Origin: Selaginella moellendorffii
Taxonomy: Eukaryota > Plantae > Lycopodiophyta
Length of the DNA stretch: 64,000 nt
Reading direction: 5' to 3'
Assembly: GCF_000143415.4 (NCBI RefSeq)
Contig: NW_003314430.1
Span: 1 to 64,000 of the forward strand
Positions 1 to 64,000 of the stretch are shown here, one piece after another; the first letter of the stretch is position 1; each line of letters opens with the position of its first letter. Both the position numbers and the translations under genes were made by a program. Below the pieces are notes generated by a model. It was not told the origin of the DNA and did no database searches. It saw only the letters and a program-made list of their open reading frames with translations.

Positions 1-1420
1 ACATCACAAAATCCCTAGGTTTGAGATATCATCTTGGCCAAGGCTGCCCCTTCTTTGCCTCGAATGCTGCAAAGGAGATCCAATGAACATTCTTCCACTA
101 TTATGGGTTGAAAACTTGTATGTTCCTTGTTTTCTTCACATCCCTCAACACCCCCACTATAGCTTTTTCCATAACATGTAGTGCTCTTCCCTACAGAATG
201 TCTTGTTATCCACTTTGAAGAGATTTTTAAAGAATAGAGGCTAATTCAGGTAGTCCTTAGCCTAACCCAACATCTCTCAACTGATTGGAAACTTGTTTCA
301 TAGCCTGAGAATCCCTTGGACCAGCGTGCCTCCCTTGACCACATGTTTTAGCCCTTTAGCAAAGAGCAAATGCAAATCCTCCATCCACTGTCTTGTAGTG
401 TTATATTTGGGCTAGATCACTAGTAGACTTTGCCTAAATATGAGCTTCCATGGCTGGTTACCTGGTTAGGAGAATTTTGTAGTATAGTGCCTTTGCCATG
501 TCACTTGGATCAATGATGCCAAGACTTCCCAAGATTCGTGGATTGCCAAATAATTTTTGCCATGATTCTCCCTATGACTAATGTGCCCTGCCATACATAT
601 TTACGTACCATCATGCATACCTTTTTAGGAGTGTGTTCAAGAATAGGTTAGATCTAAAGATGGTACCAAATAGATCAAGGTTATTGGGATAGAGAGGCAC
701 AAAAGAATGTTATCCTCTAGAGGCTTTAGATTTAAGCTAATAAAGATGCTATATTACAAGGTAAAAAGGTTGGAGTAATAACAAGCAATAGCTCCTTATG
801 CAATCTCTCGGAGCTTCTTAGAGGAGTTTCTAGCTTCAAAATGAAGTCTTGCTAGATAGTAATCTTCTCAAAAACAAGGAGAGTGAAGACATTGACAAAA
901 GCGAGGTAGGTGTAATGAGGACAAAAAGGTAATAGTAAACACTTATTGGTTTATTTCCAAAACTAGATTGTAATTCATATGATTTTCACCTTTTATCTTA
1001 TAGTGATTTACCATAGGATAACCACAAAGTAGAACCTAAACCCTCTATATGCCACATGCCACGTGTCCCCAAGGATAGTGGAGTGAAACCCAAGTTTCAG
1101 AGCCTTAGGCCACTGAATAAGGAACGGAGCCAAACTCCCATGCTTGTAACTAAGGAGTGAAGGAACTAAAACATAGAGTAACTCTTGAATGTTCAACCCA
1201 AAGAGTGAAGGGATATGAGCATGGAGGGACATTGAAACAGTCCTAAAGCATCCAACATCTCAATGCCAAGACCAACACGCAAAACGAAGACAAATGGAGT
1301 TTGGTGCTATTTTAGCATATCGAGAGCCTAACACGAGGATATAAATTCTCCACCAGCTAGCATAAAGAGAACGCTAGAAGGACAAACAAGGAAGCGGGAG
1401 CTAGACTACCTCCCTGCCCC
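1..1420. repeat. Decayed interspersed repeat; inverted homolog at ~36100-37546, partial modules also at ~6910-7126, 32570-33150, 39980-40281 and 52613-52800
   Basis: Reverse complement of 37441-37546 aligns with 1-105. ORFs 1008-1232(-) and 36245-36466(+) are clearly homologous. No intact coding function seen. Confidence 0.75.
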
Positions 1421-1796
1421 CCCTCCCCCTTTGAGGAATGCATGCTTTGGGCTTTCACCTTTAGCCATCCTTAGTATACTAGGAGTTAGTCTCTAGCACT
1501 AACTTGAAACTTACTAAATATGAAATGGCATTAGATTGCAAATTTGGACATGAAATGAACACAATTGTGTTCAAGACAATTTTTACATTTCGTAGATATG
1601 CCAAATTAGCAAATCTAGACACTTTCTATAAATAGCAATTGGGACCAAATGGAACTAACACAAGATGTATAATAGCAAGAGTGTTTAGAAGACATGGTAA
1701 ACTATCATTTAACAAATATTGAGGGATCAATCTCAATATCCCGAAGGTTCTCAACACTAGTAAGTGCAAGTTAACAACATAAGTTTTTTATCACTG

Positions 1797-4700
1797 TGTC
1801 AAGTATGCTTGACTAAATGACAGCTTAAGATTTCCTTCCTTAGTGCCCTTTTAATTTAAGTGCACATGTGATGACTAATTTCTCAACTAGCTTAGACGAA
1901 GACTAATAAAGGGTCTAGCAATACTGACCTCCTGCCGTCATGGCAGTAAAAAAAGAATACCTGAAAAGATTAGCCAATAGTTAACTTTTGATACCTGAAG
2001 TCATATTTGCAACACTTTCCCCCCTTAAGGAAGATCAACATCTTTATCGATGCATATTTGAGTCTAGACCACTAGTAAGGAAACAACTCTAGAAAAAGTT
2101 CACGATTATCACATTATGTGAAAAATGCATCAACTTAAATGAGTTAGGGTAACCTCTTTGTCAAACACAGATGCACTACCAACTCAAACACTTTCCGGTC
2201 ATTGCTAACAAGAAAATAACTAACAAAGTTAGCCACCTTTGTTGTTCTGGGTGTCATCCAACTTACAAAAGTGTGATACACCCTTGTTTGTAGGGACATA
2301 GAGAGAGAAGCCAAAGGCCCCAACCCTCATGAGCAAAGAAACCAAACCTATTAGTAACATTTGGATAGACTATTGTAAATAGGTTGTTATTTATATAGTC
2401 ATGCCCTTTTAACAAATTAAGGAACATCGATAAAGAGGTAGGTGATGTGACCAGTTGAAAGTAGCTACCCCATAACTAAAGATTTCATTATGCACACAAA
2501 GTGCCAAAGCTAATTTGCTTATATTGGCCCAAATCCAAGGATTAAAATATGGACAATATCAAAGTCAAAGACAATGATATCTTAAAGATTTTATTATCAA
2601 TGAATAAATCTTAAATCAGAACACAAAAGTATTCTAAGTAAGTTATTATCCAATGAACCATATATTAGAGTACTAAGATTATCATAAGTGGAAAATATAG
2701 AATTCACCATCCAATAAAATTCAATAGTAAAGATATCATCAAGAAAACTCAATGATAAAACTTAACTATCAAATATTATAGATAGCATGCTAAACAACTT
2801 ACATAAGATAACTCAAAGAACACAAAGTATCATTGATTGACAAACAAAATACTTGTAAATGTATTACCTAAAGGAAATAACATTTACTTATCAGAACTAA
2901 CCATAACAATAATTAGTAAAACAAAATGAATGCTACAAGACCAACAAACACTCATTCATGCCAACTATCACACTAGCTAATCTGAATAGATCTCAATCAA
3001 CCATACCAAGGAACTCAACTTGCTTAAGCAAGAGTTAGCAACATCCTAGTAATATCTCAACTTAAGAGACCAATCCAAAGTAAACCACAAAAAATATGTG
3101 GTAATGCAAAAAACCATAAGCTAATAAAGAGAACAACTAACTATCACAAAAGATCATTAATAATTGCTAGATACAAAACTAACTTCAATATCGAAGCTAA
3201 TAAGCTAAAATGCCAATCCTAACTTCTAACAAATGTAATAATAAGTATAAAACTCAAAGAACAAAAAGCTCGAAGAAGCCTATAGCCAAGTTTTGCCTTA
3301 CAATGATCATAAGTTTCACATGAATTAATTTCAATGCTAAAGAAGAAATCATGATACAACCTATAATATTCGTCTCAACACATTCATAAGCTAAACTTTA
3401 TAATGCAAAACTAATGAAGAGTATATTTGCATCAATCCAAAAGCCTAACACAATGAAGTTATACTCAATAAGTGATCACTAAATGATCCTTCATGAATCC
3501 ATCTTCTATAGTAAGACGTAACTCACTTTATAACAAGCACAAGAAAAATTATCAATGATTGATATAGCCTAAACTCAAATCCAACAAGGATTCAAATATT
3601 TCAATGTTGATCACTAACTCTTCCTCTTGTAAAGTTAGCATAATCCATGATTAAATCACTTTTTAAGGAAAAACTAAAGCTCAACCCCTACTAAATAATC
3701 TTATTTAAAACACAACTAACGCAATTTGCCACTTAGTTCATTTGAATATTAATATAGTTGCTAACTAGCATATGCATGAATGCTAATAACACAAAACCAC
3801 AACCCAAATATTAACACTATTTACATCAAAACTAATAAAACTTAATATCAATCCTATGGAGAGACATTTCATCTCATTCGAATTTTAACATCAATAATAT
3901 CAACAACAAAACATCACTTCAATGCTATGAACACCATAACAAAGCTAGCAAAAAGTAAAAGTGAATCACCACTTAAAGCTCTCTAGCAACCAAGCTAACC
4001 AACATTAAAGATACCTTAGTCAGTATTTGAGACTAATCCTTCAACAATACTTAGTTACAAATAATACATCATCAAAGAGTAATTCACCACGTTCAAGACT
4101 TAATGAAATCTAACACCACGGATTAAACGAAACCAAATGATATCAATAGAGGTAAAGTCAACATGCCAACATAGAAAAACCACGTAAGTTTAACGACACG
4201 ATCTTCTGCAACACCATTCAGTAAAGCAAACCCATCACTGATAAATTTTTATCAAGTGAAGCAAATGTCAAAAGTCCTCGACAAAGTTTACAAGCAATCA
4301 TTAGTTGCAAACCAATTAACAATCACTCTTCAACTTGCCTTCACAAGATCCAAATACTAAACTTATATCATCGAGTCATATACTTGTTTAACAAGAAGGT
4401 AACACCTCAGGTACATAGACAAATACGAACTAAATGACCACTCGAATCCAATTCAAGCTTATTAATGCATTTATCCAACAACTCTAAGCATGTCTTGAAG
4501 AGGCTAGTTATGCTTGATCAACACTTAATCAAAACTAAAGTGAAGACCATGAGATAGATTTATATCGGTACACAACCTCCTTATAAACAAAGCTATAGTA
4601 CAAATATTAACACCTCAATCTCAAACAACTAAATTGGACACCATTATCCTCAACCAAGGCACAGGGCCGCCAAGATTAAGTCAAGATCACTAAGAACTCA

Positions 4701-6845
4701 CTACTCTCATAGAGTTTAACAAAATGCAAAGTGCAACCTACCATCTAACTTAATGCTAAAAAAGAAAGGCACAAATGTCACCTTTTTAGAAAAGTGCAAT
4801 GGCCACTTTTTTACACCAACTCTAGACTTTATTCAACTTAATTGCCTAGCCCCAAAAGTCAACATCCCTTTCGGGCCGCATCATACAAACTACCTACTAA
4901 AATCTAAGTCAACCGAATATAAGGAACCAAAAAAAACGACTTGAAAGACAATCCATGGGGTTCAAATATAAAAGGAAAGGGCCTATGAAAAAAAGTGCAC
5001 CCCCTTTTCCAATCGGTTAAGGGTCTTGGGATATTTGGGGTTAAGCATCATTGGGCTAAGTGATCTCCTGAGAATTCCAAATTCAAGAGTTTACATTTGG
5101 TATCAAAGAGGGTCTCAAGTCCGACTCTATTAGTTAGATTGGGGAATCGCCCCATATGTTAATTGACATCTGGCAGGTCCAACTTGCTCCTGTTGGGCTC
5201 AACTCGAGGGGTAAGGTGTCAAGAGAGCAGAGCTCTTGGAAGAGCTATAGCTCTCAACTTCCGTTCACGAGGGCGTGAACTTGCAGAGAAGCATGATGGA
5301 TTGTAAACAACCAAAAAGAAACACTTGAGAGACAACCCATAGAGTTCAAATATAGAGGGAAAGGGTCCATGAAAAAGAATACACCCCCTTTTCCAATTAG
5401 TTAAGGGTGTTGGGATATTTAGGGTTAAATGTCATTGGGTTTAAATAGTACTAGGTTGTATGACCTCCTAAGAAATCTAAATTCAGGAGCTTACACCGAA
5501 GTCAACTCTAACCCATTCATTATTTTGTACTAGCTTACGAAAACAAAATGGTTTTCGAGCAAAATGATCAACATATCAGCCATTGAAAAAGTCTAGAAAA
5601 TTTGTGGCACAAATTTTCTATCCTAGAGAAAAAATGGCTTTTAGTTTATGAATACAAATTCTCAAAGTTAACCAACTTCCTCTTACTAACAACTTCACAT
5701 AGGTTCACCTCAATATAAATTTTTATGATACAACAATATGCTTAAGCATTGAATACTATGTCCATATTTCTGACATCCAAAACTGACATCCGCCAAAATG
5801 CAAATGAATACCTAAGACCCAATCATGAAGACCATATCTTTGGATATCTATATTGCATTAACATTATTCTTCATTCGCCTTCAAGATCCAATATGAAGCT
5901 AAAACACTAACAAAAAAAATAACATGAAAAATCAAGGTCTAAAGAAAATTTCTCGTCACTCGAAACAATAATACCACTTCCATTAACACAAATGCTAACA
6001 ATGTCAATGCCTCAACTACACACCTTCTCTATTTAACAATCTACTCAAAGTGCTAACAGATAAACTAACGAACTATAGTAAGTGAATGCTATAACTCTTT
6101 CTAACACCTTATAGGCAAGCCCTAAAGGAAACAAGGTACCAACTCAAACTTGACATAATGGACTATCATTGAGAATCCAGTCAACCCTACTATAATGCTA
6201 CTACATGTAAATAGACTAACTTCACCATCAACCACTTTGGGGTTGATTATTGTTTAACCAAGCAACTTCGTAAACACATTACTCACTATCACATGGATAT
6301 GATATAAAAATCATAATCATTTGATCATTAATTGAGCAACACTATAAGCAACGCTCATGTCATTGATACAAAGGTTTATGTGCCAACTTGATTTGACAAA
6401 ATACAACATAAATACCACACCCCATCAATAAAGATTTACAACACCCAACACCACTAACTTTTGTTCACAACATGGACAAGTTTATACTACTCTTTATCTG
6501 ACCATACTCATATAATCTAACACCAAACTACTCAAGGAGCAATAACAAAGTTTCCCAGAAAAGAATTGAGCATTGTAATCCAAGTCTTTAATAGCAAGCC
6601 TAGACAAAATGGTTTAACACTTCACTGTGTTAAGTATGCTTGACTAAATGACAATTTAGGATTTCTTTCATTAGTGCCCTTCCAGTTTAAATGCATATGT
6701 GATGACCAGTTTCTCAATTAGCTTAAGCAGAGACTAATAAATGGTCCAGCAATACTGACCTCCTGCTGTTGTGGCAGTAAAAAAAGAATGTCTGAAAGGA
6801 CTAGCCGACAGGTAACTTTCAATACCCAAAGTCACATTCGCAACA
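1797..6845 (-). mobile_element. Highly decayed LTR retrotransposon, probably Ty1/Copia-like
   Basis: Two 218-bp direct repeats (1797-2014, 6628-6845) bounded by TG..CA. A polypurine tract lies on the minus strand next to the left one (2015-2030). Minus-strand remnants LLAYGFLH (~3105-3125) and FLDDIFT (~2725-2750) resemble the Copia RT motifs RLVAKGF and YVDD. No TSD found. Confidence 0.5.
4918..5495 (+). mobile_element. TRIM (terminal-repeat retrotransposon in miniature)
   Basis: LTRs 4918-5095 and 5302-5495 both end in TTACA. tRNA-Met-type PBS TGGTATCAAAG at ~5098, ~200 bp non-coding interior, perfect 5-bp TSD CCGAA (4913-4917 and 5496-5500). Confidence 0.9.
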
Positions 6846-7126
6846 TGGATCTAAATAAGATTTCAACTCCATCTTAAGAAAGTGTTGTTATAATTGGTAA
6901 GATATGCTTATCAAGGAACGAATATGAAGTTATAGTACCTACATATACCCACTTAGATCATTGTTTTCATCTTTACGTATGCAACAAAACTAGTTGCCCA
7001 ATCTCATTTGATAGTACTTGCTGAGACGTATTTTGTAACACCAAATGTAACGCATGTGGTTTTAACCCTTTATCCTATAGGATAACCACAAAGCAGAACC
7101 TAAACCCTCACTATGCCACATGTCAC

Positions 7127-10100
7127 TGTAAGGAACCAACTCACCAAGGTGTCGTAGGCTAAAGGATCCCCGAAAGCATGACCAAAATGAAAAAGAGTTC
7201 ATCGGATGGGACCGAGTCTAAGATCGAGTCTAAGACCGACTCTAAAACCGAGTTTGAGATAAAGTCCGGAATCGAGTCCGAGGCCGACTCGGAGACCGAG
7301 TTCAAGACCGAGTTCGAGACCGAGTTCGAGACGGAGTCCGAGATCCGAAATCGGGTCCGAGACCGAGTCCAAGGTCGAGTTCGAGGTCAGGTCTGAGATC
7401 GGGTCCGAGATCGAGTCCAGGATCGAGTCCGAGACCGAATCCGAAGTCGGATCCGAGATCGGGTCCGAGATCAAGCCAGAGACTAAGTCCAAGTACTATT
7501 ACAGGTCAAGGGGTGAAAGCCCAAAGCATGCATCTCCCAGGGGGGGGGGGCTGCAAGGGGTTCCAAAAGTATAGTAGGGATAATGAGGTCCAGGAACCAG
7601 TTTTGAAGGAACTCTCTAGTGGGGCTTCCAAACTGACTTGAGGTTGGGACTGGGACTGAGGGGCCTTGGGTGGGAATGAGCATGGACTTGGTTGGTGCCG
7701 AAGGGGCCATCCAAGGAAGTGCTCAAGAGCAACTCCCACTCCCGAAAGGGAAACCGATTGCGGTGCTCCCGGCTCATGTGGAGTGGTGCCCCACTTGAGT
7801 ACCATGAGGCTCATTGGTCCTCGCCCTTCCTAGGGGCTTGGACCTTCCCTTCGGGATGGAAGTGGGGGGGTAGAGGTACCCATACTGGGCCATTAGGCCA
7901 CAGTGTTTCGCCCCGGCGTCCTGAAGCAAGTGTTGCACCCAAGACTTGGGATTTAGAGGGTCCCATGATCAAGTCTTGTGGTACAAAGGGATGTTAGGAA
8001 CCTAGAAGCTTGGTGTGCTTGGCTACTTATGCTTGTGGGGAGTGTAGCCGAACCTTAAGTCCAGTCTAACCCGGGGAGGGGGATTGGGAGAGATTTGGGA
8101 ATCCGTGGATGGATAGCTAACAGTCCGTTGCTTGTGCAGTGAGTAGCTGAAACCAAGTAGGACCAAGTAGGAGCTGGTACCATAGGCAGGAACCTTGGCA
8201 AGGGAACTTAGCAAAAGCCAAGGCAGTGTTGGACGGATAGACAAGGTAAGCTGGCAAATTGGAAAGGAAAAATTTGTGGCTTACAATTTGGTATCAGAGC
8301 CTTTTCCTCAGTTTTAGTGAAGGATAGAGGCGGATTGCTAGGAGATGGCAAAGGCAAGGCAGAAACGAACCAAGCCGGAGATGGAACCTCCTCTAGAGTT
8401 GGAGCCTCTAGTCGAACAAGAGGCTATGGATGAGGAATCCTTGCATGAGGAAGACTCCAGTGAGGAAATTTCAAATAGGAGTCCGGTGGTGAGGTTCAGT
8501 CGTCCAAGGTTTAATTGGACGTTCTAGAAGGACAATTGGCACAGACTAATGCCCTGCTGGAGACTCTCGTGCGCAAGCTAAAGCATGACGAGAAGCGGAA
8601 GAAAAGGCAAAAGACTGCGATGCTGGTAGCGCAGAAGGTGCGGACCCTTCGGCAGGGACTGAGGCAAAACAAGAGAAGGTCGAACAGACCGAAGTGGAAT
8701 CAGTCCCACAAACAGTGCCCAAGTACAAACCAAAGCCCCCACCGATCTTCAAGGGAGTGAACGACTATAAGGTGGTGGAGGATTGGTTTTACGATATGGA
8801 GGACTACTTCCGAGCGTTGCGGTTACCGAGCTCGGAGAAGGTCCCATGTGCAAAACCATACTTGGCAAATAATGCCAAGTCTTGGTGGAGAACGACGGAG
8901 GCCAACGAAGGACCGGTGGCCACTTGGGACATGATGAAGGCGAGGATCTACGCAACATACGTTCCTCCGAATGCCACTCTGCATCTAAGAGATGAGTTGA
9001 GTAGGCTGAAGTAGATTGGAACCATCCAGGAGTATGTGAATGGGTTCATGGCAAAAAGGATACTTGTCATAGACATGGGGGATATGGATGCATTCCATGC
9101 CTTCATATCGGGCTTGCAAACCTAGGCTCGCGGCAAGGTGATGCAATGGAACCTGACCAATTACAAAGAAGCGTTGGATGTGGCTATCAAGGTGCATTTT
9201 AACGATAACCTGTGAAAGGGGAACACGATGGGGTCGGGGTCCACGTTTAGCAAAGGGGCCAAACCAAGGGGAACATATAGCAAAGGGAAATTCAAAAAGA
9301 GTTTCTCTAAGAATGAGTCCTCTAGGTTCCAGAAAGGCAAATCCGGTGGCCAGCGAGCAAGTACGTGGGGGAGTCAAGCAAAAAGAGACAAACCCACGGA
9401 TAAGAAAGTCAAGTCATTTAGCAGCGTGGGAAACAACATATGCTATAACTGCAGTGAAGCGGAACACTTTTCGAGGGAATGTCCCTACCCGAAGAAGGCC
9501 AGAGCCAATATGGCCATTAAGTCGGGTGAAGTCCAAATTAAGGTATGTGATCCAATCCCTAGTTCAAAGTTACTCATTACATGAGCAACTTTGGTAGAGA
9601 GTCATTCGCGACATTTACTAGCCCTCCGAGAGAAGCTGGGAGGTAGCTTTGTTAAGATCCTTATTCACACAGGTGCTTCGGATAATTTTGTGGCTGCAGA
9701 CATAGTCCGGCAAGTCGGACTAACAGTGCAGCGGCTGGGCAAACCAAGGACTATAGAGTTTGTTCAAGGTAGCCAAAGCACTGATGAGGTACTTCAACAA
9801 GCGAGAGTCGAAGTAGAGACTTGGAAAGTAGACATGGATTTCACCGTGTTGGACATGGCGGGATTTGACGTGATCTTCAGGATGGATTGGTTTAATTGGT
9901 TCGTGGTAGCCCTGCATGGACAAGGTAAGAACCTTGTGGTATTAGCGAATGCCCAAGGAAGAAGATCCAGGGTGGAGGCCCAGGATCTAAAGGTAGGACA
10001 ATGTAAGGCCAAAGATTCGTGCTTAAACCTGGTGTCCATGAGAGGACAACTCACTAAAGGGATTAAGGCTGCATTTTTGTGCTTACTCTCGGTGAGAAGT

Positions 10101-10200
10101 GACAAAAAGACAGGAATGGAAGAAGTACCTTTAGTGATCCAACGGGTGTTGGACCAATTCCGGGATACCATGCCGGAGGAGCTACTGGCGGGGTTGCCCC
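7127..10200 (+). mobile_element. 3'-truncated Ty3/Gypsy element (LTR, PBS, degenerate gag and protease); same family as 40282-52612
   Basis: LTR 7127-8285 (TGTAAG..TTACA), PBS TGGTATCAGAGC 8289-8300, gag fragments with CCHC knuckle (CYNCSEAEHFSREC), protease-like ORF 9591 onward. Breaks off just before RT. Confidence 0.92.
7211..7492 (+). repeat. 6/12-bp period tandem array (GAGTCC/GAGATC/GAGACC) inside the Gypsy LTR; also at 40367-40590
   Basis: Directly visible hexamer periodicity. Confidence 0.9.
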
Positions 10201-12848
10201 CCACACCCTTCACCACTCTACACATATTGTTATCATAATCATTCAAATGTGGTTGAACTTCCCTAATTTCATCCATTTCTATGCTTGATTTGTTAAATCT
10301 TTCTTGCTCACTAGGTGGTTGTGCATGAAATTTCTCAAATACGTTCAACCATTAAATTTCATCTTTAAACTAAGATTTTTAAAAGCTAAGTCCAAAACTA
10401 TACAGCATAAATAGTATAAAAGCACCAAGTTATTATACATAGTTAATTGATAAATTTTCCATTTATCTAATTCTCAGCCAATCTCCATTACCCCAAAGAC
10501 CTTTAAATTATTATTCAATCTAAAGGATAACCAACTTTGATGCAAAAATATCCAAGTCAAACTTGGTAATCCACATGTTATGAATTTAACATATGTTCTA
10601 GGGGAAATTCAAGAGCAAAAATCAATCTAAAGATTAAAAAGGGGGAAGAGAAGAATTAAACTTATAAGCCTATAAACTCTACTTGCTCTTTGGATCTTAA
10701 GTGCAATTTTTTTTATCTTCTTAGTGAGAACCATAGATAATACAAATAGATGTTGATTCTTTCAAAGATAGAAAAGCTCAATGAGGTATATGGAAAAAGA
10801 TTGTTAAAAGATTTATCAATTAAATAAAACTTATAAAAAGCAATGAGATTTCTACTATTTTTTGTATAAGAGTTCAATATAATAATGCTCATTGAATATA
10901 TGCTTAATCACCTTACTCTACCTATATTGAAGTATAAGAGAGCCCAAAGTTAAGCTCAATCACCTTACTCTACCTGTATTGAGGTATAAGAGAGCCCAAA
11001 GTTACAATTACTTTACTCTACCTGTATTGAAGTATAGGAGAGCATAAAGTTACAAGTAATACAACCCCAACCCCATGAGGTAACCCAATCTAGAATTATT
11101 CAAAACCAAGGACGCTTAACCCAAATCTTATAATACTTTTAACCGATTGAAAAAGGGGTGCATTTTGTTTATAGACTCTTTCCTTTTATATTTAGACCAT
11201 ATACTAGAATCATTTAATATCCTCTTTAATCAACTAAAAGCCATGTTTTCTTTATGAAATGCCACCTTATAAACCTTTTTTAAATGACCCTTAAAACTTA
11301 TATATATATTTTAGAAGACCACCTAGCTACATATCATTGAGCTTCCTAATGTACTTGGAGAGTTGTATGTTTAAAGTTTAGCTTTTTGACTCATAAAGCA
11401 CACAAACTATCATGTTGCACTTGAAAGTCCCCATCCATGATATGCTCAAATGGGACTAGGGTGATAAATAGCCATACCACTAGAGCAATATCCTAATATA
11501 CAGATTCTTGTCTTGGTGAAAAGAGTTTTAAAAAGCCATATTAGAGCCTGGAAATAGGCATTCTCTCCAGTGCCATAACCACGCTCTACAAGAGCTTTCA
11601 TAATAAAGTGGTGTGCAAAATTAACAGGTAAGAGATTACTGAAGTTTCAAATGGGGTAACCACAGGTTAGTTAAGGTTCAAATCTAGATAGAGATATAGG
11701 GATTGGATTGGAAATTTCATGCACAAGGATTTCTCCATTCATGAGCTTTGTGAGCTTGAGCAAGGTAACAACACCTGTTCATCAAGCTTTTTTACAGCAC
11801 CACTCTCATTGCCATTGTCTATGATGGGCATATCTTGGACATGGGTATCAACTGTGACAACACTACATTGGGATGGAGTTAAAATCTTATTTAGATCCAG
11901 CTCCATAAAAAACTAACAAACACCTACTATTACTTTCTTATCTTGATTACACCCTCTCTCACTTTTATCAATGTTTTTACTCTCTTTGTCTTTGAGAAGA
12001 CTACTAGCTAGCAATACCTTATTTTGAGTATAGTTCAAAAATTGTATGGCTACACAATTGGTTTGAAGCTAAAAACTCCTTTAAAAAATTCCAAGAGATT
12101 ACATAAAGAGTTTGGTTATTATTACTCTAGCCTCTTTAACCTTGTAGCATACATTGAAGGCTTCTAGAGGATGACATTTTTTATGCCTCCCCATCACACA
12201 ATAACTCTTGAGTCATATCCTTAGAATTTGTGTACTATGGGCCCAAATGCTTAGTTGTTCTGGGGGCACTAAGGGCATATTTAGGAGTCCCCTAGGTGAC
12301 AATTTAGAGTCTTGTAGGATAATTTGCTATGCTATGTAGTAATAATTGTTTTTGGAAAATAATGCTTTATTATTTTTTTTTAAAAAAAAAATTAAATTTT
12401 TTTTTAATAAAATAAAACATTTTACTAGAAATATTTTAACAAGAAGTGCCTTTATGGTTGAAGCTTTAGACTAAGCTCTAGTGGCCAGAAATATTGTATA
12501 GTTCCTTACTCTGATTCTTTAGGTAGAAGTTGCATCTGAGCAAGATATTGAAAAGTAGAGGCAAAAGTTCAATTATAATTGTTGAGAAAGAGGGCCTAAG
12601 AATAACATGATTTTTATTAGTGATAATTAAGAATAATAATATTAAACTTTAATTAGCAACGGATTAGAGAAAATTTTAAAAGGAGAAAATCACAACAGTT
12701 CATTATTAGTGGATCATGAATTTGTGAGACAATCCAAGAACTGACTGGTGAAACAAATGGGCTGGAGACCTTCGAGATAATAGATTCAAACACAGAGAAA
12801 GAAAAAGTTTGGCAATTGTTTTCCTCGGGGATTGGCTCCAGTGGTGGC

Positions 12849-13039
12849 GATCCCATTGGAAAAGCCCTGGGTGATTGTGGAGTGGAATCAGTTTATGGTA
12901 GAAATGTGGAGGATGCCAAGGGCAGTCCCACTCCCACTGCCCCATTAATGTGTATCTGCCAATCAACATTTGAGATGCAAGGAAAAATTGTACAGTAGCC
13001 AGGGTGACAGGTGGAAATACTCACCAGATACTACAAGAT
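12849..13039 (-). pseudogene. Decayed tRNA-Asp 5' half followed by collapsed antisense fragments of the oxygenase 3' CDS
   Basis: Reverse complement reads ATCTTGTAGTATCTGGTGAGTATTTCCACCTGTCAC (tRNA-Asp-like, no B box), then 15-30 nt blocks matching 14970-15205. Confidence 0.75.
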
Positions 13040-13279
13040 TGGACTGTAAACAAACCAGGTAGATAACCAGGTAGAAAAGCATGCTAAGGGTTCGGCAATG
13101 TTATTCTTTTCGGGCGGTCTTAGGCTTGCAAGTGATTTGTCGTTGACTTGCGCATTGTAAACAAGGATGTGTAAACGTTTTGGTAGGACCAGCATGGACC
13201 AGCTAATGGAAAACGTGCAACTTATGGGACATACTGGTTACGTGCACGGAATAACATATGGTGAACCATGGAATTAAAA

Positions 13280-13820
13280 ATGTGAGATGTGATCTCTGTA
13301 GGATAAATACCTCTTCTCCTGCCCCTGTTTCATAACCCACAGAGGAGTGTAGAAAGCAAAAGCTGTTTTCAGGACCGATCAAACAGTTTTCATTTCCAAA
13401 TGGCTGCAATCTTGTTGATGACCGTGTTGCTCATGATGGCTGGAAGATGGTGTGCATTGGCAAGAGAAAAGATAGAGTGAGATTTCTAGCGTCACTCCAC
13501 CCCGTGAGAGATGCCCACAAGATCTTGTGGTATATGTACTGGGTGGAATTCCCCTTCCCCTCACAAAAGACGCTCGAGTTTGGCACCATTCATATCTTGG
13601 TTAGTTTGTGCCAACATGAATCTCCAGGTGTGGTCATAGCTCCTACACCGATCAAAGCCAGCTTGCGCGAGGTAAAGTTCGTTTTCGTTTTCTCTGCTTT
13701 GTGCTACTTGAGCTACTGCTGCAGGATATCTATGCGAAGGTCATGTAAGAGGCCAAGACTTTGGAACTCACTCGGAGGTGGAGTTTTTGTCATCCCCAAG
13801 AGCTGTGCAGACGTTTCCTG
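13280..13820 (+). pseudogene. Truncated chimeric oxygenase copy (promoter plus first ~190 nt of CDS fused to sequence shared with 30530-30690)
   Basis: ATG at 13400 is followed by a 7-nt deletion frameshift. MVCIGKRK..LEFGTI homology ends at ~13589 and is followed by HESPGVVIAPT sequence also found at 30600-30690(-). Confidence 0.88.
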
Positions 13821-13913
13821 AGCCGACAGTCCATGAAATTCACTTTAGGACATAGAAATCATTTAAACATATATTCAACTCTATCAAGTATTAAAATGTC
13901 TGTTCAGCAATTG

Positions 13914-14715
13914 ATTTCATCCCTTGTTAATGTCCAGCTGGATAACAATAAGATGACAAACCTGAACACCGGGAGTGGCGTGCTCACTCTTTCGTAAGCG
14001 TCTGTTCCAGCATGTTTTTCATCTTATTTGTGGTGAATGTTACTGCAGCCTGGCAGGGAATCCAGTTTGTGATGGCAGTAGGCTTTGTGCCTCCCTTGCC
14101 GCGCTGCTGGAGGAGGGACGCCGATGAGCTTCTTCTACTGGGAGGCATGATGCCGGATGCCCGAAATCCCTATCCTGAGCTACTCTGCCTATCCACAGTG
14201 ATATTTCGCGGCGCCGGAGCTCGATGCTTGCATAATACGCGATCCAGATGCTTCAAATCCTCGCCGCCTCTCCCAATGGAGCTAGATCGATCGCCTTGAA
14301 GATCATCCACCGCATTGCCTTGCCCAAATCTGGATGGGATTCGCGGCGCACCCCTGCATTGTATCCAAAATCTGGAGCGACGCGCCTGCGATTCATGGCG
14401 GCGGAAGGGATAGCGCAATCCCTAATGCGATGGAGGAGGAGAGGGGAGAGAAGAAGAGGAGAAAGAGGCTCACTGTCCCGTTTCTCCCAAAAACCATGCA
14501 CCACATTGAGCTGCTTGTCAAGCGTCCGGCAATCCACGCCGTCCAGAGGGGGCCCGCGTGCGTGGCACACACTCGTGCGTCGGATGGAGAGCAGGTACTG
14601 GTCGTTGGATCCAAAGGGCCCCGAGACAACCGCAACCGCTCAACGCAGACATGCCGTCCCGCAACATAATACCCAAGGGTTCCTTCCGCGAACCAACGGT
14701 CCGAGGAGCGCAATT
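13914..14715 (-). other. ~800-bp GC-rich insertion resembling a captured gene 5' region, present only in this copy of the unit
   Basis: Absent at the equivalent sites of copies 2 and 3, flanked by GCAATT on both sides, with a CT-rich UTR-like tract on the minus strand (~14435-14470). Confidence 0.6.
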
Positions 14716-14736
14716 AAGTTCTATTAGTTGTCTGAT

Positions 14737-14808
14737 GTCATTGTAGTATAGTGGTGAGTATTTCCGCCTGTCACGCGGACGACCTGGGTTCGATCCCCGG
14801 CAACGGCG
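14737..14808 (+). tRNA. tRNA-Asp(GTC), variant with an A4:C acceptor-stem mismatch and a G:U pair in the T stem
   Basis: 72-nt cloverleaf matching plant cytosolic tRNA-Asp. Anticodon arm TCCGC-CTGTCAC-GCGGA, B box GGTTCGATCC. Confidence 0.88.
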
Positions 14809-14868
14809 AGATTAATCAATTGGATTTATAAGTAATAACAAAACCATAACAATTTATTTAAGGTATTT

Positions 14869-15912
14869 CTATGCATGCATTTGCTGAAAGGGACAACGTA
14901 ATCCTCCATCGTAGTATGGTCCAATCTTGCCGGATTTCAGCACTCCCAGCTCCGCCAGCTTGTATCCCTTCTCAAATGCTGGTGGCCGATACACATTCAC
15001 GTTGAGCTGCCGGTACTCTTCCGGATTGGCAGCGGGATTAGGACACCAGTCCACCTCAATGCTGCCCTTCGCATCCTCCACACGTCTGGGAGGCATAAAT
15101 GCGGACACGCAGCTCCCGGCCAGCAGCTTGAACGCACCCAAGATGATCCACTCCACGATCACGGGGGGCTTTTCCAATCCAACAGCGCTCCTGATTGTGG
15201 GATCGATGAGCGCGCAGATCCCAGTCTCTACCAGCGGCTGCACGGGCTGAGGAAACGCGTCCAGCACCAGATGCTTGAGATCCTGGACGATGCTCTTGTT
15301 CTTGTCCGTGAAGATGGCGTTCTTGGCCTCGTACTCGCGAATGTACTCTCGCATCTCGGAAATGCTGTCTGGGATGTTTGTGATGCCCATCCTCACGCCC
15401 ACGTCGTGCCACACAACATACGCGGCCTCCTTCTCGTTGTCGGTCCACTTGCGGAATCCAAACTTCTCGGAGAAATCAATGGGACTGATCACGTTGAGGC
15501 AGAGGACGTAGGCGAATTGGTCGTTTGGGATCTTGAATTTGTTGTGGATTCCATTCAATCTCCTCACCGCGTACGAGCCGCGATCGCTGTCGACGTGGTG
15601 GTGGATCATCTCGCTCACCAGAATGTTGGTCTCGGCAGCGCGCTTCTCGGGATCCTTGAGGCCGTACTTGGTCTTGAAGAGCAGATTTGTGATCCCGGGG
15701 ATGCCCAGCGTGCGGATGGTGCCAAACTCGAGCGCCTTTTGTGAGAGGAAGGGGAATTCCACCGAGTACATATACCACAAGATCTTGTGGGCATCTCTCA
15801 CGGGGTGGAGTGACGCTAGAAATCTCGCTCTCTCTTTTCTCTTGCCAATGCACACCATCTTCCATGCTGCAGCCATCACGAGCAACACGATCGTCAACAA
15901 GATTGCAGCCAT
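14869..15912 (-). CDS. MpaB/DUF2236 family (rubber-oxygenase/Lcp-like) membrane-anchored oxygenase, copy 1
   Basis: 347-aa intronless ORF with an N-terminal hydrophobic anchor and motifs EFPF..KALEFG.IRT.GIP.I..LL, KR..ET, RLNGIH, I.ND.F.YVL, R.WTD.E..A....W..VG.RMGI. TATA box at 16007-16013. Confidence 0.85.
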   Translation of the reverse strand: MAAILLTIVLLVMAAAWKMVCIGKRKERARFLASLHPVRDAHKILWYMYSVEFPFLSQKALEFGTIRTLGIPGITNLLFKTKYGLKDPEKRAAETNILVSEMIHHHVDSDRGSYAVRRLNGIHNKFKIPNDQFAYVLCLNVISPIDFSEKFGFRKWTDNEKEAAYVVWHDVGVRMGITNIPDSISEMREYIREYEAKNAIFTDKNKSIVQDLKHLVLDAFPQPVQPLVETGICALIDPTIRSAVGLEKPPVIVEWIILGAFKLLAGSCVSAFMPPRRVEDAKGSIEVDWCPNPAANPEEYRQLNVNVYRPPAFEKGYKLAELGVLKSGKIGPYYDGGLRCPFQQMHA

Positions 15913-16385
15913 TCTGAAATGGTTGCGTTGTGAAAACTGTTTGATCTAAAATCTGTGCGTGCAAAAGAAAGAACTAGGTTGGTGAAACATGGGCAAGAGA
16001 AGGGGTATTTATACCAGTGATCCAACAGAGATCACATTTCACGTTTTCTATTCATGTAGCACTAACGTGCACGCTGTTTGATCTGTGCTTTCTTTCAGCC
16101 ACACACTTAACATCAATCAAAAAATCTATAGTCCCCTTATTGTACGTTTACAACATGTGGTCTATGCAATTTTTGGGTCACAAGTACACTCTATTTATTG
16201 TGGTTCAGGGTGATGCGCTCGCGAGATTCTGCGCACGAACACAGCTCAGGTGATGTGCTGGTATGCACGTAACCAGTATGTCCCATAAGTTGCACGTTTT
16301 CCATTCCATGCCGGTCCTACGAAAACCTTTACACATCCTTGTTTATGATGCACAATTCAACGACAAATCACTTGCAAGCTTATAC

Positions 16386-16558
16386 TATTGGAGATGTACG
16401 CTCCCCATAACATGAGAGGTCTACATGGCATGTGGTGCTACCACATAGATCCATGTAGGCTAGAGAGAGTCACGACTCTTGAGATTGTATATGTAGAGGT
16501 ATGATGATATCTGAGTATATCCATTCATCGTCCACTATGCTTCCACTTGTTTACGACA
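16386..16558. mobile_element. Solo-LTR-like insertion upstream of oxygenase copy 1
   Basis: 173 bp with TATTGG..CGACA ends and 5-bp TSD TATAC (16381-16385 and 16559-16563). Absent from the paralogous sites at ~13120 and ~20165. Confidence 0.75.
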
Positions 16559-16670
16559 TATACTTCAGTAAGACCACCTGAAAAGAATAACATTGCCTAA
16601 CCCTTAGCATGCGATCGTTTTTTATCTACCTGGTTTGTTTACAGTCCATTTGTGCCCAATGGAGGATGCA

Positions 16671-16870
16671 ATCTTGTAGTATCTGGTGAGTATTTCCACC
16701 TGTCACCCTGGCTACTGTGCAATTTTATCTTGCATCTCAAATGTTGAATGGCAGATACTAGCTTCTGGGATTGGCAGCAGGAGTGGAACTGCCCTTGGCA
16801 TCCTCGACATTTTTACCAGCAGCTTGAACTGATTCCAGTCCACAATCACCCAGGGCTTTTCCAATGGGAT
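16671..16870 (+). pseudogene. Decayed tRNA-Asp half plus collapsed antisense oxygenase fragments
   Basis: Same module as 12849-13039; retains the CCAGCAGCTTGAAC block matching 15120-15133. Confidence 0.75.
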
Positions 16871-18039
16871 TGCCACAATAGGGTCTCCCCAAGCAAAACA
16901 ATTGCCAAACTTTTTCTTTCTCTGTCTTTGAATCTATTATCTCAAAGGTCTCCAGCCCATATGTTCGGCAGTCAGTTCTTTGCTTGATTGTCCACTAATA
17001 ATGAATTATTATTCACTTTACTGGTTTCATAACGGTCTAGAGAGAGAGTAGCCTCAGCCATGTGTAGCCTGGGCATCTTCCACGTCCACGTCCTTGACCT
17101 CCTGTTCGCGGACCGGGCATCGCCGGTCTGCCCAGGCCGTCACCACGCTCCGATTACGCTATGGAGATTGTGCATCTCTGGTCAGTATCTCGAAGCGTTT
17201 CTAGCCGAGTGGGTTGTAGACTGGAGGCCCGATTGTTCGAGTGATGTTTACATTGGTGAGAGATAGTATTGGAATTTTGTCTTGCGATCTGCGCCACATA
17301 GCCAGCTTTTGAATGCCAGGCTGATCCAGCTATCGGGGACAGTGGTAACTGGTTGCTGGAGGAGAGTGTCCAGATCGACGTTAAGTTTCTTTGTCCGTCG
17401 CCTACAGTCATACCACCAGCCGGTGTTGTGACTGTCTGCGAGCAACTGGGAGTCTTGAATTGCCACACACACACAGTGTCTCTGCGGGCGGTTAGGAGGA
17501 ATTGGAGTGTGTCTCTCCACGCCAGGATTTCTGTTGGCATGAGACCTGTGTCCATGCATAGCAGTCCATATGGGAATTGGTTACAGAGCCCGAATTCCGG
17601 GCACCAATACAGGAGGATCAGGGGTGCTGTAATGTGTGCGTCGCAGATCTGTCGCATCCCATCGATATATGTTCGCGTTTCGCAGACTTGCCAAAAGTTG
17701 ACGGTGTGCTCGTTGAGCAGCAGCAAGCTTAGTGTGCACTTCTACCTTCTAAGGACGTTGCTGATGCAGGGTGATGCTTGTACTGTGTTGCTCTTGTGAC
17801 ATCATGGCCTGAATATAACAGGGGGCGGGGGGGGGGGGGCCCTTCCCGAAAGCCAGCAGCTCTGTGTCAGAGTGTACTTGTGACCCAAAAATTGCATAGA
17901 CCACACGTTGTAAAAACGTACAATAAGGGGACTATAGATTTTTTTATTGTGTGGCTGAAAGAATGCACAGATCAAACAGCGTGCACGTTAGTGCTCCATG
18001 AATAAAAAATGTGAAATGTGATCTCTGTTGGATCACTGG

Positions 18040-18046
18040 TATAAAT
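18040..18046 (+). promoter_or_regulatory. TATA box of oxygenase copy 2
   Basis: TATAAAT ~100 nt upstream of the ATG, conserved in all three intact copies and changed to GATAAAT in the three truncated copies. Confidence 0.6.
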
Positions 18047-18140
18047 ACCCCTTCTCTTGCCCATGTTTCACCAACCTAGTTCTTTCTTTTGCACGCACAG
18101 ATTTTAGATCAAACAGTTTTCACAACGCAACCATTTCAGA

Positions 18141-19184
18141 ATGGCTGCAATCTTGTTGATGATCGTGTTGCTCGTGATGGCTGCAGCATGGAAGATGGTG
18201 TGCATTGGCAAGAGAAAAGAGAGAGCGAGATTTCTAGCATCACTCCACCCCGTGAGAGATGCCCACAAGATCTTGTGGTATATGTACTCGGTGGAATTCC
18301 CCTTCCTCTCACAAAAGGCGCTCGAGTTTGGCACCATCCGCACGCTGGGCATCCCCGGGATCACAAATCTGCTCTTCAAGACCAAGTACGGCCTCAAGGA
18401 TCCCGAGAAGCGCGCTGCCGAGACCAACATTCTGGTGAGCGAGATGATCCACCACCACGTCGACAGCGATCGCGGCTCGTACGCGGTGAGGAGATTGAAT
18501 GGAATCCACAACAAATTCAAGATCCCAAACGACCAATTCGCCTACGTCCTCTGCCTCAACGTGATCAGTCCCATTGATTTCTCGGAGAAGTTTGGATTCC
18601 GCAAGTGGACCGACAACGAGAAGGAGGCCGCGTATGTTGTGTGGCACGACGTGGGCGTGAGGATGGGCATCACAAACATCCCAGACAGCATTTCCGAGAT
18701 GCGAGAGTACATTCGCGAGTACGAGGCCAAGAACGCCATCTTCACGGACAAGAACAAGAGCATCGTCCAGGATCTCAAGCATCTGGTGCTGGACGCGTTT
18801 CCTCAGCCCGTGCAGCCGCTGGTAGAGACTGGGATCTGCGCGCTCATCGATCCCACAATCAGGAGCGCTGTTGGATTGGAAAAGCCCCCCGTGATCGTGG
18901 AGTGGATCATCTTGGGTGCGTTCAAGCTGCTGGCCGGGAGCTGCGTGTCCGCATTTATGCCTCCCAGACGTGTGGAGGATGCGAAGGGCAGCATTGAGGT
19001 GGACTGGTGTCCCAATCCCGCTGCCAATCCGGAAGAGTACCGGCAGCTCAACGTGAATGTGTATCGGCCACCAGCATTTGAGAAGGGATACAAGCTGGCG
19101 GAGCTGGGAGTGCTGAAATCCGGCAAGATTGGACCATACTACGATGGAGGATTACGTTGTCCCTTTCAGCAAATGCATGCATAG
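18141..19184 (+). CDS. MpaB/DUF2236 family oxygenase, copy 2
   Basis: 347 aa; differs from copy 1 only at residue 7 (M vs T). Confidence 0.85.
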   Translation: MAAILLMIVLLVMAAAWKMVCIGKRKERARFLASLHPVRDAHKILWYMYSVEFPFLSQKALEFGTIRTLGIPGITNLLFKTKYGLKDPEKRAAETNILVSEMIHHHVDSDRGSYAVRRLNGIHNKFKIPNDQFAYVLCLNVISPIDFSEKFGFRKWTDNEKEAAYVVWHDVGVRMGITNIPDSISEMREYIREYEAKNAIFTDKNKSIVQDLKHLVLDAFPQPVQPLVETGICALIDPTIRSAVGLEKPPVIVEWIILGAFKLLAGSCVSAFMPPRRVEDAKGSIEVDWCPNPAANPEEYRQLNVNVYRPPAFEKGYKLAELGVLKSGKIGPYYDGGLRCPFQQMHA

Positions 19185-19271
19185 AAATACCTTAAGTAAA
19201 GTTTTGTTATTACTTATTAATCCAATTGATCAAATAAAGTTTATAATTATAAGCATGTTTGCTCGTAATCT

Positions 19272-19343
19272 CGCCGTTGCCGGGGATCGAACCCGGGTCG
19301 TCCGCGTGACAGGCGGAAATACTCACCACTATACTACAACGAC
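19272..19343 (-). tRNA. tRNA-Asp(GTC), intact
   Basis: Reverse complement GTCGTTGTAGTATAGTGGTGAGTATTTCCGCCTGTCACGCGGACGACCCGGGTTCGATCCCCGGCAACGGCG; all stems pair. Confidence 0.96.
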
Positions 19344-19479
19344 ATCAGACAACGAATACAAAGGAAGAATTTGTATCAAGCCATTGTTTAATTGCTGAAT
19401 AGACATTTTAATACTTGATAGATTTCGTGAACTTAATATGTGTTTAAATGATTTTCTATGTCCTCCTAATGAAATTTCA

Positions 19480-20015
19480 CGAATCCACGATGGAATGTCC
19501 ATTGGTGGCTCCGGAAATGTCTGCACAGCTCTTGGGGATGACAAAAACTCCAACTCCGAGTGAGTTCCAAAGTCTTGGCCTCTTACATGACCTTCGCATA
19601 GATATCCTGCAGCAGTAGCTCAAGTAGCACAAAGCAGAGAAAACGAAAACGAACTTTACCTCGCGCAAGCTGGCTTTAATCGGTGTAGGAGCTATGACCA
19701 CACCTGGAGATTCATGCGTCTTTTGTGAGAGGAAGGGGAATTCCACCCAGTACATATACCACAAGATCTTGTGGGCATGTCTCATGGGGTGGAGTGACGC
19801 TAGAGATCTCGCTCTATCTTTTCTCTTGCCAATGCACACCATCTTCCAGCCATCATGAGCAACACGGTCATCAACAAGATTGCAGCCATTTGGAAATGAA
19901 AACTGTTTGATCGGTCCTGAAAACAGCTTTTGCTTTCTACACTCCTCTGTGGGTTATGAAACAGGGGCAGGAGAAGAGGTATTTATCCTACAGAGATCAC
20001 ATCTCACATTTTTAA
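19480..20015 (-). pseudogene. Truncated chimeric oxygenase copy (inverted relative to copy 2)
   Basis: ATG at 19889, oxygenase homology to ~19717, then the same foreign tail as 13590-13820. Confidence 0.88.
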
Positions 20016-20269
20016 TTCCATGGTTCACCATATGTTATTCCGTGCACGTAACCAGTATGTCCCATAAGTTGCACGTTTTCCATTAGCTGGTCCATGCTGG
20101 TCCTACCAAAACGTTTACACATCCTTGTTTACAATGCGCAAGTCAACGACAAATCACTTGCAAGCCTAAGACTGCCCAAAAAGAATAACATTGCCGAACC
20201 CTTAGCATGCTTTTTTACCTGGTTATCTACCTGGTTTGTTTACAGTCCATTTGTGCCCAATGGGGTGCA

Positions 20270-20460
20270 ATCTTGTAGTATCTGGTGAGTATTTCCACCT
20301 GTCACCCTAGCTACTGTGCAATTTTTCCTTGCATCTCAAATGTTGATTGGTAGATACACATTAATGGGGCAGTGGGAGTGGGACTGCCCTTGGCATCCTC
20401 CACATTTCTACCATGAACTGATTCCACTCCACAATCACCCAGGGCTTTTCCAATGGGATC
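20270..20460 (+). pseudogene. Decayed tRNA-Asp half plus collapsed antisense oxygenase fragments
   Basis: Same module as 16671-16870. Confidence 0.75.
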
Positions 20461-23413
20461 GCCACCACTGGAGCCAATCCCCAAGGAAAACAATTGCCAA
20501 ACTTTTTCTTTCTCTGTGTTTGAATCTATTATCTCGAAGGTCTCCAGCCCATTTGTTTCACCAGTCAGTTCTTGGATTGTCTCACAAATTCATGATCCAC
20601 TAATAATGAACTGTTGTGATTTTCTCCTTTTAAAATTTTCTCTAATCCGTTGCTAATTAAAGTTTAATATTATTATTCTTAATTATCACTAATAAAAATC
20701 ATGTTATTCTTAGGCCCTCTTTCTCAACAATTATAATTGAACTTTTGCCTCTACTTTTCAGTATCTTGCTCAGATGCAACTTCTACCTAAGTAAGAAACT
20801 ATACAATATTTCTGGCCACTAGAGCTTAGTCTAAAGCTTCAACCATAAAGGCACTTCTTGTTAAAATATTTCTAGTAAAATGTTTTATTTTATTAAAAAA
20901 TTTAAATAATTTTTTTTTAAAAATAATAAAGCATTATTTTCCAAAAACAATTATTACTACATAGCATAGCAAATTATCCTACAAGACTCTAAATTGTTAC
21001 CTAGGGGACTGCTAAATATGCCCTTAGTGCCCCCAGAACAACTAAGCATTTGGGCCTATACTACACAAATTCTAAGGATATAACTCAAGAGTTATTGTGT
21101 GATGGGGAGGCATATAAAATATCATCCTCTAGAAGCCTTCAATGTATGCTACAAGGTTAAAGAGGCTAGAGTAATAATAACCAAACTCTTTATGTAATCT
21201 CTTGGATTATTTTAAAGGAGTTTTTAGCTTCAAACCAATTATGTAGCCATACAATTTTTGAACTATACTCAAAATAAGGTATTGCTAGCTAGTAGTCTTC
21301 TCAAAGACAAGGAGAGTAAAAACATTGATAAAAGTGAGAGAGGGTGTAATCAAGATAAGAAAGTAATAGTAGGTGTTTGTTAGTTTTTTTTGGAGCTGGA
21401 TCTAAATAAGATTTTAACTCCATCCCAATGTAGTGTTGTCACAGTTGATACCCATGTCCAAGATATGCCTATCATAGACAATGGCAGTGAGAGTGGTGCT
21501 GTAAAAAAGCTTGACGAACAGGTGTTGTTATCTTGCTCAAGCTCACAAAGCTCATGAATGGAGAAATCCTTGTGCATGAAATTTCCAATCCAATCCCTAT
21601 ATCTCTATCTAGATTTGAACATCAACTAACCTGTGGTTACCCCATTTGAAACTTCAGTAATCTCTTACCTGTTAATTTTGCACACCACTTTATTATGAAA
21701 GCTCTTGTAGAGCGTGGTTATGGCACTGGAGAGAATGCCTATTTCCAGGCTCTAATATGGCTTTTAAAAACTCTTTTCACCAAGACAAGAATCTGTATAT
21801 TAGGATATTGCTCTAGTGGTATGGCTATTTATCACCCTAGTCCCATTTGAGCATATCATGGATGGGGACTTTCAAGTGCAACATGATAGTTTGTGTGCTT
21901 TATGAGTCAAAAAGCTAAACTTTAAACATACAACTCTCCAAGTACATTAGGAAGCTCAATGATATGTAGCTAGGTGGTCTTCTAAAATATATATATAAGT
22001 TTTAAGGTTTATTTAAAAAGGTTTATAAGGTGGCATTTCATAAAGAAAACATAGCTTTTAGTTGATTAAAGAGGATATTAAATGATTCTAGTATATGGTC
22101 TAAATATAAAAGGAAAGAGTCTATAAACAAAATGCACCCCTTTTTCAATTGGTTAAAAGTATTATGAGATTTGGGTTAAGCGTCTTTGGTTTTGAATAAT
22201 GCTAGATTGGGTTACCTCATGGGGTTGGGGTTGTATTACTTGTAACTTTATGCTCTCCTATACTTCAATACAGGTAGAGTAAAGTAATTGTAACTTTGGG
22301 CTCTCTTATACCTCAATACAGGTAGAGTAAGGTGATTGAGCTTAACTTTGGGCTCTCTTATACTTCAATATAGGTAGAGTAAGGTGATTAAGCATATATT
22401 CAATGAGCATTATTATATTGAACTCTTATACAAAAAATAGAGAGTGTAGAATATAAAAATCTCATTGCTTTTTATAAGTTTTATTTAATTGATAAATCTT
22501 TTAACAATATTTTTCCATATACCTCATTGAGCTTTTCTATCTTTGAAAGAATCAACATCTATTTGTATTATCTATGGTTCTCACTAAGAAGATAAAAAAA
22601 ATTGCACTTAAGATCCAAAGAGCAAGTAGAGTTTATAGGCTTATAAGTTTAATTCTTTTCTTCCCCCTTTTTAATCTTTAGATCGATTTTTGCTCTTGAA
22701 TTTCCCCTAGAACATATGTTAAATTCATAACATGTGGATTACCAAGTTTGACTTGGATATTTTTGCATCAAAGTTGGTTATCCTTTAGATTGAATAATAA
22801 TTTAAAGGTCTTTGGGGTATTGGAGATTGGTTGAGGATTAGATAAATGGAAAATTTATCAACTAACTATGTATAATAACTTGGTGCTTTTATACTATTTA
22901 TGCTGTATAGTTTTTGATTTAGCTTTTAAAAATCTTATTTTAAAGATGAAATTTAATGGTTGAACGTATTTGAGAAATTTTATGCACAACCACCTAGTGA
23001 GCTAGAAATATTTAACAAATCAAGCATAGAAATGGATGAAATTAGGGAAGTTCAACCACTTTTGAATGATTATGAAAGATTTTTTGTTAAAAAGATCTAA
23101 TTAATATCAAGGCAAAAAGTTTCAAAGTAAATACTAAACATTATGTGTTTTTTTCTTTTTTTGTTACTTTTAATATACAAACTTCATGCAAAGGTTTTGC
23201 TCTAGAGTTTATTGGGTTTTTAATTCAACCATGTTTTCCCCATAATGTAAATTAGATGAAGTGATCTAGACACCAAACAATTTATGCATGAGGTGCAAAG
23301 TGATCAGCTAATAAGAAAAGGTAAAAAATACTTTTTCATTTTACTTTTATTGTTTATTCTACCTGGTTATCTACCTGGTTTGTTTACAGTCCATTTGTGC
23401 CCAATGGGGTGCA

Positions 23414-23600
23414 ATCTTGTAGTATCTGGTGAGTATTTCCAGCTGTCACCCTAGCTACTGTGCAATTTTTCCTTGCATCTCCAATGTTGAATGGCAGATA
23501 CACATTATCTATGGGAATGGGACTGCCCTTGGCATCCTCTACATTTCTACCATGAACTGATTCCATTCCAAATCACCCAGGGCTTTTCCAATGGGATTGC
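23414..23600 (+). pseudogene. Decayed tRNA-Asp half plus collapsed antisense oxygenase fragments
   Basis: Same module, at the head of the second tandem unit. Confidence 0.72.
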
Positions 23601-26600
23601 CACCATTGGGTCTCTGGAGCCAATCCCCGAGCAAAAAAATTGCGAAACTTTTTCTTTCTCTGTGTTTGAATCTATTATCCCAAAGATTTCCAGCCCATAT
23701 GTTTCACCAGTCAGTTCTTTGTTTTACAGGCATTTGTGACAAATGGATTGTCTCACAAATTCATGACCCACTAATAATGAACTGTTGTGATTTTCTCCTT
23801 TTAAAAATTTCTCTACTCCATTGCTAATTAAATTTTAATATAATTATTCTTAATTATCACTAATATAAATCATGTTATTCTTAGGCTTTCCTGTACTCCT
23901 CTTTCTCAACAATTATAATTGAACTTTTGCCTCTACATTTCAGTATCTTGCTCATATGCAACTTCTACATAAAGAATTAGAGTAAGGAACCATACAATAT
24001 TTCTGGCCACTAAAGCTTAGTCTAAAGCTTCAACCATAAAGGCACTGCTTGTTAAATATTGGACATGGTTATATTAAACTCAATCATTAAATTTCATTAA
24101 ATAATATTATAAATACAGGATAATATAGCACATTCCTTTATATTAAAGATTTATTACTTATTATTTATTTATAATGAAATTTTTAATTTAATTTAATTAT
24201 AATTTTATATAGTTATTAAAATATTTCTAGTAAATTTTTTATTTTATTGAAAAATTTAAATAAGTTTTTTAAAATAAAATAAAGCATTATTTCCCAAAAA
24301 CAATTAGTACTACATAGTGTAGCAAATTATCCTACAAGAATCTAAATTGTCACCTAAGGGACTACTAAATATGCCCTTAATGCCTCCAGAACAACTAAGC
24401 ATTTGGGTCTATACTACACAAATTCTAAGGATATAACTCAAGAGTTATTGTGTAGTGTATTGGGATGGGGAGGCATAAAAAATACCATCCTTTAGAGGTC
24501 TTTGATGTATGCTATAAGGTTAAAGAGGCTAGAGTAATAGTAATTAATAACTCTTTATATAATCTCTTAGAGCTTTTTAAAGGAGTTTTTAGCTTCAAAC
24601 CAATTATGCAACTATACAATTTTTGAACTGTACTCAAAATGAGGTATTGCTAGCTAATAGTCTTCTAAAAGATAAGGAGAGTAAAGACATTGATAAAAGT
24701 GACAGAGGGTGTAATAAGGATAAGAAAATAATAGTAGGTGCTTGTTAGTTTTTTTTGGAGCTAGATCTAAATAAGATTTTAACTCCATCCCAATGTAATA
24801 TTGTTGCAATTGGTACCCATGTCCAAGATATGCCTATCATAGCCAATGGCAGTGAGATTGGAGCTGAAAAAAAGCTTGATGAATAGATGTTGTTGTCCTG
24901 CTCAAGCTCACAAAGCTCATGAATGGAGAAATCTTTATGCATGAAATTTCCAATCCAATTCCTATATCTCTATCTAAATTTGAACCTCAACTAACCTGTG
25001 GTTGCCCCATTTGAAACTTCAATAATCTCTTACCTGTTAATTTTGCACACCACTTTATTATGAAAAATCTTGTAGAGCATGGTTATGGCACTGAAGAGAA
25101 TGCCTATTTCCAAGCTCTAATATGGTTTTCTAGAACCCTTTTCACCAGAACAAGAATCTGTATGCTAGGCTATTGCTCTAGTGGTATGGCTATTTATCAC
25201 CCTAGTCCCATTTGAGCATATCATGGATGGGGACTTTCAAGCACAACATGACAGTTTGTGTGCTTTATGACTCAAAAAGATAAACTTTAAACATACAGCT
25301 CTCCAAGTACATTAGGAAGCTTAATAATATGTAGCTAGATGGTCTTCTAAAATATATATAAGTTTTAGGGTTCATTTAAAAGGGTTTATAAGGTGGACTT
25401 TCATAAAGAAAACATGGCTTTTAGTTGATTAAAGAGGATTTTCTACACATATTAAATGATTCTAGTATACAGTCTAAATATAAAGGGAAAGAGTCTATAA
25501 ATAAAATGCACCCCTTTTTCAATTGGTTAAGAGTATTTGGTTTTGAATAATATTGGGTTGGGTTACCTCTTGGGGTTGGGGTTTTATTGCTTGTAACTTT
25601 AAGCTCTATTATACTTCAATACAGGTAGAGTAAGGTGATTGTAACTTTGGGCTCTCTTATACTTCAATATAGGTAGAGTAATGTGATTGAGCCTAACTTT
25701 AGGCTCTCCTATACTTCAATACAAGTAGAGTAAAGTGATTAAGCATATATTCAATAAGCATTATTATATTGAACTCTTATACAAAAAATAGAGAGTGTAG
25801 AATATTGAAATCTTATTGCTTTTTATAAGTTTTATTTAACTGCTAAATCTTTTAACAATCTTTTTCCATAGACCTTATTGAGATTTTCTATCTTTGAAAG
25901 AATCAATATCTATTTGTATTATTTATAGTTCTTACTAAGAAGATAAAACAAATTGCACTCAAGATCTAAAAAGCAAGTAGAGTTTATAGGCTTATAAGTC
26001 TAATTCTTCTCTTCCCCCTTTTTAATTTTTAGATCGATTTTTGCTCTTGAATTTCCCCTAGAATATATGTTAAATTCATAACAACATGTGGATTACCAAG
26101 TTTGACTTGGATATTTTACATCAAAGTTGGTTATCCTTCAGATTGAACAATTATTTAAAGGTCTTTAGGGTATTTGGAGATTGGCTGAGGATTAGATAAA
26201 TGGAAAATTTATCAATTAACTATGTATAATAACTTGGTGCTTTTATACTATTTATGCTGTATAGTTTTTGATTTAACTTTTAAAAATCTTAGTTTAAAGA
26301 TGAAATTTAATGGTTGAATGTATTTGAGAAATTTCATGCACAACCACCTAGTGAGCAAGAAAGATTTAACAAATCAAGCATAGAAATGGATGAAATTAGG
26401 GAAGTTCAACCACATTTGAATGATTATGAAAGATTTTTTGTTAAAAAACTCTAATGAATATTAAGGAAAAAAGTTTCAAAGTAAATACTAAATATTATGT
26501 GTTTTTTCTTTTTTTTTTGTTACTTTTAATATACAAACTTCATGCAAAGGTTTTGCTCTAGAGTTTATTGGGGTTTTCAATTTAACCATGTTTTCCCCAT

Positions 26601-29600
26601 AGTGTAAATTAGATGAAGCGATCTAGACACCAAGCAATTTATGCATGAGGTGCAAAGTGATTGGCTAATAAGAAAAGGTAAAAAATGCTTCTTCATTTTA
26701 CTTTTATTGTTTCTTCTACTATTTCATTCACATGAATGGTTTTAAGTCATGCTTGATTTAAGGAGCTATATAGGTTAGAATTAAGTGATTATATCTATAG
26801 GCTATGTGCCATTGGCATTCCAGTAAGTTTTTTTGAGAAGATTGTAAGTCAAGGATATAATAGTGAGGATTTGTTTAAGCTTGAGCTTAGGAAGGTTTTA
26901 AAGCTTGACACATAGAATAGAGATGCAATGAATATGTGTAGAGTGGTGAAGAATTTTGTACTAGGTAAAAACTATATAGTTTTTACTCATTTCTAGATTA
27001 ATAGTACAAAGAGTGACTCTTGAAAAGTCTCTCTCTTATAAAAGATAGGTGTTTATTAGTGCCACTAACCATGGTACTCCTAGTCAAGCATCACTCAAGT
27101 GTCATACAAAACTAAGCAAAAAGGTATAACAAAATTTTAGTACATCTAACTATAAACCCAGCTCATTGAAGCTATATATAGTTAAACATTGAGTGACCAT
27201 TTCTACCATATATATAAGCAAAAGATCATAGACAAACTCATTAGTCTTTAGTAACATTTAAAGAAAGTGAGGCAAATGGTATAAAAAGTACATTGAGCAC
27301 TTTTTTGATGAAGTTATAGTGCAATTTCACACATTTTAGGATTTGAGAATCAAAAAATAAAATATTATGTTTTTTAAAATAATTAACTCAAAAACTGTTA
27401 TAAAGTTTTGTTTTAATTGTGTCATTTGCACTAGAAAAAGTTCTTGTGCAATATGAAGCAACATATAGAATATCCTTATAGAATTTTAAAAAATTTCTAT
27501 AATATATTTATTGAATTAAAGTTGTTTGATGGTTTGTATGTGCAATTCTGTAACAAAGTGACTGCATTCAAGTTTCAGATTTTATAATTTTATTCATTAC
27601 TAAAAATCAAGGCATAAACATTTTAAGCCCCAACTTATAATTGAATGTCATAAGTCAACAATTCTCCCAACTTAGGGAATGCCTTTAAATTCAAGCATTT
27701 TTAGAAAGTTTGAACTTTCAACTTTCAAAGGAGATGGCCCTTTTGATAAAAATCAAAATTGACTACTACTTATTCACTGCCAAAGGAGTCTAGGCCAACC
27801 AATTTGGAAATGAAAAAATAATTAATGGAAAAGTTTTTATTTAGGATTGTGGAAATTTATGTTAAGAATGAAAAAAAAGAAAATTTATTGCTAGTAAGAA
27901 TGCTAGAATGGTTTGTTTGATCTTTCTACTAAGTTATAAAACCTAAAATATTATATTGAAAACATGTGGTTTTATATAGTAAATTGGTTTTTTATGTTGA
28001 ATTTTTATAAACTCATTTTAATGTGTTTTATGGATTTTATCTTCTAGTGTTTCTTTTAAAGGGCCCTTGTATGAAAGAATGCTCATCCACACCTAAAGTC
28101 TCATTCATATCTTTTTCAATGAGATTAAAATCGGTCCAAAATCTTTATGCATAAGTCTAGGCTGACTAAATTGCTTTACAACTCCAATGTAAATGTCATA
28201 GACTGTATCACCTCATATGTTCATACAAAGCTCTACAACCACAATGTAATGGGATGATGGTATATTATAATCAATAACTTGTTAAAACCACTGGGCATGC
28301 CACACTAGATCAATGATTTGCAATGCTAAACAAACATTATGATCCCAAACCTTTATCCCAACCCACCTCAAAATGCCATATGCATCCATCATTCCCTAGT
28401 TGCTTCTTACATATTCCAAAGGCAATTAGCTCCCACAACTTTGCTGTTATGTCTAGTGGTTGCTTCATAAAAAACACCCCATGCCAACCAACCCCCCTCA
28501 AAATATTGTGAAGTTTTGATGCTCTGGTCACAAAGTACAGATTGTCACACGAACCAAAGTAACTTCTTCCATTGTCAATCCATTTTTCATGGCAAAGAAA
28601 GGAACATCTTGCTATCTCCACTTGCTTCACTATCATCACTAGACTCATTGTCCCAAGTGGAAAGTGCTCTCTTCCCTTTAGATGTACTTTTACTGTTGTT
28701 GCTATTTTCTGCTGCTATGGTCTTCTACCACCACCACTGCTGCTGCTGCTAATCTTTTAATACTGCTACAGCTACATGTCAATGCTGCCCAGCCATAAGG
28801 ACTGCTGCCCCTGCTCCATTTGCTCCAAGTCCCACTGCCCACTGTTGGCACTGCCATGGATGGCATTGTTTTGTGTGAAGTGAGCAAGTTGCAATGTGAG
28901 CAGCTAAACCCTAAGATGAACCCTGGCTTGTCGCTGTCTACTATGGCATAGTGCTCAGATGCTGAGTTGTCCTAAGTGGTTAGGTATGAAGGGCAACATG
29001 AAAAAGAGAGTATATATGCTATATATGTTATCATATTGTCATGGTTGGTAGTGATATTTTTAATGTATTTTTGGTTTGCATAAGCAATACCTAGAATATA
29101 CTTAGATATTAAATAGTAGAATATCCCATAATATTCATCTAGAATAATCCCTAAACAGTTAATACTCTAGTTTATAAATTCTCTTAAGAAAATTGGTGAT
29201 TATTATTTACACATTCGGGTCTTGCAGAAGTTTTATTCTACAGCCATGCTAAGGAATCTACATTAATTCTTGCAAAACAAGTTGGGGATTGCGTTGGCTG
29301 CCACCACATTTTTAGCACTGTCTTGGTAAGGTGGCTTTGATACTTTCCAACTTGACTGTGGGTTTTTGTGTGGATAAGCTCCCTACTTCAAAGATGGATT
29401 TTCTAGGTCAAATGTCCAGAAAACCCTTGAGAATGCTGGCCAAGTTTCATCAGAACAGTTATCCTTTGGCAGAGACAAACAAGACAACATCCTATCAAGG
29501 TTCCATTCTAATTTTCAAGCATCTGAGAAAGTTTTTTAGTTTTTGTTAGCTGCAAGCTGCAAAATTTTAACTTGGAAGTAAGGACTATGTTTTCAAGAAC

Positions 29601-30769
29601 AAAAGCTAAGTTTTTTTTCTTTGTTTGATGATGTATGGCCTCTTGGCTCATTTTCCCCTGGTGGCTGAGTGTTCTTTTGCTCAGGCAATGGTCAACTGAG
29701 ATCTTTGAGCTCGCCTCCAATGGAACTTTGGACATGGGAGATAATAGTTCTATTCTCTGTTCCCTGTGCTCTTTGATCTGGGGCTAAGTTCTCTATACTT
29801 TTTTTTGTCAGACTTGGGAGACTGTCACTATGGAGCCAAAAAGCACAGACTTTTTTGCAACTTAGATGCTTTAGGCATGAATAGAGCGAGTATGAAGGCT
29901 AGATAACTGTGGTTATCCATGCAATGGAAGCTTCCCCATAAGATCACAGATGAAGTAATACTTTTGGAGCTCTGAAGTACTTGCTTAGTTTTTCTTTGTT
30001 CAGGTGGACTCACATATATAGGTGTTTGGAATTTATCACGGGCTTGCAGTCATGTGGAAGAACATGCACAAGTGTCATTTACAGCCACAACTTATTACTG
30101 GCATTAGTAAGTACATAATATTCTTGAATGGTACCTTCTTTTACAGGTGAACTATGGAATTCATGACAGTTGACCATTGGGATAAGGTGCTGGGTTTCAA
30201 AGCCCATAAACTCTGAATAACATATGATATTTCCATGGGGTTCCTTGAAGGTAGTGAAGAAAGCTGTAAAATTCAGGTTTGTCAGCCTCGAAATGTTGGT
30301 ATAGGGAGACTATATTAATATGAAAAGAACGCAGAGTGGTGGTCAAAGGGTACTCTCAAATCTTCCCGCGCTAAGAACACAGGATAAGCAAAGCTGGGCT
30401 TTGAAAATTATGATGCCTTTGCATCTTGGAGTGGATACCTCTCATGGAAGATATAAAAGATGGCAGTGGAATGTAGAGTTTGACTTGAGGCTTGGAAGTA
30501 TAGTCTTAAGAAGACTGAACTATATCTATAGGCTCTTGACATGATCTTCGCATGGACCATAAGTAGCACAAAGCAGAGTAAAAAGAAATAACGAAAACGA
30601 ACTTTTACCTCGCGCAAACTGGCTTTGATCAGTGTAGGAGCTATGACCACACTTGGAGAATCATGTTGGCACAAACTAACAAAGATATGAAAGCCATGCC
30701 TCTCGCTTAGGACCTTTGCTGGACTACAATAGCTCCTAAACGAAATCGTTGTGTCTGCCTGAGAATACC

Positions 30770-32520
30770 TTACACATCGACGATCCAGAACTTCTTAGAG
30801 CATATAAGAAGCTGCTCATCTTTTTCAAGAATGCGATGGACTCGGGCCAACGCACTACACCGCACGTGAGGAATCTTGAAAGATTGCAAGAGCCTGTGTC
30901 GTAGTAGCTAGAATCAACTCTGAGAAGTCAAATGAGAAAATTTACATTTGGTCTCAGCAGCCGATCCATTTCCAGCATTATATCTTCGATCTGGCACCCT
31001 TTTCTCCCTGGGTAGAGGGACATCATGCGATATGCATGCAACAAGTCGTAGCTCCTCAGGTAGCTCGAAAAGCTTTCGCACCTGTGGATGCAAAAAATGA
31101 GAAGAAAGCCAAGTGAATATGAGCAAGCCTATGTACCAGCTATGCATGGTGCCTACGAGCGAGGCCTCGACCATACACAACGTTGAGAGTGTTGCTAGAG
31201 TCCGATGGAACCACGTTCATGATCCACACGGGCTTGTTTTGTAGTAACAAGGCAGCAGCAAAGCCTCCGTAGCCAGCATTCATATCCATAACGTTCCGAA
31301 TGGAATTTTCGGATACATTAAGCAGCTTCCAATAGTCTCCAACTTTGCCTTCCCAGAGAGATGTGTCTTCTTTGAAAGAAGATGAGCTGATACCTGTGCA
31401 AAAGAAATCCCGTTACCACATACTGGAGTACATAGCAAAGTTACCGAGCTGGTTTGAGTAAGTTGTAAGCCGCTCCAGCCATGAAGGAAGATCGACGAAA
31501 TTGGCAATCATTGTCCTCAGACAAGGCAATGCAGTCGTCCAGTGGCTTGTTCCACGAGTTGTCTAGAAACTCCTTGCTTTGGTTAGCGCACAGCTTGGAC
31601 TTGGCGAGCTGACAGGACCTGGCGGTCTTTCTCCAAACCACAGTCTGGACGTGCCGTGTGATCGCCTTCCAGCAAAGAGATTCTGTAATGTTGGTCAGGA
31701 TGTTCCAAACTTCAGGGAAATCCTTGTCTTTGCGATAAGATGGAGGTGCAGAATAGATGAGGTCTTAAAATCCGGTCCATTTCCCTGAGCAAAATACCCC
31801 CTGCAGATTCACAAGAAAGGAAATTTTTATATCATGTACGAGATTCCAACTAATGCTTACCATCTTCGTGCCAATCGACGTGACAGCGGGAACAAAGAAC
31901 AGCATCGAAGGATCTGGAAGGATACGGCAAGCACTTGGTTCCAAGCGCTGCAACAAGAGCCGGTACTCCTCGTTCCAGAGCGAACTGGATCTGATTCTCG
32001 TGAGAGTCAAGCGGCACAAACGACATGGTCTGGATGTCGAGGTTGAAGAGATAAGCTGCAAAGCTTGCAACTCTTCAGCCAATGTCCAAACCTCGAGCCA
32101 CTCCAGCAGTCTGTAAATCTCCCTTCCAATCCGTGGTCATGTTTCCTAGCCTGTCTACACGAAGTTGATGGATCAATGGATCAAAAGAGAGAAGAAAAGT
32201 GTTACCTCTGGATGTACTCGGGAGCTCCATGCTTGAAATGTGTCCCTCCTCCCGGGAACCACATGGAGCCTTTAACATGGACCCAGTTCTGGCCACCTTT
32301 CACTTTGGCTAGCTGGATGTGGTTTACGTTGCTCCTCCACATATGGGGCCACCCGATGGGAAGCTTGTTGGACTTTGATGAAGGAATAAGGCAGAAAGGA
32401 TGCTGGTTTGGTGGGGGTATTGTTGCTCCAACTGCTCCCTTCTCAAGAAATTGAGCTTGTTGGAGATGGAAGCAATGTAGTTTGCATGGTGGCATGGGAT
32501 GTAGAGGTTGACTCCATCAG
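30770..32520 (-). pseudogene. PMT6/PMT7-like SAM-dependent (putative pectin) methyltransferase pseudogene, 5'-truncated
   Basis: Exons translate to [86 protein letters not shown] and C-terminal ICSKKFWIVDV*. There is a stop in the SAM-binding motif, further lesions, and retained introns. Confidence 0.88.
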
Positions 32521-32559
32521 AATGTTGAAATAGCATTTGGCTCCATTTTGAGAGTTGGT

Positions 32560-35500
32560 TCTAGTGTTGGGATGATGGATGCTTTAGGACTGATTTAATG
32601 TTGCTCCATACTCTTGCTCCTCTGCTTCTTGGGTTGTATGTTCGGGAGTCATTATGTGCTTCAATTCCTTCATTCCTTAGCTAAGACCCTTTGTTCAGTA
32701 AGACCAATTTTTGCTCCATTAGTTTTAGCCCATGTGTTCAAGGGATAAGGTGGTAAAGCACCAAAGGATAAAGGGTAAAAACTATATGCACCTACATATC
32801 CCTTGAGCTTTCTGATATACTTGGATAGTTGTATGTTTGAAGTTTGGCTTTTTGGGTTGTAAAACATATAAATTGCCATATTGTACTTTAAAGTGCATAT
32901 ATATAATTTTCCGTTGTCCTTGGGCACGTGGCGTAACATGTGACACATGGCATATGGAAGGTTTAGGTTCTGCTTCATGGTTATCCTATAGGATAAAGGG
33001 TGAAAACCACATGTATTACATTTGGTATTAAAGGATATGTCTCAGCAGGTACTATCAAATAAGATTAAGCAACTAGCTTTACGCAAAGATGAAAATGATG
33101 ATTCAAGTGGGTACACGTTAAGTGCTATAACTTTATATTCATTCCTTGGGTATGGATTTTTGTTACCTTTGTGCCATATTATGTGAGCTTGTGCTTGGGC
33201 TCATAGGAGGTGTACCATTTTACACGAGTTTGCACTTAGGCTCATGAGTGAAGCATATTAGCAACTCAAGGTTACACTTTGAGTTGGTAGGATTAATGTT
33301 GCCTATTGGTGGTTACCATAAGTTACTATAAGTAAAAGTAAACCTTCCCTAGATTTGCTATAAGTGGCAAATATGCTAGTCTTTATTTGTTTAGTACTGC
33401 ACTAGTGGATCCTTCTTGGGCATAATTAAAAATGGATTAATCAAGACTGTAAACATTAGTCTATTGGTTTAAGTAATCATTGTTGTACTTTCTCATAAAC
33501 TTTTTTTAGATTGGACTGAAGGCAGTGTGAACACAAGCTTGAGGTTTAGTCAAAGATGAAACTGAAAAAAAAGTTATTAAGGATGAAAGATCAAATATGT
33601 AATCATCTTCTCTGTTTTTGAGAGATGATTTGCAACGAAATGTTATTCATTGCTCATGTTCACATCATGCAATCAAAAATCCTTACTTTGATGCATATTA
33701 GAAATAATAGTCTTACAAATAGTGAATTTTGAGATGGATAGCGGTGTAATACGAAACCATTTTTGTCTAGGCTTGCTATTAAAGATTTGGGTTATAATGC
33801 TTATATCTTTTCTGGGGAAACTTGTTATTACTCCTTGAGTAACTTAGTGTTGGATTAGTTTTGAGTTTGATAGGAAAAAGAGTAGTATGAGCTTATCTAT
33901 GTTGTGAACAAAAGTTGGTGGTGTTTGGTGTTATAAATTTTTATAAAGGTTGTCCATTGAAGTGTTGGAAAGGGTTATAACATTCAATTGCTATAACTTG
34001 TTGGTTTATTTGTTAACACTTGGAGTAGATTGTTGGATGGAAAAAGTGTGTAGTTGAAGCATTGACATTGCTATCACTTGTGTTAATAGAAGTGGTATTA
34101 TTGTTTCAAATGATGAAGAATTTTCCTTAGGTCTTGATTTTTCATGTCATTTTTTTTGTTAGTGTTTTGGCTTTATATTGGATCTTGAAGGTGATTGAAG
34201 AAGAGTGTTAATGCAATACAAATATCTAATGATATAGTCTTTATGATTAGGTCTTGGGTATTTTTTTACATTTTACAGATGTCGATGTTGAATGTTGAAA
34301 ATATATTTAAGATGTTTGATGCTTAGACATATTATTGGGTCATGAGAATTTGTGTTGAGGTAAACTTATGTGAAGTTATTAATAGGAAGAAGTTGGTTTA
34401 TTTGTATTCTTAGACTAAAAGTCATTCTATCTCTAGAATAGAAAAATTTTCCATAAATTTTCTTAAATTTTTTTAATGACTAATTTGTTGATCATTTTGC
34501 TTGAAAACCATTTCATTTTTGTAAGCCAGTACAAACTAATGGAAGGATTAGAATTGACTTTAGTTAGCTTAAACCTTAGTATATAATTTGCATGATGCAA
34601 GTTGAAAAGGATGTTAACTTTTGGGGCTAAATAAATTAAGTTAGATATAATCTAGAGTTGGTGTAAAAAAGTGGCTATTGTGTTTTTCTAGAAAGGTGAC
34701 ATTTATGCTTTTCTTTTATAACGTTGTACTTGGTGGCAGGTTGTATCTTGCATTTCATTAGACTTTATGAGAGTAGTGAGCTCTCATTGATCTTGACTTG
34801 GTCTTAGTAACTTTGTGCTTTGGCTAAAGATATTGATATCTAACTTATTTGTTTGAAGTTGAGGTGTTAGTACCTAGACTATAACTTTGTTTATCAGGAG
34901 GTTGTGTACTAATAAGAGTCCATCTTATGATCTTTATTTTAGTTTCAACTGAGTGTTGATCATGTATAGTTAGCCTCTTCAAAGCATACTTGGAGTGTAA
35001 ACTCTTAAATTTGGACTTCTTGAGAGGTCACCTAACCTAATAATATTTAAACCCAAGTATCGTAAGACCATTAACCATTTGAGAAAGGGGGTGCATTTTT
35101 ATTCATGGGCCCTTTCCCTTTATAGTTACACTCTATTGATCGTCCTTCAAGTCGTTCTCTTTGGTTTTTTACAATCCACAATGTTTTTCTGCAAATTCAC
35201 GCCCTTATAAATGGAAGCTAAGAGCTACAGCTCTCTCAAGGACTTTACTCTTTTAACATCTTACCCCTTAGGTCGAGCTTAACTAGAGCAAACTGAACTT
35301 ACCAAATGTCAATTAACATGTTGTGTGATTCTTCTAAAACAACTAATAGAATCCGATCCGAGACCCTCTTTGATACCAAATGTAAACTCCTGAATTTAGA
35401 TTTCTTGGGAAGTCACCCAGTTTAATACTATTTAAACCCAAGGATGTTTAATCCCAAGTATCCCAAGACCTTGAACTGATTAGAAAAGGGGGTGCACTTT

Positions 35501-38500
35501 TATTCATGGGTCTTTTCCCTTTATATTTAAATCCCATAGATTATCTCTCAAGTCGTTCTCTTTGGTTGCTTACATAAAGTTATTGACTATACATGTTGGT
35601 AAATTAATTGTGGTTATGTTGGATTCAAGTAGTCATTTAATCTATATTTGTCCATGTTTTTATATCTAGTACCTAAAGTGTATCTTTCCATTAGATAAGT
35701 ATATGATATGATGACGTGAGTTTAGTGTTTGAGTCTTATAAAGGCAAGTTGAAAAGTGATTGTTAGTTGCTTTGTAACTAATGATTGTTGGTAGACTTCA
35801 TCAAGAACTGTTGACACTTGCTTCACTTGGTGATGATTTAGTAGTGATAGATTTGCTTTACCGGATTATATCATGGGTTTACATAGTTTTTCCATGTCAG
35901 TATGTCAATTTTTTTTCTTTTGTTGATATCATTTGATTGTGTTTAGTCTGTAGTGTTGAATGTGGAAATGGGGGGCTATAGGGGTTCCAAATGTATAGTA
36001 CGGATAGTGGGTAGGTTGGGCATAGCCGACCAATTTGAGGCATAGTCTAGCTCTTGCTTGTATGTTTGTCCTTGTTCTACATCCGACTTGTGTCTAAACC
36101 CAAGTTTCACACCATGCTAACTGGTGGAAAACCTATATCCTCGTGTTATGCCACCGGTATGCTAAAATAGCACCAAACTCCATTTGGCTCCATTTTGCGT
36201 GCTGGTCTTAGCATTGAGATGTTACATGCTCTAGGACTGTTATAATGTCACTTCGTGCTTCTATTCCTTCACTCTTTGGGTTGAATGCTCAAGAGTCACT
36301 CCATACTTTAGCTCTTTCACTCCTTGGCTGCAACCTTGGGAGTTTGGCTTTGTTCCTTATTCAGTGGCCCAAGGCCTTAAAACTTGGGTTCCACTCCACT
36401 ATCTTTAGGGACACATGGCATGTGGCACATAAAGGGTTTAAGTTTTGCTTCATGGTTATCCTATAGTAAATCACCATAAAATAAAGGGTGAAAACCACAT
36501 GCATTACAATCCAACTTTGGAAATAAACTAATAAGCATCTACTATTACCTTTTTATCCTCATTACACCTCCCTCACTTTTGTCAATGTCTCACTCTCTTT
36601 GTCTTTGAGAAGACTACTATTTAGTAAGGAGTGTGTTCAAGAATAAGCTAGATCTAAAGATGGTATCAAATAGATTAAGGTTATTGGGATAAGGAGGCAC
36701 AAAAGAATGTTATCCTCTAGAGGCTTTAAATTTGGGTTAATAAAGATGCTATATTACAAGGTAAAAAGGTTGGAGTAATAACAAGCAATAGCTCCTTATG
36801 CAATCTCTCGGAGCTTCTTATAAGAGTTTCTAGCTTTAAACCAATTATATAGCTATAGAACTTTTGAATTATACTTAAAATGAGGTCCAGAAAGGTACGC
36901 ACGATGGTACATAAATATGTATAGCGGGGCACACTAGTTATAGGGAGAATTATGGCAAAAATTATTTAGCAATCCACGAGTCTTGGGAAGTCTCAACATC
37001 ATTGATCCAAGTGACATGGCAAAAGTGCTATGTTACAAAATTCTCTTAACCAAGTAACCAGCCGTGGAGGTTTATGTTTAGGCAAAGTCTACTAGTGATC
37101 TAGCCCAAATATAACACTACAAGACAATAGATGGAGGATTTGCATTTGCTCTTTGCTGAAAGGCCAAAATAAGTGGTCAAGGGAGGCACGCTAGTTCAAG
37201 GGATTCTCAGGTTGTGAAGTAAATTTCCAATCAGTTGAGAGATGTTACGTTAGGTTGAGGACTATTTGAATTAGCCTCTATTCTTTAACAATTTTTTCAA
37301 AGTGGATAGCAAGACATTCTGTAGGGAAGAGCACTACATGCTATGGAAAAAGCTATATATTGGTGGCTTTTGAACTCTTAAGCAATTCGTGGGGGTGTTG
37401 AGGGATGTGAAGAAAACAAGGAGTATACAAATTTTCAACCCATAATAGTGGAGGAAGGTTCATTTGGATCTTCTTTGCAGCATCCGAGGCAAAAAAGAGG
37501 CAGCCTTGGCCAAAATGATATCTCAAACTTAAGGACTTTGTGACGTTGCAATATGACATAGAATTGGATAGGGAACAAATTAAATTCAGAGCTTGGATAT
37601 GGGCATTTATGGCCCCAACACTAACCTAAGGGGATGGCAATATGAAAGTATGGTTTGTTGTGTTTTTAGAACAAAATATTAGTTATCCCTGTTAGGTTGT
37701 GCAAGGCAATATGTTGCTACTGACAAATGACAAGGAGGTTATGCCACTAGTGATAGATAAGGAAGTCAAAGGGGGGAATTAAGTGGTGCGATAGGCCCTG
37801 AAACAACTGATAGTGACAGCTATGCTTGAGGGGGACAATATTTTCGCTTCTTCTTGTTTGAAGTCAATAAAGCACAAGAAGGTCTCTTGACAAGCAAGGA
37901 AGAGGTCTCTAGGGAGATCCATGAGCTATAGAAGAAGGGGATCAAACAAGGAGTCAAGGCAAATTAAGTGGTGGACAACATACTTGCATTTTGAAAACTA
38001 TTGGTGTAAGAGAAGGTCAAGACCACCTTTTAATTGGTGGCAAACAATGGGTTACCAATTGGACAGCAATTCTAGGAAGAAATATGCCAACAGTGCAAGG
38101 AGTATGGCAAATTAAAGATAGTGCAACTTGTTATGTGGGAATGCAATGTGGCAAAAGAGGTATGGTGATAAATTTTGAAGGCAGTGCATGAACTAAAGGA
38201 TGTTCCAGAGTTTAAAGCTAGAAAGGGGGATGTTCTCCACTGGCTCAAAAGAGCAAAAGGTCCAACCATTAGTTTAGCTTAGAGACATATTTGATGTTAA
38301 GGACAATATAGATGGGGTATGTAAGTTCAATGGGACAAGACTGGAGTTGAAGTCTTTATGTTGGTGTGGGAGGCAATGGGCCACGAGCACTGAGCTACTA
38401 GATAGTGATAGAAGTGCAAGCACTTTGGGAGGTGCATAATCACTACCATTTTGGCAAACAATAAGCAAGGATTTCTGTAGTGGTGACCTTGTGGTGGAGA

Positions 38501-38860
38501 CTTACTCTTGTTGTGGTATGCCCCCACTATGCCATCCTAAAAAAATGGGTGACTAGAGGGGTGGAGGAACAAATACCTCCTGTGTTTCAGGAAAGTGGAC
38601 AACAATAAGATCCTTTGGCAGTGGTGCCCCCTTGATTTTGTTTTACATTTGGCTTGGGAGGGGGACATTTGGATATCAACATAATCCAAAAGAAACAACT
38701 ACAACCTCTTTTACTTCAAGATTACATTTGGTTGAGACACAAGACTATCACATAGAGTAGCCAGTTGAGAGATGTAGTTTTTATATTAGTCCTTCTGGGA
38801 TATGGAGAATGTACATACTTGTGTGCCTAATCTTGAATCATTATTAGAGTCTATGTAGTA
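32560..38860. repeat. Decayed retroelement-derived mosaic; 33750-35960 and 36100-37546 are inverted homologs of ~4110-6615 and 1-1400
   Basis: Patchy reverse-complement similarity. Faint integrase Zn-finger-like remnant (WEVHNHYHFG..CP) at ~38425-38530(+). Confidence 0.65.
34996..35574 (-). mobile_element. TRIM, same family as 4918-5495
   Basis: Two LTRs (34996-35173, 35381-35574), minus-strand PBS (TTTGATACCA at ~35369-35378), degenerate TSD TGGAG/TAAAG. Confidence 0.85.
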
Positions 38861-41800
38861 TGAGTTAAGATGTAATATGCCCTCCCTTAGGTGATAATTT
38901 AGATTCTTATGGAATAATTTACTATACTAATTTTTTTAAAATAGTGCTTTATTACTTTTTTATTAATTTTATTTAAAAATATTTTTAATGAAATAACAAT
39001 TTTGACTACAAATATTTTAATAATTATATAAAATGATAATATAATTTGTTTAAATTTTCATTTAAATAAAAAATAATTAATAAATTTTTAATATAAAGGA
39101 ATGTGCTATATTATCCTGTATTTATAATATTCTTTAATGAACTATAATGATGGAGTTTAATATAACCATGTCCATGGTTGAAGCTCTAGACTAAGCTCTA
39201 GTGGCCAGAAATATTATATAATTCCTTACTTTGATTCTTTATATAAGAGTTGCATGTGTTAAGAGTTGTAAATATTAAGCAAGATGCTGAAAAGTAGAGG
39301 CAAAAGTTCAAGTATAATTGTTGAGAAAGAGGAGTACAGGAAAGCTAGAACCCTAAAGCTACTCATACACCTAGAGCATTAGTTGAGCTGCTCACATATC
39401 TAGAGCAAAGAATAAACATGATTTTTATTAGTGATAATTAAGAACAATAATATTAAACTTTAATTAGCAACAGTTTACCTTGCTTCTGCTTGGAGATAGT
39501 ACCAATAAATTTAACTACCTTGCCTTTTCTTATTGGCCTCTTATGCATCTCTATAGGAATAGTCTCACTCATGTCTCAAACTCTCCTCTCAAGATTGAAA
39601 CCAAATTTCTCAAGGTTTTCAATCTCATTTGAGGTGAATATGACCCCATTAGCAACTGACAATTCTTTAAGTATTGCATCAGGTTTAGTTACTATAGTGT
39701 TTTCAAGTTATTTTATATAGTTGGCATTGGTGTTGCAGCAATATAGCTAGCACCATCTCAAAAATCCTACTTGCTTTCGTTCCCCATAAAAACATGGGGT
39801 TGGAACAAAAGCAAACTTATTACCACAAATCTAAGTTTAACATTTGTTGTTCAAAAGCATCCCCACACACCTTATATTAGATTTTATTGGCACTTGGCAA
39901 ATTATCTATTGTCTCGGTTTTATATTATGGTAAGTGATTTTAACTTGTTGTGATGCACTCTCTTCATTTGTAGTGCACATGGTTTTCACCCTAAACAAAA
40001 CCTAAACATTCTATAGGCCATGTGTCATATACCATGTGTTTAAGGACAACAAAGCAGAACCCAAGTTTCAATGCCTTAGGCCAATGAATAAAGGAACAAA
40101 GATAAACTCCCAAGCTTGTAGCTAAGGACCAAAGGAACTAAAGCATAGAGTAACTTCTAAGCATTCAGCCCAAAGAGCAAAAGAATAGAAGTATGGAGCG
40201 ATATTGAAATAGTCCTAAAACTTTTAACATCCTAATGCCAAGACCAGCAGACAAAATGAACCCAAAGGGAGTCTAGCCCTATGTAAGGAACCAACTCCCT
40301 GAGGTGTCGTAGGCTAAAGGATCCCCAAAAGCATGACCAACATGATAGAGAGTTCATCGGATGGGACCGAGTCTGAGATCGAGTCCAAGACTGACTCTGA
40401 GACTGAGTTCGAGATAGAGTCTAGGATCGAGTCCGAGGCTGACTCGGAGATCGAGTTCGAGACCGAGTTCGAGACAGAGTCCGAGATCCGAGATTGGGTC
40501 CGAGACCAAGTCCGAGGTCGAGTCCGAGATTGAGTCCGAGATCGAGTCCGAGATTGAGTCCGAGACCGAGTCCGAAGTCGGGTCCGAGTACTAATACAGG
40601 TCAAGGGGTGAAAGCCCAAAGCGTGTGTCTCCCCGGGGGGGGGGGGGGGGGGGGAACTCTCTAGGGGGGCTTGCAAACTGACTTGAGGTTGAAACTGGGG
40701 CCCAGTGGCCTTGGGTGGGAGTGAGCATGGACTCGGGGGGGGCCCAAGGGGCCCCCCCAGGAAGTGTTCCAGAGTAGCTCCCCCTTCCGAAAGGGAAACT
40801 GACTACGGGGCTCCCGAGTCATGGGGAATGGGGCCCCCCTTAAGTACCTTATGGCTCATTAGGCTTCATCCTTCCCAGGGGTTTGGACCTTCCCTTTGGG
40901 ATGGAAATGGGGGGGGGGGGGGGGGGGGGGGGGCGCTAGAGGTACCCATACTGGGCCGTTAGGCCATGGTGTTTCGCCCTGGTGTTCCGAAGCATGTGTT
41001 GCACCCAAGGATTGGGATTTGGGATTTAAAGGGTCCCATGATCAAGTCTTATGGTACCAAGGGATGCTAGGAACTTAGAGGCTTGGTGTGCTTGGCTGCT
41101 TGTGCCTGCGGGGAGTGTAGCTGAACTTTAAGTCCAGTCTAACCCGAGGAGGGGGATTGGGAGAGATTTGGGAATCCGTGGATGGATGGCTAATGCTCTG
41201 TTGCTCGTGCAGTGAGTAGCTGAAACCAAGTAGGACCGAGTAGGAGCTGGTACCATAGGCAGGAACCTTGGCAAGGGAACTTAGCTAAAGCCAAGGCAGT
41301 GTTAGTCAGACAGACAAAGTAAGTTGGCAAATTGGAAAGGAAAAATTTGTGGCTTACAATTTGGTATTAGAGCCTTTTCCTCAGTTATAGCAAAGGATAA
41401 AGGCAGATTGTTGGGAGATGGCAAAAGCAGGGTGGAAACGAACCAAGGCGAAGATGGAACCTCCTTTAGAGCTGAAGCCTCCAGTCGAACAAGAGGCTAT
41501 GGATGAGGAATCCTTGCATGAGGAGGACTCCAGTGAGGAAACTTCCAAACAAGAGTCCAGTGGTGAGGTTCGGTCATCCAAGGCTCAATTGGACGTTCTA
41601 GAAGGACAATTGGCACAGACCAATGCCCTGTTGGAGACTCTCGTACGCAAGCTAAAGCGTGATGAGAAGCGGAAGAAAAGGCAAAAGACTGCAGATGTTG
41701 GTAGCGCAGAAGGTGCAGACCCTTCGGCAGAGACTGAGGCAAAACTAAATAAGGTCAAACAGACCGAAGTGGAATCAGTCCCTCAGGCAGTTCCCAAGTA

Positions 41801-44800
41801 CAAACCAAAGCCCCCACCGGTCTTCAAGGGAGTGAACGACTATAAAGTGGTGGAGGATTGGTTTTATGATATGGAGGACTACTTCCGAGCGTTGCAGTTA
41901 CCAAGCTCAGAGAAGGTCCCATGTGCAAAACCATACTTAGCAGATAATGCCAAGTCTTGGTGGAGAACAACAGAGGTCAATGAAGGACTGGTGGCCACTT
42001 GGGAAATGATGAAGGCGAGGATCCATGCGACTTACGTTCCTCCGAATGCTACTCTGCATCTAAGAAACGAGCTGAGTAGGCTGAAGCAGACCAGAACCAT
42101 TCAAGAGTATGTGAATGGGTTTATGACAAAGAGGATACTTGTCATGGACATGGGGGATATGGATGCATTCCATGCCTTCATATCAGGCTTGCAAACCTGG
42201 GCTCACGGTGAGGTGATGTGTTGGAACCCGACCAACTACAAGGAAGTGTTAGATGCGGCCATCAAGGTGCACTTCAACGATAACCTGCGAAAGGGGAACA
42301 CAATAGGGTCGAGGTCCACGTTTAACAAAGGGGCCAAACCAAGGGGAATGTATAGCAAGGGAAATTCAAGAAGAGTTTCTCTAAGAATGAGTCCTCGTGG
42401 TTCGAGAAAGGCAAATCCGGCAGTTAGCGAGCAAGTATGTGGGGGAGTCAAGCAAAAAGAGACAAACCCACGGATAAGAAGGTCAAGTCGATTAGTAGCG
42501 TGGGAAACAACTTATGCTATAACTGCAGTGAAACGGGACACTTTTTGAGGGAATGTCCCTACCCGAAGAAGGTCAAAGCCAATATGACCATTAAGTTGGG
42601 TGAAATCTAAACTAAGGTATGTGATCTAGTCCTTAGCTCAAAGTTACTCATTACACAAGCAACTTTGGTAGAGAGTCGTTCGCGACATTTATTAGCCCTC
42701 CGAGGGAAGCTCGGAGGTAGCTTTGTTAAGATCCTTATTGACACGGGTGCTTCAGATAATTTTGTGGCTGCAGACATAGTGTGGCAAGCCGGACTAACGG
42801 TGCAGCAGCTGGGCGAACCAAGGACTATAGAGTTTGTTCAAGGTAGCCAAAGCACCGATGAGGTACGTCGACAGGCGAGAGTCAAAGTAAGGACATAGAA
42901 AGTAGACATGGATTTCACCGTGTTGGACATGGTGGGATTTGACGTGATCTTCGAGATGGATTGGTTCAATCGGTTCGTGGTAGCCCTACATGGACAAGGT
43001 AGGAACCTTGTGGTACTAGCGAATGCCCAAGGAAGAAAATCCAGGATGGACGCTTAGGATCTAAAGGTAGGGCAGTGCAAGGCCAAAGATTCCTGCCTAA
43101 ACCTGGTGTCCATGAGAGGATAACTCACTAAAGGAACCAAGGCAACATTTTTGTGCTTACTCTCGGTGAAGAGTGACAAAAAAACAGGAACGGAAGAAGT
43201 ACCTTTAGTGATCCAGCAGATGTTAGACCAATTCCAAGATACCATGCCAAAGGAGCTACCGGTGGGGTTGAAGTGGTTGATAGAACATAAGATTGAGCTG
43301 GTTGAGGGTGCTGAGGCGATGGTTTGTTCCCCTTATCGTTTGAACAAAAAAGAACTCGAGGAGCTCAAGTGCCAACTAAAGGAGTTGGTGGACAAAGGGT
43401 ATGTTAGGTTGAGCAAGTCACCATATGAGGCACCGGTGCTATATGTGAAAAAGAAAGATGGATCTATGCGCATGTGCATAGACTACCAGTTACTCAACAA
43501 ATATACAAAGAAGAACAAGTACCCTTTGCCAAGGATTGAGGACCTGTTCAATAGGTTGGGAAAGGCAAAATACTTCTCGAGGATTAACCTAAGGTCAGGA
43601 TACTACCAGATTAGGGTAGCAGAGGAAAATGTCGAGAAGACAACCTGTCGAACAAGGTATGGGAGTTTTGAGTTTCTGGTGATGCCCTTCGGGCTATGCA
43701 ATGCGCCGGCAACATTTTTGGTGTTGATGAACCATATCTTTGTACCCTATCTGGATCACTTTGTGGTCGTCTATATTGACGACATCCTGATCTATAGCGA
43801 AACACTAGAGGAGTATACCAAACACTTTACGAAAGTGTTTGAAAAACTAAGGGAACACCAGCTATATGCTAAAGAGAGCAAATGTGACTTTGCTCAACAA
43901 GAGGTAAAGTTTCTCGGGCATGTGGTGAGCAAGGACGGGCTCAAGGTGGACCCTGAGAAGGTCCAAGTGATCCAGGATTGGGAGCGACCATCGAATGTAC
44001 ACGAGTTAAGGGCATTCTTGGGGCTATGCAACTACTACCGAAAGTTTATCAAACACTATTCGAGAGTAACCCTACCCTTAACGGACTAAACAGGAAAAGG
44101 GAAGATAATATAGACAGCCGAATGCGAGACAACATTTGTCCACCTCAAAGGGAAATTAAGGAAGGCCCTCATGTTGGCGTTACCAAACTTTGGTAAGGAC
44201 TTTGAGGTAGAAACAGATGTTTCAGATTTTGCGTTAGGCGCAATTTTGAAGCAAGACAACCATTCAGTAACGTTCTTCTTGAAGAAGTTGAACATGGCTC
44301 AACAGAAATAGCCTACCCACGAGAAGGAATTGTTTGCGGTGGTCAAGGGGCTCAAGGAGTGACGACACTACCTTGGGAGACACTTCAAGGTTTACACGGA
44401 CAATGTGGCAATGAAACACTTCTTGTCACAACTCGACCTGAGAGGGAAATAGGGTCAGTGGGCCAATGCTTTAGCCGAGTTTGATTGCAAGATTCTGTAC
44501 AAGTCTGGGAAGAGCAACATCATGGCGGATGCACTAAGTCGAAAAGCGAGCTTGAAGTTGGCGATATCCAGCGCGACCGCAACTTTTTGGGATGATGTGC
44601 GGACAGCATATGAGAACGATGGTCTATTACAAGAAGTGTTGTTGAGGAATCTAGAGGCACAGGAAGCTCATTAGAGAAGTGAGCTACCAACGGAAGAGAA
44701 AATGGGCTATGTGGAACGCAATGAATTCATCTATTACAAGCAAATGAGGGTGTATGTTCCAGAAGGGGAACTAAGGAAGGTAGCCTTAGAAGAGTGTTAT

Positions 44801-45590
44801 GACGAACCTCTTGCGGGACATGGCAGAGTGCCCAAAACGATGGGCTTACTCAAGAGGAAGTACTACTGGCCAAATATGGCTAAGGACGTCCAAGACTATG
44901 TAAAGATATGTCCAACATGTCACAGGTCATAGCCGTGACTAAGGCTAGTGGGGGTTTGTTACAAAGCATCCTAATTCTAAATCGTCCGTGAAAATGTCTT
45001 ACGATGGACTTCATCACGGGACTCCCTCCAAGTGAGGGGTTTGATGCGATATTCGTGGTGGTGGACTGATTTTCGAAGATGGCACATTTCATACCCACCA
45101 CAACGGAAGTGAATGAGGAAGGTGTGGCGAAGCTGTTCTTCAAACAAGTGGTTCGAGTGCAAGGAATGCCAGAGGAGATCATCTCAGACCGAGATAAGAT
45201 CTTCACTAGCAGGTTCTAGAGAACTCTCCTGGAACAGTATTACACCAAGTTGAAATTCAGCACAGCCTATCACCCACAGACAGGTATTGGGTATTAAGTC
45301 AAGTTGGATGGCACTAACACTTCTTGACAAATGGACAAACAGAAAGGGTGAATAGGCAACTTGAGGATTATTTGCAATGCTATGTCTCCAGAGACCAAAT
45401 TGATTGGGTAAGTCATTTGGGACTTGCAGAAATGTGCTATAACAACTCACCACACTCAAGTATTAGGGTGAGTCCATGGGAAGTCATCAATGGGCGAGCT
45501 AATGAGTCAGGAATGTGGTCTACAGGTCAGGAATCCGGCGAGAGTCAGGAATGTGGCAAGAATTGGGGGATTCCTGACAGCACCCCCTCC

Positions 45591-48500
45591 TCAAGAACGA
45601 GTGGAACGAGGATGTGAACGAGAACGAAGAGGAGGATGAGATGAGCGGCGAGGGATGGGAGATGGAGAAAAAGAATGAGGACTGGGACGAGAAGGATAGC
45701 GGCAGTGGAAGTCCTGAACAAGGTCAGGAGAATGAATCAGGTTGTCCGCAGGTTCCCAAGTGCGTTCCTCAGGTCCGTAACCCTTCCAGTCCACCAGATA
45801 GTAGAGTTTAGACCGTGAAATCTTGGAATCAAGGATGTCCTGAACCTCGTACTCAGACCCATCCTCGAGCTGCACTGGTGGAGGCGGAGGAATGACCCGA
45901 TTTGGAATAGGACTGGGAATATAAGGCTCAAGGAGAGAGGAGTGAAAAATGGGGTGAATTTGATATGAGGAGGGAAGTGCAAGGCGATAAGTGACAGGAT
46001 TAATGATGGCAGTGATAGGGAAAGGACCAAGGCGTTTGAAATCGAGTTTTGGACAGGGCCTGGTGGTGGAGATATTTCGCCTGAGGAGCCAGACTTTATC
46101 CCCGATATTGTAAGGGGGACAATCCTGACGATGGACATTGGCAAATGTTTTATGAGATTCCTGAGCACGATGGAGGTGGAAGGAGATGGAGTTGTGGATT
46201 TCCTGGAGGTTGGAGATAAATGCCTCAGAGCGGGGATTTGAATGAGAGGATTCAGATGGAGAAGGAAGTGAGAGATTGAATCAGGGATTTTGGCCAGAGT
46301 TTGCAAAGAAGGGGGAAACTCGAAGAGAGGAGTGAACAGAGTTGTTATAGGAGAACTCAGCAAGGGGAAGGATATCGAACCAGTTATCCTGATGATAGTT
46401 GATGAAGCACCTCAAGAATTGTTCCAACGTCTGAATCGTTCGCTCGGACTGCCCATCAGTTTGAGGATGATATGCCGAAGAGAGGTTGGCCTTCACTCCA
46501 AGCAGCTGCAAAAACCGTTGCCAGAAATGAGAGATGAACTGAGGCCCCCGATCCGAAACCACATCTGTAGGAATCCCATGAAGTCAGAAAATTTCCCTGA
46601 ATACCAGTTTTGCCATGTCCTCGCCCGAAAACTCCTTGGTACATGGCAAGAAGTGTGCCATCTTTGTGAAGCGATCCACCACGACTAAAATGCTGTTGAA
46701 GCCTCCAGAACTCGGAAGATCACTCAAGAAATCCATGGAGATGGATTCCCAAGGACCTGAAGGGACCGGAAGGGAACGAAGCAAACCTGAAGGAAGGTGG
46801 TGAGGTACCTTATTCCGGGCACAAGTGTCACAGGAGGTAACAAAAGCTTTGATGTAGTCGTCCATGTGAGGCCACCAAAAGTCCCGTGCAACTAGCTCAT
46901 AGGTTTTCGCAATGCCGAAGTGACCAGCAGTCGGGCTATCATGGCATGCCATCAGGACCAACCTTCGAGCATCACCTTCAGGAACGTAAAGCTACTCCCC
47001 ACGGTACAATAAGCCATCTAAGAACTCGAACTCGTCAAATTGCCGGCAGTCGGGAGTCATTGGGTGTCCAGCCTGAAGATGGGGGAAAATGTCGCTAGCG
47101 AGATCATCGGATTGAAGATCGTTTCTGATTGCATCCATCAAGGAGGAGTCCTGAGGGGCCAGGGAAATTGCCATAACGTGAAGCCGATCAGGACCGAGGA
47201 TAACTTGATCCTATTGATCGAAGGCAGGATTACCAGGCCTGAGACTGAGATAAGAGCGCCTTGAAAAAGCATTAGGAAGGCCTTGAAACTTTCCAGGTCT
47301 GTACTTGATAACAAAGTCAAACCGACTCAGGAATTGTGCCCACCTTGCTTGACGACGGCTTAAAACTCGGGAAGTGGCAAAGTACTCGAGATTTTTGTGA
47401 TCCGTCCAGACAGTTGTTTGATGGCTCGCCCCCTCCAAGAAACGGCGCCACTCTCCAAAGGAATCCACGATGGCAAGGAGCTCCTTGTCGTGGATTTCGT
47501 AATTGATCTCCGCAGGTTGGAATTTTCGAGAATGGAAAGCGACCGGATGAAGTTCGTGATCTGCTCCGAGTTGAGACAGCACAGCACCAATGGCAAAGTC
47601 GGAGGCGTCAGCCTTGATGAAGAAAGGTTGTGAGGAATCAGCATGGATCAAGACAGGAGCAGAACTGAAGGCTGCCTTGAGTGTGTCGAAGGCCTGCTGG
47701 GCAGCAGCAGACCAAGAGAAGGGAACATCCTTGCGAGTGAGATGTGTGAGAGGAAGGACAATGTCAAAGTAGTGATCAATGAATTTGCGGTAGAAGTTGG
47801 CGAAGCCAAGGAAAACCTGAACGTCCGACATTGATTGTGGAGGCTCCCATTCGAGAATAGTCTTGACTTTGGCAGGATCCATCGTGATACCCTCAGGAGT
47901 GACAATGTACCCAAGGAACTCCACAGACTGCTGATCAAAGGAACATTTCTCAAGCTTTGCGTATAGGCTGTGTTCTCGCAACTTCGCTAGCACCTTGCGT
48001 ACATGTCCGTCATGCTCCTCCTGAGTTTTTGAGTAGATGAGGATGTCATCGAGGTAGACGATCACCATCTGATCAAGAAACTCCCGAAAGACGTCGTTCG
48101 CCATGTGTTGGAAAACTGCTGGAGCATTTGTCAAGCCAAATGGCATGACAGTGTACTCGAAGTGGCCATAGCGGGTTCAGAACGCAGTCTTCCATTCATC
48201 ACCAGGCCGGATCTGGATCAGGTTGTATGCTCCACGGAGGTCAATCTTGGTGAAGAAGCGGGCACCGCCGAGGCGTTCCAACAGGTCCGAGATCAGGGGC
48301 AGCGGATAACGGTTCCGAACAGTCACCTTGTTCAAACCTCGGTAGTCGATGACTAACCGCAAGCTCCCATCCTTCTTCTTGACAAAGAAGACAGGCACTC
48401 CAGCCGGGGACTGCGAATGCTGAATGTAGCCCGAGGCAAGGTTCTCATCCACGTACTCTTTGAGGGCCTTAAGCTCAGACGGGGATAACCCGTAGATAGG

Positions 48501-49349
48501 CCCCCACGGAGGTGACGCTCCTTCCTGTAAATCAATGGGACAATCATAAGGCCGATGAACAGGCAGTACACTAGCTTTTTTCTTGTCAAACACATCCCCA
48601 AAATCATGATACTTCTCAGGAAGACTGACAGGAGAAACATGCAAAGCAAAAAGAAAAAGAGGTTCTTCATGAAGGAGTTCTTTCATAGTGATTGTGGAGA
48701 TAGGAGGAGGCGTACGACTAAATGGAATGATGAGACGAGGATACGGTCCAGTGTAAGATGGAAGAGAGGAAAAAGAAGAGGGTGAAAACTTTATAGAGTC
48801 AGGAATAGAACCCCAATTTGAGTTTAGGGAACTTTTCCTGATTCGGACTCGATGAACAGCAGGGGAAGCCGTGGGAGAGATGAGCTGTAATTCCTTCCAA
48901 CAGATCTGAGGCTGATGTAGTTGGAACCATGGAAGACCGAGCACCACAGAGGAGGACTTGCTGTTGATGATGTTGAAGGCGATATCGGTGACAGTGGACC
49001 CGATGTGTACTCGAACTGGCAACGTTTCCCTAAGTCCAGAAGATGGAGACACAAAATGCCCGCCGATGCCTTCAACCCTCAAATCCCGTATGGTAGGAGA
49101 AAGAGGAACGTGATGTCGGGCAGCAAAGTCCGTGTCCATGAAGCAGGAAGTTGCACCTGAGTCCAGTAACGCCAAAGCCTTGAGTCCTGATTGTCCGGTG
49201 AAAGAAAGGAGACATGGGACGCGGAAGTTGCGGGAATTGGTGGTGGCTTTGATGAAAGGTGGTGAGGAGCTTGATAAAGAAGAAAAGTGATTTTTATTCG
49301 GGGAGTCCAAACAGACAACTCCTACTTTGTTTGGACAGGGTCGTTTCCC
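45591..49349 (-). pseudogene. pol of nested element (PR, RT, RNase H, integrase, chromodomain); single frame with five nonsense codons
   Basis: LLDSGAT, YLDD, ADASD, H2C2, SDRGPQF, GPF and YEVQDIL..VDWKGY..TWEP all lie in the same frame. Confidence 0.92.
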
Positions 49350-50299
49350 GACTGCAATAGAGGTGGACTTTGAGGCAGAGTGAACTCGAGCAGTCGAGGA
49401 GGCTTCTTGGGACATACAGCTGCTTTGTGATTAGGATCAGCACAATAGAGGCAAAGATTATGAGATATTCGACGTTGCTTCTCAGCAGGACTCAACTTCC
49501 CTCTAATGAGTCGGGGAGTACCAGAAATATCCATCGGAACCGGAGTAGTAGGTTCAGGAGTATGCCCCGAAGACTCAAGCTGGGATTCCTGAGTCTGGGA
49601 CGGAAAAACAGCGGCGCGGCGACTTTCCTGACGACGTTCAAAGAGACGATTGTCACATCGAACAGCTTTGTTGATGGCATCCGACAGGTCCTTGGGATCC
49701 TCCATGGTGAGCAACAAATCCTTGACACCGTTGTTGAGGCCGAAACGAAATTGGTCAATCAGGGCTCGCTCATCCCACTGAGTGTCCAAGGCAAGGAGTT
49801 GGAACTCTGCAGCGTAGATTGAGGCAGGACGAGACCCTTGAGAGAGCCGTCTCATCTTTGTGGTAGCAGCCCGAACCTGATCCGTCTCGCCAAAACATAC
49901 TTCGAGCTTCTCTTTGAACAATTGAAGATCCATTAGCTCCGGAACCACGACCCCTTTCATGCTCTTCTCCAGAAGAGGAGAAAACCATGACAAAGCTGCA
50001 CCCTCGAGCAATGTCCCAATCGCGCCGATTTGAGACTCGGGAGTGGGGTACCGCCGATGTTGAAGTGCAAAGATCAGCTCCATTTGGTTCAAAAATCCAC
50101 GAAGCTCCAAACGCTTGCCTGAAAATTTCGCCGGGAAACTCACCTTCGGTTCAGGAACTTTGCTGGATCCTTGAGCCGAAAGTGAAGCAAGCTCCTGCTG
50201 CATGCGAAGAAGGGTCGCCTTCAGCTCGGTATTCTCAGACTGGATTTTTGCAAGGACTTCGGCAAAGAAATCAGGATGGCTTGGAGACTCCATTGGCAA
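49322..50299 (-). CDS. Gag of nested element (intact ORF, PEG10/Ty3-like capsid plus CCHC knuckle)
   Basis: 325 aa with P.KFSG, FRFGL..VKD.L, PVPMDI and [15 protein letters not shown]. Confidence 0.9.
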
Positions 50300-53200
50300 G
50301 AAGAAAGAAAAGAAAGGGGGAAAAAGACAAAGGCAATCAAATAATCAAAACAAGCTAAAAGAAAAGCAAAAACCACAATCTGAATCAAACTGTCAAGACC
50401 CCCAACAAGATCAAGACTGGAAAATGCTAAAGACAAAGAGAAAAAGCTAGTGAAAACAAAGAAGAAGCCTTAGACTGGTGTTGATTCAGATTGTGGAGAA
50501 ATGGAACAAGGCTAACCTATATATACTATAGGTTGATGAAGCTCCACCACTCTTGGATCGAGGACGGCCTAAATATAGCTGAGGTCGAGGAGGCACCACA
50601 TCATCATCAGGAATGTGGCTCGAGACTCAGGAATCGGGAGTGTCTCGAGAGTCAGGAATAGGGAAGTGTCTCGAGAGTCAGGAATGTGGTCTGCAGGTCA
50701 GGAATCCGGCGAAAGTCAGGAATGTGGCAAAAATTGGGGGATTCCTGACAATCAATGGGCGAGCTATTGAAGGTCCTATGGAACTCAGCATGGCCGAGTA
50801 TCATGAAGAGTTACCCACAGTGGAGGCATTCATGGCGGAAAGACTCAACATTTGGAATCTAGTGAGGGATTCCTTAGAACGGGCTCAACAAAGGCAAATC
50901 AAGTATGCAAACCAAAAGCGTCGGGACGTAGAGTTCCAACCTGGGGAGAAGGTGTGGTTGAACACCAAGAACCTAAGGTTACCAAGTGGGATCAGTCGGA
51001 AGTTGACGCAAAAGTGAGATGCATGTATTCTTAGAAATGAGTTGATCTTGAGTTCTTTAAGCAGGTTCGTGGGGCCTTCCGAGATTGAGGCACAAATTGG
51101 TAAAGTGGCTTACCGCCTCTGACTTCCTTGAGAGATGGGGAAGATGCACCTAGTGTTCCATGTGAACCTACTCAAGCCGTACTTTGAGGATCTGCTTCGT
51201 AAGGACCAAATGAGATCTTTACCTAAGGTTATCCAAAGGGAAGAGGAATACGAAGTGGAGGCCATCCTCAATACACGCAAGAGCAAGCGACAAGGATGTG
51301 AGGTGAGAGAGTTCCATGTGAAGTGGAAAGGATTTCCATATTGCGAAGCAACATGGGAACCGAAGGAGAACCTAGCGAATGCACGAGATCTAGTGGAGGA
51401 ATTTCTGCAAGGCAGAACTCTATGTACTTATGCAAAGTTCAATTAAAGTATCAATTTGTGAAGTTGAGCAATGACATATATTGGGACCCAAAGGCGCGCT
51501 AAAGGTAAGCTAATTAGCATGGGTTAGCTAGGTCGACCAGGCGTAAAGAACTATGCTCGACTCCCCACAGGGATGTCGAATCCGTAGACGTATTCTAGGG
51601 AGGTTGGGTTCAAATCCCAACGCCCTAGTAAAGCAAGGCTAGGTTCAAGTCCCAACCCCATACTAGGGCGTGGTGGGGTGAGGGGTATAGGGACACCTAT
51701 ATTTCGTAGTCATGGGCTCTTGGCCAAGGAGGTTAACTTAAGCACACTGCTAAATGGGGGGATGCCCCTGAAAACATGGTCAATAAGTCGTAAGATAAAA
51801 AGAGACGTTCGATGAGGGCATCGAACTTCTTCTATGGGTAGTGGAGTTGTAAGGAACCAACTCCCCGAGGTGTCGTAGGCTAAAGGATCCCCAAAAACAT
51901 GACCAACATGACAGAGAGTTCATCGGATGGAACTCTCTAGTGGTGCTTCCAAACTGACTTGAGGTTGAGACTGGGGCTGAGTGGCCTTGGGTGGGAGTGA
52001 GCATGGACTCGGGTGGTGCCGGAGGGGCCACCCAAGGAAGTGCTGAAGAGCAGCTTCCACTCCCAAAAGGGAAACCAACTACGGTACTCTCGACTCATAT
52101 GGAGTGGTGCCCCACTTAAGTACCTTGTGGCTCATTGGTCCTCACCCTTCCTAGGGGCTTGGACCTTCCCTTTGGGATGGAAGTGGTGTGGGGGGGGGGT
52201 TAGAGGCCATACTGGGCCATTAGGCCATGGTGTTTCGCCCTGGCATCCCAAAGCATGTGTTGCACCCAAAGCTTGGGATTTAGAGGGTCCTATAATCAAG
52301 TCTTGTGGTACCAAGGGATATTAAGGACCTGGAGGTTTGGTGTGCTTGGCTGCTTATGCATGCGAGGAGTGTAGCCAAACCTTAAATCTAGTCTAACTCG
52401 GGGAGGGGGATTGGGAGAGATTTGGGAATCCGTGGATGGATGGCTAATGCTCTGTTGCTCGTGCAGTAAGTAGCTAAAACCAAGTAGGACCAAGTAGAAG
52501 CTGATACCATAGGCGGGAACCTTGGCGAGGGAATTTAGTTAAAGCCAAGGCAGTGTTAGTCGGACAGACGAGGTAAATTGGCAAATTGGAAAGGAAAATT
52601 TTGTGGTTTACACCCTATTTCAGTATATTGGTGGCTTAATGCTAAGATATGGGTATTCCACTAACTAACATGGTATAGAGATTAGGCTTAGACCCAAGCC
52701 AAAAGCAGAATAAAAATAGACATGCAACTAAAAGGTAGACTATACCTTAATAATTTACCCATTATCTTTACTACACATTTGGAAACTATTGTTTTTCCCT
52801 ACCTCAGAAGAATGTTAAGTCTAATATTTACTTTCAGAGAGATTCACAATTGAAGTGTATGTGAAGTCCTCAAGATGGTTGATTATAATGGAAAAGGCTA
52901 TATGAAAAAAGCAATAAAATGAGAATAAAAAAGGGACCTTAACTAATGTTTGTAAAACATAACCTAAAACCAAAGCCAAAATCATTTGGATTAAATCAAG
53001 TAAAGTCAATAGATCAAGGTTTTTTAAAAAGTAAAGAATAGATAAAAGATACAATAGAATCTTTTATCATTTCTTTCTAATTTTTCTGTTCTTAGGCCTT
53101 GCTCTAGGCATGATCTCCACAGCTTGCAATCGCAAATCAGCTCGCAGCCTTGCACTTCTCTACAAGACACAGCTGCTCCCTGGCATGAGCCAGAATGATC

Positions 53201-53616
53201 ACCATTTTATCTAAGAAAGTCTGAGTGGGGAGGGCCTTTTTGAAAAGTTCTGCCCTAGCACTGTCCTTGCTGTTCTTGCTCGAGATCCCAGGCAGGAGCA
53301 TTTGAAAATGCCTCTCACAGGAGCTCCATGGATTGCTTCTCCTCCTCGTCCATGGCTGTCGATTAGTCCAGGTTTTGTGGTGTCACAGAGGGCAAGCCAG
53401 GGATATTTGGCACTTCTGAGAAAATCACAATAGTTCATTATTAGTGAGTCATGAATTTGTGAGACAATCCATTTGTCATGAATGTGTGTAAAATAAAGAA
53501 CTGACTGGTGAAGCATATGGGCTGGAGACCTTCGAGATAATAGATTCAAACGCAGAGAAAGAAAAAGTTTGGCAATTGTTTTGCTCGGGGATTGGCTCCA
53601 GAGACCCAATGGTGGC

Positions 53617-53801
53617 GATCCCATTGGAAAAGCCCTGGGTGATTTGGAGTGGAATCAGTTCATGGTAGAAATGTAGAGGATGCCAAGGGCAGTCCCATTC
53701 CCGCAGATAATGTGTATCTGCCATTCAACATTGGAGATGCAAGGAAAAATTGCACAGTAGCCAGGGTGACAGGTGGAAATACTCACCAGATACTACAAGA
53801 T
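53617..53801 (-). pseudogene. Decayed tRNA-Asp half plus collapsed antisense oxygenase fragments
   Basis: Same module; closest to the 23414 copy. Confidence 0.72.
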
Positions 53802-54059
53802 TTCACCCTATTGGGCACAAATGGACTGTAAACAAAACAGGTAGATAACCAGGTAGATAAGCATGCTAAGGGTTAGGCAATGTTATTCTTTTTGGGTGGT
53901 CTTACGCTTGCAAGTGATTTGTCGTTGACTTGCACATTGTAAACAAGGATGTGTAAACGTTTTGGTAGGACCAGCATGGACCAGCTAATGGAAACCGTGC
54001 AACTTATGGGACATACTGGTTACGTGCATGGAATAACATACGGTGAACCATGGAATTAA

Positions 54060-54600
54060 AAATGTGAGATGTGATCTCTGTCGGATAAATACCTCTTCTC
54101 CTGCCCCTGTTTCATAACCCACAGAGGAGTGTAGAAAACAAAAGCTGTTTTCAGGACCGATCAAACAGTTTTCATTTCCAAATGGCTGCAATCTTGTTGA
54201 TGACCGTGTTGCTCATGATGGCTGGAAGATGGTGTGCATTGGCAAGAGAAAAGATAGAGCGAGATTTCTAGTGTCACTCCACCCCGTGAGAGATGCCCAC
54301 AAGATCTTGTGGTATATGTACTGGGTGGAACTCCCCTTCCTCTCACAAAAGACGCTCGAGTTTGGCACCATTCATATCTTGGTTAGTTTGTGCCAACATG
54401 AATCTCCAGGTGTGGTCATAGCTCCTACACTGATCAAAGCCAGCTTGCGCGAGGTAAAAGTTCGTTTTCCTCTGCTTTGTGCTACTTGAGCTACTGCTGC
54501 AGGATATCTATGTGAAGGTCATGTAAGAGGCCAAGACTTTGGAACTCACTCGGAGGTGGAGTTTTTGTCATCCCCAAGAGCTGTGCAGATGTTTCCTGAG
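54060..54600 (+). pseudogene. Truncated chimeric oxygenase copy (inverted relative to copy 3)
   Basis: ATG at 54182, oxygenase homology to ~54371, then the foreign tail. Confidence 0.88.
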
Positions 54601-54732
54601 CCGACAGTCCATGAAATTCACTTTAGGAGGACATAGAAATCATTTAAACATATATTCAACTGACGAAATCTCTATCAAGTATTAAAATGTCTGTTCAGCA
54701 ATTAAGCAATTCCTTTCTATTAGTTGTTTGAT

Positions 54733-54804
54733 GTCGTTGTAGTATAGTGGTGAGTATTTCCGCCTGTCACGCGGACGACCTGGGTTCGATCCCCGGCAAC
54801 GGCG
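54733..54804 (+). tRNA. tRNA-Asp(GTC)
   Basis: 72-nt cloverleaf with one G:U in the T stem. Confidence 0.94.
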
Positions 54805-54899
54805 AGATTATGAGCAAACATGCTTATAATTATAAACTTTATTTGATCAATTGGATTAATAAGTAATAACAAAACCATAACAATTTATTTAAGGTATTT

Positions 54900-55943
54900 C
54901 TATGCATGCATTTGCTGAAAGGGACAACGTAATCCCCCATCGTAGTATGGTCCAATCTTGCCGGATTTCAGCACTCCCAGCTCCGCCAGCTTGTATCCCT
55001 TCTCAAATGCTGATGGCCGATACACATTCACGTTGAGCTGCCGGTACTCTTCCGGATTGGCAGCGGGATTAGGACACCAGTCCACCTCAATGCTGCCCTT
55101 CGCATCCTCCACACGTCTGGGAGGCATAAATGCGGACACGCAGCTCCCGGCCAGCAGCTTGAACGCACCCAAGATGATCCACTCCACGATCACGGGGGGC
55201 TTTTCCAATCCAACAGCGCTCCTGATTGTGGGATCGATGAGCGCGCAGATCCCAGTCTCTACCAGCGGCTGCACAGGCTGAGGAAACGCGTCCAGCACCA
55301 GATGCTTGAGATCCTGGACGATGCTCTTGTTCTTGTCCGTGAAGATGGCGTTCTTGGCCTCGTACTCGCGAATGTACTCTCGCATCTCGGAAATGCTGTC
55401 TGGGATGTTTGTGATGCCCATCCTCACGCCCACGTCGTGCCACACAACATACGCGGCCTCCTTCTCGTTGTCGGTCCACTTGCGGAATCCAAACTTCTCC
55501 GAGAAATCAATGGGACTGATCACGTTGAGGCAGAGGACGTAGGCGAATTGGTCGTTTGGGATCTTGAATTTGTTGTGGATTCCATTCAATCTCCTCACCG
55601 CGTACGAGCCGCGATCGCTGTCGACGTGGTGGTGGATCATCTCGCTCACCAGAATGTTGGTCTCGGCAGCGCGCTTCTCGGGATCCTTGAGGCCGTACTT
55701 GGTCTTGAAGAGCAGATTTGTGATCCCGGGGATGCCCAGCGTGCGGATGGTGCCAAACTCGAGCGCCTTTTGTGAGAGGAATGGGAATTCCACCGAGTAC
55801 ATATACCACAAGATCTTGTGGGCATCTCTCACGGGGTGGAGTGACGCTAGAAATCTCGCTCTCTCTTTTCTCTTGCCAATGCACACCATCTTCCATGCTA
55901 CAGCCATCACGAGCAACACGATCATCAACAAGATTGCAGCCAT
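54900..55943 (-). CDS. MpaB/DUF2236 family oxygenase, copy 3
   Basis: 347 aa; two substitutions relative to copy 2 (A15V and P to S in YRPSAF). TATA at 56038-56044. Confidence 0.85.
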   Translation of the reverse strand: MAAILLMIVLLVMAVAWKMVCIGKRKERARFLASLHPVRDAHKILWYMYSVEFPFLSQKALEFGTIRTLGIPGITNLLFKTKYGLKDPEKRAAETNILVSEMIHHHVDSDRGSYAVRRLNGIHNKFKIPNDQFAYVLCLNVISPIDFSEKFGFRKWTDNEKEAAYVVWHDVGVRMGITNIPDSISEMREYIREYEAKNAIFTDKNKSIVQDLKHLVLDAFPQPVQPLVETGICALIDPTIRSAVGLEKPPVIVEWIILGAFKLLAGSCVSAFMPPRRVEDAKGSIEVDWCPNPAANPEEYRQLNVNVYRPSAFEKGYKLAELGVLKSGKIGPYYDGGLRCPFQQMHA

Positions 55944-57166
55944 TCTGAAATGGTTGCGTTGTGAAAACTGTTTGATCTAAAATATGTGCGTGCAAAAGAA
56001 AGAACTAGGTTGGTGAAACATGGGCAAGAGAAGGGGTATTTATACCAGTGATCCAACAGAGATCACATTTCACGTTTTTTATTCATGTAGCACTAACGTG
56101 CAAAACGTACAATAAGGGGACTATAGATTTTTTGATTGAGTGGCTGAAAGAATGCACAGATCAAACAGCGTTACAACGTGTGGTCTATGCAATTTTTGGG
56201 TCACAAGTACACTCTATGACACAGAGCTGCTGGCTTTCGGGAAGGCCCCCCGCCCCCTGTTATATTCAGGCCATGATGTCACAAGAGCAACACAGTACAA
56301 GCATCACCCTGCATCAGCAACGTCCTTAGAAGGTAGAAGTGCACACCAAGCTTGCTGCTGCTCAACGAGCACACCGTCAACTTTTGGCAAGTCTGCGAAA
56401 CGCGAACATATATCGATGGGATGCGACAGATCTGCGACGCACACATTACAGCACCCCTGATCCTCCTTTTTTGGTGCCTGGAATTCGGGCTCTGTAACCA
56501 ATTCCCATATGGACTGCTATGCATGGACACAGGTCTCATGCCAACAGAAATCCTGGCGTGGAGAGACACACTCCAATTCCTCCTAACCGCCCGCAGAGAC
56601 ACTGTGTGTGTGTGGCAATTCAAGACTCCCAGTTGCTCGCAGACAGTCGCAACATGGGCTGGTGGTATGACTGTAGGCGACGGACAAAGAAACTTAACGT
56701 CGATCTGGACACTCTCCTCCAGCAACCAGTTACCACTGTCCCCGATAGCTGAATCAGCCTGGCATTCAAAAGCTGGCTACGTGGCGCAGATCGCAAGAGA
56801 AAATTCCAATACTATCTCACCAATGTAAACATCACTCGAACAATCCGGCCTCCAGTCTACAACCGGAAACGAACTCTGCAAACGCTTCGAGATACTGACT
56901 GGAGATGCACAATCTCCGTAGCGTAAGACGGCCTGGGCAGATCGGTGATACCCGGTTCGCGAACAGGAGGTCAAGGACGTGGACGTGGAAGATGCCATCG
57001 TTCGCTGCCTAGGCTACACACGGCTGAGGCTACTCTCTCTCTCTCTCTTCTCTCTCATAAGACCGTACTGTTCCGTATGACCAACCCCAATAACAAAACA
57101 TGCCTTGTTGGCAAGCCACAGGAATTAGGTCACTCCTGTTCACGCGATGCCAGGGCTGAGAAGGAA

Positions 57167-58180
57167 ATGCGATTCGTCAGCTCCCTAGCTAGATTCCAGA
57201 GGTGGATTACACCCACGGTAACGGCAGCTATGGCCGCGGACAAAGTAGCAGCATCATCAGGGAAGAGAGAAATCGCGCCGGGCAAGACACGCATCGGATG
57301 GATCGGCACTGGAGTGATGGGGCGATGGATGTGTGGCCACATCCTCGACGCCGGGTACGCGCTCACGGTCTACAACCGCACGCCCAGCAAGGCCCAAGAT
57401 CTGTGCGGCCCCGGCCAGGCATTCCTGGCCGATTCCCCGCTCCAGGTCGCGCAGCGCAGCGATGTCGTCTTCACCATCGTCGGCTACCCTGCCGACGTTC
57501 GCCAGGTAATCCTCGGCCCGCTGGGAATCCTCGAGGGGCTGGAGCCGGGCGGGATCGTGGTGGACATGACGACGAGCGAGCCAGCGTTGGCGCGAGAGAT
57601 CGCCGCTCGCGCGCTGGATCGCGGCTGCCATGCGCTGGACGCCCCGGTCTCGGGTGGCGATCGCGGCGCCAAGGCTGGGAAGCTCTCCATCATGGTTGGC
57701 GGCGATCTGGAAGCTTTCACCGCTCTAGCGCCGCTCTTCCAGTGCATGGGATCGCCAACTTTCATGGGCGCCGCCGGGAGTGGCCAGAGTTGCAAGCTCG
57801 CCAACCAGGTAACCATCGCCACCACCATGGTGGGCTTGGTGGAAGGGATGCTCTTCGCGCACAAGGCCGGGCTGGACGTGGAGAGCTACTTGGCAGCCAT
57901 AGCCGGCGGGGCGGCGGGATCAAAGTCCCTGGAGCTCTACGCGCAGAGGATCCAGCGCCGGGACTTCCAGCCGGGTTTCTACGTGAATCACTTCGTCAAG
58001 GATCTGGGGATCGCGATCAACGAGTGCTCTAGGCTGGATCTCTGCCTCCCGGGCCTCGCTCTCGCGCAGCAGCTCTACGTGTCTCTCAAAGCTCACGGCG
58101 ATGGCAACCTCGGCACGCAAGCGCTCGTCCTCGCGCTGGAGCGGCTAAACAACATCCAGCTCCTCGACAAGAAGCCATGA
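57167..58180 (+). CDS. 3-hydroxyisobutyrate dehydrogenase-like / 6-phosphogluconate dehydrogenase family NAD-binding protein, probably mitochondrial
   Basis: IGWIGTGVMG Rossmann motif, LDAPVSGG, CKLANQ and F.V.HFVKDLGIA; intronless; Arg/Ser-rich N-terminus from Met at 57167. Confidence 0.92.
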   Translation: MRFVSSLARFQRWITPTVTAAMAADKVAASSGKREIAPGKTRIGWIGTGVMGRWMCGHILDAGYALTVYNRTPSKAQDLCGPGQAFLADSPLQVAQRSDVVFTIVGYPADVRQVILGPLGILEGLEPGGIVVDMTTSEPALAREIAARALDRGCHALDAPVSGGDRGAKAGKLSIMVGGDLEAFTALAPLFQCMGSPTFMGAAGSGQSCKLANQVTIATTMVGLVEGMLFAHKAGLDVESYLAAIAGGAAGSKSLELYAQRIQRRDFQPGFYVNHFVKDLGIAINECSRLDLCLPGLALAQQLYVSLKAHGDGNLGTQALVLALERLNNIQLLDKKP

Positions 58181-58716
58181 ATCGAGCTAAAGTTTGCTGC
58201 CATGCCAGATCGATTCTTCCGTGTTTAGCTTGAGCTCAAGCATGAGCTTTTGGAAGATCGCAGGGAATGTTTCTCAAAAGCTAGTTAAATCCAAAGCCTC
58301 AAAAATGGTCTTTTTCTCTTTTCTGGTACAGCCACAGACGCAGATTGATTGTTCCTTCTTCTTACACAGATATTGTCTCTTGCTCGTCGGGCGTAAGCAT
58401 CCCGTGATTCTGTCAAGTCTGTGGCTTTTTTTTTTTTTTTTTTTTTTTTTTGAGGAATCGCAGTGGTAATCCTCGCAAGAGCGATAACATCTTCCCTAGC
58501 TGGATACGAGCTTTGCCACCTTGAATGCTGCTCTCACTCGCTGACACACAGTTTGTTGAGACGACCAGTGTCCCATAAAACGAGCAAGGCCAAAAGGCGC
58601 GCTAGCTCGCGATCGAGCAAAATAAGAGCGTCGAGACAAGCATTCTTTTCTATCTTACACAAGTACTTCTAGCTTTCACGAGTGGGAATTTTCTTTAGAT
58701 CGCAGCCCTCGACACA

Positions 58717-59906
<1,190 letters not shown>

Positions 59907-60193
59907 AAGAAGTTACTCGTGACAGTGTTAAATCCTCCTCCTATGTACTGGACTCTCATTTGTACCAAAGAAACTCTTCATTCCTACCAAAAGATTTGTG
60001 AAAAAAAATCACAACTTTGTCGATCAAAGCTGGGAGAAAAGATCTTGATTTCTTGACACCTTGGAGAACTATAGGAAAAATATCGATTCGATCAGAAATA
60101 GAAGCAAAATCGACCTAGACTATAGCCACGGTCATGTACAGTCATAAAACTTCCTCCTTGCCTTGTTCTTTCTTCTTTTTTTTTGTGTGGTTC

Positions 60194-61462
60194 TTATGAA
60201 GATATGTCCTTCCATTTTACCCTCTTGGTTGGCTTGGAGGACTCCTTTGGTTTCTCGATTTCAATGGGATGCTGCTCAATCGTTGGCAGCTGAAAAGAGA
60301 CCAGAGAATCTTAGAAAGTGTAGAAAAAAAAACAGAGATTTTTTTTTTTTACCTTGGCAGCAAGCGCTTGCCTGTCTAGCGCTGGATTCCGGAGCTCCGT
60401 GAGAGCCTCGTCCATGGCTCCCAGGAAATGGAGAAAGTTCCCTCTTGACATGGACGGCAAGTGTACCAGCATGGAATCCATCTGGTTGCGAATCGCGGTG
60501 ATCTTCTCCTTGAGCTTTGTCTGCTCGTCCTCGTCGATCTTCTCAAACTCCGCCGACGAAGGACCCCCACCCTCGACGAAACGCTTCGGGTGCTTCAAGC
60601 CCGCCCCTCGATCCAGCTGCGCTGCCGCCGCCACCTGTTGGGCGATCTCGTCCAGCTTCTGCTTGATGAACTGGACGTCAAACAGCGTCGAAGTGTTGAG
60701 CTTCTTGCCGCCGAGCTTCCTCTTCCTGCTCGGTAGAGGTGGCGGCGGCGCCACGGGGATTTGCTCTCGCCGGCAACACCCACAGCTATCGATGAAAGCG
60801 TCCACGAAAGCCTCTGGAATGCCGTGGTTTCTCTCGCCATACATCCATCGCTTGGTGATCTGGTGCTTGGTCAAGTTCCGGCCCCAGTGTCTCTCGGCAG
60901 CATCAATGTGACACCCCTTGACGATCTCCAGCCACTGTCCAGAGTGAGGAATGTAGCGGCTTGCATCCCTCTTGTGGAACAAGAACCTCTTCCTGGAAGC
61001 GTCGATCTTCACCCCGAGCTTGGCCTTGAAGTCCCTCCACCGGTCCTCGATCGCACAGGTGAAAGTTATGCCGCGCTTGTTCTGCCATGGAAGTGGCTGG
61101 AATGTAGGATCGGCCGCGGAGATCTCCAGCGCCGACGGATTCGTGGACTCGAGCAAGCTGTTGATCATGAGATCGTGAGCCCCGGCGTTGAAGAGGTAGT
61201 ACTTCTGGGATCTAAACTCCTCCAGGTTGTACGTGAAGGGTGGCGTGTCGCTGACGTAGTCCTGGATCTTGAGCTCCTCGAACTGATCATCTTGGTGTTC
61301 TTGCTTGAAATCCTCGTCTAGCTGCTGCTGCGGCTGCTTGGAGTGGCCCGGCGACAGCGCCATGCCCATGCCGATGATCTCGTCATTGCCAAAGGGCTTC
61401 CCAGCGTGCGATGGGAAATCCTCCAGTACCAGCATCGACCCAGTTGGATTTGTGGCTCCCAT
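60194..61462 (-). CDS. Uncharacterised probable nuclear protein with integrase-type H2C2 zinc-binding motif; exons 61462-60353 and 60289-60194
   Basis: Long ORF with GC3 bias. GT-AG intron 60290-60352 gives an in-frame 31-aa last exon. Motif H-x6-H-x-G-x3-T-x3-I..GIP...V..FI..C-x2-C and NLS-like PSRKRK. Confidence 0.72.
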
Positions 61463-62415
61463 TCATGAAAACCCACTCCGCGAGAGGTCGATTACCGCAT
61501 CCCGGCAGCTTCTACCTCGATTTCCCCGCGGCCTATCGATCGATTCGCGCCGGCGCCTACCTGCATCGATCGATCCACGCCGGGAATCGCAGCAGCCGAT
61601 CCACGTCCAAATTAGGGCTGAGATGAAAACCTAGAATGCGGAAGGTGCGCTATTTTGCCAGCCTGGCCGAAATGCCGTGACGTGGAGGATGATGTGTCAG
61701 AAAGAATGCTCTGGACACGTGGCAGCGTCGGCGGCACAGCAGAGGATTGGATGGATCGTTTGTTTTCATCTGACGTATGTTACAGTGATCCATCATTGAT
61801 TGTTAACGATGGTTAAGAAGCGTCGCGGAATGCCCATGGCCCGGGGCGCCATAGCTAGGGTTTATGCGCGCTTGTAGCAAGCGTGCGCTCAGCTCGATCT
61901 CATCGATCGTTTGTCAGCTAGCCGCTCTGTAGCTCTTATTGGACGATCATCTCGGCTTTGTCATTGTCTAATCCATTCTTTGTGCATTCCAGGCGTGCAA
62001 TGTGGGACCTCTAGATCTCCCGTGAAAGCGCCTGCTAGCAGCAGCCATTGCTTGGAATTCGGGGATGCGGCTGCTCTCCGGCAGTGATAAGGGATCGATC
62101 GATGAGGTAAGCGCCCAAAATCTCCAATGCAGGCTGCGAGCTAGCTTCATCCCAGTCTCTTGTCTCCATTGCAGCCGGAAATTTCACCCAAATGCTTAGA
62201 GCATGGGTCGTGCTACGCATCGTGCATTGCTGAGCGTCAAGGTACCCGGTTGCCTCAAAGCCAAGTCCGACTCCCGTGAAGATCACCTCAGATCTAGATG
62301 CTCCATTCTCAGCTTGCTCCATCTTTTCCCCCTTTTCAGCACCTCTGGCCAAGACCACTCTCCCAAGCCATCCAAAGTCCTTGACAGTGGTCTTTCTGCC
62401 TTTTTCAGCTCGATC

Positions 62416-64000
62416 ATGGGATTTAGTGCTCCCTCTCAGTCTCAGTCTCGTCCTTTGAGTCCACCCTTGTCCTCGGAGTCTGTGAGTCCTGCCCGGATCA
62501 GGAGCAGGCTTTTGGTACCTTTCCTCAAGTGTCTAGCTCTTTGCCTCATTAGTATCCTCGTCCTTGTGGCTGTCCTGGGAGGATCCAGGAGCAAGCACCG
62601 TGTTTATACCGGCACTTACAGGCGGTACCAAGAGGGGGGAGCTCTTGAAGTGTTGGGCTATGACCCTGGCTTTCAACTTGGACGAGCTCCTAGTCTTAAG
62701 AATGTGAAAGGGTGTCCAGACGGTATGGAAGACTTCGTTCCCTGCTACGATGTGGCTGCTAGTATCAAGGCCGGATTCAAGAATGGACAAGAGTTCCAGA
62801 GGCAGTGCAAGGTCCAAAAGCAGTGCATCGTCAAGCCTCCCAAAGGATATCGTCTGCCGCCGAGGTGGCCTACTAGCCAAAGAAGTCTTTGGAACAGCAA
62901 CCTCAAAGTAACTGAAGAGCGTCTAGAGAGGTGATGATGTTCTTTTCCTTAGAACAAGTTCACTGAATGGGCTGTGCTTGTGCAGGATTCTCATTGAAGA
63001 AAGCGTGATAAGCTTTCCATCTGAAGAATCTCTCATGGAGGGATACGTTCAACAGCTTGAAGAAATGATATCTGCTGGTGGGAACAGAACTCTTACAGAG
63101 ATGGGGGTACGTCATCTTGCATTTTCTTTGTTCTTTATTTTACAAGATTTCCACAGATCCGATTGGCACTGGACATCGGATGTGGAATGGCTGCCTTTTC
63201 TTCGACTCTTCTGTCAAGAAATGTGCTAACAATGTCTATATCCGCCTACGAGGAGCATGGAGCTCCCGTTCAGTTTGCTCAGGAACGCGGCCTGCCAGCC
63301 ATGATCGGCTCCATCTCTTCGATGCAGCTTCCGTTTTCATTGTCTGCCTACGACATGATTCACTGCAAGGACTGCGGAGCTCAATGGCATGATAAAGGTT
63401 TTTGCAGCTCTTTCCTCGCTTAGATTATTATTGACGTGCGCATAGTCTTGTAGGTGGTTTGCTTCTCTTTGAAGTGAATAGATTGCTTCGCCCCGGGGGA
63501 TATTTCGTCTGGACCCTCCCGTTTCTAGACCAGTCATCCAACAGTATCCTGAAAATAATGGGGAAGTTGACATCCAGTATCTGTTGGAGTCAACTTGCTC
63601 ACAACCAGCGGACCGTTATATGGCAGAAAACAACAAAGCAACGATGCTACACCTCAAGGTATAAGCAGTTGTACATTTTTCACTTCTCGATCTAGCTAAA
63701 TGCATCATCCACAGGCGTTCGACTATGTGCGAGAAGAAAAATCCTGCCGATGTGCTGTTGTACCAGCCGTTGCGGCCATGTGTAACTGAGGCACCGAACG
63801 GGAGGTGGCGTACAGTACAACAGCAGCACTTGTGGCCAAACCGGCTTATGCTGACGGCAAGACGTCTTTCGAGATATGGTATGGTTAGTTTGTTTGTCAA
63901 CCGACTGATAAGTGCGAGTGTTTTGCAGGAATGGTTTCCAAAGATTTCAACGAGGATGTACAATCCTGGTTGGCAAAATTGTCCAACTACTGGTCCCTCT
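62416..64000 (+). CDS. QUA2: QUASIMODO2/TSD2-like putative pectin methyltransferase (Methyltransf_29), multi-exon, incomplete at window end
   Basis: Type II TM anchor, EDFVPCYDV, PPKGYRLPPRWPT, LDIGCG, ERGLPAMIGS and LLRPGGYFVWT; short GT-AG introns. Confidence 0.85.

Follow-up and report, generated by a model that had tools for sequence, protein, structure and literature searches.

Three almost identical, intronless genes encoding an oxygenase of the MpaB/Lcp family lie close together in the genome of Selaginella moellendorffii, which raises the question of whether they were taken up from a microbe or are recent duplicates of a gene that belongs to the plant. The original prediction favoured the first answer. 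The analysis covered the window, i.e. the whole stretch of DNA under study, which constitutes the first 64 kb of the 175-kb S. moellendorffii scaffold GL377734.1. As set out below, these genes are very probably recent, functional, intronless copies of a plant-resident haem-b oxygenase gene (Pfam PF09995) that was inherited vertically in the green lineage and amplified.

Three intact copies in duplicated segments

The window contains three complete 347-aa open reading frames (ORFs), each located in a duplicated segment and facing a tRNA-Asp gene. The features are:

~10233..16192, unstranded: left arm of an inverted segmental duplication, with copy 1 (self-BLAST)
14736..14809, + strand: tRNA-Asp(GTC), convergent with copy 1, 59 nt beyond its stop codon (ARAGORN; Rfam tRNA, 51.2 bits)
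14869..15912, - strand: copy 1, MpaB-type oxygenase gene, 347 aa, intronless (ORF; gene model with PF09995)
~17869..23075, unstranded: right arm of the inverted segmental duplication, with copy 2 (self-BLAST)
18141..19184, + strand: copy 2, MpaB-type oxygenase gene, 347 aa, intronless; used as the reference copy (ORF, Pfam, AF2)
19271..19344, - strand: tRNA-Asp(GTC), convergent with copy 2, 86 nt beyond its stop codon (ARAGORN; Rfam tRNA, 59.5 bits)
~53418..56996, unstranded: third duplicated segment, with copy 3 (self-BLAST)
54732..54805, + strand: tRNA-Asp(GTC), convergent with copy 3, 94 nt beyond its stop codon (ARAGORN; Rfam tRNA, 56.8 bits)
54900..55943, - strand: copy 3, MpaB-type oxygenase gene, 347 aa, intronless (ORF)

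The coding sequences (CDS; 3 × 1044 nt) share 99.3–99.6% nucleotide identity and vary at 9 sites, 6 of which are synonymous. In copy-2 coordinates these sites are 18160, 18184, 18239, 18302, 18584, 18809, 19013, 19071 and 19148. As only three changes are nonsynonymous (T7M, A15V and P311S), the earlier count of three differing residues in total was right. Copies 1 and 2 are 4 nt apart (1 nonsynonymous), and copy 3 differs by 7 nt from either of them. The reported absence of introns was likewise confirmed by the uninterrupted ORFs, by the NCBI protein models of the same cluster (at least 90% identity), which are also 347 aa long, and by colinear contigs without joints, the RNA origin of which is a guess.

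Copies 1 and 2 lie 2.2 kb from each other in inverted orientation, and copy 3 is placed 36 kb off, past nested LTR retrotransposons. In the self-BLAST comparison, the inverted arms matched at 96.8% (10233–13573 against 23075–19716) and 96.1% (14722–16192 against 19358–17869) identity, and the third segment at 94% (17072–17913 against 56996–56171), 95% (17982–19716 against 56102–54397) and 94% (19716–20595 against 54355–53476). Gene conversion was considered as the source of the high CDS identity and rejected: it is not needed, since several flanking stretches are just as similar.

Copies this similar could also arise as an assembly artefact, being collapsed or mis-joined haplotypes or mis-assembled repeats and not true paralogues. 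The v1 assembly of S. moellendorffii contains two haplotypes and the window is the opening part of its scaffold, both of which would fit such an origin, as would the 99.3–99.6% identity itself. However, the flanks and indels are distinct for each copy, the inverted pair and the remote third copy occupy separate positions, there are no N runs in the 64-kb window, and independent arrays on other scaffolds indicate that amplification is general for this gene. An artefact is thus very unlikely.

The tRNA-Asp genes of copies 1 and 2 differ by two substitutions. Among the loci compared, a tRNA-Asp partner was present only in the three window units and in a fourth gene plus tRNA-Asp unit on scaffold GL377696.1. 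It was rejected as a companion of all copies, because it is missing at the arrays on GL377571.1 and GL377654.1 and at a paralogue of 70% identity. A tRNA-Gly called by ARAGORN at position 59147 was also rejected, as it was not confirmed by Rfam. The remaining neighbours in the window are retroelements (the Ty3-type ones being abundant around the copies), a 3-hydroxyisobutyrate-dehydrogenase-like gene, a peroxidase gene fragment and an unknown ORF; the small ORFs beside the copies gave no Pfam matches. The arrays outside the window have PPR, cupin and folate-receptor-like genes as neighbours.

Copy number across the genome

The window copies belong to a cluster (at least 90% identity) of 22 distinct S. 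moellendorffii sequences, distributed over many loci and several arrays, a number that overstates the haploid copy number given the two haplotypes in the assembly. The earlier description of the gene as recently triplicated therefore holds for the recent amplification, while the number three is valid only locally. Comparison of the window copies with the other arrays gave dN/dS values of 0.10–0.13 at dS of 0.21–0.25, which shows purifying selection. The amplified gene is an ordinary but uncharacterized lineage-specific expansion of modest interest.

Family assignment, predicted fold and active-site residues

An HMM search placed the protein in the family that had been proposed for it: residues 86–249 of copy 2 matched Pfam PF09995 (MPAB_Lcp_cat, DUF2236) with 42.5 bits (gathering cutoff 23, E-value 1e-10). 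An NCBIfam search of the window protein produced no match. The AF2 model of copy 2 built with a 123-sequence alignment (pLDDT 89.6, pTM 0.89) was used for structural comparisons, and a model built with only 3 sequences (pLDDT 41) was discarded. The model predicts an all-helical fold in which a globin core carries caps at the N- and C-termini. A Foldseek search with this model retrieved PDB 8s1j, the trans-anethole oxygenase (TAO) of Stenotrophomonas maltophilia (TM 0.63/0.72), and latex clearing protein (Lcp; probability 1.0). In the VIA structure comparison TAO was the best match (Z 25.6; 286 of 300 residues aligned, rmsd 3.2 Å), followed by Lcp (Z 17.8), in line with the likeness to Lcp suggested previously, and by globins (Z ~9–10).

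Residues R91 and H123 are invariant among the 123 family members and T95 is present in 122 of them, with an R-to-T spacing of 4, as in Lcp. Their counterparts in Lcp are R164, T168 and H198, the last being the proximal haem ligand (PMC5522427); the haem-ligand histidine of the RLNGIH motif is thus retained, as had been noted. In the HMM alignment to TAO, this histidine (NGIH) pairs with that of NKIH, and KRAAET pairs with KRADDT. The altered specificity that was formerly read from KRAAET is a weak claim: the arginine and threonine are kept, A92 and A93 recur among the family members (13 and 8 of 123, respectively), TAO itself has KRADDT, and position 94, occupied by E in the window copies, is D in the sister copy P0001 and Asp in 118 of the 123 relatives. 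The motif is a mild variant of KRYDDT.

The N-terminus starts with a hydrophobic segment (residues 4–22; Kyte-Doolittle 19-mer mean of 2.64) followed by the basic stretch KRKERAR. Judged by its sequence, this is a hydrophobic anchor with basic residues and not a cleavable export signal, which agrees with the membrane anchor of the original prediction. A comparable segment was found in 47 of 123 relatives.

Ancestry of the gene in the green lineage

Relatives were gathered by exhaustive search (word-index searches found few) and ~45 of the best 150 matches were labelled. Homologues in the green lineage were found in ferns (Adiantum and Ceratopteris), a gymnosperm (Cryptomeria) and a trebouxiophyte green alga (Myrmecia). 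The labelled matches (about a third of the best 150) included none from bryophytes, streptophyte algae or angiosperms, so vertical descent needs several losses. Both careful trees were based on ~50 chosen rows (labelled sequences and clade representatives) and not on all 150 matches; the second tree left out Gefionella (P0040) and the long-branch rows P0151, P0007, P0099 and P0111. Selaginella was grouped with the other vascular plants (support 99/96) and, together with these, with the alga (95/92), and this clade lay within a pan-eukaryotic radiation separated from bacteria (97/87). Inside the plant clade, Cryptomeria was placed outside Selaginella and the ferns, unlike in the species tree, with weak support (95/72 and 92/71). 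Gefionella was located near the plant clade by FastTree and within the bacterial clade by IQ-TREE.

A phase-2 intron occupies an identical alignment column in Myrmecia, Cryptomeria and the Selaginella paralogue of 70% identity (P0002), splitting codons W174, K154 and E152, respectively. Introns of the fern genes were inferred solely from gene span relative to protein length. The matching codon in the window is:

18588..18590, + strand: codon K150 of copy 2, site of the missing ancestral phase-2 intron (alignment column)

Since the intron is common to the alga, the conifer and the paralogue, the intronless state of the window copies represents a secondary loss.

These data bear directly on the recent horizontal acquisition of a fungal or bacterial MpaB/Lcp gene by the Selaginella lineage, with subsequent amplification. 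Such a scenario would fit the intronless window copies, a family best known in fungi and bacteria, the presence of chytrid fungi among the best labelled non-plant matches, and the fact that no angiosperm or bryophyte homologue was seen. However, the fern, conifer and green-alga homologues join Selaginella apart from fungi and bacteria, and the conifer and the alga share with the Selaginella paralogue an intron of the same position and phase. Moreover, the algal gene consists of 8 exons and adjoins a kinase gene on a 10-Mb scaffold, and the wider clade takes in members from Heterolobosea, Amoebozoa, cryptophytes, diatoms, choanoflagellates and fungi. The claim of a horizontally acquired gene of microbial type is thereby largely refuted, and a recent transfer is highly improbable. 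The original prediction had itself set orthologues distributed vertically across green plants against a transfer, and essentially this distribution was found (ferns, conifer and green alga). Sequence comparison indicates vertical inheritance of the gene in green plants and not acquisition from a microbe. A false candidate for microbe-to-plant gene transfer is thus removed, and a shared intron position offers a quick way to settle a claim of this kind. A search of the literature for a plant member of the MpaB/Lcp family, or for its horizontal transfer, revealed nothing relevant.

A transfer might instead be very ancient, from another eukaryote or a bacterium into an early ancestor of the green lineage, with vertical descent and many losses since then. 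This would accommodate the patchy distribution in plants (alga, lycophyte, ferns and one conifer) and the deep eukaryotic branches, which lack resolution in the trees. Nonetheless, eukaryotes as a whole split from the bacterial clade, and members of the family are found in most eukaryotic supergroups, a pattern for which an old eukaryotic gene with repeated loss is the simpler explanation. As the available data do not require it, an ancient transfer is considered unlikely, and vertical descent is the preferred reading.

Intron loss and amplification

In the vertical reading, one S. moellendorffii subfamily lost the single ancestral intron and spread through tandem and segmental duplications, which gave rise to several arrays. 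The window contains an inverted pair and a third copy, each of which travels with a tRNA-Asp gene. The founder of the intronless subfamily may have been a retrogene, i.e. a copy of reverse-transcribed mRNA that gained a promoter before its amplification, as opposed to the product of a simple genomic intron deletion. All inspected amplified copies (3 in the window and 7 in other arrays) precisely lack the ancestral intron, which is retained in the single-copy paralogue of 70% identity, and the region is rich in Ty3-type retroelements. On the other hand, just one short intron was lost, which is common by other routes, and the founding event is old, judging from the large dS to the paralogue, so that retrogene marks (poly(A) tract, target-site duplication) would have decayed. 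A retrogene origin is therefore conceivable, but the less probable of the two routes.

Comparison with characterized enzymes and possible function

Apart from being the best structural match, TAO was the sole PDB sequence match to the window protein (E-value 1e-3), and both carry the R-x-x-x-T and N-x-I-H motifs. TAO is, however, a soluble bacterial enzyme without an N-terminal membrane anchor, whereas the plant protein is anchored and only 18–19% identical to it. The substrate of TAO is an aryl-propene, which for the plant protein would be one candidate among others.

PF09995 also includes MpaB' of the fungal mycophenolic acid pathway, a eukaryotic enzyme that is membrane-associated, as the N-terminal hydrophobic anchor suggests for the plant protein. 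ER-bound MpaB' breaks a farnesyl side chain at a C=C bond (10.1101/524025). Its gene shares a biosynthetic cluster with those of a PKS and a prenyltransferase, whereas the Selaginella copies are found among retroelements and the 3-hydroxyisobutyrate-dehydrogenase-like and peroxidase genes; judged from these neighbours, there is no biosynthetic gene cluster with partner enzymes around the window copies. Fungal sequences fell in tree clades other than the plant one.

LcpK30 (PDB 5o1l/5o1m) shares with the plant model a globin-core fold capped at the N- and C-termini (245 residues aligned) and the same Arg/Thr/His triad, including the proximal haem histidine (PMC5522427). The two proteins are only 13–14% identical. 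While the plant protein is membrane-anchored, Lcp cleaves rubber as a secreted protein of actinobacteria and has Lys167 as a distal ligand. This lysine is replaced by Glu (E94) in the window copies and by Asp in most of the subfamily, although it is only 59% conserved even within Lcps (PMC5522427). With E94 at the Lys167 position and an anchor in place of an export signal, identity as a rubber oxygenase Lcp proper was rejected.

We infer haem binding, O2 use and the type of substrate of the plant protein from distant relatives (13–19% identity to solved structures). By this analogy, the N-terminal helix would hold the protein on a membrane, possibly that of the ER as in fungal MpaB', while its globin-like catalytic domain would face the cytosol. 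His123 would bind the haem, Arg91 and Thr95 would lie on its distal side, and O2 would be used for C=C cleavage in a lipophilic substrate, e.g. a prenyl chain or an aryl-propene; a greater number of copies would provide a higher dosage.

The results document a green-lineage branch of the MpaB/TAO/Lcp haem oxygenases, apparently not characterized before, which persists in spore-bearing vascular plants as well as in at least one conifer and which in Selaginella is strongly amplified and evidently under selection. It may be speculated, with considerable doubt, that plant MpaB-type oxygenases constitute an uncharacterized class of membrane-anchored haem alkene-cleaving dioxygenases, present in lycophytes, ferns, conifers and some green algae and apparently missing from angiosperms, and that the amplification in Selaginella marks an undescribed step of specialized metabolism. 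If so, candidate steps would include the cleavage of prenylated phenolics, phenylpropenes or polyprenols. Finding of the substrate would add a second, haem-based route of C=C cleavage in plants beside the non-haem carotenoid cleavage dioxygenases, which makes the gene a modest but real lead for plant biochemistry.

Expression and promoter

Evidence for expression of the window copies is weak. Sampling of ~12% of each of two 2026 raw RNA-seq runs yielded zero reads on the CDS. Contigs from older runs, only guessed to be of RNA nature, were colinear with the CDS and free of joints; those of runs X1 and X15 covered positions 18124–19120 (copy 2). A putative promoter element was read from the sequence:

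18040..18049, + strand: TATA-like box, ~100 nt upstream of the copy-2 ATG

Coverage by the X15 contig begins at position 18124.

Amplification of the oxygenase genes

The window makes up the initial 64 kb of S. moellendorffii scaffold GL377734.1, with positions 8141-29184 identical to locus L010. It carries three copies of the MpaB-type oxygenase gene, each with a convergent tRNA-Asp(GTC) gene 59-94 nt beyond its stop codon. Scaffold GL377696.1 (locus L011) has a fourth gene+tRNA unit in another gene neighbourhood, and the protein of this unit is identical to that of copy 2.

Oxygenase ORFs and their tRNA partners (window coordinates, except for locus L011)
14736-14809 (+), tRNA-Asp(GTC) by copy 1
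14869-15912 (-), copy 1, complete 347-aa ORF
18141-19184 (+), copy 2, complete 347-aa ORF
19271-19344 (-), tRNA-Asp(GTC) by copy 2
54732-54805 (+), tRNA-Asp(GTC) by copy 3
54900-55943 (-), copy 3, complete 347-aa ORF
L011 11131-11204 (-), tRNA-Asp(GTC) by the fourth unit, GL377696.1

As originally predicted, the three 347-aa products differ at only three residues (T7M, A15V and P311S); 9 of 1044 nt are variable, with 6 synonymous and 3 nonsynonymous sites. Copies 1 and 2 are at the centre of an inverted duplication (arms ~10233-16192 and ~17869-23075), and copy 3 is located in a third segment (~53418-56996), past apparently nested Ty3-type retroelements. The flanks show 93-99% identity with indels, which marks the copies as distinct products of recent duplication rather than a single sequence counted three times. 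The tRNA of copy 1 carries two substitutions, one within the acceptor stem (Rfam 51 vs 59 bits), and the gap between this gene and its tRNA is missing 35 nt that include an AATAAA.

At a threshold of ≥90% identity, the cluster comprises 22 distinct S. moellendorffii sequences at many loci, some of which will be haplotype pairs, as the assembly contains two haplotypes. Scaffold GL377571.1 carries a head-to-tail array of at least 5 oxygenase copies (spacing ~4.8-5.1 kb), and another array was identified on GL377654.1; tRNA-Asp was not found beside the oxygenase genes in these other arrays. Comparison of the window copies with both arrays gave dS of 0.21-0.25 and dN/dS of 0.10-0.13 (42-49 synonymous and ~20 nonsynonymous differences), while dS inside the arrays was 0.01-0.04. 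Therefore, the copies are kept by purifying selection and the newest duplications are very young, which bears out the recent amplification. The public gene model at L005 10001-15663 (GL377571.1; 347-aa product, 5.6-kb span) evidently consists of parts of two adjacent array copies fused via a false intron, an artefact of tandem-array annotation.

Relatives and origin of the gene

An exhaustive search yielded 1328 relatives. The nearest labelled proteins beyond the Selaginella cluster were those of the ferns Adiantum and Ceratopteris, and further searches added the conifer Cryptomeria japonica, more fern paralogues and the trebouxiophyte alga [Myrmecia] bisecta. The broad clade also has labelled members among fungi (chytrids, Basidiobolus, a yeast, Lobosporangium and a basidiomycete) and other eukaryotes (a choanoflagellate, a diatom, a cryptophyte, an amoebozoan and a heterolobosean); bacterial relatives formed a clade of their own. 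The tree (IQ-TREE, LG+C20; UFBoot/SH-aLRT) recovered the vascular plants (99/96), monophyletic ferns (99/91), the vascular plants together with the green alga and two unlabelled sequences (95/92), and the split between eukaryotes and bacteria (97/87). A previous tree, without the conifer, was in agreement. Horizontal acquisition is largely refuted on the original prediction's own terms, with fern, conifer and green-alga homologues clustering with Selaginella.

Gene structure settles the origin question. The [Myrmecia] bisecta gene has 8 exons, with intron 4 in phase 2 inside codon W174, the Cryptomeria gene has a single 116-nt phase-2 intron inside K154, and a single 98-nt GT-AG intron, also phase 2, lies inside E152 of the Selaginella paralogue P0002 (70% identical). 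In a gap-free block of the alignment, these three codons fall in one column, and the invariant Arg154 follows four residues later. Fern genes likewise have a genomic span exceeding their coding length. Therefore, either the common ancestor of green algae and land plants already had the gene, or its arrival is so ancient that the label "microbial type" is meaningless; the window copies are intronless through secondary loss (codon K150).

Protein family, fold and proposed activity

Membership of the MpaB/Lcp family was confirmed by HMM search, with PF09995 (MPAB_Lcp_cat) matched at 42.5 bits (cutoff 23). A confident AlphaFold model (pLDDT 89.6, pTM 0.89), built from a 123-sequence alignment, had as its first-ranked fold match the haem-dependent trans-anethole oxygenase (TAO) 8s1j (Foldseek TM 0.63/0.72; VIA Z 25.6, 286 residues, rmsd 3.2 Å). 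The expected match to latex clearing protein was also obtained (Z 17.8), followed by ordinary globins (Z ~9-10).

Only R91 and H123 are invariant in the family alignment, and T95 is present in 122/123 sequences. R91, T95 and H123 correspond to LcpK30 Arg164 and Thr168, the DUF2236 active-site residues, and His198, the proximal haem ligand (PMC5522427); in TAO, KRADDT and NKIH align with R91/T95 and H123. The original prediction read altered specificity into the KRAAET motif, for which it offers no real ground: the motif departs only mildly from the consensus KRYDDT, A92 and A93 occur in 13 and 8 of 123 members, and E94 conservatively replaces an Asp that the 94%-identical copy P0001 retains.

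The predicted N-terminal anchor agrees with strongly hydrophobic residues 4-22 followed by basic residues, a segment recalling fungal MpaB', an ER-bound enzyme that cleaves a C=C bond in a farnesyl chain (10.1101/524025). The oxygenase is probably membrane-anchored and probably binds haem b, with His123 as the putative proximal ligand and Arg91 and Thr95 distal, and may perform O2-dependent C=C cleavage in a lipophilic substrate; extra copies would raise its dosage. Gene neighbourhoods gave no pathway clue. The enzyme family itself is known, and this protein adds to it a plant member that is new and uncharacterised.

Expression

From 2026, two raw-read RNA-seq runs with the same species label (~12% of each run read) gave zero reads for the CDS. 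Older runs, only guessed to be RNA, supply contigs that are colinear over 18124-19120 and end at the ends of the gene, as would those of an unspliced transcript. With a TATA-like box ~100 nt 5' of the ATG, expression is therefore likely but condition-dependent.

Other features of the window

Adjoining copy 3, an apparently intronless gene at 56945-58180 (+) encodes a 3-hydroxyisobutyrate-dehydrogenase-like or glyoxylate-reductase-like protein (NAD_binding_2 and NAD_binding_11, E 1e-49). The ORF at 59138-60001 (+), with a partial class III peroxidase match (profile 90-157 of 237), is presumably a single exon of a spliced peroxidase gene; a tRNA-Gly called by ARAGORN at 59147-59216 was not confirmed by Rfam. 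The 383-aa ORF at 60311-61462 (-) had no Pfam matches.

Region 30558-32503 is 93-97% identical to L011 11484-13551, part of a Methyltransf_29 gene region located immediately after the oxygenase+tRNA unit on GL377696.1; in the window, ~10.8 kb of AT-rich repeats lie between this region and copy 2. The window region contains no long ORF and is probably a decayed gene fragment brought by a larger segmental duplication.

Ty3-type LTR retrotransposon material occupies 7605-10196 and 40653-52612, and the elements appear nested from the arrangement listed here.

Ty3-type features
7605-8285, 40653-41358 and 51926-52612, LTR-like repeats
41418-44089, Gag, protease and RT ORFs
47211-50299, second Ty3-type element, reverse orientation

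The left arm of the inverted duplication terminates at a Ty3-type element, and the right arm adjoins a ~2.5-kb AT-rich (28-31% GC) tandem duplication (20858-23362 and 24213-26719, 91% identity). A dispersed repeat of ~430 bp recurs at ~12.7, 16.6, 20.2, 23.4 and 53.5 kb.
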